Origin: a virus
Taxonomy: Duplodnaviria > Caudoviricetes
Virus record (IMG/VR): IMGVR_UViG_3300025141_000158
Span: 1-48,917 of that record
DNA: 48,917 nucleotides
Strand: one strand, 5' to 3'
Shown here: piece after piece, positions 1 to 48,917 of the stretch
How the letters are laid out: each line of letters begins with the position of its first letter
How positions within the stretch are numbered: the first letter of the stretch is position 1
Notes under the pieces: model-generated
What the model was told of the DNA's origin: nothing
The model's database searches: none
Seen by the model: only the letters and a program-made list of their open reading frames with translations
Position numbers and translations under genes: made by a program

Positions 1-133
1 ACGACTATATATAGCAAAAGAATCGAAGCTTTATTAACAACGCACAAACTAAAGCAATATCAATTAGCCATGATTATCGGAGTAACAGGTACCACACTAT
101 CACATTGGAGACGTAAAAAGTTTGCTCCACAAC
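1..133 (+). repeat. Terminal direct repeat, left copy
   Basis: Identical to 48785-48917 except position 7 (A here, T at 48791). Confidence 0.97.
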
Positions 134-321
134 CAGCCTTTCGTGATATAATAGATGAGCTATACAACAATGGATTTAACCCTATTAATTATGAAGGAGT
201 TTTCAATCAGAAAAGGAAAAGAACTATTAGAATAAAAACTACTAAAGTAGACATCATTTACTACGCATCTCTTGTTTCTCTTTTAGTCGTTTCCCTTTTA
301 ACCATCTACCTTTGGAGGTAA
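70..321 (+). CDS. C-terminal part of an XRE-like HTH protein with a C-terminal hydrophobic helix (true start at 48722 across the junction, about 127 aa)
   Basis: In frame with the ATG at 48722; LKQYQLAMIIGVTGTTLSHW is HTH-like; hydrophobic end IIYYASLVSLLVVSLLTIYLW. Confidence 0.7.
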   Translation: MIIGVTGTTLSHWRRKKFAPQPAFRDIIDELYNNGFNPINYEGVFNQKRKRTIRIKTTKVDIIYYASLVSLLVVSLLTIYLWR

Positions 322-324
322 GCC

Positions 325-522
325 ATGGCATCTTGTAAGATGACTCGTTCACATTTTCAGTTTCACGCAGAATTGTTGGCTCGTGTTTACGAGAGAACTA
401 ACATGACAATGGAGGTATTAGAAAAAACAATAGAGTTATTCTGTATAGATTACCACAGGACAAATCATAACTTCGATGAGGATAGATTTAAAGTTGCTGT
501 CATGAAATTGTTATGCTATTGA
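325..522 (+). CDS. Hypothetical early protein
   Basis: GGAGG SD upstream; tightly packed; MTRSHF...NHNFDEDRF pattern typical of small phage proteins. Confidence 0.7.
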   Translation: MASCKMTRSHFQFHAELLARVYERTNMTMEVLEKTIELFCIDYHRTNHNFDEDRFKVAVMKLLCY

Positions 523-809
523 TGTCGGAAATTCCCAGTAAAGAAGAAAGTATAAGATGGATGCGTGAATCAGGCTTAACGTATGCAGAGATAGCTGGCA
601 TATATAATACTAGTATAGCATACGTAAGTAAACTATGTATAAAAGCTAAGATTACAAAGGGCAAAAGAGCTGTAAAAATTCGTAGTCACAAGAGGCGAGA
701 CATTGAAAAGTGCTTGAGGGAAGGAGGCAAAACTCAGGCACAAATAGCAAAAGAGCTAGGAGTAACAAGACAGTACGTTCATATAATACAAGGGGAGTTA
801 AAAGAATGA
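513..809 (+). CDS. Double helix-turn-helix DNA-binding protein
   Basis: GLTYAEIAGIYNTSIAYV and GKTQAQIAKELGVTRQYV; start may be 522. Confidence 0.8.
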   Translation: MLLMSEIPSKEESIRWMRESGLTYAEIAGIYNTSIAYVSKLCIKAKITKGKRAVKIRSHKRRDIEKCLREGGKTQAQIAKELGVTRQYVHIIQGELKE

Positions 810-1150
810 TTTACAGGAAAGCTGCGTCCACATTTCCGAATGGCCAAAAGGATTATAAATGGTTCTATTGGTTCGAGAATATTGAATGCGGGCCATATAA
901 AACTTTAGAAGAAGCTGCAGATAAATTTCTTAGTGCTTTATCATCTTGCATTAGCTACAACGAAACAGATATACTACGTAAATTAATACAAAGTACTGCT
1001 AGCATATATCAACATGAAGTAGAGACACGAGAGCTAACAAAGAAAGCAATGGAAGAAAAGGAGGCAGAGCTACAAATGGAAGTAGTAGAGCACGATGAAT
1101 TACTAAGGCGAGTTGAAGACCTAAAGGATAAGTACGGAGAAGCCTTATGA
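806..1150 (+). CDS. Hypothetical protein with a coiled-coil C-terminus
   Basis: ATGA overlap with the upstream stop and a GGGGAG SD favour start 806 over 710. Confidence 0.7.
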   Translation: MIYRKAASTFPNGQKDYKWFYWFENIECGPYKTLEEAADKFLSALSSCISYNETDILRKLIQSTASIYQHEVETRELTKKAMEEKEAELQMEVVEHDELLRRVEDLKDKYGEAL

Positions 1151-1482
1151 CAAATGAAAGCCCCAAGATTGGAGAACCTCCTAAGAATGTCAGCTCAGAA
1201 GGGATTAAAGTACTTACAAATCTTTTAGACCTTGCTCAATCCAATAAGATGATAAGTGCGGGCGATGTCAATAGTGTGCTTAGGATTATAAAGGCTAATC
1301 CCTCAAGAAGATTAAGTAATATAGCAAGAAGGCTTAGTACCGTTAAGAACATGGTAGCTGAAGTACAATCTTTCGACCGAAGATTAATTATAGTTACCGA
1401 GAAATGTGATGAAGAGTTAAATGAAATAAAAGAAATAGCAGAACAATTACCCAACTTTAATAAGGAAGGAGTCGGAGAGTAA
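1147..1482 (+). CDS. Hypothetical protein
   Basis: ATGA overlap with the upstream gene; GGAG SD. Confidence 0.7.
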   Translation: MTNESPKIGEPPKNVSSEGIKVLTNLLDLAQSNKMISAGDVNSVLRIIKANPSRRLSNIARRLSTVKNMVAEVQSFDRRLIIVTEKCDEELNEIKEIAEQLPNFNKEGVGE

Positions 1483-1608
1483 TTGATTGATTTAATGGTT
1501 AGTTTAACTTATAGTATTTTTGCTTTGTTTGGGTTATTGTTTTTCTTTTATGTAGTAGGAAGTGTGGCTTACCTTATATGGTTAGTCATTATAAATTATT
1601 TTCATTAG
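1483..1608 (+). CDS. Small membrane peptide (41 aa), not in the ORF track
   Basis: TTG start directly after the upstream stop with a GGAG SD; MIDLMVSLTYSIFALFGLLFFFYVVGSVAYLIWLVIINYFH. Confidence 0.55.
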   Translation: MIDLMVSLTYSIFALFGLLFFFYVVGSVAYLIWLVIINYFH

Positions 1609-1623
1609 TGATGAAAATAGTGC

Positions 1624-1651
1624 TTGACAACTTTATACAATGTATTATATT
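1624..1651 (+). promoter_or_regulatory. Sigma70-type promoter TTGACA-N16-TATATT
   Basis: TTGACA 1624-1629, TATATT 1646-1651; same architecture at 4028, 45502 and 48269. Confidence 0.8.
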
Positions 1652-1724
1652 TGTGTATAAGATTTAGGGATTTACTCTAAACTTAATAAGATGTTTCCCT
1701 TAACCTTTTTAAAAGGAGAATAAG

Positions 1725-2084
1725 ATGGCTACTGTGACCATCAACGTGAAGTCCCCAAAGACGGATCGTGAAGTATCATTCGAGCGTGACTTCGGTTCCT
1801 CGATTGAAGAAGCTGTAGAGATGTTTGGTGCTGATGTTGTGTTGTCAACCTTTGTATCGCAAGCTACCATCCGCGCTCAGGGAGCAGCTCGTACTGTCCT
1901 TAACTCTGATGATAAGGGTGTGGACGATGCAATAAAGGCTGGTGAAACCTATACCCCAGGTGTAGTCCGTAAGAGCGGAGGCTCTAAGAAAGATCCGTAC
2001 AACCAACTTGCGGAAATGATTAACTCTGGTAGCGTATCACAAGAAGATATTCTTGCAGAGCTCCAGAAAAGACTAGCACAATAG
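1725..2084 (+). CDS. Hypothetical protein, probably highly expressed (own promoter and terminator)
   Basis: AAGGAG SD and AATAAGATG start; promoter upstream, terminator downstream. Confidence 0.85.
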   Translation: MATVTINVKSPKTDREVSFERDFGSSIEEAVEMFGADVVLSTFVSQATIRAQGAARTVLNSDDKGVDDAIKAGETYTPGVVRKSGGSKKDPYNQLAEMINSGSVSQEDILAELQKRLAQ

Positions 2085-2095
2085 TCAATAAGTAA

Positions 2096-2137
2096 AAGGT
2101 GGGGGAGTCCCTTACGGCTCCCCTGCCTTATTTTTTT
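2096..2137 (+). terminator. Rho-independent terminator
   Basis: AAGGTGGGGGAG...CTCCCCTGCCTT stem followed by T7. Confidence 0.85.
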
Positions 2138-2159
2138 ACCCTTTAATAGATTCTAAAAG

Positions 2160-2480
2160 ATGACTAATACAACTGTTTATATAGTAAATAATAGCGGACA
2201 CGACTTTAGCTCTGCAGAACCTTTCGGAAAGTTAGTGTTCTTAACTGAAGGGCTTGTAGATAGATTTAACGTGACTGGTATGTACAGAAAGTTTCAATGT
2301 AAGATAGATGAGTCAACCCCTGAAGACTTTATTTTACATAGCGGGCCAGGTATTATGAGTGCTGTGGCTTGCTCTATGTTCTCAGCGAAGCATGGACGAC
2401 TAAACCTTTTACTATGGAGAGGAGAAGAAAACGGTAAGCAAAGATATGTTCAACGTAGGCTATCATTTAAAAAGGACTAA
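2160..2480 (+). CDS. Hypothetical phage protein (alpha/beta pattern)
   Basis: 106-aa ORF in the operon; globular composition. Confidence 0.75.
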   Translation: MTNTTVYIVNNSGHDFSSAEPFGKLVFLTEGLVDRFNVTGMYRKFQCKIDESTPEDFILHSGPGIMSAVACSMFSAKHGRLNLLLWRGEENGKQRYVQRRLSFKKD

Positions 2481-2485
2481 ATAAG

Positions 2486-3442
2486 ATGCAAGAGCATGAA
2501 ACTTGGCAAGTACTGGATGCCACTAAAATCCAGACCTATATGCGTTGCCCTCGTAAGTTCTTCTACAATTACGTTCTGGGCTGGAAATCAGAGATACCAA
2601 GTAACCATTTAGTATTCGGAAGTGCTTGGCACATGGCAATGGAAGTCTTACTCGATAAGGGTTACACAGCGGAGTCATGTGCTGAAGGGTTTAACCTTGC
2701 GGAGAAATATATCCGTGAGTTTTTTCCTCATGAATGGGATACTGGCAATGCACCAAAGACTCCCGCTAACATTCTACGTGCCTTACCAATGTATTGTAAT
2801 ACCTACAAAGAAGATGACTTTGAGGTAGAACATATAGAGGTAGCAGGTAGCGTGGCTATCGGAGAGAATAAACTACTTCACTTTAAAACAGATGCTATAT
2901 GTCGTGACCATCGTGGAGTCTTCAGCCTTGAACATAAGACGGGAAGTCGACTAAGCAGTTCTTGGGCAGCTCAATGGCGACAAAAGATGCAGATCGGTGT
3001 GTATAGCCACGTTCTCTATTGTATGTACCCTGAGAGCGAGGTCTACGGAGTTATAATCAACGGTACTTTCTTTGCCAATGAACCTAAGAGAAAGAAGGAT
3101 GGTGAGTTATACGCGGGAGCTCGTGACACAGAGTTCAAGCGTGTGCCTTGTCGTAGGACACTCTCCGCAATGGAGGCTTGGCTAGTTGAAACAGAAGAAA
3201 TCTATGACCGTGTGCAGAATGACTATAACCGATTAACAGAGGCAACTGAAGATGAATCTATTCTCAAAGCTTTCCCGCGTAACACGGAGTCTTGTTCGGA
3301 TTACGGCCAGTGTCCCTTTCTGGACTATTGTAGCGTGTGGAATAATCCTCTACAACATTGCGAGGAGCCCCCTGTTGGAATGGAAGTAGACCATTGGGAT
3401 CCACGTAAGGCTGACACTGTGCAGGAGATAGTTGAATTATGA
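2486..3442 (+). CDS. Cas4/RecB-like PD-(D/E)XK exonuclease with Fe-S cysteines
   Basis: CPRKFFY...FGSAWH; KTDAI...EHKTG; Q...Y; C-terminal CSDYGQCPFLDYC. Confidence 0.88.
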   Translation: MQEHETWQVLDATKIQTYMRCPRKFFYNYVLGWKSEIPSNHLVFGSAWHMAMEVLLDKGYTAESCAEGFNLAEKYIREFFPHEWDTGNAPKTPANILRALPMYCNTYKEDDFEVEHIEVAGSVAIGENKLLHFKTDAICRDHRGVFSLEHKTGSRLSSSWAAQWRQKMQIGVYSHVLYCMYPESEVYGVIINGTFFANEPKRKKDGELYAGARDTEFKRVPCRRTLSAMEAWLVETEEIYDRVQNDYNRLTEATEDESILKAFPRNTESCSDYGQCPFLDYCSVWNNPLQHCEEPPVGMEVDHWDPRKADTVQEIVEL

Positions 3443-3708
3443 AAAAGAAGAAGAAGAAGTCAAAGAAACGTGATTACTATGACGGCACAATGACCAAGAA
3501 AACGTGGACACAAAGGCGTAATCGTGCTAAGGGACAGTTTGCTTTCATGCTCGGCACTGGGCTTAGTATACAAGGTGACCTACACCAAGCACTGTCAAAC
3601 AGTGAACAAACACAACTACTAGCAGTAAGAAAGGTACTAGCTAGGATACTTGATGACTGGACAGACGAGACAATAGAAGCTAAACAAGAATACGGAGAAA
3701 TACGATGA
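3439..3708 (+). CDS. Hypothetical basic protein
   Basis: ATGA overlaps at both ends; Lys-rich N-terminus. Confidence 0.65.
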   Translation: MKKKKKKSKKRDYYDGTMTKKTWTQRRNRAKGQFAFMLGTGLSIQGDLHQALSNSEQTQLLAVRKVLARILDDWTDETIEAKQEYGEIR

Positions 3709-4031
3709 ACTTTAAAAATAAGATGCACGAAGAAACTTGGGAAAAAACAGAGATGTCAATCGAAGATAGAGTGAGTCACATCATAGATACGGATCGTAGT
3801 TCTTTTTCTGTCCTCACTGACTATGAAACACTAGATAAGTTTGATATTCGTATGCTCACTACTGATCTCTTATGCTCATATAGAGTTTTTATGAAGTGTG
3901 TAGCTGATGTTCTGGATAGGAATGCTTCAGCTCAATCAAAGAAAGATTCTCTTACTCTTTTCTTACAATCAAGTCTTGATGACATGGGAGGGTTAATAAA
4001 AAAATACGAAACTAAGGAAGAAACTGCTTGA
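3705..4031 (+). CDS. Hypothetical protein
   Basis: ATGA overlap; GGAG SD. Confidence 0.7.
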   Translation: MNFKNKMHEETWEKTEMSIEDRVSHIIDTDRSSFSVLTDYETLDKFDIRMLTTDLLCSYRVFMKCVADVLDRNASAQSKKDSLTLFLQSSLDDMGGLIKKYETKEETA

Positions 4032-4055
4032 CAACTTCTTAATAAACATTATATT
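4028..4055 (+). promoter_or_regulatory. Promoter TTGACA-N16-TATATT
   Basis: TTGACA 4028-4033, TATATT 4050-4055. Confidence 0.8.
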
Positions 4056-4114
4056 ATATGTATGTTTAATCCCATTCTAACTTACTTACCATTTGAAGAA
4101 AGGAAGTTAATAAG

Positions 4115-4936
4115 ATGACAGAGTCTAGTAGTAATAAGTTCCTCCGTATAAAGGAGCGGGCAGAACAAACCCGAGCTAGATATGCGGAGAGTAGTAGTAA
4201 GTATTCAAACTTCTTAGTCTATGGAGACTTCGGTACTGGCAAGACACAGCTTGCAAGCACATGCCCCACGCCAGTATTTATAGACTCATTTGATCCAGGT
4301 GGTACCAAGACGTTAGCCTTACAAGAAGGCATTGATCAAGGTGACATCATTGTAGAGAATAAGTGGGAGGCTGATTCATGGAAAGACCCGTTCGCATTTA
4401 ATGAGTGGGAAAAGGAAATGGAACAGCGTAAGAAGGAAGGCTTGTTCGATCACATCGGGACTTATGTTCTTGACAGTGCAACGAAATGGGCTGACTCTAT
4501 GATGTGGGAGATACTCCGTAGAGGTACTCGGGGCAAGACTCGCAAAGGTGGTAACCCAGAACTACAGGACTATCTTGTTCAGCAGATGACCGCCGTAGAT
4601 TGGCTCGGTGTTCTCATGGGCTACCCTTGTCACACACTGGTGACGGGACACATAGGACTTATCAAGGATGAGGTATCAGGCAAGATAGAAACAGGACTCT
4701 TACTTGCCGGGAAGTTGAGCGAGAAGGTACCTCTGGTCTTTGATGAGAAGTATGTATCTCTTGTTAAGAACTCGTCTGGTGGTGTCAAGCATACTCTGCT
4801 AACTAAGAATGATGGGTACTATAAAGCAGAGACTCGTATGGGCGGCTCACGATTCGAGCAGAATGAGGAACCAAATATCAAGGCTCTACTTCGTAAGGCC
4901 AGTCGTGATAATGATAACAAGGAAGGCTTATTCTAA
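4115..4936 (+). CDS. AAA_24/Sak4-like P-loop ATPase (recombination)
   Basis: Walker A GDFGTGKT; Walker B YVLDSAT; TGH motif; lies between the exonuclease and the SSB-like gene. Confidence 0.85.
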   Translation: MTESSSNKFLRIKERAEQTRARYAESSSKYSNFLVYGDFGTGKTQLASTCPTPVFIDSFDPGGTKTLALQEGIDQGDIIVENKWEADSWKDPFAFNEWEKEMEQRKKEGLFDHIGTYVLDSATKWADSMMWEILRRGTRGKTRKGGNPELQDYLVQQMTAVDWLGVLMGYPCHTLVTGHIGLIKDEVSGKIETGLLLAGKLSEKVPLVFDEKYVSLVKNSSGGVKHTLLTKNDGYYKAETRMGGSRFEQNEEPNIKALLRKASRDNDNKEGLF

Positions 4937-5382
4937 TGAATGATCACTTAGAGAATAGAGAAGATGAGTACTATGATGAGCGTAGTATAGAAGAACTAGA
5001 TAACTTAGTTGATTATAAAGGTGGTGTGTATGGTGCTTTACGTAGGTATGGACAAGATATGTGGAATAGCCATAGAACAGTTATAGTTGTAGAGAGTATT
5101 CATTCTGGTCTTAACCACATACACCGTTTAGAAGTACCTTTATCTGTATTTAAAGAGCGCTTATCCTTAACGGAAAAGCCTGAGGAAAGACCATTCATAC
5201 AAGACCTGTTTCCTGAGCTAGACGCGACACAACGAGAGGCTCTTTTAACAGGTTGTAGTGATAGAGAGTGGCGTGAACTGTGGAATGATGATGATACAAC
5301 TACTAGTGCTCATACTTGGATGCGAGGTAATCAGTACCCTAGTACTGACCCACTATGTAAACCTCCAAAAGAAAAATTGTAG
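4936..5382 (+). CDS. Hypothetical protein
   Basis: TAATG overlap; IQDLFPELDATQREALLTG...EW motif seen in small phage proteins. Confidence 0.75.
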   Translation: MNDHLENREDEYYDERSIEELDNLVDYKGGVYGALRRYGQDMWNSHRTVIVVESIHSGLNHIHRLEVPLSVFKERLSLTEKPEERPFIQDLFPELDATQREALLTGCSDREWRELWNDDDTTTSAHTWMRGNQYPSTDPLCKPPKEKL

Positions 5383-5499
5383 GGGTGGCTTTCGGACGTT
5401 AGAGAGAATACACTCTCATGGGGAGACTAAGAGGTCACCTCTACATCAACCATTTATCTGGGCTTAGGAACCCCACTCAAGAATCTTTTATTATCGTAA

Positions 5500-5522
5500 C
5501 TGTGTTACCGATTGGTACACAG
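5500..5522. promoter_or_regulatory. 23-bp palindromic parS-like site, copy 1
   Basis: CTGTGTTACCGATTGGTACACAG; intergenic. Confidence 0.75.
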
Positions 5523-5563
5523 TAGTCTTTATCTTTTATTAATAACTTAAAGGAGAAACCCAA

Positions 5564-5971
5564 ATGGGAATCTTAGATGTTAACTTGAATGATGCAGAAG
5601 AACTGAAGACGTTGAAAGATGGCGAGGAAGTAATGCTACGGATTGGTCGTGCGGAGGAAACTCCAAACCGTAATGATCCAAGTCGTTTCAACCTTGCACT
5701 TACGTTTGATGTTCCCGATGATAAGTTGGTAGACGATATACGTGTATGGCTTCCTATTCCTAGTGCAGTCACTAAGGAAGATGATCCTAAGCGTTACGTC
5801 AAGCAGGTCAACCGTTTCAAGATGTTCTGTGACTGCTTCGGTATTGATACTGGTGGTAATATTCAAACTGAAGATATGCTCGGACTTGAAGGTTGGGTTA
5901 TCATCGCTGAGGATACGGGATTAAACGGTGAGCCACAAAATAGTGTCCGCCGTTTTATCAAAAAGAAGTAG
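5564..5971 (+). CDS. Putative ssDNA-binding protein (DUF669-like OB fold)
   Basis: AAGGAG SD; beta-rich pattern ending in NSVRRF; follows the AAA_24 gene. Confidence 0.6.
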   Translation: MGILDVNLNDAEELKTLKDGEEVMLRIGRAEETPNRNDPSRFNLALTFDVPDDKLVDDIRVWLPIPSAVTKEDDPKRYVKQVNRFKMFCDCFGIDTGGNIQTEDMLGLEGWVIIAEDTGLNGEPQNSVRRFIKKK

Positions 5972-5995
5972 TTCTCTAGTAACATTCTGAAGATT

Positions 5996-6042
5996 GAGAG
6001 GCGTTCTTACGTTGTAAAGTAAGTTCGCCTCTCTTTCTTTTT
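5996..6042 (+). terminator. Terminator or long hairpin
   Basis: GAGAGGCG..CTTAC / GTAAG..CGCCTCTC followed by a T-rich tail. Confidence 0.75.
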
Positions 6043-6057
6043 ACTTAACGAGGAGAT

Positions 6058-6309
6058 ATGCGATTAACTTTTGATATACCTGATGAGCAACATGCAGTAC
6101 TTGTACGCTGTATTCCACACGGGTGGCGGAAGCATACATACAGAGCTTTAATACAAGGATTTGTTGAGCAATTAGAAAAAGATCCAACGGCTGTTATGAA
6201 GGACTTAATAACTAAGCACCTTGACATTACAGCTATGACAATGAAAGGCATGGAAAATGGATCTGATCAGCGAACAAACCAACCTACAAACTCTGACAGA
6301 GAAGGATAG
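6058..6309 (+). CDS. Small putative DNA-binding protein (ribbon-helix-helix-like)
   Basis: GAGGAG SD; MRLTFDIPDEQHAVL strand-helix start. Confidence 0.6.
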   Translation: MRLTFDIPDEQHAVLVRCIPHGWRKHTYRALIQGFVEQLEKDPTAVMKDLITKHLDITAMTMKGMENGSDQRTNQPTNSDREG

Positions 6310-6466
6310 ACTTGACTTAATTCTAGATGTACGCAAGCGTAGACGAGAACGCAGCCAGTCTAAATTTAACAAAAAGTCAAAACCAAAACGTACGCAAAAG
6401 ATGTTGGCTGGTCTTAATGATGAGCAGTTACATTTGTTGCTTAATACTTTAAGGACTGAAAAATGA
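6257..6466 (+). CDS. Hypothetical basic protein
   Basis: ATGA overlap with the downstream gene. Confidence 0.65.
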   Translation: MDLISEQTNLQTLTEKDRLDLILDVRKRRRERSQSKFNKKSKPKRTQKMLAGLNDEQLHLLLNTLRTEK

Positions 6467-7824
6467 GTGAAGCAGTAGTTGAATTAAATAACCTACCTGT
6501 AAATGCTATTGAGTTTTCAGATAGAGCAAGGGAGAACTATAAAGATTTAGATGTACTAGCTAAAGATATAGCAGAGAAAGGTGTTATACAACCTATAGCT
6601 GTTATGCGTAATCCTGAAAGTGCTGAACATCACTATAAGTTATTAGCTGGGGGAAGGCGATTTTCTGCTGTTGTTTTATCCGAATCTACTCACATTCCTT
6701 GTAGAATTTACCCAGAGACTTTATCAGAACTAGACCAAAAAGAAATAGAGTTGATGGAAAATATTAGTCGAGATGATTTCGACTGGAAAGAAGAAGTAGC
6801 TCTACGAGATCAAATCCAAAAACTACAAGAGGAACGTCACGGTAAGCAAGCGGGGTCTGGTGGTGGTCACTCTATGCGTGACACTGCCAAGATGTTGGGA
6901 ACAAGTCCTGCTAGCATTAGTCGTGACCTTACTCTAGCGCGGGGCTTGGAGGCACATGAAGATGAACTATCCAAAGCAAAAAGTAAAAGCGAAGCCTTAC
7001 GGACGCTTAAGAAAATTGAAAGAAAGCAAGAAGAAAAGGTTGTTGCGGAGAATCTGGAAAAGTCTTTGCAGAATGATGGGAATGAGAGGCTTAAACGAAC
7101 TCTAACCAATGGTTACCTAGTCAAGGATTTCTTTGAAGGTGTTAGCGTGGTTCCTGATAGAGCTGCTTCTTTTATCGAAGTAGACCCTCCTTATGCTATA
7201 GCACTTGATAAGATAAAGAGAGGAGCTGAAAGAGAAACAAGCCCAGGTATAGAAAATTACAATGAAGTATCAAGTGAGGATTACCAAGACTTTTTAGATA
7301 ATCTATTTATAGAGTGTTATCGTGTCTTAGCTCTTAATGGTTGGATTGTCTGTTGGTATGGCATACAGTGGTATCATGTTGTATTAGCTAGCATGGAGAA
7401 CGCGGGATTCCAAGTTATTGATCTTCCAGCTATCTGGACAAAAACTGACCATCAAGGGCAAACTAGAGTTCCTGACGTTCGTTTAGGTAATGTATATGAG
7501 CCTTTCTTTTATGCTCGTAAAGATAGTTCAGCAGTAATTAGACAACCTGGTCGAACCAATCAGTTTAACTTTAAATCATTACATCCTGAGCATAAGGTTC
7601 ACCCTACAGAACGGCCGATTGAAATGATAGAAGAAGTCATAAGAACCTTCTGTGTACCTGGTGGTCATATAATGGTTCCATTCTTAGGCAGTGGCAACAC
7701 GTTGCTAGCTGCATCTAACTTAGGCTCTACTTGTTTTGGTTACGATCTTAGTGAAGAATATAAGAATGCTTACTTAAAACGGGTAATGGATGGTGAGCCT
7801 GGAAAGTATAAGAGTTACCGATGA
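6463..7824 (+). CDS. ParB-like (CTPase fold) + HTH + beta-class N6-adenine/N4-cytosine DNA methyltransferase fusion
   Basis: GVIQPIAV, LLAGGRRFSA, ELMENISRDDF (ParB N-domain); SMRDTAKMLGTSPASISRDL (HTH); DPPY, HPTERP, VPFLGSGNT (MTase). Confidence 0.9.
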   Translation: MSEAVVELNNLPVNAIEFSDRARENYKDLDVLAKDIAEKGVIQPIAVMRNPESAEHHYKLLAGGRRFSAVVLSESTHIPCRIYPETLSELDQKEIELMENISRDDFDWKEEVALRDQIQKLQEERHGKQAGSGGGHSMRDTAKMLGTSPASISRDLTLARGLEAHEDELSKAKSKSEALRTLKKIERKQEEKVVAENLEKSLQNDGNERLKRTLTNGYLVKDFFEGVSVVPDRAASFIEVDPPYAIALDKIKRGAERETSPGIENYNEVSSEDYQDFLDNLFIECYRVLALNGWIVCWYGIQWYHVVLASMENAGFQVIDLPAIWTKTDHQGQTRVPDVRLGNVYEPFFYARKDSSAVIRQPGRTNQFNFKSLHPEHKVHPTERPIEMIEEVIRTFCVPGGHIMVPFLGSGNTLLAASNLGSTCFGYDLSEEYKNAYLKRVMDGEPGKYKSYR

Positions 7825-8021
7825 AATGTAATGAGTGCGGTACTAAATTAAGGGGCGCTGTTAATGCAGATGTATATGCTTGCTTTAGTTGCAAGGTTGC
7901 ATACAGTGGGATAGACGCACGTAATAAAAGTCGGATAAAAAACAAATCAGATAGGATAAATGAAGCTAAGCAGTACTATAAAAAGGTTGGAGAAAAAATA
8001 AAGAGAGGGGAAAATATATGA
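7821..8021 (+). CDS. Small zinc-ribbon protein
   Basis: CNEC...CFSC; ATGA overlaps. Confidence 0.7.
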   Translation: MKCNECGTKLRGAVNADVYACFSCKVAYSGIDARNKSRIKNKSDRINEAKQYYKKVGEKIKRGENI

Positions 8022-10408
8022 CCGATGCACCTTATGTTGCGGGTAGTCCCTTTGAGAAAATAGCTATTGTAGGGGAATATCCAGGTGCTGAAGAAGAACG
8101 CTGTGGGGGTGCGTTCGTAGGTAAGGCAGGACAACTACTAACAGAACTCTTACAACATGCAGGAATAAGTAGACAGCAGTGTTACTTAGATAACGTGTTC
8201 CAATTCAGGCCTGCACGAAATGATATAAGCCCGTTCTTACGAGTACAAGAAGGTAAGACAAGAGAAAGTGCTGAGTACCATACTAACCGAGAACAACTAC
8301 GACAACGCTTATCAGACAGTAAGGCTAACGTCATTGTTGCTTTAGGTAACGTGTCTCTTTATACTTTGACAGGAAAGACTAACGTAACAAAACAACGAGG
8401 CTCTATACTTGAAAGCACCTTACTTCCCGGTAAGAAAGTTATTCCTGTAATACACCCAAGCGCTGCTCTACGTGAGTTCCTGTTCCGTTACTTTATTGTG
8501 AATGACTTCTTACGTGTTCGCAAGGAAAGTGAATTTCCAGAGCTAAGAATTAGAAACAGGCATCTTGTTCTTAACCCATCAATGGAAGATGTTGAACAGT
8601 TCATTGCACGTTGTCGTACGTTAAATCGTATAGCATATGATATTGAAGTTCGGGGCATGGAGATGAGTCACATAGCTATAGCCTCTGAACCTAATATGAG
8701 TGTGTGTATTCCTTTTGTTAATGGACAAGCAGACTATTGGAACCCTGAGCAAGAGGCTCACATCATGTGTCTGTTGGCTGATCTGTTGGAAGACCCTAAT
8801 GTGGAAAAGATAGGCCAGAACTTATCTTTTGACGCTACCTTTCTGTACTCTAAGTATGGTATAGTAGGATCACCATTGCAGGACACAATGATAGCTGCAG
8901 GGATTCTCTATCCTGACTTTCCTAAAGGACTAGACTTTCTTGTTGCTCAGTACTGTGATGGGGAACCGTACTATAAGGATGACGGCAAGGAATGGTTCAA
9001 GAATCCATTCGGCAGTGAGGAAGTATTCAGACGCTACAATGCTATGGACAGTGCTGTTCTCATGGAAATCTTTCCTAAACAAGAAGAAGAACTAAAGAAG
9101 CAAGGTAACTTTGATGCGTATGAGAAACAGCGTTCCCTTCTCCATCCACTAGTCTATGCAGGTAACAAAGGTATAAGGATGGATACAGAGGCTATGAATG
9201 ATGCCTCTATGGAGTGCTCCCGTAAAATCTCAGCACTACAAGAAGAACTAAATGAAATAGCAGGTAGGGAACTTAATCCCAATAGTCCTAAGCAACTAAA
9301 GGAATATTTCTATATCGAGAAACGTCAAAGAGCTTACACAAGGAATGGTAATATAACTGTGGATGATAAGGCACTTAAGCGTATGAGTGCTAAAGGAATG
9401 AAAGAAGCAGATATAATACTTGAACTGCGTAAGGAACGTAAGATGCAAGGTACGTACTATGAAATGAAGCTAGACGAGGATAATCGTTTACGCTGTTCAT
9501 TCAACCCTGTAGGCACTGCTCAAGGTCGTATCAGTAGCTCCAAGACAATACGCGGAACTGGTGCTAATCTTCAGAACCAACCATGGCAGATGAACTCACT
9601 GATGCTTGCGGATGATGGTTATATCTTAATCAATCAAGACTTAGGACAAGCAGAAAATCGCGTAGTTGCATTTGTTAGTGGAGAGAATAAGATGATGCGA
9701 GCTTTTGAAGAAGGCATTGATATTCATACACAAACAGCTAGTATGATATATGAGCTACAACCTGAGGATGTAACTAAGGATCAAAGGGATTGGGGTAAGC
9801 GTGCTAACCATGGACTCAACTATGATCTTGGCTATAGAAGTTTTGCCCTCTACTATCAGACCACAGAAAAAGAAGCAAAGAACATTGTAGAGCGCTATCA
9901 CCACATCTATAAAGGTGTGCGTGAATGGCACGCTACAGTACGTGAAGAACTAAGCAGAAGTAACAAGACACTAACAAATTGTTTCGGGCGTAAGAGGACG
10001 TTTCTTGATCGCTGGGGACATGATCTATTTAAAGTCGCTTATTCCTACATACCACAATCTACTATCGCAGAACTAATGAACACATACGGAGTCTGTTTTC
10101 TATACGAACGTCAAGATCTTTTTCCAGAAGTTCAATTCCTTAACACTATCCATGATAGTATTCGTTATCAAATTCCCTTATCAGTAGGGAATGAACGTAT
10201 AATAGAAATTATCAAGACAGTAAAGGAAAGTTTAGAACATGAGTTAGAATGGAGAGGAAAGACCTTTTCTATTCCTGTTGATACTGAACTAGGGTTTACA
10301 TTCAATAAAACAACTATGATTGAATGGAACGCTAAAAAGGTTGATACTGTAAGTGTGGGTGATTTATCTGTGGAGCTGGAAAATTATGTCGAAAAGAGTG
10401 CTCAATGA
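8018..10408 (+). CDS. polA: Family A DNA polymerase with an N-terminal uracil-DNA-glycosylase-like domain and a 3'-5' exonuclease
   Basis: VGEYPGAEE..GGAFVGKAG and HPSAALR (UDG family 4-like); YDIE, NLSFD, YNAMD (exo); GRISS, NLQN, DLGQAENR, KRANHGLNY, IHDS (PolA). Confidence 0.93.
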   Translation: MTDAPYVAGSPFEKIAIVGEYPGAEEERCGGAFVGKAGQLLTELLQHAGISRQQCYLDNVFQFRPARNDISPFLRVQEGKTRESAEYHTNREQLRQRLSDSKANVIVALGNVSLYTLTGKTNVTKQRGSILESTLLPGKKVIPVIHPSAALREFLFRYFIVNDFLRVRKESEFPELRIRNRHLVLNPSMEDVEQFIARCRTLNRIAYDIEVRGMEMSHIAIASEPNMSVCIPFVNGQADYWNPEQEAHIMCLLADLLEDPNVEKIGQNLSFDATFLYSKYGIVGSPLQDTMIAAGILYPDFPKGLDFLVAQYCDGEPYYKDDGKEWFKNPFGSEEVFRRYNAMDSAVLMEIFPKQEEELKKQGNFDAYEKQRSLLHPLVYAGNKGIRMDTEAMNDASMECSRKISALQEELNEIAGRELNPNSPKQLKEYFYIEKRQRAYTRNGNITVDDKALKRMSAKGMKEADIILELRKERKMQGTYYEMKLDEDNRLRCSFNPVGTAQGRISSSKTIRGTGANLQNQPWQMNSLMLADDGYILINQDLGQAENRVVAFVSGENKMMRAFEEGIDIHTQTASMIYELQPEDVTKDQRDWGKRANHGLNYDLGYRSFALYYQTTEKEAKNIVERYHHIYKGVREWHATVREELSRSNKTLTNCFGRKRTFLDRWGHDLFKVAYSYIPQSTIAELMNTYGVCFLYERQDLFPEVQFLNTIHDSIRYQIPLSVGNERIIEIIKTVKESLEHELEWRGKTFSIPVDTELGFTFNKTTMIEWNAKKVDTVSVGDLSVELENYVEKSAQ

Positions 10409-11549
10409 TTGGGTAGACTCGTACATGGAGTTTACCGAGAACACTGAGCCTCCTATTGGATTTAGACGTTGGGTTGCTCTATCAACCATAGCAAGTGTTA
10501 TGGAACGTAAATGTGTTCTGCAGTGGGGAACAGAGACATTCTATCCTAATATGTTTATTGTGCTTGTCGGACCTCCTGCAGCCCGTAAAGGAACTGCAAT
10601 GAGAGTCGGCAAATCATTCTTAGATGCTTTAGGTATAGCGGCTGCTAGTGATGAATCTAGTCGCCAGAAATTAATAAAGAGTTTACAAGAGAGTGCAGCT
10701 GTGGATCAAACAGAAGATAGTACTATGATACACCATTCTAGTATGACAATCCACAGTAGTGAGTTAACAGTATTTCTTGGTTATGGCTCAAGAGAGATGT
10801 TATCAATGCTTTGTAAATGGTATGACTGCGAGGGGCGTTATACTTATGACACTCATGCAAGGGGAAAGGAAGAAATACCAAATGTTTGGGTTCACTTATT
10901 GGGAGCGACTACGCCAGGTCAACTACGTGCGGCTCTGCCTGAAGATGCTGTCGGGAGTGGGTTTACTAGTAGGGTTGTATTTGTATATGAAGAAAAGAAA
11001 GGCAAGACAGTTCTCAAGCCTAGCCTCACAGATGAACAGGCCAGACTTGGAGAACTACTTGCACAAGATTTAGCTGAGATTAGAAATCTAGTTGGAGACT
11101 TTATTCCCACAGAAGAGTACGAGGAGCGGTATTATAAGTGGTATGCAGATAGTGAGAGTAGGCAAATCTTTGTTGATCCTCGTCTTGATTACTATGTGCA
11201 GAGGCGACCAACACACTTGTTTAAATTATCCATGCTCTGCTGTGCTAGTCGAGGTAATTCTAAGTTACTTGAGTTAGAAGATTTAGAAAGGGCTATATCA
11301 TATTTAGATACTGCAGAAGAAAGTATGCCACAAGTGTTTGCAGGAGTAGGTGCTAATCCTTTAGCGGCTGTGCAATCAAGGTTATCAACCGTTGTTGAGC
11401 AATTTCAAAGTGTCCCAATCTCTACTGTTGCTCAGATGTTTGCGGATGATGCCAGTGCCACACAACTACTTGAGGCTATACAAGCATTACAACAGCAAGG
11501 AAAAATAACACATGACCTTTCAGCACAGAAGCTAAGATGGAACAACTAA
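10386..11549 (+). CDS. DUF3987/YfjI-like P-loop NTPase, candidate replicative helicase
   Basis: GPPAARKGT Walker A; SSEL Walker B-like; LLGATT; GFTSR; start 10386 has a GGAG SD-like site. Confidence 0.7.
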   Translation: MSKRVLNDWVDSYMEFTENTEPPIGFRRWVALSTIASVMERKCVLQWGTETFYPNMFIVLVGPPAARKGTAMRVGKSFLDALGIAAASDESSRQKLIKSLQESAAVDQTEDSTMIHHSSMTIHSSELTVFLGYGSREMLSMLCKWYDCEGRYTYDTHARGKEEIPNVWVHLLGATTPGQLRAALPEDAVGSGFTSRVVFVYEEKKGKTVLKPSLTDEQARLGELLAQDLAEIRNLVGDFIPTEEYEERYYKWYADSESRQIFVDPRLDYYVQRRPTHLFKLSMLCCASRGNSKLLELEDLERAISYLDTAEESMPQVFAGVGANPLAAVQSRLSTVVEQFQSVPISTVAQMFADDASATQLLEAIQALQQQGKITHDLSAQKLRWNN

Positions 11550-11572
11550 CTGTGTTGCATATTGATACACAG
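11550..11572. promoter_or_regulatory. 23-bp palindromic parS-like site, copy 2
   Basis: CTGTGTTGCATATTGATACACAG, immediately after the stop codon. Confidence 0.75.
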
Positions 11573-11674
11573 ACATAACGCACCAGATGTCACCAGATCG
11601 TCTAACTAGTCTAAGATATATATCGACATAGGGGACTATGTTTAAACCCACCAGAACGCAAACCAGAGGATAGA

Positions 11675-12046
11675 ATGGACATCAAGGAAATCAAAACACG
11701 ATCACAATTACTAATCGTACTAGCGGAATTAAAAGATTATTGTGACCCACTTAAAATGATAGGCCCGACACCATTAGAAGATCAAATAAAGAAGTGGTTA
11801 CGAGAATTAAAACGTGAAGAATACATAGAAACTAACAGACCTTTACTCTGGTTAGTAGACACTCCTGCTCCACAAGTTCGCATAACTCCGATAGGAAGGC
11901 GTATTGCGTTCCGAGAATATTTAAAGCTATTGCCTGAAATAAGTGATGAGGAATTTACAGAGACTATAATGTCCCTCTGCCTATCTCGTGGTAAGCTAGT
12001 ACAAAGGGACATAAGTTACAGACTCTCTGATGCTATTATGGATTAG
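11675..12046 (+). CDS. Hypothetical protein (last gene of the + arm)
   Basis: GAGG SD; converges on the - arm. Confidence 0.7.
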   Translation: MDIKEIKTRSQLLIVLAELKDYCDPLKMIGPTPLEDQIKKWLRELKREEYIETNRPLLWLVDTPAPQVRITPIGRRIAFREYLKLLPEISDEEFTETIMSLCLSRGKLVQRDISYRLSDAIMD

Positions 12047-15000
12047 GGTGAGTCACCAAGTTTTTTGCTTGGGCGACCTTCCATTTCATCCATATACTCA
12101 TCCCAGTTTTCTACTGGGTCTCTTTCTTCTTCGGCCCGTTCTTCAGCTTGTTCTAGACGTTTTTCATAGTTTCTTATCATTTGTACGTCTTGAAAGTTTT
12201 TACCTCTTAACACGCGCCTTAGATCGTGTGGCCTAGCTGTAAGACCAAAAGTACTTAACCACCAATACCCTGTTCTATTAGGTTGAGATTTTTGTGCTTC
12301 AAACTCTTGTGGACGTAACAAATACCTATCTATCGGAGGAGCTATATTTCTTATTGCACTACGAGCAAAACGACTCATCTTAGGAGCTTTCTTAAATCCT
12401 AATTTTTTCCAGAACCAATCACTAATAGGCCGTCCTTTATAGTCAGTTATACCAGTAGGATCTTCTACCATTGGTGATTGCCAACGTACACTACGATCTT
12501 CTTCACCTGGGTATCTTTCTATTGGAGTTCCTGTAAATAACTGCTCACCTGTTGTCCATTCATATATAGTTTTAGGTAGTGGATTCATAGAAGAAAGAAC
12601 GTCTCTAGCGTTCATTTTATTAATTTCTAGTATCGGTAAATCAGCAGTCATAAAGACAGGATAACCATCTTCATCCATGTAAGGTATCTGCGTGGCTTGC
12701 ACTTCATCATAGTAATCAGGCTCAGCCATGCCTGTTGGGATACCTTCATCTTCCGCCCAGTTTTTAAGCATTTCTTGCGTTTTAGGTAGAACCGCTACAC
12801 GACCGGGACTTTCAATTACAGACATTATCATGCGAGGCATAGCAAACCTAGTCCAAGCATAAAACGGCATAGCAGCTGCAAATAATTTCTTTTCTACTTG
12901 CGACAGCTTTCTATAATCAAAGTGCCATTTCTTTGTATCTAAAGCAGCAGCGTCTAAAGTGTCACCTTTAACTAGACGATCTATGAACAGTGCTAATCTA
13001 CCATTATTTTCTGGTATTGTAGCAAGCGCTCTGTTCGCTTTAATAAGTGCGTTATTACTACCGATCAACATATCAGCTGTTTGTCCTACTGTTCTGCTTG
13101 CTTTTTGGGTGGACTCAAAAGCGGCAATAGTCATAGGATCTAAATCTTCAAACTCATCTAACTTTTTAGGGTTAACAGTTTTTTGGACTCCTCTCCATGC
13201 AAACTGTATAGCATCACTAGCACTAAACGGATCATCGGGATCTAGTAGTTTTGACACCCCAGTTGTTTTACCTTGCCCTATAGCAATAGTTTGTGGAACA
13301 TCATACTCTTGTGCTAATTTAGCTATCTGTGAAGCTGTTACTTTACCTTTCTTTTTCATTCCAGGCAACTTCATTTCGGGCATTCCAACAGCATCAAAAT
13401 TTTTATATCCTGCTTTTTTAGCCAGCTTATTAAATTGTCTCCCTACAGATAACGGTAACTCTCCAACACCTTCTAATGCCATTTGCACTTTAAGTGCTTG
13501 CGCATGCCTTACAGCCATGCCCCTAACATTAAATAAACCGGTAAAAGATATTCCTTTTTTCGTTAGACCTATTTTATCTAAAGGAACTTTATATTCTTTA
13601 GCTCCTACGCCACGTATGTAATTCATAGATAACATACCTTGAAAGTTACGAATATGATAGCCCGGACTCAAGGTTGCCCACCCACGCCACGGTGATGTAA
13701 AAGCCTCAGTCCAATCAAGAAATTCAGTTATCTTATTTGGTTGTGACCAAGCGGCATCACCCCGAGCCAAATGTTCCACAACCTCTGTAGGTAATGTATA
13801 TGCTCCTATTACTTCATCTTTCAAATCACCAGTCACTTCATCTAATGTTTTTCGTTTTACTTCAAAGACGGACATCTTACCGCCCTGATCTTGTAATTCT
13901 TTCTTTAACTTCTCCATCTCACCTTTATTGTTTGCCACCACATCATCTATCTTTGTTGAGAATCTAGTTCCATCAGCTAACACGGCGTCACTGTTAAGAA
14001 CTGCATCATTTAATTGTTTAGTAGATGTCCATCTAGCATGGTCAAATGACCTACGTTTTAACAGGTTATCAAGATTAAGTTCTGTACTTTCTAACGATCC
14101 TTCTAAAACTCTTTTCATTCGTTCTTCGTTATTAAGCGTCTTTCTCTTTTGTGCAAAGCCTACTTTTTCTGTGCCTGTAGCAAGAGTTTCTTTGGCTGAA
14201 AATTTAGCTTGTCCTTTTCTCGCTGCTGGATCAAAGGCAAAGTAACCAGGCATGTAATTGTCTCTAAAAGCTCTTTTATTTAATAATCCCATAGAGACTT
14301 CTTCCTCAAACAAGTTTTTAGTAAATTTACCAATAGCCGTTATAGTACCATCCATATCAGCTAATCGTGATTCAGGTATAACACCTTTGCTTACTAATTT
14401 TCTAATTTCTTGTTTAAGTTTTGTTGGCTGGTCATACCATAATCCCCATGCAATAAGCTCATCAGGACTCATCTTTCCTGTGATCTCATCTACTTGCCCA
14501 ACAAGATCGTGATACTTACGTTGTATCCCTGCTTCAGCATAGTCACGTTTACGTAAGTAATCTAAACCACCCTCACCTAAATCTTGTATAGCAGCTTGTG
14601 GTCTAAACACCATGTTAAAGCCTTTACCAAGTGGACCTGTAGCCTTGAGTCCTGCTCTAGCTCCTTTTCCAAGTTGTCTTGCAATAAAAGCACCAGGTAC
14701 TAAATTAAGGGGATCAACTATCATATCCATAGCAAACCCAAGACCTGTTACAATTCTACTGTCTTTTTCCATGCCAGAGTTCTCAAGTGTTTTTTTCCAA
14801 TCCATTCTTTTTCTGCCTTTATACGACCAATCAGGCTCAAGGAACTCAGGAAGAAATACATTGATTAATTCATTTGACGCATCACCAGCTTCTCTTGTTG
14901 CATTTTTTAGTGCGTCTCCCCAATTAATATCTTGATTTACTACATCATCAACTAATCTAGTAGTAAAGTATTGCCCTGCTGAAAGAGCATCAAATACAGA

Positions 15001-15417
15001 ATTAAGCCTACGTTCTTGGTCATGTTGCATACTGTGTTCATTAGTGGCTATGTATTCATTAAGCTCATCAATATCACCACGATTGATTGCCTCACCTTTT
15101 GCTCTGTTTATTTCCGAAGCAGCTCTCAGGTCAGCTTGACCTTCTATAACGGTAGGTTGATAAGTAGAAGGAAGGCCTAAGTCAAACTGAGGCAAAAAAG
15201 GTAACCCTGTAAAGCCCGCGTCTTTCCTTTTTATCTTATTCATTTCAGCAACAAAACTATTTAATCCTTCAGCTCCTCTACCCGCATAAGGGCCAGGTAA
15301 ATTTTCATCCTCATCTGCTTCTATTTTTAGTTGGTTTCCTATTTGTTCTAATGTAGACCCTTCTGTTTTGCCAAAGTACTTTAATAAATCAGGGTCATTA
15401 GCAATGTTAATCGGCAT
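12043..15417 (-). CDS. Large internal virion/ejection protein (C-terminus resembles LPD38-type large polyvalent domains)
   Basis: 1124 aa at the end of the structural arm; HFDY..LS..EK...MPFYAW and NP..K...E...G...FTG..I motifs. Confidence 0.65.
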   Translation of the reverse strand: MPINIANDPDLLKYFGKTEGSTLEQIGNQLKIEADEDENLPGPYAGRGAEGLNSFVAEMNKIKRKDAGFTGLPFLPQFDLGLPSTYQPTVIEGQADLRAASEINRAKGEAINRGDIDELNEYIATNEHSMQHDQERRLNSVFDALSAGQYFTTRLVDDVVNQDINWGDALKNATREAGDASNELINVFLPEFLEPDWSYKGRKRMDWKKTLENSGMEKDSRIVTGLGFAMDMIVDPLNLVPGAFIARQLGKGARAGLKATGPLGKGFNMVFRPQAAIQDLGEGGLDYLRKRDYAEAGIQRKYHDLVGQVDEITGKMSPDELIAWGLWYDQPTKLKQEIRKLVSKGVIPESRLADMDGTITAIGKFTKNLFEEEVSMGLLNKRAFRDNYMPGYFAFDPAARKGQAKFSAKETLATGTEKVGFAQKRKTLNNEERMKRVLEGSLESTELNLDNLLKRRSFDHARWTSTKQLNDAVLNSDAVLADGTRFSTKIDDVVANNKGEMEKLKKELQDQGGKMSVFEVKRKTLDEVTGDLKDEVIGAYTLPTEVVEHLARGDAAWSQPNKITEFLDWTEAFTSPWRGWATLSPGYHIRNFQGMLSMNYIRGVGAKEYKVPLDKIGLTKKGISFTGLFNVRGMAVRHAQALKVQMALEGVGELPLSVGRQFNKLAKKAGYKNFDAVGMPEMKLPGMKKKGKVTASQIAKLAQEYDVPQTIAIGQGKTTGVSKLLDPDDPFSASDAIQFAWRGVQKTVNPKKLDEFEDLDPMTIAAFESTQKASRTVGQTADMLIGSNNALIKANRALATIPENNGRLALFIDRLVKGDTLDAAALDTKKWHFDYRKLSQVEKKLFAAAMPFYAWTRFAMPRMIMSVIESPGRVAVLPKTQEMLKNWAEDEGIPTGMAEPDYYDEVQATQIPYMDEDGYPVFMTADLPILEINKMNARDVLSSMNPLPKTIYEWTTGEQLFTGTPIERYPGEEDRSVRWQSPMVEDPTGITDYKGRPISDWFWKKLGFKKAPKMSRFARSAIRNIAPPIDRYLLRPQEFEAQKSQPNRTGYWWLSTFGLTARPHDLRRVLRGKNFQDVQMIRNYEKRLEQAEERAEEERDPVENWDEYMDEMEGRPSKKLGDSP

Positions 15418-15428
15418 AGTGAATCCTT

Positions 15429-17276
15429 TTATCCTTGTGTAACAGTTTGTGTTGCAGATGGTTGAACAGTAGTAGAATCAGGTAAAAAAGGTGGAGGTTC
15501 TAGCGGTGCTGGCACTTCTTTAAGCATAGGCTCTACAGGATCAACAGCTCTTAATTTAGGAACTCCTTTACTGTCGATAATAAGTTCTATTCCATACTTT
15601 GCTAGTGTTGTTTCTATTACTGGCTTATCAGCTCGGGGATCTGTATAAGCCCGCTTAAGACCGGCAGCCAATAATGTCCGCCTCTCTGGAGCAATGTCAT
15701 CTAAGTGTACCCCTGCTCCTTCACTGAGATCATAACCTGCAAAGGGGCTGGACGCCATAGTAAAATACGCATCAATTACAGCAGCATCATCGGGTATAAC
15801 TATTTTCCCAGCTCTTTCTCGCTCCTCTTTTGCTTCCTCTGAATAAGAAACTTGTAAACCAGTACTTGAAGTTGTTGGAGCTTTACTGTCTGGTGATTCA
15901 CCTGTTTTTATTTGTCGCTCTGTCATAACAGTGGCAAGTTGATCTAAATGAATGTCTTGAATATTTGGAATGGGGCCTTTTAATATTTTTAAAAGATCAT
16001 CAGGCATATTATCTTTAAGAGATTCTGCTAAGGTACCTATTCCTGTTGCCTTACCACCATAAAATTTTCCTAAGACTTCTTGACCTGTATTACGCAAGTT
16101 TGCCAGAGCTTCATCCGACGTATAAAGATCTATAACTGTTTTTAAGTTAGCTGTTTTATTGTTGTTCTTATTTTTAAAAGAGTCCTGCTGATACATCGGC
16201 AGTGAACTCTCAACTAAAGCTTGTGCGTTTGGATTTCCTTTAAGTTCTTTCATCAAATTCTCTGATGCCTTAGTTACCATAGCAGGATCACCAGTAGCCG
16301 CAGCTGATTTCATCATACTTTGTATATAATTAATATCAACTAATGCTTCTGCTTGGTTTTTAGTTGTAGCTTCTCGCATAACTTCAGGTAACATAAACTT
16401 TAATTGTCGATTTGTATAAGAATAAGGGCTAGTCATTATTTCTAAAAAGCCGTCAACAGTTCTACCTCCAGAATCCCACTCAGCATACATCTCATCAAAA
16501 GCTGCTTCATCATAATCTCTACGCATATGTTTTACTTTACGCATAGCACGCTCTGTTTTTTCTCCGCCTTCACCTTCCTTATAGAGATTTGCGTATAAAC
16601 CTTTTAGCTTATCATAAATCATTTCTCGAGCAGCTATACTATTACCTATATTTTCGCTCATTAACTCATTAAGAACAGGGCTAATACGATTTAATTGTGC
16701 TAATCTCCTGACTTGTTCATCTTCAGCTATTTTTAATTGAAGTTTCCTAAACTCCGCATCTGTCATGTCGGCTTTAAGACCTGCGGATAAGTCTTCAAAA
16801 TCTTCGCCTTCTATTAACGCACGAGACGTACCAAGATCTCGTACATCTGTAGTTGCTTCTGTTACTGCTTGTGTTATTCCTGCTGAAGTAGTCACATCAA
16901 AAGCCGTAGAGCCTTGACCAGTGACTGTTTGATTAGGCCCTGTAGCTCCACCTGCTCTTGTTATAGCTGGAGACACTTGTCCCATAGTTTGTCTGGAAGC
17001 TCGGTCATCCATTCCTGCTATATTTTCATCCATAACCGTTCTAAAGTCCTCATCTATAATACCACTTCCTACCCCCTGTTCAAATAAAGCATAAGCACCT
17101 TCACGGTTATTCGGTAGAAGGGTAAGGATTCTATTTTCAGCTGCACTTTTATTTGCCTGTTGCTGTTGTCTATTAATTCTTTGTTCCCGCCCAATCTGCA
17201 TACCCATACGCATTCCAGGCTCCATACCTTCAGCAAAGCCAGTGCCGAAGCGGGATAACTTATCCACAAAACCCAT
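15429..17276 (-). CDS. Putative internal virion/ejection protein
   Basis: GTGFAEG N-terminus; helical composition; position; AGGAG SD. Confidence 0.6.
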   Translation of the reverse strand: MGFVDKLSRFGTGFAEGMEPGMRMGMQIGREQRINRQQQQANKSAAENRILTLLPNNREGAYALFEQGVGSGIIDEDFRTVMDENIAGMDDRASRQTMGQVSPAITRAGGATGPNQTVTGQGSTAFDVTTSAGITQAVTEATTDVRDLGTSRALIEGEDFEDLSAGLKADMTDAEFRKLQLKIAEDEQVRRLAQLNRISPVLNELMSENIGNSIAAREMIYDKLKGLYANLYKEGEGGEKTERAMRKVKHMRRDYDEAAFDEMYAEWDSGGRTVDGFLEIMTSPYSYTNRQLKFMLPEVMREATTKNQAEALVDINYIQSMMKSAAATGDPAMVTKASENLMKELKGNPNAQALVESSLPMYQQDSFKNKNNNKTANLKTVIDLYTSDEALANLRNTGQEVLGKFYGGKATGIGTLAESLKDNMPDDLLKILKGPIPNIQDIHLDQLATVMTERQIKTGESPDSKAPTTSSTGLQVSYSEEAKEERERAGKIVIPDDAAVIDAYFTMASSPFAGYDLSEGAGVHLDDIAPERRTLLAAGLKRAYTDPRADKPVIETTLAKYGIELIIDSKGVPKLRAVDPVEPMLKEVPAPLEPPPFLPDSTTVQPSATQTVTQG

Positions 17277-17293
17277 TATTTATCTCCTATTAG

Positions 17294-20200
17294 TTAAAAA
17301 ACTTTCTTTGCTATAGTTTCACCCATGCCTGATCCTAACCCACCTGCATAAGCCCCTAAGGCCATACCTGCTACTCTACCAACAGCACCAAAGAATCCCC
17401 CACCTTTTGTTTTCTGTTGATTAGACTGTTGCATCTGTCCACCAATTAAGCTGATGATAGAACTTTGTGCTTCAGGATCAAGTCCTGCGAACCAATCTGA
17501 TGGAGTAGAAAACACTTTACTTATGCCAAACTTTGTAGGTGCCCTTGCTTTTATTTCAGCATATACTTGTGATTGTTGGGCCGGAGTCAAATTACCATAA
17601 GGTGCACTGTATCTCTTGGCTGAAGTGGGTGAGGGTTTGTAAGATACTACTGTCGTAGGACTTGGCTCAGGTGCGTGTGTCGCCCCTGCTAATATTTGAT
17701 TAGCTGTAACATCCTTTAAATCTAACACACTGCTTTCAATCGTTAGACGTATATCAGTGTCCGTAAATATATTACCTGGAAATGCAATTTCTAGTTGCGT
17801 TCGCGTGTTATTTATATAGTCAGAATTAGTCATTGCATTATCTACAACAGTATTTAATTGTTCTGGACTAAGTTTCTGATCTCCTATATCTTCACCAAAC
17901 TCATCTGTTATAATATTATATAACGGCTTAAAGATACTATCACGAACTCTAGTAGCTAGTTGCTCACCAGCTTTACCTTGAAAAGTCCGATCAGTAGCAA
18001 TTTGTTGTGGCTCTACTCTTGATATTGTTGCCCATGTTTCTAAGAATCTAGCCTCAGCTGCATCTGCTTGTCGTGAGGCATTAGCAAAAGCATCCGCGTC
18101 CATGTTCCGTTTAGTTGCAATGTCCGCTCTTTGATTTCCTACTGTATCTCTAAATCTATTATGAGCTTCTAAGAAAGCAGCGGGATTCTTAAATTCTTCA
18201 GCTTTTTGTCTTTTAAAGTTTGTAAGTAACTCATTCCTTACTTGCGGTTCTAAAGTAGTATTAAGGTTTAGTTTTGCTTCATATGCTTCTAAATCAAAAT
18301 TAGCCATTGTAAATTTACTTTGATCTAGTCCAAATTGACCTGCAACATCTCCAGTTGTTAATGCCCACTGATCGTCATACTCTTTCTGACCTTGTTCAAA
18401 TTGCTCTCTATTAAGTCCGTTTTGTTCCGCTATTGACTTATACTTAGCTGCTCTCTCCATGTTATCTGAAGTTACTTGAGCTGCTAATTGTCGGGCTTCC
18501 ATAGTAGGCATAGATTCTACTTCTACTCCTGCACCACCTAGTATACTGTTTATCTGTGCATCACTAGGCCGTTGTCCTGTCATAGCAAAATAAGATTCAG
18601 ATATAGCAACTCTTTTACCTGCATCTCCTCCACCTAAGAAAGCAGAGGCAAGATCAGCATCATCTAAATCAATACCTAAGTCAGCGGCTGTTATAGTACC
18701 AGGTTGTCCTGTTTCTCCAGTAAGACCTGCCCAGATAGCGGCTACGTCTGCGGATGTTCTTAGTTTCTCATTTCCTATCTCAGCGTATATTTTAGACACC
18801 GCTGCTGTAGTTTGTGTTTCGTTTAATCCCAGTTCTCTCAAGCTAATTACTAATTGCTCGTTGAACTGTTCCATTTGATTATCAATCTTTTGCTGATCTA
18901 AATCACTTGTTACAGCTGTAGTGAAAGCATTTTGTAATGCTGTTACTTTCTCTGTTCTAGCTGCTGTATTACGTGTAAATATTTCATCTTCAATAGCTGC
19001 CATTTCATTATTATACTGTTGTTCAAGACCTGACCAAGCTGCCATTGCTTGTCCTGATTGTGCTCCACCAGGTGTGAACGCGAATCTAGCAGCTAACCGT
19101 CTTTCTGACTCTCTTAGTCTTTGCTCTGCAGCTGTTGTTTGTGCATCTCTGTACTCATCCTCATCAAATCCTATAGAGTCAACAACAGCACGCATTTCGT
19201 CCTGAGCCCAATCAAGCATACTTTTATTATCTTCTTCTTTTACTTGCTCAGGTGGTTTATTCTCTTGCGGTACATCATCACCCTGTACAGTGCCTGGCAT
19301 ATTCTCTTGAACTTCGGTGTCAGTGGTTGGCTCACCAAAAGCATCAGCTGCAGTTTCCTCTGTATATCCTGTAGGATCTTGACCTTCTGTCTCTTGCCAT
19401 GGTAGAGTCTCAGATATTTGTTCTTGGTCAGATGTCATGCCAGTATCATCATACATCTCTGCTAATTCTCTACCACGCCTTTCTGCATCTGGATCAGTTT
19501 CTCCTTGTACAGTGCCCGGCATGTTTTGTTGAACTTGTGGTACGTCTGTTCCTTGCTGTTCCTCCATTGTAGGTTCAGCTCTTGGTTGTCCTGCTCTTTC
19601 ACTTAATTTAGAATAATCCTCAGCAGTCATACTACCTGACTCTACAGCCTCATCTGCACTAGGATCATAGGAACCATACTTCCGAAAGTTTTCTTCTGCT
19701 TCACGTTTCATCCTTGATCGTTCTCTAAGTTGTGCTAAGTACTCAGGCGATCTAGTATCAACATCAGGATCATACTCATCAGCAGCCTTAAAGAAATCAT
19801 CATAGCTTTCAGCTTCTGTTACATTACGTTTTAATCTGTTTCTTTCTGCTTCAGCCGCCATTCGACCTGAAGCTGTACGTTGTTGTTCTCTGATGTGATC
19901 TTCTTGTGCCTTAGCTTCTTCCCTCCCTTTAGCTAGCCTTGCATTTTCCTTTCGTTGTTCTTCTACTTGTTGGTTATATTCAGCTGCGTTCATTCCACCG
20001 GAAACTTTGCTTTTATCTACATCATCTAATTTAACTGTTGATCCTCCCCCAGTTGTTTCGTCTGAACTCTCAGGTCCGCCAAGATTATCTGTACGTATCC
20101 ATCCTCCTTGTCCAGAAGCCGCATCTTCATCGTTCCATGTGTGTTGTCCACCTTCGGGATCAACCGCCCTATTAAGCTGAGCATCCCAACGCCAACCTTC

Positions 20201-20455
20201 AGGTAAGTTCTTTTTAGGATCAAATTTAGCTTGAGGAACCTTAGCCCCAGGCGTACTAGTGCCTGAAGCATAAGGATCGCTTTCGCTCGCTGACGGAGAA
20301 CGCCATGAAACAGGCTGTGTTCCTGTTCCCCCAAGTGTACTTAGCATTTGGTCTGAAACAACTAACTCGGATTGCTTTCCAATGGTGGCATCTTCCCCTG
20401 CGTGTATTGCCCTCCACTCTTCATCAGTTAAAGAATCCTCTAATGCACTTGTCAT
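17294..20455 (-). CDS. Putative internal virion/ejection protein with a glycine-rich hydrophobic C-terminus
   Basis: 1053 aa, acidic and Gln-rich; ends GGGFFGAVGRVAGMALGAYAGGLGSG. Confidence 0.6.
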   Translation of the reverse strand: MTSALEDSLTDEEWRAIHAGEDATIGKQSELVVSDQMLSTLGGTGTQPVSWRSPSASESDPYASGTSTPGAKVPQAKFDPKKNLPEGWRWDAQLNRAVDPEGGQHTWNDEDAASGQGGWIRTDNLGGPESSDETTGGGSTVKLDDVDKSKVSGGMNAAEYNQQVEEQRKENARLAKGREEAKAQEDHIREQQRTASGRMAAEAERNRLKRNVTEAESYDDFFKAADEYDPDVDTRSPEYLAQLRERSRMKREAEENFRKYGSYDPSADEAVESGSMTAEDYSKLSERAGQPRAEPTMEEQQGTDVPQVQQNMPGTVQGETDPDAERRGRELAEMYDDTGMTSDQEQISETLPWQETEGQDPTGYTEETAADAFGEPTTDTEVQENMPGTVQGDDVPQENKPPEQVKEEDNKSMLDWAQDEMRAVVDSIGFDEDEYRDAQTTAAEQRLRESERRLAARFAFTPGGAQSGQAMAAWSGLEQQYNNEMAAIEDEIFTRNTAARTEKVTALQNAFTTAVTSDLDQQKIDNQMEQFNEQLVISLRELGLNETQTTAAVSKIYAEIGNEKLRTSADVAAIWAGLTGETGQPGTITAADLGIDLDDADLASAFLGGGDAGKRVAISESYFAMTGQRPSDAQINSILGGAGVEVESMPTMEARQLAAQVTSDNMERAAKYKSIAEQNGLNREQFEQGQKEYDDQWALTTGDVAGQFGLDQSKFTMANFDLEAYEAKLNLNTTLEPQVRNELLTNFKRQKAEEFKNPAAFLEAHNRFRDTVGNQRADIATKRNMDADAFANASRQADAAEARFLETWATISRVEPQQIATDRTFQGKAGEQLATRVRDSIFKPLYNIITDEFGEDIGDQKLSPEQLNTVVDNAMTNSDYINNTRTQLEIAFPGNIFTDTDIRLTIESSVLDLKDVTANQILAGATHAPEPSPTTVVSYKPSPTSAKRYSAPYGNLTPAQQSQVYAEIKARAPTKFGISKVFSTPSDWFAGLDPEAQSSIISLIGGQMQQSNQQKTKGGGFFGAVGRVAGMALGAYAGGLGSGMGETIAKKVF

Positions 20456-21556
20456 CTAAGCCCTTCCTTGTCCATAGCCCTTACGTTGTTTTGCTGGTCT
20501 TTGTATATCAACAAAACCAGTTTTATCGTCCTCTTTTTGCTTCGGTGTTCTTGGTTTTGTTTGTGCTATTTTGGGAGTTGTTGTTTGTGGTTGTGCTACT
20601 GCCTCTCCCATAGACTTTCCTACCGAAGCAGCTGTAGGTGCAGGTTGTACTTTTGCTGGTGCGGGTCTTGGAGGTGCAGCTTGTACTCGTCCACGCCCAG
20701 CTATTTCCATAGATGGAGCAGGAACAAAAGCATTACCTGCTGGCCCGTAAAGTTGACCACGAAGTGCATCTGCTTGAGTTGGAGGTGCGGCTGTTAAAGG
20801 TCGCATATCAGCTGGCAACTGTTGCACAGGATTTGGTTGAAATGCAGGTGAAGCGTCTACAGGTGTCCCAACCAATGATCCCCACGTACTCGCAACCCTT
20901 CGCTCAGCTTCGTCTGCTTTTGCTTGTGCTATTGCTTGGTCAAAGGATTGCTGTAGTTGTGCCTCTCTGTCACTAAGTCCTGCATTTCTTTGAAGCGCCG
21001 CATTTTGAGCTCCTGTATAAGCATCAAAAGTTTGACGCGGAGCTACCGGAGACGGAGGAGCATTCCAGAAATCAAGACCTTCTCTTTCAGCTCTTCCCAT
21101 TGCTCTATCTGTTATCGCTTTTTCTAGTTGCTGATCAGCGGACATCCAATCACCCGTAGTCCGTGAATCTGCAGTAGGCCCCATATTTTCCCATCTATCC
21201 CATCTGTTTTGTTCTTGATCCATTACGTCTTGAAGCTTAATTTTATAGTGCGGGTCTGGGTCATTACGATACCACTCTCGCATATCCTGCTCATAGCCTG
21301 AACCCATACTATGCTGTAGACCATCAGGACCAAAGTAGTTATCCTGTACTCTATATCCTGTATCATCTATAGGTTGAACGTCGCCCGTAATATGCTCTCC
21401 ATAAGCATGCCTGCGTAGAGTTTGGTCACCTTGACGTCTCTTTGCTTGCACAGCCTGACCACGTGCTTGAGCCTCTTTATAAGGGCGCCGGTCTCCGTAC
21501 CGAGGTGCCCTAGTACTACCTTGTTGTATAGCTGCGTCTTCATATCCGTTAGCCAT
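20456..21556 (-). CDS. Putative virion protein (low complexity, Pro/Ala/Gln-rich)
   Basis: 366 aa; abuts the next gene; AAAGG SD. Confidence 0.6.
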   Translation of the reverse strand: MANGYEDAAIQQGSTRAPRYGDRRPYKEAQARGQAVQAKRRQGDQTLRRHAYGEHITGDVQPIDDTGYRVQDNYFGPDGLQHSMGSGYEQDMREWYRNDPDPHYKIKLQDVMDQEQNRWDRWENMGPTADSRTTGDWMSADQQLEKAITDRAMGRAEREGLDFWNAPPSPVAPRQTFDAYTGAQNAALQRNAGLSDREAQLQQSFDQAIAQAKADEAERRVASTWGSLVGTPVDASPAFQPNPVQQLPADMRPLTAAPPTQADALRGQLYGPAGNAFVPAPSMEIAGRGRVQAAPPRPAPAKVQPAPTAASVGKSMGEAVAQPQTTTPKIAQTKPRTPKQKEDDKTGFVDIQRPAKQRKGYGQGRA

Positions 21557-21572
21557 TTTATTACCTTTCTAA

Positions 21573-21595
21573 CTGTGTTTCAGGTTGCAATACAG
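21573..21595. promoter_or_regulatory. 23-bp palindromic parS-like site, copy 3
   Basis: CTGTGTTTCAGGTTGCAATACAG in a short intergenic gap. Confidence 0.75.
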
Positions 21596-21596
21596 T

Positions 21597-21767
21597 TTAA
21601 AATAAATCCATAATTGCTGCAACTACATTTCCAATACCTTCTTCTGATACAGTAATACCAATACCCCCTAATAAAGCAACTAAAAACCCAGCAATAATCT
21701 TTACATTCTTTTTAGTCTTACCTTCTTTAAGAAGTACCTTCTTCAACTTGTCCTTCAAGAACTTCAT
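21597..21767 (-). CDS. Small holin-like membrane protein (56 aa), not in the ORF track
   Basis: GGAGG SD; MKFLKDKLKKVLLKEGKTKKNVKIIAGFLVALLGGIGITVSEEGIGNVVAAIMDLF. Confidence 0.65.
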   Translation of the reverse strand: MKFLKDKLKKVLLKEGKTKKNVKIIAGFLVALLGGIGITVSEEGIGNVVAAIMDLF

Positions 21768-21921
21768 TCTCACCCTCCTGTTTATTTAAATTTACTTTTC
21801 CTTCCAGTACATCAAGCATTCCCCTAAGACGTTGCCACTGAGGATCCGCATTTACTACTTGAGTCGCCCGTTGTTCTAATGCTTGTTCTACGCCCTGTCT
21901 CAACTCATCCTGATCTTCCAT
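21727..21921 (-). CDS. Hypothetical small acidic protein
   Basis: AAGGAG SD; 64 aa. Confidence 0.7.
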   Translation of the reverse strand: MEDQDELRQGVEQALEQRATQVVNADPQWQRLRGMLDVLEGKVNLNKQEGENEVLEGQVEEGTS

Positions 21922-21935
21922 CTTGCTATTTCTCC

Positions 21936-22091
21936 TTAATAAGAACTGGGGGTTTTACCGCCCATGCGATTGCCCAAATTTGGGCTTTTAGGTTTACGTT
22001 TAGACTTAGCCTTAATCTTAGCCTTAGCCTTCTTTGCAGCTGCCTTACCTTTCTTTGTATACGGGTAATGCTTTCCACCAACTTTAGGCAT
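21936..22091 (-). CDS. Small Lys-rich protein (51 aa), not in the ORF track
   Basis: GGAG SD; MPKVGGKHYPYTKKGKAAAKKAKAKIKAKSKRKPKSPNLGNRMGGKTPSSY; fills the gap. Confidence 0.75.
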   Translation of the reverse strand: MPKVGGKHYPYTKKGKAAAKKAKAKIKAKSKRKPKSPNLGNRMGGKTPSSY

Positions 22092-22485
22092 TTTCTTTCT
22101 CCAGCGTTGCGAAGTCCAAATCTAACTTATCCAATGGACGTTCAATTTGTAGTGACTTTAATTCACTGTTAGAAACATTTAAAAGTGTTCCTCCAACTAT
22201 CTGACCATCTTTTACTTGATATACATAAAATGTGGTACTAGTAATAGCAGTTTTTGATATTCTAGCTGGTCTACGCTCTCCACCAATTTGTATATAACAC
22301 GTTTGATTCTCATCATATTTACTTCCTAAAAAGACCGTAGCTCCGGCCAGAATATTTTCAATAGTATTACGTAAAAACAACAAAGCTAACCCAACAATAA
22401 ACCAGAAACTGTATTGTTCTATCAATAACCCTATACCAGAAGATTCTGAAAACTTCTGTATTGCTTCTGCAGCTTCAGTTTCCAT
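22084..22485 (-). CDS. Truncated MscS-like (mechanosensitive channel family) membrane protein
   Basis: TM helix followed by LRNTIENILAG, a beta domain (ISKTAITSTTF) and VSNSEL, matching the MscS TM3 + middle domain pattern. Confidence 0.6.
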   Translation of the reverse strand: METEAAEAIQKFSESSGIGLLIEQYSFWFIVGLALLFLRNTIENILAGATVFLGSKYDENQTCYIQIGGERRPARISKTAITSTTFYVYQVKDGQIVGGTLLNVSNSELKSLQIERPLDKLDLDFATLEKENA

Positions 22486-22922
22486 TACGTCTTATTGGTG
22501 GCCTTATACACTTCAGCAAAAAATACGGTAACTATCCAAACCATTGCACCATAAACTGCTTCGTGCTCCCAGAACAGTTGCCACTTCTTATCTGCTCCAT
22601 TACGAGCAAAAGGGAAACCAATAGTATGCCAAAGCTGATACAGGATAGTTATACATATAGCAGCTCCACCAGACCAAGCCGCAGCTTTTTTACCTTCATC
22701 TACGGCTTTCTGCCTCTTACTCATCGTAATGATGGATTTTTTAGCTGACTTTAACTCGCCTTTTAAATCATCTCTATCATGCTTGTACTCTTTAGCAATG
22801 ATATTTTCATTACTAACCTGTTGACGTAAATGCTCGATCTCTTTTACCGCTTCAATATACAGCACTCGTTGCCTTTCGGCTGAGGGTATCTGATTTGGCA
22901 GTGGATATTTTGCAGGACTCAT
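22485..22922 (-). CDS. Coiled-coil membrane protein with two TM segments (lysis-related candidate)
   Basis: Coiled coil, then GGAAICITILYQLW and VYGAMVWIVTVFF. Confidence 0.65.
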   Translation of the reverse strand: MSPAKYPLPNQIPSAERQRVLYIEAVKEIEHLRQQVSNENIIAKEYKHDRDDLKGELKSAKKSIITMSKRQKAVDEGKKAAAWSGGAAICITILYQLWHTIGFPFARNGADKKWQLFWEHEAVYGAMVWIVTVFFAEVYKATNKT

Positions 22923-22926
22923 TTCA

Positions 22927-23265
22927 CTAACTCCAAGAAGCAGTTTTAATTACAGGTTTACTTGGTATAGCATCATTCTCTTTTTCTAATGCTTCCTTGA
23001 CTGATGTATGCCAAATGTTAACTTCAGTTGTAACCCTGCCAGGCAGCCCCGTTAATTTACTATACTCAATAAAATGATCTGGATTAGCTTTTGTTAAATC
23101 TAACATAACCCATGCCCCTCTAGTTGTTTCTGTATCTGTGTCACTGGTGCATGTCGCTGTAGCGTAAACACCTGTAACTACTTCAGTTTTTTCTACTGCG
23201 CCTACTTTTGTTTTTGGTGCGACCATTATTTGATCGCTAATATCTAAAGTATGTGTATAGGCCAT
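22927..23265 (-). CDS. Tail-fibre-associated hypothetical protein
   Basis: Directly after the fibre gene; beta-rich. Confidence 0.65.
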   Translation of the reverse strand: MAYTHTLDISDQIMVAPKTKVGAVEKTEVVTGVYATATCTSDTDTETTRGAWVMLDLTKANPDHFIEYSKLTGLPGRVTTEVNIWHTSVKEALEKENDAIPSKPVIKTASWS

Positions 23266-23292
23266 TATTAATTCCCTATCTATATTATCTTT

Positions 23293-26200
23293 TTATGCGG
23301 CTTCGAGAGTGGCAATTCTTGCCTTTGCCGCATCCAGTTCCGTTTTCAGTTCTTTTACCGCGTTTACTAATGCCCACTTGATTTCTGACCCGTCAAACTG
23401 CCTGAGATCGGATGTCTCACTTGCATCTGAGTCATTAATTTTTGCCGAAAACTGTGTAACCGAATTAGGAAAAACCTGTTCAACTTCTTGTGCTACCAGA
23501 CCAACATAGGTCTTGCCGTCTGCGTTCGTGCCACCCTTGCCGTTGTACTGGTAATTCACGGGTCGAATATTAGCATTGCAAAGTTCGTCAAGACCAAGAG
23601 TATAGTTACTGGTTACTGTTTTTAGCCTTGAATCTGAGGTGGCAGACCAATCGCCCCCAGATGGTTTTTTCGGTGTAGATGTTGCGATGACGAAAGCACT
23701 TGAACCGGTGGCTTCCCAGATCCATTCTCCATTAGCTCCAGTGTACATATTCGATACCCAACTCAATGAGGCATCAGCAGAGCCAGACGTAGCGTGGTAC
23801 GTGTTTAGAGTACCTGTTTGGAGTCTGATCCTTGCGGCTTCACCCGATCCAATGTACTTCCAGGCACCGTTATAATAAGCGTTTGATGTCCATTCGCAGT
23901 TTGTAGCATGGCTATCCTCGTGGCCGATAAAACACATATGCGCTTGAATGCCTATGTGCGAATCCCACGTACTGGACGCACCATCCACCGATAGAATTTG
24001 CGAAGCCCACCTAAGATCTGTCTCACCCTGTATTGCATTGGCTCCTGTCACGGTAGTTACAGTCGTGGCTGTAGACCCCGTAAGTGCGGCTCCACCTCCA
24101 CCTGCATCTTCCCACGCTGGGGCTGTTCCTGCTCCAGTAGAAGTAAGAACTTGTCCGTCTGTTCCGTAGTTAGCTCCACCGATCCCGATCTCACCCTGAC
24201 TTGTAATCCGAAGTTTTTCCGTAGCGGCTTCACTATGCCCAGTGTAAAAAATCAAATCTGTAGCATTAACAGAAGCGGAAAATGTGTCTTGTGCAATCGC
24301 TTGAATAGATGCAGCTATAGTTATTGCATCCGTTCCTGTTTCATGTGGAGCTTGAAAGTCTATCTTACCTAAGACATCATTTGCCTCTATAGTAGGATTA
24401 GCCGTAGCCAGTAAAAGTTTACCAGTGCTCGTAGTTGCATCAGCACTCGCACCCATGATACGAAGCTGGTCTACACTTTCATCCCACTCCATGTAAGCCC
24501 CAGCACTTGCACCAAAGAACTTAACATCCTTGCCTGTGTCATCAACTCCTACCGTCACGGTTCCAGTAAAAGTTTTATCCCCTGTAAAGGTTTGCGATCC
24601 TGAGAGGTGAGCAGTATCAGTGTCAAGATATGCTGACGCGATTACTGTTGACGACTGCCATGTACCAGATGTTATAGTACCTACACCTGTGATACCTGTT
24701 TGGTTACCTACAGACAATAGCCCTGCATTGGTCATAGCAGCTGTTGAACCCATTGTTAGAGTTCCTGCTATAGTTGTAATAGAAGCCGATCCATTACCAA
24801 TAGTTGCGTCTATTTCATCTTCATCATCTCCGTCTACTATGAAAAGACCTGTATTAAGCTCACCATCATGTGAAGCAACTGAAAGAGTTAACTTACCACC
24901 TTCTGCTCCGTTGCTTGCATCAGCTACTATACCTTGTATTTGAGCAAAACGTATATTATCTTGGTTATCATCATCACCAAAAAAGTCTATAGTTCCACAC
25001 ACATCATTGTCTTGTCCAGCTGCTCCTCTATCATTAATAAACTTTAATGTTCCAGCAGTTGCATCATTATAAGTATTTTTTATTTGTACTATAGGTGTGT
25101 TTGTAGCATTGCTATAATGCACTACACCATACTTCTGGAATGTAACCTCATCATCACTATGTGAAAAACTTACATAACTTCCACTAGTATTACCATAAAC
25201 TTGGAATGTTGCCCCTGCACTGCCTCCAGATGTTCCAACTCTTAATGTAGTACCATCTAGTAATACAGTTGAAGCTGTAGCAAGAGCATTAGAGTTATTA
25301 TAAACTAAGCCTAAGTTAGTACCTGATAACAACCCTGAGATTGTCATTCCAGACTCTAATTCAATACCTCCATCATCTATGGTAAGTATTTTAGCTTCAT
25401 CTACATTAAATATAAACTCACCACGATCTGCATCTGATTCAGCTGTCTTTGTTGTAAAGTTTACATCATAAAGCTCTTTGTCACTTGCACCATTAGAGGT
25501 TATAATATTGAAACTTTCAGTTGCACTAGTACCCATAGCAAAAGAAACATCAGCATTATTGAGATCATTATAAAGAGTGGCATTGCCTCCAAAGTCTAAA
25601 ACCGAAGCAGTAGCGCTTGCTGTTAATGTTAACTTTCCGTTAGCATGAGTTCCGGCTGATGCCTTATCATTAGCTAAAGTAAGAATACCACCATCAGCAA
25701 TACTTAGTAACCACTCATCTCCCGCATCATCACCTCTGTCAGCTTGTAATATCATATTAAAAGCCGTACCATCAACAGCACTAGATACAATTAATTTATC
25801 TGTACCATCTTCATCATACTCAACAGTATAATTAGTATCAGAACCAAAGGCTAAAGTCTTATCATCAGCAATATTAACACCACCTACAGTTGCATGAATA
25901 CCATCATCTTCTATAGATGCTATTGTGACTTCATCAACCTTAAAGACTAGTTTTCCATGATCCGCTGTACCGCTAGCTGTCTTGGATTCAAAAATAACTT
26001 GTTCTAATGTTTTACCACTACCATTATCTGCTATTATATTAAAAGATTCTGCAGCACTTGTACCAATAGAGATAGTTACATCTGCACCATTAACATCTTC
26101 ATATGATGTAATATCTCCAGCGAATACAGGGCCGGTACTTATAATAGAAAAAGCCTCTACCGCTGATCCATCTTTATAAACGGAAAATACAAACTTACCA

Positions 26201-26586
26201 TCTTCACTTGTTGCTGTAGTGTCTGTTGCTATAACATCTAAGTAACCAAAGTCATGAACATCTCCAGCTGAATTACGAACTTGAAACCCTAAACGCACCC
26301 CATCATTATTAGCAATCGAACTATCAGATGGATTAAGAGCAAAATTAGAAGTTGTATTTGCGCCTGATCCTGTTGCTGTAGAAGTAAATGTTTTTACTCC
26401 TGTTATAGTCTGTGATGTACTTTTACCAACAATACCTGTAGTTGCCGTAAGATTTACATTAGCTTCATCTATACTTGTACTTTCTATAAATGAAAGTATA
26501 TTATTAATCCAATCTCTTACCTGTTCTGCTTCTATCTCGTCACCTGGATTTGGTAACGGTGTAGTTGGTCTTGTTACTGTTGCCAT
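23293..26586 (-). CDS. Tail fibre/spike with a C-terminal peptidase S74 intramolecular chaperone
   Basis: G/T/S/D-rich repeats; SDSRLK cleavage motif; GLVAQEVEQVFP; terminal coiled coil. Confidence 0.9.
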   Translation of the reverse strand: MATVTRPTTPLPNPGDEIEAEQVRDWINNILSFIESTSIDEANVNLTATTGIVGKSTSQTITGVKTFTSTATGSGANTTSNFALNPSDSSIANNDGVRLGFQVRNSAGDVHDFGYLDVIATDTTATSEDGKFVFSVYKDGSAVEAFSIISTGPVFAGDITSYEDVNGADVTISIGTSAAESFNIIADNGSGKTLEQVIFESKTASGTADHGKLVFKVDEVTIASIEDDGIHATVGGVNIADDKTLAFGSDTNYTVEYDEDGTDKLIVSSAVDGTAFNMILQADRGDDAGDEWLLSIADGGILTLANDKASAGTHANGKLTLTASATASVLDFGGNATLYNDLNNADVSFAMGTSATESFNIITSNGASDKELYDVNFTTKTAESDADRGEFIFNVDEAKILTIDDGGIELESGMTISGLLSGTNLGLVYNNSNALATASTVLLDGTTLRVGTSGGSAGATFQVYGNTSGSYVSFSHSDDEVTFQKYGVVHYSNATNTPIVQIKNTYNDATAGTLKFINDRGAAGQDNDVCGTIDFFGDDDNQDNIRFAQIQGIVADASNGAEGGKLTLSVASHDGELNTGLFIVDGDDEDEIDATIGNGSASITTIAGTLTMGSTAAMTNAGLLSVGNQTGITGVGTITSGTWQSSTVIASAYLDTDTAHLSGSQTFTGDKTFTGTVTVGVDDTGKDVKFFGASAGAYMEWDESVDQLRIMGASADATTSTGKLLLATANPTIEANDVLGKIDFQAPHETGTDAITIAASIQAIAQDTFSASVNATDLIFYTGHSEAATEKLRITSQGEIGIGGANYGTDGQVLTSTGAGTAPAWEDAGGGGAALTGSTATTVTTVTGANAIQGETDLRWASQILSVDGASSTWDSHIGIQAHMCFIGHEDSHATNCEWTSNAYYNGAWKYIGSGEAARIRLQTGTLNTYHATSGSADASLSWVSNMYTGANGEWIWEATGSSAFVIATSTPKKPSGGDWSATSDSRLKTVTSNYTLGLDELCNANIRPVNYQYNGKGGTNADGKTYVGLVAQEVEQVFPNSVTQFSAKINDSDASETSDLRQFDGSEIKWALVNAVKELKTELDAAKARIATLEAA

Positions 26587-26599
26587 TCGATTCTCCTAA

Positions 26600-28345
26600 T
26601 TAAGCGTCAAGGGGAATATATTCAACTATGTATCCTTCAATGCTTGCTGGACTGCCACTTACCCACTCAGGAGCTATAGTCTCACAAACACGATTTACAA
26701 AAACATCAGCCCTTAACGCACCAGTTCCTGGCCACTTTCTACCTTTATTATAACTTTCATTTCTATCCCACTGTACCCCTGTGCCAAGTGTTACTTCCTC
26801 TTGATAAGCACTTTCACGTCCCTCATTAATATTAGCTCTAAATGTTAGTTTCTGCTGTCCTGTCCGTCTACGATAAAGTGTTGTTACATTAAGCACGTGC
26901 TTAGATCGACCAGGTAATCCAAGATCATTAGGACTCATCTTGATGTGCCAAGTATAAGGAATTTTCCAATCTTCATTTATGGATGACTCATTACCTGTAA
27001 ATATACGACCAAAAGCATTTCCACTATTTATTCTACCTGAAGATCCATCAAACTCAGGCCCATCTTCAACATTTTTCATAGCCCCTATCCAATCTCTCTG
27101 CTTACCATCACTACCAACAAAAGTAGAAATAGTATTCAAAAGGTGGCTAGGTGTATCTAACCATGAATCACCAGTTTCCCAATCCCAAACAAGTATTATA
27201 TCAAATCCACCAGCACCACCGCCTCTAAGATCTGACCCGTTAGTAGACATATAAAACCTAACTTGGTGATCTGCCTCCCTTACTACAGCTTGTGCTTTAT
27301 CTAGCCTAAACAGATTAAGGTTAAAAAATTCTGTTATATCATCACTATTAACAATCTGATACTGTAGATCAGGAGTTATAACAAATATACCTTCTTTTGC
27401 TAGCCCGCAACAAAATTCGGGACGCGAAATAATAGCATTTCGACCTGTAGGACTAAAGCCTCTAATTGTTCGCTCAAACTGAAAGTTTCTATATCCCATT
27501 TCTGTAGTAGATACAAATCCTGTATATAGTCCATCTTCTTTAAATATTAACAACTTACCATTAAAATCAATACAGTGAACTATAGGGGCGCCACCTTCAA
27601 AACATTTAAATACATTCTGCTGAGGAAAGATCACAGGATCAACTACCCACATATCGCTTTTACTCAAGGAAACACTACAAAAACGAACTGTTGTAGGTTG
27701 GTATGTTCCGCCTTCAGTTGTCCCGTAAACACCTAAACCATTAGAGTGAATAAAGACACCTTTACAAGCAGTGAATATATCAGAACCTACGCCCGCTGTA
27801 GCTTCTTTAGGTGCTAATTTAGTAAAGTTAGCTGTCAGACTACCAGTCCAAGATTGTAATTGTCCCTCACTGTCTGAAATCCAAAGTTTATCTTTTAAAA
27901 ACGCATAAGTAAATCTAGTATCATAATCAGCGGTAAGTGTATCTGATCCTGTAAGATTAGTTATTGTTTGTCCTACACCACCTGGATCATTCCACATAGC
28001 AGTTACATCACTTCCAGTAGCTGCACTAGTACCTAAAACGACTCTTCTATTACTCCCATCTGCAAATGTAACACTTTGTAACCCTGTTATCGCATATCCA
28101 TTATAATTAGATGTATCATCTTTAGTTAATGTACTTTCTGTATACGCTGTATATCCATATCTACTATGAGCAACACCACGTTCAGATATATCAATATTAC
28201 GCATTACTTCAGCGTGTTCAGGTGTAAGTCTTGCATCAGGATAAAACCACCTTGAACGCTGTCCCTTAATCCTAAATATAGGACTAGTAACTGTTTGTTG
28301 TGATACCCTTAAATTTTGTCTAACTAAGTTACTTGCTATAGCCAT
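26600..28345 (-). CDS. Tail nozzle/head-stabilisation protein (P22 gp10 / tail tubular B-like)
   Basis: 581-aa beta-propeller-like sequence (NIDIS..G, LLIFKEDG) between adaptor and fibre. Confidence 0.65.
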   Translation of the reverse strand: MAIASNLVRQNLRVSQQTVTSPIFRIKGQRSRWFYPDARLTPEHAEVMRNIDISERGVAHSRYGYTAYTESTLTKDDTSNYNGYAITGLQSVTFADGSNRRVVLGTSAATGSDVTAMWNDPGGVGQTITNLTGSDTLTADYDTRFTYAFLKDKLWISDSEGQLQSWTGSLTANFTKLAPKEATAGVGSDIFTACKGVFIHSNGLGVYGTTEGGTYQPTTVRFCSVSLSKSDMWVVDPVIFPQQNVFKCFEGGAPIVHCIDFNGKLLIFKEDGLYTGFVSTTEMGYRNFQFERTIRGFSPTGRNAIISRPEFCCGLAKEGIFVITPDLQYQIVNSDDITEFFNLNLFRLDKAQAVVREADHQVRFYMSTNGSDLRGGGAGGFDIILVWDWETGDSWLDTPSHLLNTISTFVGSDGKQRDWIGAMKNVEDGPEFDGSSGRINSGNAFGRIFTGNESSINEDWKIPYTWHIKMSPNDLGLPGRSKHVLNVTTLYRRRTGQQKLTFRANINEGRESAYQEEVTLGTGVQWDRNESYNKGRKWPGTGALRADVFVNRVCETIAPEWVSGSPASIEGYIVEYIPLDA

Positions 28346-28354
28346 TTATCGCTC

Positions 28355-29350
28355 CTATGAAGCTAACCCAAAATCGACACCTTTTACTAAGGGTCGACCT
28401 GGACGTTGGCGATAACCAGGTGCATTCTGTATATTAGCAAATACATGAATAGCAGCTGGAGCATAGGATGCACTTCCTGTAAATTCTGCCATACGTTCAC
28501 CGAATGTAATTCTGTGAGCTCCTGCAGTGTCTGCTTTTCCCCAAGCAGCTAGTAAATCTTGAGTTACACCGAAAATCAATATATCATGGAATTGTTCATC
28601 AAACTTAGGCCAATCATAGTCATTCACTAAAGGTGGAACACGCATCTCTGCACGTACATTATAAGTAATTACAGAGCCTGGAATTGGGTTAAACTCTATT
28701 GTAATATAATTAGGACTATCATACATAGTAGGAATATGGGCAATTTGATTACCTGCATTATCCTTAACAGTTATATCACCTGTAAATATTTGCTCATTAA
28801 GAGGTGCTTTTACAACTCTCTCTACACCTAAAGCAGCACTGTAACTATTAGAAGAAGCTACATTAGATGTCCCATTCATCTCAATAAGTTCAGTTACTAA
28901 ATCACCATTAGTATTAAAACCTTCAACACGCAAATTAAAATTACCACCTGCGTCAGCTGTATTACTACTTACTACAGTAAGAGTTCCATTTGTAGATGGA
29001 TACTTCTGTGTTCCTCTTGTTTCTGCTACAAAGAACTCATACGGAGTTCCTGTGTCAGTAGAACCTGCCTCTCTGCGATCAAAACTCCGAGCAGACGTTT
29101 CACTTAACATACGCGGAGTTGTAGGATCTTCTATGTTCTTAATTTTACGAACACTTAAAGGCATACCAAGTGTAGCCTGACCAGACACACTGGATGCCGT
29201 AAATACACGTTCTTCATATGGAGTGTCTACTTCTTCTAATACACGAAAATAGACAGTATTAATCATTCTTTTTACTAATGTCTCAGCTTGTCCTCCCGTT
29301 CCTTGTCCAGCAAAAGCAAGTATTTCTTCTACTATCTTTTTATAATACAA
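28355..29350 (-). CDS. Head-tail adaptor (tail tubular A-like)
   Basis: Helical N-terminus; GTP..F motif; C-terminal P.FDEQFHDILIFG typical of adaptors. Confidence 0.65.
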   Translation of the reverse strand: MYYKKIVEEILAFAGQGTGGQAETLVKRMINTVYFRVLEEVDTPYEERVFTASSVSGQATLGMPLSVRKIKNIEDPTTPRMLSETSARSFDRREAGSTDTGTPYEFFVAETRGTQKYPSTNGTLTVVSSNTADAGGNFNLRVEGFNTNGDLVTELIEMNGTSNVASSNSYSAALGVERVVKAPLNEQIFTGDITVKDNAGNQIAHIPTMYDSPNYITIEFNPIPGSVITYNVRAEMRVPPLVNDYDWPKFDEQFHDILIFGVTQDLLAAWGKADTAGAHRITFGERMAEFTGSASYAPAAIHVFANIQNAPGYRQRPGRPLVKGVDFGLAS

Positions 29351-29352
29351 GG

Positions 29353-29988
29353 CTAGGTTCCTTTCTTACCCCCGCCAGCTTTTTCGATTCCCATGTTAAG
29401 CATTGCTTGTGCATCAGGACTTATTTCTTGTCCGCCTTGTTGAGCCATACCCATCTTAAACATCTCAGCAAAAGCCTTAAACATATCTGATTGACTCTCA
29501 GTTCTTTTCTTATCTTCACTCTTTAGCATGTTAGCTCTTGCTTCAGGCCCATTAGTTTTCTTAACATAAGCAATACGAAATTGCCACTCTTGAAAAGTGG
29601 GAATCTGCTCATCGGGATTAGCGTCTATATAAGCATCTACTTCATCCATACTCATTGGAGCTCTACCACCCATAATACCCACTATACGACTCATTGTTCC
29701 TTTGAGTCCAATAATAAGACCATCGTCAATAGAAACAGGACGAGGCCTTCCATCTATTCCGGCAACTGTAAGTCTTGGTTGCCTTCTTGTTCCTGAAGCT
29801 AAATCAGTTGTTACTTCCTTTATCCATTCACCTTCAGGTTGCCAATCAGCCCTATCTTTATTCATACTGATATAGGACGTAAAGACAACTTCTCCTTCTT
29901 GTTCTTTTGTTAGGATAAGAGGTACTCCAGACTCAAGGTCTCTTTCTCCAACTACTTCTTCCTTTTCTACATCAATTAAAACTGGCAT
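29353..29988 (-). CDS. Hypothetical protein
   Basis: 211-aa ORF in the late operon. Confidence 0.75.
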   Translation of the reverse strand: MPVLIDVEKEEVVGERDLESGVPLILTKEQEGEVVFTSYISMNKDRADWQPEGEWIKEVTTDLASGTRRQPRLTVAGIDGRPRPVSIDDGLIIGLKGTMSRIVGIMGGRAPMSMDEVDAYIDANPDEQIPTFQEWQFRIAYVKKTNGPEARANMLKSEDKKRTESQSDMFKAFAEMFKMGMAQQGGQEISPDAQAMLNMGIEKAGGGKKGT

Positions 29989-30003
29989 ACCAGCCCTTCC
30001 TTT

Positions 30004-30381
30004 CTATCGTGAATAACGTCTTTTTGTTGCACCTTTAGTTACTGCTCGTTTAACAGATGGGGCAGTTTTACCTTTTGTTCCAACTCTACCATAATTAGCT
30101 TGTGCTGACTTTTGCGTGTTTGCTCTACCTGGTTTTGCAGCCAACATTCCACCTCCAGGCTTACGTTTAGGTCTACCAGCTGCGCTAGTCGGGTTTTTAT
30201 TTCGACTGCTAAAACTAGCAGCTTTTGTTTTTGTGCTTGCTCTTTTTGGACTAGCTGCTTGCTTAGTTCCTTGAGCCGCAGCTTTAGAAGGCTTATTACT
30301 TGTAGGATTTTTTCTGGTTCCTCTACGTATATCCTGTACGCCTTTTCCTACATTTGCACGCTGTCTTACTGGCATAATCAA
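30004..30381 (-). CDS. Highly basic K/R/A-rich protein (putative DNA-condensing)
   Basis: Almost no acidic residues; repeated KNPTS; AAGGAG SD. Confidence 0.7.
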   Translation of the reverse strand: MIMPVRQRANVGKGVQDIRRGTRKNPTSNKPSKAAAQGTKQAASPKRASTKTKAASFSSRNKNPTSAAGRPKRKPGGGMLAAKPGRANTQKSAQANYGRVGTKGKTAPSVKRAVTKGATKRRYSR

Positions 30382-30387
30382 TTCTCC

Positions 30388-30588
30388 TTAGTTATACATC
30401 ACTGATTCATAGTGATCTTCAGACTCTTCTTCTTTACCTTCAGCCTTCATATTCAACTTCTTTTCTATCGCATCCAGTCGACAGATTATTTGCTCTAATT
30501 GCCCCATGCCTTTATGCTTCTCAGGCCCCAAATCAGAGCTTCCGCCACTAAGAACTATCTCTAAACCTTCGCTCATATGTGGTTTCAT
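30388..30588 (-). CDS. Hypothetical protein
   Basis: ATGA overlap. Confidence 0.65.
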   Translation of the reverse strand: MKPHMSEGLEIVLSGGSSDLGPEKHKGMGQLEQIICRLDAIEKKLNMKAEGKEEESEDHYESVMYN

Positions 30589-30911
30589 TGTATTGTAAAT
30601 CCTGTAGCATTAATTTGACAATCAGAACCGCTAGAAGCTATAACTGCTGTGACATCTGCATCTCTACTTGCCAACCATCCACTGGGATTAGTAAAACTAA
30701 ATGAAATACCCTCTACTGATACATCTATTTTCCATTCAGCTAATACCGTAGATCCATCTTTCAGCTGTATAGTACTATCAGCGTCTACATGGCCACTCAC
30801 ATGATCTGTAACAATTACTTTATTTGAAACTGCCGACTTAGTAGCTGTCGCACCAGAATTTGTTCCAGCTGCAGTGGCACTCCATCTACCATTAAGAGCA
30901 ACACTATCCAT
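30585..30911 (-). CDS. Small beta-rich putative virion protein
   Basis: GAGGTG SD; S/T/A/G-rich. Confidence 0.65.
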   Translation of the reverse strand: MDSVALNGRWSATAAGTNSGATATKSAVSNKVIVTDHVSGHVDADSTIQLKDGSTVLAEWKIDVSVEGISFSFTNPSGWLASRDADVTAVIASSGSDCQINATGFTIQ

Positions 30912-31866
30912 AACTCACCTCTTTCAGAGTATCTTCTCTAGCCCATTTTTTTATTATTTCTATCATAAACTTAATTCGATCATTATAAGTGTGCATTTCT
31001 CGTACTTTTATATGTCCACTCTTTGCTATTTCTTCGCGTTCCATAGGATGTTTTAAAGCCCAATCAATTTTCTCAATAGCTTCTTCGGGACTTGTATATC
31101 CTAAGAAATCTTCGCTTTCTTTAAATCCTAAACTTTCAATACCAACAACATCAGTGTTTGTAACAAGACAGGTTCCATAACTCATAGTTTCAAAAAATCG
31201 CATATTAAGATCATCACGAATTGAAACATTAAACCCTACTCTACCTCGTGCATAACGAACAGCGGCATCAGCCATAAAACAATTAAAAGACAACCAACTG
31301 TTATTAAACCGATTAAAAACACAGTCTAAATATTCTAAGCGATTTTTTCCCTCTTGTACACCATTAACTATATGTCCGTTATTTAAGTACCCAACAAAGA
31401 CAACATCATGTCTTTTATTTACTCCCCATTCACCTAAGATTTCATTTGAGGCTCTAGTTAATTCTCCAGCAGTAAGATCAACACTCGGAGTACACGCCAA
31501 CGGAAGCCAATGAACATTTTCAACTCCATCACCCTTCATCTTATCTACAGCTGGAAGTTGAGCAACAAAAACAATGTCAAACTTCTTTGCCCACTCTAAT
31601 CTTTGTTCATACCCTAAGTGCGTATCAACAAGATAACAACACTTTGGTGCATCACCTTTAGGAAGTTCCATAGGAATGTCATCTCTACCGTCATCCACAA
31701 ACAACCAAAAATCATGTTCTCCATAGTCAACCTCATCGTGAAACGGCCTAGTATAACGCTTCATTCCTGTGTCTTTAAAACCTTCACGAAAGAACGCTTC
31801 ACTTATTCTTCTTGCTGTACCATTATTTCTTATATCAGCGTTATAAAACAATCCAGGTGATTTCAT
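30904..31866 (-). CDS. CgeB-like GT-B glycosyltransferase
   Basis: HWLPLAC, DVVFVG, FNVSIRDDLNMRFFETMSYG, IA..G...V...HTY..R. Confidence 0.88.
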   Translation of the reverse strand: MKSPGLFYNADIRNNGTARRISEAFFREGFKDTGMKRYTRPFHDEVDYGEHDFWLFVDDGRDDIPMELPKGDAPKCCYLVDTHLGYEQRLEWAKKFDIVFVAQLPAVDKMKGDGVENVHWLPLACTPSVDLTAGELTRASNEILGEWGVNKRHDVVFVGYLNNGHIVNGVQEGKNRLEYLDCVFNRFNNSWLSFNCFMADAAVRYARGRVGFNVSIRDDLNMRFFETMSYGTCLVTNTDVVGIESLGFKESEDFLGYTSPEEAIEKIDWALKHPMEREEIAKSGHIKVREMHTYNDRIKFMIEIIKKWAREDTLKEVSYG

Positions 31867-33116
31867 TATGCAGCCACCTTTCTTGCTTCCACTTTTATTG
31901 CTCCTACTTTATCTTCCTCAATATTATCTATTTTAAACCCGCAAGTTTCAATTAAGTTCTGAAGTGCGTCTTTATTAAAAGCGTGAACATGAGTATAATC
32001 AATAAGCATAGTAGGAAGCCTATTGTGGTTAGGAACAGACAAAAACAACATCCCATCCTCTCTTAATAATCTAAACCATTCTTTCATAGTACGCAAGACA
32101 TCTATTGTGTGTTCTAAAATATGTGTGGCCACGATATAAGATTGACTACCATCATCAAGAGGAATATCAGCAGCATCTGCAATTAACTCTGCTTTACTAT
32201 CTTTTCCTTGCTGTCCTCCCGCATTTCCCACTGAATTATTTATATCAACACCTAAAGCTCCCTGTACCTCCTTATCACCACATCCTATATTAAGTCCAGG
32301 CTCGCCATTAAAATTTTTAGTTACTTTTTCTAACCATAAATCTTCACACGATTCTTCGGCACTATTTAATCTTGATTCCACTTTTGCCCATCCCGCTTGA
32401 AAACATTCATGCCAAGCTTTTACTCCATGTTTTCTTATTAGTGCGTTATTTGTTAACTCTTGATGCCAAGTTGAGTCCCAGTGACCTTTGTGTACTCTAT
32501 TGCCTGTTTGTTGCCCAAAGTGATGTAAGTAGCAACGCTTATCAACACGTAAATCATAACCCGCTTTAGTTAGTTTAATACTTAAGTCTAAATCATCACC
32601 ACCTGGTAATGTAGGATCTAGTCCGCCTAAATCTTTTAAAACATTAGTTCGTATTAACAAACAAAAACCAATTAATACAGAAGAATTAAAATTATTATCT
32701 GTATCTATAAACATTAAGCTTTGAGCACCAGCAACAAAATTAGAACAAGGATTAACAGCTCCTACGCACCCTTCTTTAAAGTTAGAAATAAGAATACGCC
32801 AAAACTCTTGTTGACCAGGTATAAATACAACATCATCATTTAATAAACAAAAGTACTCGGTATCACAGTCATTTAAAGCTAAGTTAATAGCTCCCATCCA
32901 ACCAAGATTTTCTTTAGGCTCTATAACTGTTAGAGGTAATTTGTTATTAATGTTATTTCCCATGTCTAACTTATATTTCACTTCTCCTTTCCCACCATTG
33001 TCAATAACAATAACTTTTAACGGGTATTCAGTATGCTTAAAAAGGCTCTTAATGCACCATTCTAACTGTTGTAAATTATGCCATGTAGGAATAGCCACAG
33101 TAAGTGAAGGTTTCAT
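31866..33116 (-). CDS. GT2 glycosyltransferase fused to a class I SAM methyltransferase
   Basis: VAIPTWHN, VIDNG, LLNDD, DDLDLS; then LNIGCG, HILEH, LSVPN. Confidence 0.9.
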   Translation of the reverse strand: MKPSLTVAIPTWHNLQQLEWCIKSLFKHTEYPLKVIVIDNGGKGEVKYKLDMGNNINNKLPLTVIEPKENLGWMGAINLALNDCDTEYFCLLNDDVVFIPGQQEFWRILISNFKEGCVGAVNPCSNFVAGAQSLMFIDTDNNFNSSVLIGFCLLIRTNVLKDLGGLDPTLPGGDDLDLSIKLTKAGYDLRVDKRCYLHHFGQQTGNRVHKGHWDSTWHQELTNNALIRKHGVKAWHECFQAGWAKVESRLNSAEESCEDLWLEKVTKNFNGEPGLNIGCGDKEVQGALGVDINNSVGNAGGQQGKDSKAELIADAADIPLDDGSQSYIVATHILEHTIDVLRTMKEWFRLLREDGMLFLSVPNHNRLPTMLIDYTHVHAFNKDALQNLIETCGFKIDNIEEDKVGAIKVEARKVAA

Positions 33117-33949
33117 TTAACCCCCTTATTTGCTTTCATAAGCTCTTCATATTGTTCAGGTATAGTTTTTCTGTATAACTCATAAGATGTTGCATCAGCC
33201 CATCGAGGTGCGTGTTCTTTATGTTGTGTTTTTACTCTGGTGTCCATATAACGTGGAATACCATATTCAGCGCAACGATAACAAAAATGCCAATCTTCGC
33301 CACAACCTGTACTGGAAAACCAAGGCTTAGGAATCTCTTTAAACACATTCATATTGTAAAGCATACAAGCACCACCTAAAGCGAGCTCACCATTTATATC
33401 ATCATTCCCCACTAATTTTTCTTTAGGATAATCAAAAATTATTTCTGAGTTCTCAACAAATTCTTGATTATTTATTGTATCACGCTCTTTCTTTATACTA
33501 TAAAGCACTGGATGTATTGGAGTACGCGCTGTAAAGGCTAAGGCACCGACAACAGGAACTTTATTCCGCAACAAACTTAAAAAAGCTGAGTAATTAAAAA
33601 GCATATCAGCATCCCACCAGAAAAGATAATCAGCTCCCCAATCTAAAGCAGCGTCTACAATAATCTCACGTGCACGACCAACAAGACTAGTTCTACTGTA
33701 ATCAATTAAGGCTATTTCTAATCTTCCTAGTAAGTCATAATCTTCTTCTGTAGGATTCCCTGCCTCATCACCTGACTCATCTAACATAGGAAGTTTATCT
33801 CTTAATCCTAACCATGCGTCACGGGGCATAGAATCACGCATTACAGTTCTCTCTCGCAATGCACCAAAGTACATCATTAAATCTAAATAAGCTGGCCCTG
33901 TATCAGCATCAGGACCATTGTACCACGGTACTCCTATAGCTAACTTCAT
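33113..33949 (-). CDS. GT-A fold glycosyltransferase
   Basis: RAREIIVDAAL, YLFWWDADM (DxD), GGACML, PWF..GEDWHFC. Confidence 0.85.
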   Translation of the reverse strand: MKLAIGVPWYNGPDADTGPAYLDLMMYFGALRERTVMRDSMPRDAWLGLRDKLPMLDESGDEAGNPTEEDYDLLGRLEIALIDYSRTSLVGRAREIIVDAALDWGADYLFWWDADMLFNYSAFLSLLRNKVPVVGALAFTARTPIHPVLYSIKKERDTINNQEFVENSEIIFDYPKEKLVGNDDINGELALGGACMLYNMNVFKEIPKPWFSSTGCGEDWHFCYRCAEYGIPRYMDTRVKTQHKEHAPRWADATSYELYRKTIPEQYEELMKANKGVK

Positions 33950-34197
33950 TCAGCCCTGCTTTCCATTTTATCACGCAACCATTCACCGAAAGTTCTTCGG
34001 CTAATTAGCCCCAATTTTAATTTTAAAAACTCGAAAATACTACCTTGCTCTAAAGTACGCATCTGATGCCCTATATGATGCTTTTTTACTTTATCGTGGC
34101 CTTTTAACCACATAACTCTACCACAACTACACCTAACTAGTTGGTTCCCTACTTCTTTTGGGTCAACTGGTTTTAAAAAATTATAAATCCAATTCAT
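33946..34197 (-). CDS. Small putative metal-binding protein
   Basis: RCSCG...HHIGH; ATGA overlap. Confidence 0.6.
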   Translation of the reverse strand: MNWIYNFLKPVDPKEVGNQLVRCSCGRVMWLKGHDKVKKHHIGHQMRTLEQGSIFEFLKLKLGLISRRTFGEWLRDKMESRAE

Positions 34198-34217
34198 TAT
34201 CAGCCCTTCATCTTATT

Positions 34218-34247
34218 GTGAGGAAGCAGATTTCTCTGCCTCCCCAC
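34218..34247 (-). terminator. RNA hairpin after the capsid/decoration genes (terminator or stabiliser)
   Basis: GTGGGGAGGCAGA-GAAA-TCTGCTTCCTCAC on the - strand with G-U pairs; no U-tract. Confidence 0.65.
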
Positions 34248-34269
34248 TGTGATACAACATGAAACAAAG
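34247..34269. promoter_or_regulatory. 23-bp palindromic parS-like site, copy 4
   Basis: CTGTGATACAACATGAAACAAAG, directly after a stop codon. Confidence 0.7.
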
Positions 34270-34761
34270 TTACATTGCACGAATAAAAACGTGATTACCA
34301 TACGCTGGTGGCGTTGCGGTAAATGTTAGTGTATCCAGTGCTGTTATCTGGTTCCCGACAATACGGTTAGCAGCTGCACATAAACCAACACTTGTCATGC
34401 CAACACTAGCAATGTTACCTCGCATAGTCATCAATGGAGTACCTGGATTAACCTTTGCTCCAGCGGCCATAAGTGAAGCATAAAGAAGAACAGACTCATG
34501 ATAACCATAAACCTGAACTACCCCAGTTTCAGACCCATCAGGAATATCCTCAAAAGCAAGGCCAATTAAGTTACCCTCAATACTAGCAACTCCACAACCA
34601 TCAGAAACTAAACCTGCTTCATTTGTTGACACGCTAGCTGTATTAGCTGCGCTATCATACTTAAAAACTGGATAGTGCTGTGTAAGAGTATGTCCACTAG
34701 TATTTTGGACAGTAACCCAAACACGTTCCGTATCCGTACGGTTTACTGTTTGCATCCACAT
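34270..34761 (-). CDS. Putative capsid decoration/cement protein
   Basis: Follows the MCP; IGLAFEDIPDG..GVVQVYG pattern; AGGAG SD. Confidence 0.6.
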   Translation of the reverse strand: MWMQTVNRTDTERVWVTVQNTSGHTLTQHYPVFKYDSAANTASVSTNEAGLVSDGCGVASIEGNLIGLAFEDIPDGSETGVVQVYGYHESVLLYASLMAAGAKVNPGTPLMTMRGNIASVGMTSVGLCAAANRIVGNQITALDTLTFTATPPAYGNHVFIRAM

Positions 34762-34774
34762 AAGTTAATTTCTC

Positions 34775-35050
34775 CTAAACTAAGGTTGCTTCAAAATTCA
34801 AAACGTCTGTATCATCACCTGCATGGGAAATAAAAATAGACCCATTAGCAGTATCTTCAGTACCGTCATTTGAATTAAGAACGATTCGATTACTTTCCTC
34901 TCCATCTGAATTTATAGCCCAAAAACTAATTAGGCGACTTTTTGTATCTGTTATGGCCACTGTTCCGCCTGACGCATCACAGGTCATAGTACCTGTTAAC
35001 ACCAAACGATTAGCCATACGACCTTCAGAGGTAATTGCTGTAACAGCCAT
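34775..35050 (-). CDS. Small putative virion protein
   Basis: GGAGGT SD; directly after the MCP. Confidence 0.7.
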   Translation of the reverse strand: MAVTAITSEGRMANRLVLTGTMTCDASGGTVAITDTKSRLISFWAINSDGEESNRIVLNSNDGTEDTANGSIFISHAGDDTDVLNFEATLV

Positions 35051-35059
35051 ATCTACCTC

Positions 35060-36043
35060 CTATGTCAAACCAGTTAATTTGCCCAAACCAGCGCGTAGGT
35101 TAGTAGCCATGTTACCTTGAAACAGAATCGGAGCCAAGAACGAATCTTGGTTTACTGGACTCTGCATACCATCAGGTCCCATACTAAAGTACGCATCCTT
35201 GTGGACAAAAATCATGATGTGCTTACTATTGAGAACATACAAGGTTCCAGAAGGACACTTGCCTTCCCAATAAACCGTAGCACCACGAAACTTAGGCTTA
35301 ATACTCAATTCACCTTCGCCACCTGGTGTATAACGAATTGCAGGCACGATCAATGCTTCAAGAGTCTCAGCCATTGTTTGAGTCGTGAAGATAGCATCTG
35401 GCTCACCTTCAACACCCGAAATCTCAGTACAATCATTAAACATCGTACGGAGGTTAGGCAGAAGATTAGCCGCTGCATTACCAACACCAGTAATAACATT
35501 GTTACGCCATTTGTCATTATTACCAAAGTTAATATCTGCATACGTGCCAGAAGTATTTGTAGTAGCAACCATTGCTTCCAAACCTGTAATCTGCTTAGAA
35601 CCATTTGCTGTTCCATCACTGAAAGCATCGGTAGCTAAGTTATCTGCCAACGTAGCTTCTGCTTGGAACAAACGATCTTTAGCAAGATCACGAATACGGC
35701 TTTCGCCTTGATTACTACGTTTCTCGATACCAGAAATTACGACAGTCGTAGCCGCTTGCTTCCAATCAAAGAAAGCATTTGTCTGTCCATCATAACCTGA
35801 AGGATCCAGAGTTTCATATCCTGAGTAACGCTTAAAGTTACCAGAACCTTCATACATTACAGGTAGCTTAATTCTTTCACCGCCAGTCAACTTCTTAATA
35901 CGGCTTCCTTCATTAAGCCACTTCCAAAAAGAACTACGTTTGTGTACTTGGTCACGGAGCATTCCGCTATCCAAATAGTTCATAACAGTGGAGCTAAGTA
36001 GACCACCCCATGTTATACTAGGACTTGCATCTTTAATTCCCAT
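35060..36043 (-). CDS. Major capsid protein (HK97 fold)
   Basis: 327 aa after the scaffold; GGERIKLP, YSGYETL, DGTANGSKQITGL; terminal G.LTG. Confidence 0.88.
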   Translation of the reverse strand: MGIKDASPSITWGGLLSSTVMNYLDSGMLRDQVHKRSSFWKWLNEGSRIKKLTGGERIKLPVMYEGSGNFKRYSGYETLDPSGYDGQTNAFFDWKQAATTVVISGIEKRSNQGESRIRDLAKDRLFQAEATLADNLATDAFSDGTANGSKQITGLEAMVATTNTSGTYADINFGNNDKWRNNVITGVGNAAANLLPNLRTMFNDCTEISGVEGEPDAIFTTQTMAETLEALIVPAIRYTPGGEGELSIKPKFRGATVYWEGKCPSGTLYVLNSKHIMIFVHKDAYFSMGPDGMQSPVNQDSFLAPILFQGNMATNLRAGLGKLTGLT

Positions 36044-36082
36044 TACAATCTCTCAAGAAAATGAGGCTCACGCCTCTTGTTT

Positions 36083-37030
36083 TTATTGTCCAGTAAGCTG
36101 TCGCTTACCTAGTGCCCAAGCTCGTTCGAATACATCTTCAGCAGAATCATTTCGACTAGGATCATATATCCTTACTTGAGGTGATCCACTGCCTCTGGAA
36201 CTTCTTCTAACGGTCGCACTTGGAGACGGTCTACGTTGTTGTGGAGGTGGTGCCTGTTGAATAACTTGTTGAGGTTGTGGCACTGGGGCTTGAGCTCCAA
36301 ACTCCAGTTTATACAAATCCAACGGTGTTATACCAGTTGCTGGATCACGAAGTTGTGCAAGTCTTTCCCTTAACCGTTCTTGCACTTCTGGGTGTATCCT
36401 AACATTACCTGCCTCATCCACAGATCCAAACTGTTCACCAAACTGTCCGTAAGCATCCTCTAAATTTTGTTGGATATGACTACGTGATTGAGCTTCTATC
36501 GCTCGATCCTCCAACTCTTGTCGAGGAACATAACCTAAATGGTCAGCCATTGCTCTAAACATTTCTATATGCTGCTCAGAAACGCCTTCAGGTAAGGCTT
36601 GTTCATCAACTTGCCCTTCATCCTGTGCAGGAGCTGGCCCTTGTTCCCGTTGAGATAGCATTTGCTCACGAAGACCGAGAACTTCCCCCTTTAAATCATT
36701 CCACTCATTAATGTTCTGGTGCATTTGACGTTGCATACCAGACATGATTCTAGCAGCTTCAGGGTCACTCTGTCTTAGTCGAGATAAAACCTCATCTGTA
36801 CCTTGCCTACGACCTTCATCCACTCTTACTTGTGGAACAGGTGCATCGGCTTGAGACTCAGGTTCCATCTCTACTCCTGATACTTCCAGTCCATCAAGGA
36901 CGCCCTGATCATCAACGTCCCCCCACTTTCCAGCTTCCTCGTTAACAAAAGAACGATAGTCCTCTTGTGCGGAAACACTTTCTGAATCTACAACACCTGC
37001 ATCACCCATATCTCCAGCCACTTCTGACAT
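36083..37030 (-). CDS. Capsid scaffolding protein
   Basis: Acidic coiled coil upstream of the MCP; C-terminal SAEDVFERAW helix; GGAGG SD. Confidence 0.7.
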   Translation of the reverse strand: MSEVAGDMGDAGVVDSESVSAQEDYRSFVNEEAGKWGDVDDQGVLDGLEVSGVEMEPESQADAPVPQVRVDEGRRQGTDEVLSRLRQSDPEAARIMSGMQRQMHQNINEWNDLKGEVLGLREQMLSQREQGPAPAQDEGQVDEQALPEGVSEQHIEMFRAMADHLGYVPRQELEDRAIEAQSRSHIQQNLEDAYGQFGEQFGSVDEAGNVRIHPEVQERLRERLAQLRDPATGITPLDLYKLEFGAQAPVPQPQQVIQQAPPPQQRRPSPSATVRRSSRGSGSPQVRIYDPSRNDSAEDVFERAWALGKRQLTGQ

Positions 37031-37078
37031 ACTAATATCCTCCGCAAAATTGTAGGAGGCTCTTTTTATTTAGCCCCA

Positions 37079-37510
37079 TCATTTAAGACCTTCCCCTGCA
37101 TTTGGAAGATCATCTATCTTGTGAGTACCTGTAACTTCACCCTTTTCATTCATCGTAGTAACTTCTGCATCACTCTTTGATTTTGGTGGATTCCAAACTT
37201 TACCCTTTGGTTTCTGCTTCCCAATCAAGTTCGGCATCTTTGAATCAAAATTCCTACCTCCATGAACAGGATCTCCAGCCTCTATAACGCCCTGCTGTTC
37301 CATTATAGCTTTTTTGTGCCGCTTACTGTAAACGTCACTATTTAATCCCTCATCAAAGTATTCTTCAAAAGTCTCTGCATTAAAACGCTCAGGTACTCTT
37401 TTCATCTTATTGCCACACCTACAATGTGTGGCTTTATTCCTTTCCTCAACTGTCCGAAGAAAGTCTTCTTTGTTTTTACATGGCTCACATACAAATGAAT
37501 ATACTGGCAT
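37079..37510 (-). CDS. FmdB-like zinc-ribbon protein
   Basis: MPVYSFVCEPC...CRCGNKMKRV. Confidence 0.8.
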   Translation of the reverse strand: MPVYSFVCEPCKNKEDFLRTVEERNKATHCRCGNKMKRVPERFNAETFEEYFDEGLNSDVYSKRHKKAIMEQQGVIEAGDPVHGGRNFDSKMPNLIGKQKPKGKVWNPPKSKSDAEVTTMNEKGEVTGTHKIDDLPNAGEGLK

Positions 37511-37511
37511 A

Positions 37512-38672
37512 TTAGTCGACTCCTCCGACCTTAAAGTTTCCTAGACTTCCATACGGATATGGGACAGGTTTTGGATTGTAAGCCTTATAAGTAATAGCAT
37601 TTATAGCACCATAAGATAAATCAGGAAAAAGATCTTTTAGTCTTTTAGCGAATTGAATAAAAGTTATATTATCCAGAGAAACGTCACCTGGAAATTCATC
37701 AAAAAATTCCCACGCATTAGTAAGTTGATTTTTTAGCTGATAGGGAATTTTATCCCATATTTCTTCTTGCTTAGGAGTAAACTCAATATCACCCCTCTGT
37801 GAATAGCTAAGAGGTTCTTCTGCAAGCGGTGATTGCATATTCTTTGCTTCAGGATATAAATAGTATAATTCTTCTTCTGCAAGATCCAGCTGTCGAGGTA
37901 AATCAGCAAGCTCATCTGCTTTTGTTTTGTACTGACTACCATCTCCATATTGACTTGTAACTTCTTTGAGCTGTTCGCCCATATCCTTTTTAAAACTTTC
38001 ATCAGCCTGTGATGTGGGCTTAGAATCCATAGCATTAATATCACTAGGTGAATACTGTGCTTTTTGTTTATCTGATAAATTATCATAAAATTGTTTTTGC
38101 GTCGGTGTCAAATCATCATAAGTTATTTGCGGAGGCTCTGGGCCTTCAACAAGTTTAAAGCCAGAACCAGAAGATTTCGCCTCACCTAAAACTTCATCAA
38201 TTACCTCGCCACCTTCTGGCTTTCTCATATGTGGACTAATAGATTGAAACGCATCTTTACTTTCTTTCATCGCATCGCTAAATTCTTTTTCCCATTTTGA
38301 GAGCTCAAGATCATGTGGGTCTAATTTTTTAAAACGCCCTATAGGAAGGAGAGACATTAATAGTTCTTCTTCTAATGCACTTCCTGTAGTTGGAAGCACT
38401 CCTCCTAAAAATCTAAGTGCCTCATCTCCCCCACTAATAACAGCTTCCCCTATAGGCCCTAAACGATGGGGAGGTTGATCCTCAATCCATTGTTCAACTT
38501 CCTTTCTTTCGGGGTAAGCTTCTTCTATAGCCCTAAAAGGAGTAGTAAGAACTTCCCCTAAAGCGGATAATTCACGCCTTCCTCTTGGTAAATCTTTGTA
38601 TAAGCTCCATGCTCGATCTAACCCTAATAGGTCAGGCGGAGCAGGTCTATATTCCATTCTACCGTTTGCCAT
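37512..38672 (-). CDS. Hypothetical protein (probable virion protein)
   Basis: 386-aa ORF in the late operon. Confidence 0.7.
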   Translation of the reverse strand: MANGRMEYRPAPPDLLGLDRAWSLYKDLPRGRRELSALGEVLTTPFRAIEEAYPERKEVEQWIEDQPPHRLGPIGEAVISGGDEALRFLGGVLPTTGSALEEELLMSLLPIGRFKKLDPHDLELSKWEKEFSDAMKESKDAFQSISPHMRKPEGGEVIDEVLGEAKSSGSGFKLVEGPEPPQITYDDLTPTQKQFYDNLSDKQKAQYSPSDINAMDSKPTSQADESFKKDMGEQLKEVTSQYGDGSQYKTKADELADLPRQLDLAEEELYYLYPEAKNMQSPLAEEPLSYSQRGDIEFTPKQEEIWDKIPYQLKNQLTNAWEFFDEFPGDVSLDNITFIQFAKRLKDLFPDLSYGAINAITYKAYNPKPVPYPYGSLGNFKVGGVD

Positions 38673-38805
38673 TGTTTTTCTTTACCTTAATCTTAACTTT
38701 ACGCTTAGGCTTAGTTTTTTTCCGTTTAGGTTTACGCTTGGAGGGAGCCATATTTGTAGTACTGGCCAACCCTCCCCACGTAATGTTTGGCGTAGCGTTA
38801 CTCAT
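38659..38805 (-). CDS. 48-aa peptide: capsid N-arm-like segment plus a polybasic tail (not in the ORF track)
   Basis: ATGA overlap with the upstream stop; MSNATPNITWGGLASTTNMAPSKRKPKRKKTKPKRKVKIKVKKNNGKR. Confidence 0.75.
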   Translation of the reverse strand: MSNATPNITWGGLASTTNMAPSKRKPKRKKTKPKRKVKIKVKKNNGKR

Positions 38806-40067
38806 TTTCCCTTGATCTGCGAAGCACGCATTTGCTGTAAAATTCGCTGTGGGACATTACGATCTGAAACTCTGTCACGACGCTCTTTTAATCTCCGTGT
38901 TGCACCTGGCCCGCTATATCTTTCAGCTCTTTCAGCATCCTGCAGTTTTTGAAGATCTTCTATCTGATCCATTATTTCATATTTCTCTGATTGCGAACCA
39001 GATAATCTAGACTTTGTATAAAGATCTTCTATTGCTTTACTAACAGGATCAAAAAGATTTGCAAAAAAGCTAGACAAAGTTGGAGGGCCTGCTTTCATTT
39101 GTGGTATAGGTTTTTCACTTAATCTTTTTAGTTCACTGTCTCTAACTCTAGTCTTACCCTCATCATCAGTATAAACATCAAAATCAGCTAATGGATTACC
39201 TACCGGCATCATAAACTCAGGACGATTTTCCATAAACTCTGCAAACTCTTTTTCATCAACTGGCCTGTCATATTCATTCATGTCTAGTGCGGTAATTTCT
39301 TCTTCTGGTTCCATCGCTTCAGATCCCTCTCCAACAATAGTAACAGGAGGAACCTCAATTTCTCCGCTCCTAACAAGTTCATTATACTCATCAGTGGTAA
39401 TAGGCTCTTCAGTCTCATCATCATCCCAAGGCCCAAGAAGATTTTTACGCCTTTGATTATATTTCTGTGCGAACTCACCGTCAGGATTTTCACTCAGTTC
39501 TTTTTCTTGTGCTGCAATATAAGTTGGGAAATCAATATGACCCGCATTAAAAGCTTCCAATAACTCGTCTATACTTTTTCCGCTCATAAACATTTTGATC
39601 TGTTCTTCGCGTGACAGAGGACTTGTAGTTATTGTCTCTGATGAATTGTCTGTTGATAAAACTTTTTCTATTGCTGTTTTATCTTTAGGCATAGTTCCCA
39701 TAGCCTCCATCTGCTCAAATATCGGAGTCCATGCGTCTGCACCACGCATCGCGTTTGCACGATCCCTTTCAGCTTTTCTTTTTCCTGCCATGTTCTTACT
39801 ACGGGATTGCTCGCGGTTATAATCTGCTCTATCTTGATCGCTTCTTGCACGTCTTTTAGTTTGCTCACGAGATGCTATCGCATTGCGTCTTTGTGCTGCT
39901 TTTTGTTTTTGTCTACGATCTTGTCTACGATTTTCTAGATCTTGTTCCCCTAAACCCAATGCATCAGATAAAGCTCTCCCTAGTCTAGTATCCCTAAAAA
40001 TATTTTCATCCCCAGTTTTTCCTTGCTGTTTATCCATTCTTTTTCTTTGCCATTGACTTGGTGGCAT
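38802..40067 (-). CDS. Hypothetical protein (basic N-terminus, acidic middle)
   Basis: A GGAG SD favours start 40067 (MPPSQW) over 40115. Confidence 0.7.
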   Translation of the reverse strand: MPPSQWQRKRMDKQQGKTGDENIFRDTRLGRALSDALGLGEQDLENRRQDRRQKQKAAQRRNAIASREQTKRRARSDQDRADYNREQSRSKNMAGKRKAERDRANAMRGADAWTPIFEQMEAMGTMPKDKTAIEKVLSTDNSSETITTSPLSREEQIKMFMSGKSIDELLEAFNAGHIDFPTYIAAQEKELSENPDGEFAQKYNQRRKNLLGPWDDDETEEPITTDEYNELVRSGEIEVPPVTIVGEGSEAMEPEEEITALDMNEYDRPVDEKEFAEFMENRPEFMMPVGNPLADFDVYTDDEGKTRVRDSELKRLSEKPIPQMKAGPPTLSSFFANLFDPVSKAIEDLYTKSRLSGSQSEKYEIMDQIEDLQKLQDAERAERYSGPGATRRLKERRDRVSDRNVPQRILQQMRASQIKGK

Positions 40068-40068
40068 A

Positions 40069-40494
40069 TCAATAACTCCATATAGTTGGGCGAGGCACGT
40101 GAAAATTATCCTCACTCGTTATAGTATCTAAATGTAAAAACCGCCCATCACCTTTCTGCTTAATTCCTATTCCTGTAAAACCATATTGCATAGCTCGCTT
40201 AAGTACTTCATACGCTAATTCTCGATCACAAGCAATATCAACTGCTTTTCCTGTTGTATGAGCACCTCCAGGCTTTCCGCCTTTTATTTTATCGGCTTCT
40301 ATAGGGTGAGAAACATCACGATAACCAGAAGTAATAGTTAACGGACGCCCTAAGTCACTGCGTAATAACTGTAACTTATCCATAAAACTTTCATCAACAA
40401 AACAAATGCCAGTCTCTTTACACTTCATCTCATTAACACTAAAATTCGGCCACCGTTCTTTTGGCCATTCACTTGGATTACTAAATGTTCCCAT
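40069..40494 (-). CDS. Peptidase M15A-family endolysin (Zn peptidase)
   Basis: ITSGYR, H..GKAVDI, GFTGIG...FLHLD. Confidence 0.88.
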   Translation of the reverse strand: MGTFSNPSEWPKERWPNFSVNEMKCKETGICFVDESFMDKLQLLRSDLGRPLTITSGYRDVSHPIEADKIKGGKPGGAHTTGKAVDIACDRELAYEVLKRAMQYGFTGIGIKQKGDGRFLHLDTITSEDNFHVPRPTIWSY

Positions 40495-40496
40495 AA

Positions 40497-40519
40497 CTGT
40501 GTTTCACCCTGCAATAGAG
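40497..40519. promoter_or_regulatory. 23-bp palindromic parS-like site, copy 5
   Basis: CTGTGTTTCACCCTGCAATAGAG fills almost all of the 25-bp portal-endolysin gap. Confidence 0.7.
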
Positions 40520-42670
40520 TTAAGAGGCTTCTGCTTCCGCAGCTTGCCCACCTTCACTTGGAGCAACACCCTCAGCAAAGGCTTGTGGATTAAGAGGCCC
40601 AATTCCCGTATCTGCATTTTGTCCTGCTGTAACTGCATCTTGTGCAGCTTGTGCTTGAGGGTCTGTAAACTCTGGTGCTTTACCTTCCTGTGTTCGGGCC
40701 ATTTTTTGTTGGTTTATTTCAGCTGCTTTATCTTTTCCTTGTTGCTGTAACATCTCACTAGCATACTCCAACATTGGGAGCAACTCATCTACTGTTTCCT
40801 CACCGAAACCACGAACAAGAACACGCCTTGCAAGTTCTGGAATATTCGGAGGAAGCCCAAACGACTCAACCATGAGAGGCGTTAACCCAGAGAATAAATT
40901 CAACAAGTCCATAAACTGCTTTCTCTCTACATTGATAGCCGAAGCATGACTTGTAACATCCATAGTTGTCCAATACTCTCCTCTAGCCATTTCAGGAGAA
41001 ATCTCAACAAAACTAGATGCACTACGATCAATAAAGAAAAGTTGATCTGGCAAATACTGTAAATCCATTTGCAACATCTTACGAGCTTTACGAACTTGAA
41101 ATTCTGTCAATAACGCACTACGTCTATTCTCACGACTAGTATTACGTTTTTCCATTATACTAGCTTCTGTTGCTGTATCTACTTTAGGCATAGAGATCGG
41201 CTGTGGTGTCCCTACAGACCTATCAAACATTTGCTGTAAAAGCGACATCATCTCATTTTTCTCATTTGGAACCTGTTGAAACGGAAGTGGAAGTAAAGCA
41301 TTTGCCGCTCCACGCTCTGCCAGACCTGGAACTTCTATAACACTTCCATCAGGTGCATCTAACATATCGGCTATAACAGTTTTGTTGATCCCTAACTTCG
41401 GATCAACAAGCCACACATTCTTTTGCTTCCTTATAGTAGAAAGAAAGGAATCAAGAATCTCATTAATAAGAGCTTGTACCGTATCACCACCACCAAGAAG
41501 AAGTGTAGGCAAGTGATACCAACTATCCATACCAGCGTGATAAGATACAACTTCTACGGGATAATCATCTATTCTGTCATAGGGCCACTCTTCTTCTTCT
41601 TGTATAAAAACATCAGCGCCTTCTACGATAGTTATAAGAAGATTTCTAAACTTGCCTTCTGCTACAGGAAAGTTCCTTGCCCATATTTCCCATCCACGAA
41701 CTACATCAAAACCATCTTCTACTTCTTGTCCTTCATCATACTGAGGAGCATCTGCATACCTGCTTGGCTCTATCTGATCTGTATTTTTATAGCCTGGATT
41801 AGCTTGTACTTCAGCCAATGGAAGTTCCCAACCAAAAGCTATCCAACGTGCATCACCTGGCCCTTCTGATGCAAAAGGATCAGTTAAGAACATATCAGGC
41901 CTCCATCTTACTGCATATGGAGCACCTCTACGTATGTTGGTATTTGCGCTAGGCTCTGCCCGATCTAAGTATTGTTGATGCAATTTTATGTGATTATTTA
42001 AAGCAGCTAATAAAGGAGCGTTTTTACCTTTTCTACCTTGTGCTTTAAGCGTTTTACGCAATTCTTTATGTGCTTCCAAATGGAAAACATGATCGTCATC
42101 AGGCCCCACTCGTAGTGGTTGCCCAATAGCCAAGAGAGTGTTTTCTTCTTCTGGATCTTCATCGTTATCTAATGCTCCCTCTAATTCAGCTACTAATTCT
42201 TGTTGTAATTCTTTTTCATCTAATGTATAACCAATTTTAGCTACACCATAAGGATTAAGAAAAGCATCTAAAACTATACGTTCATCTACACGAAGTTGGT
42301 TAGTTTCACGGTAACGATAATTGATAACTTTTTCTGCTGCTTGAGCATAGCTTAAACTTTGCGGATCTTCTTCATCCATTCTTTCCGCAGCTGCTCTATT
42401 CTGTGGATGCACTCTAAACATAGGAGCGCGATCCAACATATTAGCGATAGACTGATCAATCCAACCAAATATAAGACCGCTTTTAGTTCTCCTAATATGC
42501 TCTTCATCATAATCATCACCTTCAGTTGCTTCACGATCTGTAGAGGCTTCATTATAATATTGCTTTTGTAGTATTTCACAGGCTTCAAATAATGGTTTAG
42601 CTTTTTGTTGGCTATACCCTATTTGATTTTGCCAGTAAGCTACTCTTTCGTCTTCTGTATCAGGATACAT
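40520..42670 (-). CDS. Portal protein (P22-like)
   Basis: 716 aa right after terL; YGVAKIGY and TATEASI motifs; Gln-rich tail. Confidence 0.85.
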   Translation of the reverse strand: MYPDTEDERVAYWQNQIGYSQQKAKPLFEACEILQKQYYNEASTDREATEGDDYDEEHIRRTKSGLIFGWIDQSIANMLDRAPMFRVHPQNRAAAERMDEEDPQSLSYAQAAEKVINYRYRETNQLRVDERIVLDAFLNPYGVAKIGYTLDEKELQQELVAELEGALDNDEDPEEENTLLAIGQPLRVGPDDDHVFHLEAHKELRKTLKAQGRKGKNAPLLAALNNHIKLHQQYLDRAEPSANTNIRRGAPYAVRWRPDMFLTDPFASEGPGDARWIAFGWELPLAEVQANPGYKNTDQIEPSRYADAPQYDEGQEVEDGFDVVRGWEIWARNFPVAEGKFRNLLITIVEGADVFIQEEEEWPYDRIDDYPVEVVSYHAGMDSWYHLPTLLLGGGDTVQALINEILDSFLSTIRKQKNVWLVDPKLGINKTVIADMLDAPDGSVIEVPGLAERGAANALLPLPFQQVPNEKNEMMSLLQQMFDRSVGTPQPISMPKVDTATEASIMEKRNTSRENRRSALLTEFQVRKARKMLQMDLQYLPDQLFFIDRSASSFVEISPEMARGEYWTTMDVTSHASAINVERKQFMDLLNLFSGLTPLMVESFGLPPNIPELARRVLVRGFGEETVDELLPMLEYASEMLQQQGKDKAAEINQQKMARTQEGKAPEFTDPQAQAAQDAVTAGQNADTGIGPLNPQAFAEGVAPSEGGQAAEAEAS

Positions 42671-44294
42671 TCATTACCTGTTCTGAGTCCCAATCTTCAT
42701 CAAGTGGACTCTTTTCGGGGAAGGGAAGTACTATAGCTCCTCTATTCCAAGCACGTCCACGCCTTCTATTGCTATTCATTTCACGATAATCATCAAAAGA
42801 TAATCCTTGAACTTCCAAGCTAAAAGCTCCCTCATCCACAGGATCAAGTCCCTTAGCCACAAGTAAGTCATCTAACTTCATCCCGATAAGAGCAAAAGCA
42901 TCTACTTGGTCATCATTCTTACCATTAGGGAACTTTGTAAGTTCATATTGAAAATTGGCAAGCCAGGGAGCAAATGAGGGTGCGTGAACGTAACCCATCT
43001 GCATAGCTCCCGCAATAGACCCTGCACGTTGTGGAGAATCCTTACGACCTTTACCAATAACTGAAACATCTATACAAGATGTCCAAGCTCCCGCTTCTTT
43101 TCGTGCTTTTGTAAGTATCGGCCCTATAGCTTTCTGCATATGTACTTTTTCAAAGAACCATTGTAAAGGCTCATATTCAAGCATCAAGTCTACACACTGT
43201 GAGACACCACCAAGAATATCAACTTGCTTACGCCAAAGATCAATTATCCAAATGTGACCACGCGAACATACTCCAAACACCATATGAACAGTGTAATCCC
43301 CACTACCCTCTGTAAGAGCAAAGTCACTTGCTCCGTAAAGCGTTATATTCTCTGGTAATTCACTTCTATTATAAAGCCGTAAGTCTTCAGGCTTAAACAA
43401 TCCTCCTTCATCTGAAAATGGCTTCTGCTGATGAACAGCCATAAAGATGTTAGGATTCCTTTTCCTTAGTTGTTCCAACTCATCTTTTGTTCTTCTGTTA
43501 GGACCATCAGGAAGAAGCGGCTCACCTTCCTCACGACCAAGAAGATCATCTTCTTCAGCTAAAGAGGGAACCTTTATAATATCCCACTCTTCTTCACTTT
43601 CCTCATGGAGCTTCTCTATTCTACCACCCAAGTCATCATCATGCCACCTTTGCATTATAAGAATAACACTTCCAGGCCCATCCTTATATGAGCGAAGACG
43701 ATTAAGCAAAACGCCTGCATACCAGTCCCACACTAATCTTCTTTGATTGTCACTAAGGGCACTCTCATAACTCTTAAATGGATCATCAATTACAGCAATA
43801 TGACCGTGAAATCCTATAAGTCCTCCACCTACACCCTCCGCTTTATACTCACCCCCTTGATTCGTTTTCCACTCAGCCATAGCCGTAGCATCATGGGCTA
43901 AGGCGACTTCGGGAAAAAGTAAAGCATATTTAGGATGCTGTAAAAAGTTCCGTACATTCCTTCCAAAACTCTTTGCCAGAGCCTCATCATAAGAAGTCTC
44001 GATGAACTCGTGCGTAGGGTTCCTACCGAAGAACCAACTGGGAAAAAGCTCGCTTGAGAGGCGGGACTTGCCTATGGCCGGTGGCACAAAAATAGCAAGC
44101 CGCCTTAATCTACCAGCCTCCACATCCTCAAGTTTACGTGCAATCAACCTATGTATGTCGAAAGGCTCGTAACTGGGATCCATGAACTTACAGTAGTCTA
44201 TTAGCGAAGTTTTCGCGGCCTGTCTACGTGCAAGTTCTTCAGCAGCACCCTTAACGGTGAGCTCTGTCTTTTCCCCGAAAGACTCACTCATCAC
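42660..44294 (-). CDS. terL: Terminase large subunit
   Basis: PPAIGKS Walker A; VIDDP Walker B; MQRWH.DDL; SDFA; FPNGKNDDQVDA nuclease motif. Confidence 0.95.
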   Translation of the reverse strand: MMSESFGEKTELTVKGAAEELARRQAAKTSLIDYCKFMDPSYEPFDIHRLIARKLEDVEAGRLRRLAIFVPPAIGKSRLSSELFPSWFFGRNPTHEFIETSYDEALAKSFGRNVRNFLQHPKYALLFPEVALAHDATAMAEWKTNQGGEYKAEGVGGGLIGFHGHIAVIDDPFKSYESALSDNQRRLVWDWYAGVLLNRLRSYKDGPGSVILIMQRWHDDDLGGRIEKLHEESEEEWDIIKVPSLAEEDDLLGREEGEPLLPDGPNRRTKDELEQLRKRNPNIFMAVHQQKPFSDEGGLFKPEDLRLYNRSELPENITLYGASDFALTEGSGDYTVHMVFGVCSRGHIWIIDLWRKQVDILGGVSQCVDLMLEYEPLQWFFEKVHMQKAIGPILTKARKEAGAWTSCIDVSVIGKGRKDSPQRAGSIAGAMQMGYVHAPSFAPWLANFQYELTKFPNGKNDDQVDAFALIGMKLDDLLVAKGLDPVDEGAFSLEVQGLSFDDYREMNSNRRRGRAWNRGAIVLPFPEKSPLDEDWDSEQVMNVS

Positions 44295-44928
44295 TAACGG
44301 TACTTTCTGTGGGAGCCGCCTCTGATAGCGCTTCCATAACTAGCTTTTGACTTTCTGGACTAATATCACTAAACTCCGCCTCGATTGCTTCAGGCCGTTC
44401 TGCTGCTTGATTAAGAGCTGCTATAAGTTGATCTGTACTTGCTTCATCTATAGAATGTACTTGTTGACTCTCTATCTCTTTACGTTCTGTATAGCCACGA
44501 TCTTTGCCGAGCGTTTGAAGAACCTTCCAACTATAAGAAAGGTTCCCATCTTCAACTGCCTGAAATACATTATCCTCAGCTGTATCTACTACCTTCTCTC
44601 TTGCCTCATTAAAGAGGTCACGGAGTCTTGGATTCCGCACAATGTGATGTCGAACAGCAGCTCCGCTACCAAGGCCAACCCGCTGAGCTATTTTGGACAA
44701 GATGCCCTTGCAGTTTATAATTGCCTCTGCTATGTCTGATTCCCTAGCGCGTTCCTGTTCACGGACTGCTGTCTTTACTTCCACATCTTGTTTTGCTCTT
44801 GCACTAATGGCAGGAGCGCTACAGCCAATAACGCCAGCTGCTTGTTCTAATGTACGTGTACCTGTAAGAGCATTTATGATAACTGCACTATCTATCTCTC
44901 TACGTCTACCTTGTCTACCTGCTGGCAT
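44284..44928 (-). CDS. terS: Terminase small subunit (HTH)
   Basis: HTH segments; LQTLGKDRGYTER motif; immediately upstream of terL. Confidence 0.75.
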   Translation of the reverse strand: MPAGRQGRRREIDSAVIINALTGTRTLEQAAGVIGCSAPAISARAKQDVEVKTAVREQERARESDIAEAIINCKGILSKIAQRVGLGSGAAVRHHIVRNPRLRDLFNEAREKVVDTAEDNVFQAVEDGNLSYSWKVLQTLGKDRGYTERKEIESQQVHSIDEASTDQLIAALNQAAERPEAIEAEFSDISPESQKLVMEALSEAAPTESTVSDE

Positions 44929-44947
44929 ATTGCTCTCTCACTTAGGG

Positions 44948-45151
44948 TACGGAGGGAAGATCACAATCAGAGCTACGTGCAGGGCTGGATGTTGGGCGTA
45001 ACTCAATTTGGCCCTCCCTCCGGCCCGTTCCGTTAAGAACTTCTGCTGTTTCAGCGATTCTCTTACTCGTATCATTTCCAAGAAGCGTACTAACACCCCC
45101 TTGTCTGATGAGAGCATGAGCTTCCCAAAGACTCCGTATACTATCAGCCCT
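44948..45151. ncRNA. Candidate structured RNA/leader upstream of terS
   Basis: Long-range complementarity 44948-44971 with 45104-45138, plus a crossing pair 44981-44987/45145-45151. Confidence 0.4.
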
Positions 45152-45175
45152 ACTATCATTTATAACCATACAAAC

Positions 45176-45204
45176 AAGATAGCATCTAAAAACAGAGTTG
45201 TCAA
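45176..45204 (-). promoter_or_regulatory. Late-arm promoter TTGACA-N17-TATCTT
   Basis: On the - strand: TTGACA 45204-45199, TATCTT 45181-45176. Confidence 0.7.
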
Positions 45205-45501
45205 AACATTTCCTTAGGCAAAAGATGGATCTTTCTTATCCACTTAGGACATTTGAAAAATAGGTGGGAATTTCAGAGGTAGCGAGAATATAAGGCGGGA
45301 GGCTCGATTGGGGATGCCGTTTCGAGTACTCATTATATTTGCAACATCTTTTTTTATCTCATTTGGTATCTTTTTTTATCGTACTCAAAACATTGCCGGT
45401 ACTAAAGAAAAAAATTATTCTTTCCCAGGTATTTTTCTTAGTGCAGCAATTTTGCCGGTACTAAGAAGGATTAGACAAAAGAATTATTTTTCCTGTACCT
45501 A

Positions 45502-45529
45502 TTGACAGGATATCTCAGTACCTTATATT
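45502..45529 (+). promoter_or_regulatory. Promoter TTGACA-N16-TATATT
   Basis: TTGACA 45502-45507, TATATT 45524-45529. Confidence 0.75.
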
Positions 45530-45587
45530 CCCTTCATGTTCTTTGACAATCGAATATGTGGACTAGTTCGGAATAGGAAATAATAAG

Positions 45588-45974
45588 ATGCCTATCACGA
45601 ATGAAGAAATCTTAAACGAATGGTATCCCGAAGGGACTATGCAAATAGATTCCAAGGTAGACGGGATAGAATGCACGACAATTATAGACGTAGATCAAGT
45701 ACCTATTGATATGATTAAAGAAGATTACGAAGATAAGGTACGTAGAAGATTGGCAGATAAGTACCGTAAATTTCGTAAACTAGAAACAACGAATCCAAAT
45801 CAATATAAAAGATACGTTGATGCTAGTAATAAAGAAGGTACTTTTATATTGTCCGATCTTTATGAACGTCAAGTACGTGCTAAGAAATCGAATGAAGAAA
45901 AAGCAATTTCTTTAGTTGAAGGAATGTCGAACGAAGAAAAAGAGAGATTCTTAGCAATGTTGCAATCCAAATAA
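45588..45974 (+). CDS. Hypothetical protein, first gene of the + arm (monocistronic)
   Basis: AGGA SD and AATAAGATG start; own promoter and terminator. Confidence 0.8.
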   Translation: MPITNEEILNEWYPEGTMQIDSKVDGIECTTIIDVDQVPIDMIKEDYEDKVRRRLADKYRKFRKLETTNPNQYKRYVDASNKEGTFILSDLYERQVRAKKSNEEKAISLVEGMSNEEKERFLAMLQSK

Positions 45975-46020
45975 TTTACTAAACATTTAATTGAACTAGT
46001 TCGCATATTCGATCAAAGGA

Positions 46021-46057
46021 AATAGACATTGGCAAAATAGCTAGTGTCTATTTTTTT
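46021..46057 (+). terminator. Rho-independent terminator
   Basis: AATAGACATTGGC / GCTAGTGTCTATT followed by a T run. Confidence 0.85.
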
Positions 46058-46062
46058 GTCTA

Positions 46063-46085
46063 CTCTGTTACAGATTGCAACCCAG
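46063..46085. promoter_or_regulatory. 23-bp palindromic parS-like site, copy 6
   Basis: CTCTGTTACAGATTGCAACCCAG. Confidence 0.65.
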
Positions 46086-46087
46086 AT

Positions 46088-46168
46088 GCAAGGATTTCTT
46101 TAGCTAAATAACAATATACAGCAAGGATTACATAGCTTTTTTAAAAATATATAGCAAGGATTACATAG
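46088..46168 (+). repeat. Three direct repeats at a 33-bp period
   Basis: GCAAGGATT at 46088, 46121 and 46154; the last two share AGCAAGGATTACATAG. Confidence 0.85.
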
Positions 46169-46235
46169 AACTATACATATAATAGACTATTGCTACCCTA
46201 TGTCACGACCTTTCTTGAATGTGTGCAACAGAGTT

Positions 46236-46271
<36 letters not shown>

Positions 46272-46354
46272 AGCTAACAACACAAGAAAACCCAATTATA
46301 CGGGTACCATAGGGGGGGTATAGACTATGTTATACATGGATATCTAAATATCCT

Positions 46355-46383
46355 TTGACAACTAAATAAATCCCCTATACATT
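46355..46383 (+). promoter_or_regulatory. Putative promoter TTGACA-N17-TACATT
   Basis: TTGACAACT at 46355, upstream of the 46428 gene. Confidence 0.6.
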
Positions 46384-46427
46384 ATATATACATATTTTCC
46401 CATTCCCTTATAACTCGGAGAAACAAG

Positions 46428-46799
46428 ATGCCAAGAGCTATATCAATCAACGTCCAGAGCCACGTCCCAATTTCCCTCATAGCCAAAACAATCCAGACCT
46501 TCACACAGGCAAACCAGCCCGTCCCCCGAAACACAAGCTCCCTCATCAGGACAGTACTTGAATTGTGGACAGAAGCCTGTGGCATTCAGGAACTATCGTC
46601 ACAAGAAGAAGCACTAGACATCTGTGCTCAAGTCGGTATTGCCCGTCCCGAGAGGCTCGTCCTCACAACAGACAGAGCTCCCAATGCCCGTGACTTCCTG
46701 AGACAACAAGTAACAGGGGAAGAACATCAGAGCCAATCAGCAGAAGAACTAGAGAATGCCCTCCTCTCAGCCCTCGAAAAAAAAGATGAGGAGTCGTGA
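46428..46799 (+). CDS. Hypothetical early protein (possible ribbon-helix-helix)
   Basis: GGAG SD; strand then helices (NTSSLIRTVLELW). Confidence 0.75.
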   Translation: MPRAISINVQSHVPISLIAKTIQTFTQANQPVPRNTSSLIRTVLELWTEACGIQELSSQEEALDICAQVGIARPERLVLTTDRAPNARDFLRQQVTGEEHQSQSAEELENALLSALEKKDEES

Positions 46800-46808
46800 A
46801 AAAAACCC

Positions 46809-46836
46809 TTGACAACTTTCTAATATTAGCGATCTT
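46809..46836 (+). promoter_or_regulatory. Putative promoter (TTGACAACTT family)
   Basis: TTGACA 46809-46814; weak -10 (GATCTT at N16). Confidence 0.5.
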
Positions 46837-46884
46837 TATATATGTCTGGGAATGTTCCCAACTAAAAAAGAAAGAAGGCCAGAG

Positions 46885-47134
46885 ATGATCGTAAGTACAA
46901 GTTAAAACAGTAGAAGACCTTTGCAAACAGATCGAAGATAGTTGGGAAGACGATTGCTACGGAGATGTAGAAGACTTTTTTAATGTCTCCAAAGAAGTTT
47001 ACCAAACGATTAAAGATAGTTTACGTTCTCTTGATGTAGACGAATTGGTTGAGCTAAGAGAAAATGACAGGTCTTTAATGGCAACATTAAATCTAGCCAT
47101 ATTTTCTGTAATAATAACTCGGAAAGGAAAATAA
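46885..47134 (+). pseudogene. Acidic early gene with a frameshift just after the start
   Basis: ATG 46885 (AAGG SD) stops after 6 codons; the +1 frame 46895-47134 is open for 79 codons and ends next to the following start. Confidence 0.6.
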
Positions 47135-47135
47135 G

Positions 47136-47534
47136 ATGCCTTCAATAGAAGATATAAGAACTCAAAGAAAGAAAGATAAAGAAGTACTGCTTAGAATGAA
47201 TAGGGCTTGTACTGTTCTAATGACTAGCATGAACATCTCGGCCCAAGAATTAAAATGGGAACGAGGAAAAAGTAGAAAAACTTATAATAACGCATTAGAA
47301 ACTTTAATTGAGACGATAGCTAATTCTTACAGAGAACTAGAAAAGGTAAAAATCGAAACTCAATTTTATAAAGATAACCTTGACAAGGCAAAGGCCTTAG
47401 AAGATGCAAAGGAAGTATCCCCTCCCGAATTAATTACTAAAGATGATGATGAAGTTTATTTAATGCAATGCTCTCCAGAAGAATTTACTAATCACATGAT
47501 GGACAAACTATCGGACGCCCAACAAGGAGGCTAA
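47136..47534 (+). CDS. Hypothetical coiled-coil early protein
   Basis: AAGGA SD and AATAAGATG start. Confidence 0.8.
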   Translation: MPSIEDIRTQRKKDKEVLLRMNRACTVLMTSMNISAQELKWERGKSRKTYNNALETLIETIANSYRELEKVKIETQFYKDNLDKAKALEDAKEVSPPELITKDDDEVYLMQCSPEEFTNHMMDKLSDAQQGG

Positions 47535-47538
47535 TAAG

Positions 47539-47766
47539 ATGGCTAAGTATCAACTAGTAGAAAGTAGAATGATTAAGGAACTCGGTGTTGATCTCTTGGA
47601 GGCTAGCGAGCAGGCAACCTTCGGAGATGAACACGCGATAGGTATTTGCATCAAGGATTGTGGCTATTATGTAGAGGGAATCGAGCCTGATGCAGAAGGA
47701 TACCTTTGTGAAGATTGCGGAACTAATACAGTATCATCAACATGCGTGGCTATAGGAGTAATGTAG
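47539..47766 (+). CDS. Small zinc-finger protein
   Basis: CIKDC...EPDA...CEDC; GGAGG SD. Confidence 0.8.
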   Translation: MAKYQLVESRMIKELGVDLLEASEQATFGDEHAIGICIKDCGYYVEGIEPDAEGYLCEDCGTNTVSSTCVAIGVM

Positions 47767-47771
47767 CTAAC

Positions 47772-47806
47772 ATAAGGGGAGGGGCTAGATTGCCCTCCCC
47801 TTATTT
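47772..47806 (+). terminator. Rho-independent terminator/hairpin
   Basis: ATAAGGGGAGGG / CCCTCCCCTTAT. Confidence 0.75.
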
Positions 47807-47821
47807 ACTTAGGAGAATAAG

Positions 47822-48229
47822 ATGACTAAAGAAATAAAAGATGAGCAAATATTAACATTTTTTATGCCTAATCGTAGAGATTATGATGAGCCTGAATGGA
47901 ATAACTACGAAACAATTCTAAGGCTTATCTCCCCCAAAAAAGATTATACTCACATGGATTACTTATTCAGGCCTGGACACGATCCTTCTTGGGAGTTTAT
48001 GCGAGACAAGATAGGAGGCTATATTCAACACACGATTCTTAGCCGAGATGGAAAGACGATAGATGCTGTTTGTGATGAGGATGGGCTATCAAAAGAATTA
48101 GAGCCTAATCATAATTTGTATGACCACATTGATCCATTAGAAAAGCAATCAGAACACACATTAATAGTACCGGAGATAGGAACGCTAGTTGGCAATGTCA
48201 TTATTTGGCTACGTGGGAACATTAAATAA
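47822..48229 (+). CDS. DUF3846-like protein
   Basis: IGGYIQ...CDEDGL..L.PN...LVGNVII pattern. Confidence 0.7.
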   Translation: MTKEIKDEQILTFFMPNRRDYDEPEWNNYETILRLISPKKDYTHMDYLFRPGHDPSWEFMRDKIGGYIQHTILSRDGKTIDAVCDEDGLSKELEPNHNLYDHIDPLEKQSEHTLIVPEIGTLVGNVIIWLRGNIK

Positions 48230-48230
48230 A

Positions 48231-48253
48231 CTGTGTTCCATTTGGTAACAAAG
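48231..48253. promoter_or_regulatory. 23-bp palindromic parS-like site, copy 7
   Basis: CTGTGTTCCATTTGGTAACAAAG, just after a stop codon. Confidence 0.7.
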
Positions 48254-48268
48254 TATGAAAAATAATAC

Positions 48269-48296
48269 TTGACAACTTTTTATAATGTATTATATT
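48269..48296 (+). promoter_or_regulatory. Promoter TTGACA-N16-TATATT
   Basis: TTGACA 48269-48274, TATATT 48291-48296. Confidence 0.8.
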
Positions 48297-48346
48297 ATAT
48301 AATAAGGAAGGACAACTCCGTACTTCCATAAACAAGAAAGGCTAAG

Positions 48347-48661
48347 ATGCAAAAAGATGAAAGGCCCACAGGAAGTAGAGTCTTTATAGGAGGAGACGAG
48401 CAAGATATGAACGATGCGGCTCGTATCATCTATTCAGACCAATTTCTTTCAAAAGGCATAGAACATGCAAAAGAAGTTGAAGATGTAGCAGAGAATTGGC
48501 TATTAGAAACAGATTGTTTAGAGGCTCATCTTAATAGTGAACTAGATGTTTCTGTTAAACGTGCTATAATAGAATATAATGGTCGCGTATGTGATATGAT
48601 AGAAACTCTAAACAGAACAATAAAGGACTTCAGAGATCTGAGAGTAACATTAAACGAATAG
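48347..48661 (+). CDS. Hypothetical early protein
   Basis: AAAGG SD; TAAGATG start; promoter and terminator flank it. Confidence 0.75.
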   Translation: MQKDERPTGSRVFIGGDEQDMNDAARIIYSDQFLSKGIEHAKEVEDVAENWLLETDCLEAHLNSELDVSVKRAIIEYNGRVCDMIETLNRTIKDFRDLRVTLNE

Positions 48662-48668
48662 CCCAATC

Positions 48669-48700
48669 AGGGGAGATTGCTAACACAGGATCTCCCCTTT
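48669..48700 (+). terminator. Rho-independent terminator
   Basis: AGGGGAGAT / ATCTCCCCT followed by TT. Confidence 0.7.
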
Positions 48701-48721
48701 ACTATTATAAAAGGAAAAGTC

Positions 48722-48917
48722 ATGGATGAAAAAGAAATGAAGGCTAGAAAGAGACAGAGAAAAACTAACAAGAAAAAATTTCTCACGACTTTATATAGCA
48801 AAAGAATCGAAGCTTTATTAACAACGCACAAACTAAAGCAATATCAATTAGCCATGATTATCGGAGTAACAGGTACCACACTATCACATTGGAGACGTAA
48901 AAAGTTTGCTCCACAAC
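48722..48917 (+). CDS. N-terminal part of the XRE-like HTH protein, continuing at the window start
   Basis: AAGGA SD; MDEKEMKARKRQ...; open through the terminal repeat. Confidence 0.75.
   Translation, partial: MDEKEMKARKRQRKTNKKKFLTTLYSKRIEALLTTHKLKQYQLAMIIGVTGTTLSHWRRKKFAPQ
48785..48917 (+). repeat. Terminal direct repeat, right copy
   Basis: Matches 1-133 with one mismatch. Confidence 0.97.

Follow-up and report, generated by a model that had tools for sequence, protein, structure and literature searches.

The window analysed here, a stretch of 48,917 nt of phage DNA that is circular (133-nt overlap between its ends) and probably belongs to a lytic phage, raises the question of whether a set of dispersed palindromes serves as loading addresses for a phage-encoded methyltransferase. 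The seven 23-bp palindromes listed in the initial annotation were all recovered, each with one or two mismatches from their consensus, while the next-best match in the window had five. Matches with at most three mismatches numbered seven, against 0.025 in order-2 Markov simulations. The PWM scan that had been called for gave site scores of 25.9–30.4 with a background maximum of 11.4, every site ranked above all non-sites in leave-one-out scoring, and an unguided palindrome search found the same family again. Checked against the ORF list, 7/7 sites are intergenic. Site 1 (5500..5522) lies upstream of an SSB-like gene, site 2 (11550..11572) immediately 3′ of the primase stop codon, and sites 3 (21573..21595, 1 nt beyond a minus-strand stop codon) and 4 (34247..34269) in short gaps of the late operon. 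Site 5 (40497..40519) occupies the gap preceding the endolysin gene, site 6 (46063..46085) is in the long intergenic region separating the arms, and site 7 (48231..48253) is followed 15 nt further on by the start of a sigma70-like promoter match (48269–48296). The sites at 11550, 34247, 40497 and 48231 abut a stop codon or lie 1 nt from one, and the half-site reported near 46224 (46224..46233, minus strand, next to a long A run) is the top-ranked unpaired half-site of the window. A site follows the primase gene in 24 of 50 clade genomes. No published description of these palindromes was found in the literature.

The enzyme in question is a ParB-HTH-methyltransferase fusion of 453 aa encoded at 6463..7824 on the plus strand, identified by Pfam, a structure model and PDB matches. 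The gene is intact and has the domain order originally read from it. A ParB N-domain (residues 9–101; PF02195, E = 3e-10) with GGRR at 63–66 and ENISR at 99–103 is followed by a ParB-type HTH (about residues 135–190, helices 138–145 and 149–164), a long helix (175–205) and a beta-class N6/N4 methyltransferase (about 215–445; PF01555, E = 2e-23), in which motif IV (DPPY) precedes motif I (FxGxG) and both are intact. The structure model (pLDDT 91) matched ParB, Noc, KorB and CcrM in the PDB. The eight nucleotide-pocket residues of Boxes I–III (R21, R23, G63, R65, R66, E99, N100 and R103) are invariant in 71/71 fusions, as are D241, G409 and G411. Box II reads GGRR in 61/71 fusions, without the hydrolytic Glu, which is retained in 9/71 only. 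ParB-fold fusions may bind ATP or no nucleotide, according to the portion of PMC12704722 consulted, and the NTP residues of a phage ParB activator are described as dispensable in the accessible part of PMC13229309. The fusion is predicted to dimerise through its methyltransferase domain, which would replace the C-terminal gate of ParB (score 0.73 versus a best control of 0.00; interface 301–395; at least 74% of contacts shared between runs; pLDDT at least 76). The score mark applied was attained by 20/30 solved pairs and 1/23 single chains, and since similar dimers have already been solved the prediction may merely echo known structures. The fusion is a core gene within the replication operon, accompanied by genes for a UDG-like/PolA polymerase and a DUF3987 primase (8018..11549, plus strand).

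Motif and fusion occur together across the clade, as the initial annotation had suggested should be checked. Each of the 50/50 fusion-bearing genomes carries its own palindrome in 6–21 copies and 0/3 fusion-free outgroups do so, the best log10 p among 27 unrelated control stretches being -7.5. No fusionless clade genome was found, so the co-occurrence depends on three distant outgroups. Among 69 new loci picked by their primase, 64 had the whole fusion, and the other five had less than 3.8 kb of upstream sequence. Mel-JY34, one of three distant fusion phages, has no site set. The palindrome letters vary widely between clade genomes, with a length of 23 bp in 67/71 and a range of 22–24 bp. Each genome having its own site variant, a scan of viral contigs with the exact consensus returned only 2 loci; the metagenome stretches matching the clade are estimated at about 790. 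The absence of ParA noted initially was borne out, with no ParA family match among the 62 window proteins and PF13614 in 0/50 clade records versus 14/14 control genomes.

Residue-base covariation indicates which protein reads the sites. His or Arg at fusion position 149 goes with G at site position 6 in 20/24 cases, versus 0/46 for other residues, Gln149 goes with A6 in 3/4, and Asp148 with G8 in 6/6 versus 0/62 for non-acidic residues (tree-aware family-wise p 0.0025 for each of the two residues, per site position). Among 24 held-out loci, His/Arg149 had G6 in 3/3 versus 0/21, and Asp148 had G8 in 2/2 versus 1/22. The test used mutual information; a column test based on identity only missed residue 149 (p 0.44), given that His and Arg both read G. 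Left out of the counts were six outgroups, two partial genomes without the fusion region, three weak-motif loci, four taxa lacking a core gene and one near-duplicate. Under the same null, residue 129 of the fusion and five columns outside the HTH, all with weaker signals, also came through (p 0.01–0.047). Position 149 aligns with ParB R173 and Noc Q158, which read G and A, respectively, in the section of PMC7383237 consulted. As recognition-helix residues predict site bases, including those of held-out loci, the palindromes are very likely binding sites of the fusion, which backs its proposed role as site reader. The claim that the sites are parS half-sites insulated from the host by a 3-bp spacer is not supported in that form. 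Site sequences diverge across the clade and the R173-equivalent residue tracks base 6, so that the half-sites are probably oriented opposite to those of parS and the resemblance was probably seen in the wrong register. No match to the 16-bp parS consensus within two mismatches is present in the window.

A candidate methylation target is suggested by word avoidance. Clade genomes purge 6-bp restriction-like palindromes and spare those with AG/CT (10/612 AG/CT-containing 6-mers eliminated versus 123/1450 others; controls 70/351 versus 183/1165), and 5-mers are concordant. This hints at AG (m6A) or CT (m4C) as the target. The AG signal is absent from gapped words (p 0.65), weak in non-palindromic 6-mers (p 0.15) and opposite in direction in the Desulfofustis phage, and it could instead reflect the enzyme sets of the hosts. 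The relaxation of avoidance is genome-wide and not site-local, with no clear decay with distance from the sites (observed/expected 0.92 to 0.77, the last bin having few counts). Anti-restriction in its blanket form is too strong a claim, since about a dozen restriction-like 6-mers are still missing from the window. The pink-berry (PMC9296519) and marine (PMC8919816) methylomes contain, in the parts consulted, no data attributable to the clade. AG/CT is also found at the site edge in 65/71 consensuses, and five of the six exceptions have Lys at methylase position 384. The idea that residue 384 sets the outer site bases was significant, yet was set aside, as the Lys384 group represents about two origins.

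The palindromes can hardly represent RNA hairpins, terminators or repeats that arose by chance. Many sites do lie directly 3′ of stop codons, but their variable positions pair in 738/1831 cases versus 929 expected from independent halves, with no G-U bias and an essentially fixed length, and chance repeats are excluded by the Markov simulation and the PWM scores. It is also very improbable that another protein (a small phage HTH protein, an 83-aa protein or a host factor) reads the sites. The window has two small HTH genes, which the initial annotation had offered as alternative readers, but they are present in just 2/52 and 1/52 genomes. The 83-aa gene (6058..6309, plus strand) is core, found in 51/52 genomes, and its product is ribbon-helix-helix-like by eye only, with no Pfam family; it does not covary with the sites (best window r 0.11, no column above z 4.1), whereas site base changes follow the recognition helix of the fusion. 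In favour of another reader are the core status of the 83-aa gene and an unrelated provirus with two site matches and no fusion match within the 20 kb examined.

Should the fusion indeed read the sites, it might control transcription from there, either as a regulator of the KorB or stoperator type or as a roadblock, with the 83-aa protein as a possible partner, and the methylase domain would then work independently of the sites. Such a role would fit the 288/564 sites that lie between co-directional genes at a median of 13 nt ahead of the next start, the core status of the 83-aa gene and the silencing by KorB from distal operators (PMC11790492, in the extract consulted), and promoter matches are slightly commoner in site-bearing gaps (48/179 versus 95/535). 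We nevertheless consider it unlikely. The sites keep no stable position with respect to any core gene, consensus promoters are near 40/564 sites (7%), and no site precedes the fusion gene in any of 50 genomes, so that no autoregulation layout was seen. The sites thus differ from the KorB pattern of promoter-linked, autoregulatory operators, although action from a distance is compatible with them. Neither an integrase nor a conserved repressor was detected in the window. The palindromes are, moreover, over-dispersed, that is, more even than random, in 42/42 genomes, at about one per 4.5 kb. Operators are not expected to be regularly spaced, and even spacing together with rarity near promoters favours genome coverage, compatible with the sliding coverage originally proposed. 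Even spacing would likewise suit a scaffold, and the fusion may load at the sites mainly to structure or condense phage DNA during its replication, or to time replication and packaging in the manner of Noc or ParB condensates, with methylation secondary or site-local, for example as a feedback switch at the terminal AG of the sites. The place of the fusion gene in the replication operon and the edge AG/CT with its Lys384 exceptions agree with this; the genome-wide relaxation of AG/CT avoidance, the lack of a detected ParA and the few origins of the Lys384 group speak against it, and we regard it as quite improbable.

The reading that we favour, and hold to be probably correct, is that the fusion loads at the palindromes as a nucleotide-gated clamp, slides, and methylates phage DNA in cis, possibly at AG. 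A dimeric clamp would close on the palindrome, with CTP as the assumed nucleotide, and would slide over a few kilobases, modifying the DNA of the phage itself in a site-dependent manner, with AG dinucleotides as possible targets. Loading at sites would let a methylase with a frequent target cover new phage genomes without being soaked up by the host chromosome or rewriting it, and the pay-off would be partial protection against restriction enzymes with AG/CT in their sites. More tentatively, and somewhat less likely than not, an AG methylase in this widespread phage clade may load only on private, evenly spaced addresses and slide over the whole phage genome, marking it in cis and sparing the host, with two to three recognition-helix residues reprogramming the address and edge-AG methylation perhaps gating reloading.

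Compared with chromosomal ParB-parS (ParABS), the fusion shares the ParB N-domain and ParB-type HTH (PDB profile E 1e-14 to 4e-18), a palindromic site and, at the residue corresponding to R173, the Arg-G/Gln-A code (PMC7383237, as consulted), fold and covariation both pointing to a ParB-type HTH with a palindromic site. Unlike ParABS, the clade has no detected ParA (0/50), its sites are evenly dispersed and not clustered at one centromere region, they are 22–24 bp long, genome-specific and with probably inverted half-sites, and a methylase stands where ParB has its C-terminal dimer domain. Noc-NBS, KorB-OB, VirB and BisD also combine dispersed loading sites with distant action without partition (PMC12704722 and PMC11790492, in the portions consulted); these proteins bind the membrane or regulate genes, whereas the cargo here is a fused DNA-modifying enzyme and the sites are rarely linked to promoters. 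CcrM, M.BceJIV, M.RsrI and N4CMT, the beta-class amino-methyltransferases giving the best Foldseek matches, likewise have DPPY before FxGxG and a catalytic-domain dimer (predicted in the fusion) but locate their targets without a separate loading site, and at about 20% identity to them the target of the fusion is not readable by homology. In ParB-activated phage T-dioxygenases a phage ParB-like protein is similarly tied to post-replicative DNA modification, although that ParB is a separate protein without a DNA-binding domain, with dispensable NTP residues (PMC13229309, accessible part). The identical domain pair (PF02195+PF01555) occurs in phage ParB-fold::N6_N4 methyltransferase fusions, which are frequent and for which an anti-defence role has been suggested; the consulted portion of that account (PMC12704722) describes them without binding sites, an HTH code, a target or a cis mechanism.

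For ParB-methyltransferase fusions, frequent in phages and so far unexplained, the comparison provides, in one large clade, definite DNA addresses, a candidate target and a small predictive recognition code. Should the cis model be right, a ParB clamp would serve to carry an enzyme, instead of segregating DNA or regulating genes, and self and host DNA would be distinguished by location and not by sequence. Such a system would also provide a programmable tool for targeted methylation over a kilobase range.

The seven 23-bp palindromes of the initial annotation (5500, 11550, 21573, 34247, 40497, 46063 and 48231) are present as described, each with at most two mismatches to the consensus. The next-best stretch has five mismatches, Markov simulations predict 0.025 windows with three or fewer, and an unguided search, given no prior pattern, also recovered the site family. 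With a 133-nt overlap between its ends, the window is a circular phage genome, the replication arm of which encodes an exonuclease, Sak4, the ParB-HTH-methyltransferase fusion (453 aa, 6463-7824, + strand), a UDG-like/PolA polymerase and a primase, with the late arm running opposed to it. The polymerase (8018-10408) belongs to family A and carries its uracil-DNA-glycosylase-like domain at the N-terminus. No integrase family was matched among the 62 proteins. Beside the sixth site, at 46086-46270, three copies of GCAAGGATT at intervals of about 33 nt precede a half-site and a stretch of some 30 A; this could mark an origin or the end of the genome, and the A stretch may have arisen in assembly.

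The architecture claimed for the fusion was borne out: the ParB N-domain is followed by the ParB-type HTH, then a long helix and last the beta-class methyltransferase with its DPPY motif. Searches by profile and by fold matched it to ParB, Noc, KorB, CcrM, M.BceJIV and N4CMT, and the pocket and catalytic residues are conserved. The Box II Glu position is Gly in 61/71. In a heterologous host, loss of this Glu is reported to prolong clamp lifetime and widen spreading, ParB spreading itself reaching about 10 kb (PMC8367383). The homodimer model of the fusion scored 0.73 (best control 0.00; the dimer mark was reached by 20/30 solved pairs and 1/23 single chains), with contact agreement of at least 74%, pLDDT of at least 76 and an interface entirely within the methylase domain. 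The model supports a homodimer held through that domain; since similar dimers are already solved, the prediction may merely reproduce known structures.

Concerning the clade of the window, 52 records were scanned: the window, Desulfofustis phage LS06-2018-MD01, 22 viral records found via the fusion and 28 via the primase. The Desulfofustis phage is the nearest named relative (40% identity), described as lytic by prediction with a host inferred via CRISPR (10.1101/2023.02.06.527410). The expected pairing of motif and fusion held: the fusion occurs in 50/52 records, all 50 with 6-21 copies of their own palindrome (palindrome-set log10 p from -7.7 to -86, 49 at -11.7 or below), while PaP2, Tiera and EBPR podovirus 3, which share primase and polymerase and lack the fusion, have no site set. 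The best log10 p among unrelated phage stretches (n = 27, at least 15 kb) was -7.5. The two fusion-less clade records are partial, one of them has nine sites, and the polymerase, too, was detected in just 50/52. A clade member that had lost the fusion was sought and none was found, which limits the power of the co-occurrence test. Site sequence is genome-specific with the layout kept (consensus of 23 bp in 67/71, 24 bp in 3/71 and 22 bp in 1/71). Three phages encode a distant fusion: MW202489 has a candidate set of seven GC-rich 34-bp palindromes, the cultured Vibrio phage VS-ABTNL-3 a candidate set of about nine weak intergenic 12-bp AATT-N4-AATT palindromes, and the third none. The claimed absence of ParA stands for the 62 window proteins and for all 50 clade records, 14/14 controls being positive. 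All 18 matches in the species-genome collection lie on metagenome-assembled contigs below 49 kb and therefore give no prophage evidence. Two matches to the window consensus in an 88-kb provirus (L015, 10001-10023 and 229 bp further), with no fusion match in the 20 kb examined, are probably an unrelated operator. Additionally, another core protein without a known family (1725-2084) occurs in 49/52 genomes and is absent from six outgroups, and an XRE-like HTH protein whose C-terminus is hydrophobic, lying across the circle junction (48677-48917 and 1-321), was not found in the other 51 clade genomes. The window's late arm (12043-44928) is of another type than most of the clade has, with replication arm and sites in common, and is a module swap; its glycosyltransferase and glycosyltransferase-methyltransferase genes (30904-33116) occur in only 4/52 genomes.

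The methylase target was sought through restriction-site avoidance. All of the clade's 22 most avoided 6-bp palindromes are without AG/CT. AG/CT words were eliminated in 10/612 genome-word pairs vs 123/1450 for others across 44 clade genomes, and in 70/351 vs 183/1165 across 44 control sequences, such pairs not being independent of each other. TA words are spared too, but likewise in controls. In the clade-minus-control contrast AG was best among all di- and trinucleotides (p = 4e-4), its effect being present in 84% of 44 clade genomes vs 29% of 58 controls. Five-mers agree (AG/CT 1/10200 vs 13/12105; controls reversed), the effect is weak in non-palindromic 6-mers (p = 0.15) and not seen in gapped words (p = 0.65), the Desulfofustis phage is an exception, and the signal shows no clear gradient with distance from the sites. 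Six genomes with a diverged methylase, set apart post hoc, eliminate AG words more often (7/85, p = 0.002). AG/CT also stands at the site edges in 65/71 consensuses. DPPY points to adenine, a rule with exceptions. We put AG/CT as the target at about an even chance. If the anti-restriction role initially proposed is taken as blanket protection, the enzyme clearly does not give it: 21 six-mers are nearly absent from the window, a single one of them with AG, where the expected count is one.

As for the protein reading the sites, the small HTH proteins offered as alternative readers fell away, their two genes occurring in only 2/52 and 1/52 genomes. An 83-aa protein (6058-6309; no known family, ribbon-helix-helix-like by eye) is core (51/52) and was therefore tested as a rival reader; in the examined loci it is encoded right before the fusion. 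When tracking of site divergence was scored over 812 protein windows with phylogeny removed, the top two were fusion residues 133-144 and 139-150 (r = 0.32 and 0.28), the best window outside the fusion reached 0.26 and the 83-aa protein 0.11. Across 70 genomes and loci, position 6 of the site is G in 20/24 with His or Arg149 vs 0/46 otherwise, Gln149 goes with A6 in 3/4, and G8 occurs in 6/6 with Asp148, 1/2 with Glu148 and 0/62 with other residues. Both the 149-G6 and 148-G8 pairs gave p = 0.0025 on a 66-taxon tree, the floor of 400 simulations, family-wise per site position and uncorrected across ten positions; the parsimony steps that they need (17 and 13; 5 and 5) indicate that the traits arose repeatedly. 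G5 accompanies Arg139 in 38/38 vs 15/28 otherwise (p = 0.07). Residue 384 of the methylase (positions 1-2), residue 129 of the fusion and five columns outside the HTH (p = 0.01-0.047) also passed, so the null of the test has flaws. The rules also held on held-out loci, 190 of which were inspected to give 47 new non-redundant fusions and 26 motif calls, 24 of these being in the 23-bp register: 149-G6 3/3 vs 0/21, 148-G8 2/2 vs 1/22 and Arg139-G5 10/10 vs 7/14. Residue 149 aligns, by helix pattern, with ParB R173, which bonds to G, and Noc Q158, which bonds to A (PMC7383237). From these sequence comparisons the fusion very probably reads the palindromes, and we think it most improbable that another protein does.

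The parS-like half-sites (TGTTnCA) of the initial annotation appear to be a coincidental likeness, as residue 149 tracks position 6, pointing to the opposite facing. In parS, R173 reads the base adjoining the dyad, and GTGAAA runs outward, whereas in three Asp-Arg-Thr lineages GTGAA runs inward from the G tracked by residue 149 (position 6); the half-sites would thus be inverted relative to parS if contact geometry is kept. Separately from their own 23-bp sites, three relatives carry chromosomal parS (G014, 4439; G047, 23469; G064, 34902), perfect in two and otherwise with one mismatch, and may recruit host ParB.

Finally, the proposed intergenic enrichment was confirmed: by crude ORF calls, 345/564 clade sites are intergenic vs 6% expected, and 72/564 lie mid-gene vs 74% expected. 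We favor, somewhat above even, a mechanism in which a fusion dimer would bind a site through its HTHs, close on a nucleotide, slide along the DNA and methylate phage DNA in cis. This mode of action resembles that of ParB, Noc and KorB, whereas the system departs from ParABS in ParA, site clustering and site sequence. The fusion class is described as frequent and unexplained in PMC12704722, and searches of full-text literature, with most subscription papers outside coverage, returned no description of these sites or of any site-loaded methylase. That the fusion acts as a regulator is unlikely: although promoter matches are slightly commoner in site-bearing gaps (48/179 vs 95/535), only 40/564 sites have a sigma70 consensus within 40 bp, no site stands ahead of the fusion gene in 50 genomes, and site location relative to core genes is labile. 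A genome-organizing or site-local role is a little less likely still. RNA structure we regard as negligible, hairpin-type covariation of the halves not being seen (738 paired vs 929 expected). In all clade site sets the halves differ at variable positions more than chance, which would fit avoidance of perfect palindromes or directional loading. As to layout, in 42/42 near-complete genomes the sites are more evenly spaced than expected of either random positions or intergenic gaps picked at random (CV 0.45 vs 0.81 and 1.04 in the window). Median density is one site per 4.5 kb, and every base lies within about 4 kb of a site, or 6.3 kb in the case of the window. Most late genes of the window have homologs in only 1-5 of 52 genomes, yet sites occur in late arms of both types. 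What is conserved across these phages seems to be coverage of the genome and not gene-specific control.

Follow-up and report, generated by a model that had tools for sequence, protein, structure and literature searches.

A selected, accessory head-module gene of a tailed phage that mimics the N-terminal arm of the phage's own capsid protein

What might a tailed phage gain from a small, free-standing gene that repeats the N-terminal arm of its own major capsid protein (MCP) and appends a basic tail to it? The question is raised by a 48-aa peptide encoded at positions 38659..38805, on the minus strand, of a 48,917-nt stretch of viral DNA (IMG/VR record IMGVR_UViG_3300025141_000158, positions 1 to 48,917), the whole of which is referred to here as the window. 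The window represents the genome of an uncultured tailed phage, whole or in large part. Its head genes, all on the minus strand, run in the order TerS, TerL, portal, M15 peptidase, 437-aa ORF, peptide, 386-aa ORF, zinc-ribbon protein, putative scaffold and MCP. The terminase large subunit (42660..44294) and the HK97-fold MCP (35060..36043) were assigned by matches to phrog_38 (E 9e-92) and phrog_9953 (E 8.7e-51), respectively, and the portal protein (40520..42670) by a weak match to phrog_12082 (E 0.0042) together with its position after TerL. The ORFs of 437 aa (38802..40115) and 386 aa (37512..38672) on either side of the peptide belong to no known family and are variable or absent in relatives. 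A 143-aa zinc-ribbon protein (37079..37510; PF09723, below the cut-off, E 7e-6), present in all 25 gene maps, and a 315-aa acidic protein (36083..37030), directly before the MCP, complete the module. The latter matched no Pfam or PHROGs family, and we infer from its position and conservation that it is the scaffold. Among the 34 window proteins scanned, many ORFs being without a match, no protease family was found except that of the M15 peptidase, which is of the cell-wall type.

Elsewhere in the window, a family A DNA polymerase carries an N-terminal domain of the uracil-DNA-glycosylase superfamily (8018-10408), a ParB N-terminal domain is fused to an N6/N4 DNA methylase (6463-7824), and glycosyltransferase and glycosyltransferase-methyltransferase genes (30904-33949), possibly serving virion or DNA modification, directly follow the capsid genes within the structural operon. 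The zinc-ribbon gene directly precedes the scaffold gene in almost every relative examined, and in cultured phages whose MCP is 30% identical a gene like it occupies the same place; we know of no role for a zinc-ribbon protein in this position.

The peptide begins at an ATG, and its residues 3-19 (codons at 38749..38799, minus strand) match MCP residues 5-21 (approximately 35981-36031) with 11 identities in 17 positions (BLASTP, E 2e-6 for the pair), as had been proposed in a first-pass annotation. The match scores 61 without gaps under BLOSUM62, while every other match, over all six frames of the window, stays below 28. From about residue 22 to residue 48 there follows a tail with 17 Lys/Arg and no Asp/Glu, which bears out the polybasic character claimed for it and leaves the peptide with a net charge of +17. 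At the nine identical residues other than Met and Trp, peptide and MCP have no codon in common, so the likeness is one of protein, in keeping with the earlier observation of synonymous differences. The ATGA overlap on which translational coupling had been proposed was likewise found, 4 nt being shared with the stop of the 437-aa ORF; at the other end, the last codons of the peptide overlap the start of the 386-aa ORF by 14 nt. When profiles of 22 peptides and 106 MCPs were compared, the peptide start aligned to the MCP start (probability 85, E 5.8e-6). Searches for other affinities returned little: the window peptide matched no Pfam or PHROGs family, a PHROGs scan of 22 members of the peptide family gave one weak match (E 0.018), every match in the ESM Atlas fell below 0.8, and a PDB sequence search with the peptide profile yielded low-complexity matches only, none of them relevant. 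Predicted alone, the peptide has no fold (pTM 0.15).

Whether such a short ORF is a gene at all is an immediate concern. A query of viral contigs with the peptide returned 11 loci, and MCP-based scans raised the total to 237. In 105 of these (the window counted) the portal end and the MCP start are both present, and the 105 reduce to 62 distinct rows; scans of GTDB gave no relative of the window's clade and a single distant MCP. An arm-like head followed by a basic tail was present in 25 of the 62 distinct portal-MCP intervals (47 of the 105 loci), as called by position, basic tail and likeness to the phage's own arm, partly by eye. An automatic scan of whole loci at a score of at least 22 recovered 20 of 26 called peptides, while the same scan returned 0/26 for an internal MCP control segment and 0/37 for negative rows. 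The called peptides below this cut were those of L030, L108, L158, L210, L226 and L231, of which L158 is without a proximal basic run. Lying between the portal and the scaffold or MCP gene, the peptide gene reaches relatives with 35-38% MCP identity; it is present in 17 of the 22 rows at 55% MCP identity or above and in 8 of the 40 rows below 55%. A protein search with the 22-peptide alignment found 28 proteins of 40-81 aa, and all 18 that were inspected belong to the known types of arm peptide.

Over 16 arm codons, pN was lower than pS in 13 of 13 chosen pairs, which are not independent of one another; between the window and locus L017, for example, pN was 0.08 and pS 0.69. Conservation of the ORF, on which the first-pass annotation had staked its proposal, was thus borne out, and we regard it as confirmed that the ORF is a real gene under purifying selection. 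The short, low-complexity tail and the weak ribosome-binding site in the window (-4.0 kcal/mol) might otherwise have suggested a chance ORF, or a neutral remnant left when the MCP 5' end was partially duplicated. This reading is largely refuted by the selection just described, by the divergence of synonymous sites from the MCP gene while the residues are kept and by the control MCP segments (0/26 matches); the gene also persists while its flanking genes are freely replaced. Its probability appears close to negligible. In four relatives (L028, L133, L136 and L132) the locus is reduced to the minimal order of portal, peptide, zinc ribbon, scaffold and MCP.

Positions 37512-40494 of the window, and the interval from portal to zinc ribbon in L011, L021, L031, L091, L142 and L189, are a hotspot where large ORFs of 270-1490 aa, unrelated to one another and matching no family, are swapped even between phages with 97-99% identical MCPs. 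At least three other families of Lys/Arg-rich ORFs, of 40-75 aa, were noted in this slot, whether or not the phage also has the arm peptide. Such ORFs occur directly after the portal in L106, L093, L094 and L095, and also in L032, L149, L027 and L154, in L011, L003 and L163, and in phage BUCT555 (L241 6543-6701). At L158:8074-8286 (71 aa), an arm-like head is apparently fused to one of these other small basic proteins.

The peptide gene is missing from 37 of the 62 intervals, close sisters (L189, L040 and L125) included, and in L040 the portal gene abuts the zinc-ribbon gene with no peptide between them. A search of four negative records in full (two of them at least 90% complete), run without a positive control, found only an MCP arm itself. 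No arm copy was found within about 9 kb in the cultured phages ppBjS10J-1, Mx9, ctMlz233 and BUCT555 (MCP 30-33% identical), which are 4 of 53 records. Among 139 more distant MCP types there were no matches at a score of at least 36, and four at 30 or above against seven for the control segment; with a basic-tail filter the count was one against two for the control, a comparison from which copies as weak as those of type B, described below, could escape. With so many sister phages lacking it, the gene is accessory: on the reading favoured below, a reinforcement and not an essential part.

If the peptide acts through its likeness to the arm, it might be expected to follow the MCP N-terminus among relatives, as the first-pass annotation had also stipulated. 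The MCP arms fall into three types, found in separate MCP clades (quick tree of 66 rows, arm removed). For 19 representatives, mean scores of peptide against MCP were 36, 20 and 41 within the types and 0-17.5 across them, the lowest of the former reflecting the weak resemblance of type B peptides to their MCP arms (mean 18-20); comparison of peptides from different types gives scores of only 1-8. Each of the 19 peptides scored best on the arm type of its own MCP even when that MCP was excluded, and own pairs exceeded permuted pairs (p 2e-5), figures that stem from only three types, and so from few independent observations, in which kin share labels and the choice of positives inflates own scores. 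Within a type, tracking of the own MCP was not found (p 0.27, 0.89 and 0.67). The expected tracking was hence upheld between arm types and failed strain by strain, strain-level co-evolution of peptide with MCP not being found. Recent duplication or gene conversion was rejected, given that the codon is the same at only 25 of 118 identical residues, and across the family, too, the likeness is held at the protein level. The arm-type label changes eight times on the tree, at least five of these changes being forced by well-supported branches; the history of the gene may be one origin followed by losses and co-evolution, or separate duplications.

The copy is not uniform along its length. Across 19 pairs of peptide and MCP, the Thr equivalent to MCP T19 is identical in every pair, position 17 (S/T/A17) in 15, the equivalent of P8 in 13 and that of M21 in 12. 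L16 is identical in only three pairs and V20 in none, being polar or charged in 18, so that two hydrophobic positions of the arm are mostly polar or basic in the peptide; the anchoring pattern behind these counts presupposed the residue class at position 20, and the same register was obtained from a MAFFT alignment of 22 peptides and, for most peptides, from score-optimised placement. Such a pattern of kept and lost positions would be expected if one face binds while the other has lost its partner, an expectation that assumes a helix, which is absent from the model. In 17 of 19 peptides the invariant Thr is displaced by no more than three residues from its place in the MCP, so the N-terminal register is kept, and in 18 of 19 the basic run starts 5-10 residues past this Thr, where the body of the MCP would begin. 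The predicted structure of the MCP is an HK97 fold (pTM 0.71; nearest Foldseek matches 7f38 of A-1(L) and 6j3q of Mic1) in which residues 1-23 have pLDDT below 50, and the copied stretch coincides with these residues, unfolded in the monomer model. In 16 of 19 representatives the peptide start falls within -10 to +12 nt of an upstream stop; in six of the 19 that stop is the portal's, and there the start lies within 4 nt of it. Ribosome-binding strength was below that of the MCP in only 13 of 19 (p 0.10), too slight a difference to establish low copy number.

N-arms of HK97-fold capsid proteins bind neighbouring subunits or capsomers, according to the available text of two studies (PMC10575957, PMC10276861). 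In P-SSP7, the accessible part of a preprint describes N-arm residues 1-30 as disordered in one chain of each of the five portal hexons (bioRxiv 10.64898/2026.08.19.745834), and in P74-26 the N-arm of a portal vertex protein is described as joining the MCP sheet and touching DNA (PMC12407722, available sections). Against this background, the reading that we favour, though at somewhat less than even probability, is that the selected, free-standing arm copy fills an empty arm site of the head, most likely near the portal, with its basic tail on DNA. The free peptide would occupy a vacant arm-binding site of the shell and stand in for an MCP arm. Likely sites would be the few that ring the portal, which takes the place of one capsid-protein pentamer, and the loss of that pentamer's arms may leave vacancies for a free arm; the peptide would be present at low copy number in place of the arms lost with the penton, and its tail may hang inside the shell against the packed DNA. 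The kept face, the lost face, the kept register, the onset of charge at the start of the MCP body and the frequent coupling to the portal gene all fit a stand-in for an arm at the portal. Expression, binding to the MCP, low copy number, location at the portal vertex and contact with DNA are what we infer here. As a description, the proposed N-arm mimic with a basic tail stood, being conserved, selected and matched to arm type.

Several observations sit less comfortably with a stand-in at the portal vertex, among them the lack of tracking within an arm type and the weak likeness of type B peptides to their arms. Firstly, 37 of the 62 intervals are without the gene, so any vacancy must be tolerated in its absence. 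Secondly, a single kept face fits binding to the scaffold or portal equally well. Thirdly, the slot also takes unrelated small basic ORFs, in phages that have the peptide as well as in those that lack it. The last two may instead point to a function in loading, in which the arm copy would bind a partner of the MCP arm (scaffold, portal or MCP lattice) while the prohead assembles and so pack a basic peptide, either an internal one that neutralises DNA or one that is ejected, with no fixed site at a vertex. The retention of one arm face suits this account, as do the other basic ORFs, to one of which the L158 arm copy is fused, and a patchy presence is what non-essential cargo would show. A precedent is offered by T4, which packs basic internal proteins by means of a short N-terminal targeting sequence and whose relatives swap them (PMC9026906, in the portion available). 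However, the tail has neither a conserved domain nor a conserved length, which leaves charge as the only cargo; the larger ORFs of the slot have no evident arm-like N-terminus (judged by eye at 27 of the 37 negative loci); and the N-terminal register, kept in 17 of 19, would be unnecessary for a mere label. We consider the loading account unlikely, but a serious competitor. Taken together with the stand-in reading, it makes incorporation of the peptide into the head in some form probable.

The peptide imitates an arm that links subunits, its gene belongs to the head operon, and within a type it scores about as well against one MCP as against another; it could also modulate assembly, competing with MCP arms and thereby tuning the nucleation or expansion of its own head or poisoning the heads of co-infecting relatives. 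Yet co-expression with its own MCP would harm its owner, the loss of two hydrophobic residues would render it a weak competitor of intact arms, and competition needs no conserved basic tail. On these grounds we think modulation quite unlikely.

The design may not be confined to the relatives of the window. Gp61.1 of T4 (NP_049649.1, 54 aa; L455:2467-2631) matches residues 57-93 of gp23 in 17 of 37 positions (E 6e-9), and a run of lysines follows the gp23-like stretch. As with the window peptide, a small, separate ORF repeats an N-terminal stretch of the phage's own MCP and continues into a basic run. The two differ in that gp61.1 copies a region near the start of mature gp23, where the mature chains in the PDB begin, has a mixed Lys/Glu tail and is encoded beside the primase gene, whereas the window peptide lies after the portal. 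With no sequence homology between gp61.1 and the window peptide (E 42), the same design has arisen at least twice. Gp61.1 has no chain of its own in a PDB search, no description of its function was found in the literature, and the available parts of PMC3468402 and PMC12895675 tabulate it as hypothetical. The claim that tailed phages hold no described equivalent therefore needs qualification: a stand-alone copy of an MCP arm is not described in the full-text literature that we searched, which left out most subscription papers, but an undescribed analogue exists in T4.

The genomic position of T4 gene 61.1, among non-structural genes near dmd and spackle, is relevant to a further account. Host defences that sense capsid proteins exist, and the peptide might act as a decoy that titrates a sensor of the capsid-protein N-terminus; its patchy distribution and variable slot would accord with this. 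A decoy, however, must outnumber or precede the MCP, and the peptide gene, part of a late head module, is coupled to low-copy genes upstream of it, while the basic tail is left unexplained. We therefore hold this account to be very unlikely.

It is confirmed, then, that the window phage has in its head module a genuine gene, accessory but under selection, whose product mimics the phage's own capsid arm. Structural biology has yet to explain how the portal vertex compensates for the contacts of its missing penton and how small proteins find their way into heads; to these questions a gene that copies a capsid arm offers an answer at the level of sequence, searchable in any genome. The design shared with gp61.1 makes the idea testable in a laboratory phage, and an arm copy of 20 residues could serve as a loading tag for HK97-fold particles. 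A bolder generalisation, which we regard as possible but doubtful, is that tailed phages repeatedly evolve a copy of their own arm, retuned on one face and tipped with basic residues, that makes the lattice whole at the portal vertex and tethers DNA there, with independent origins in the clade of the window's phage (possibly more than once) and in T4-like phages. If true, the spare arm would be an overlooked class of component, carried even by the model phage T4.

Short basic peptides on the inner surface of a capsid, in contact with the genome, are familiar from the J protein of the Microviridae and the arginine-rich arms of small viruses. Their viruses have ssDNA or RNA genomes and a different capsid fold, each subunit carries one such peptide, and J does not copy its capsid protein. 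J acts in an ssDNA phage with a jelly-roll capsid, unlike the window, which encodes a terminase, a portal and an HK97-fold MCP. Further parallels are found among tailed phages. The internal proteins of T4 are likewise small, basic, non-essential and variable, and are described as entering the head through a short N-terminal segment; this tag is a propeptide whose cleavage depends on the gp21 protease, while that of the window peptide is a copy of the MCP arm (PMC9026906, available text). Gp4 of Patience and Adjutor is similarly small (54-102 aa), a coil when free and ordered only on the MCP; it fills split hexamers as dimers, and the accessible sections of its report mention neither that it copies the MCP nor that it has a basic tail (PMC11965321). 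Gp34 of P74-26 is a small extra protein that compensates for a missing penton: its N-arm joins the P-domain sheet of the MCP inside the capsid and one of its lysines touches DNA, as the window peptide is proposed to do, but its globular domain lies outside the shell, where the window peptide has no predicted fold, and the source, in the part available, does not describe gp34 as a sequence copy of an MCP arm (PMC12407722). The function of the window peptide is most likely a variant of that of such small accessory head proteins, reached by copying the capsid arm, a route that was not met with in the literature searched.
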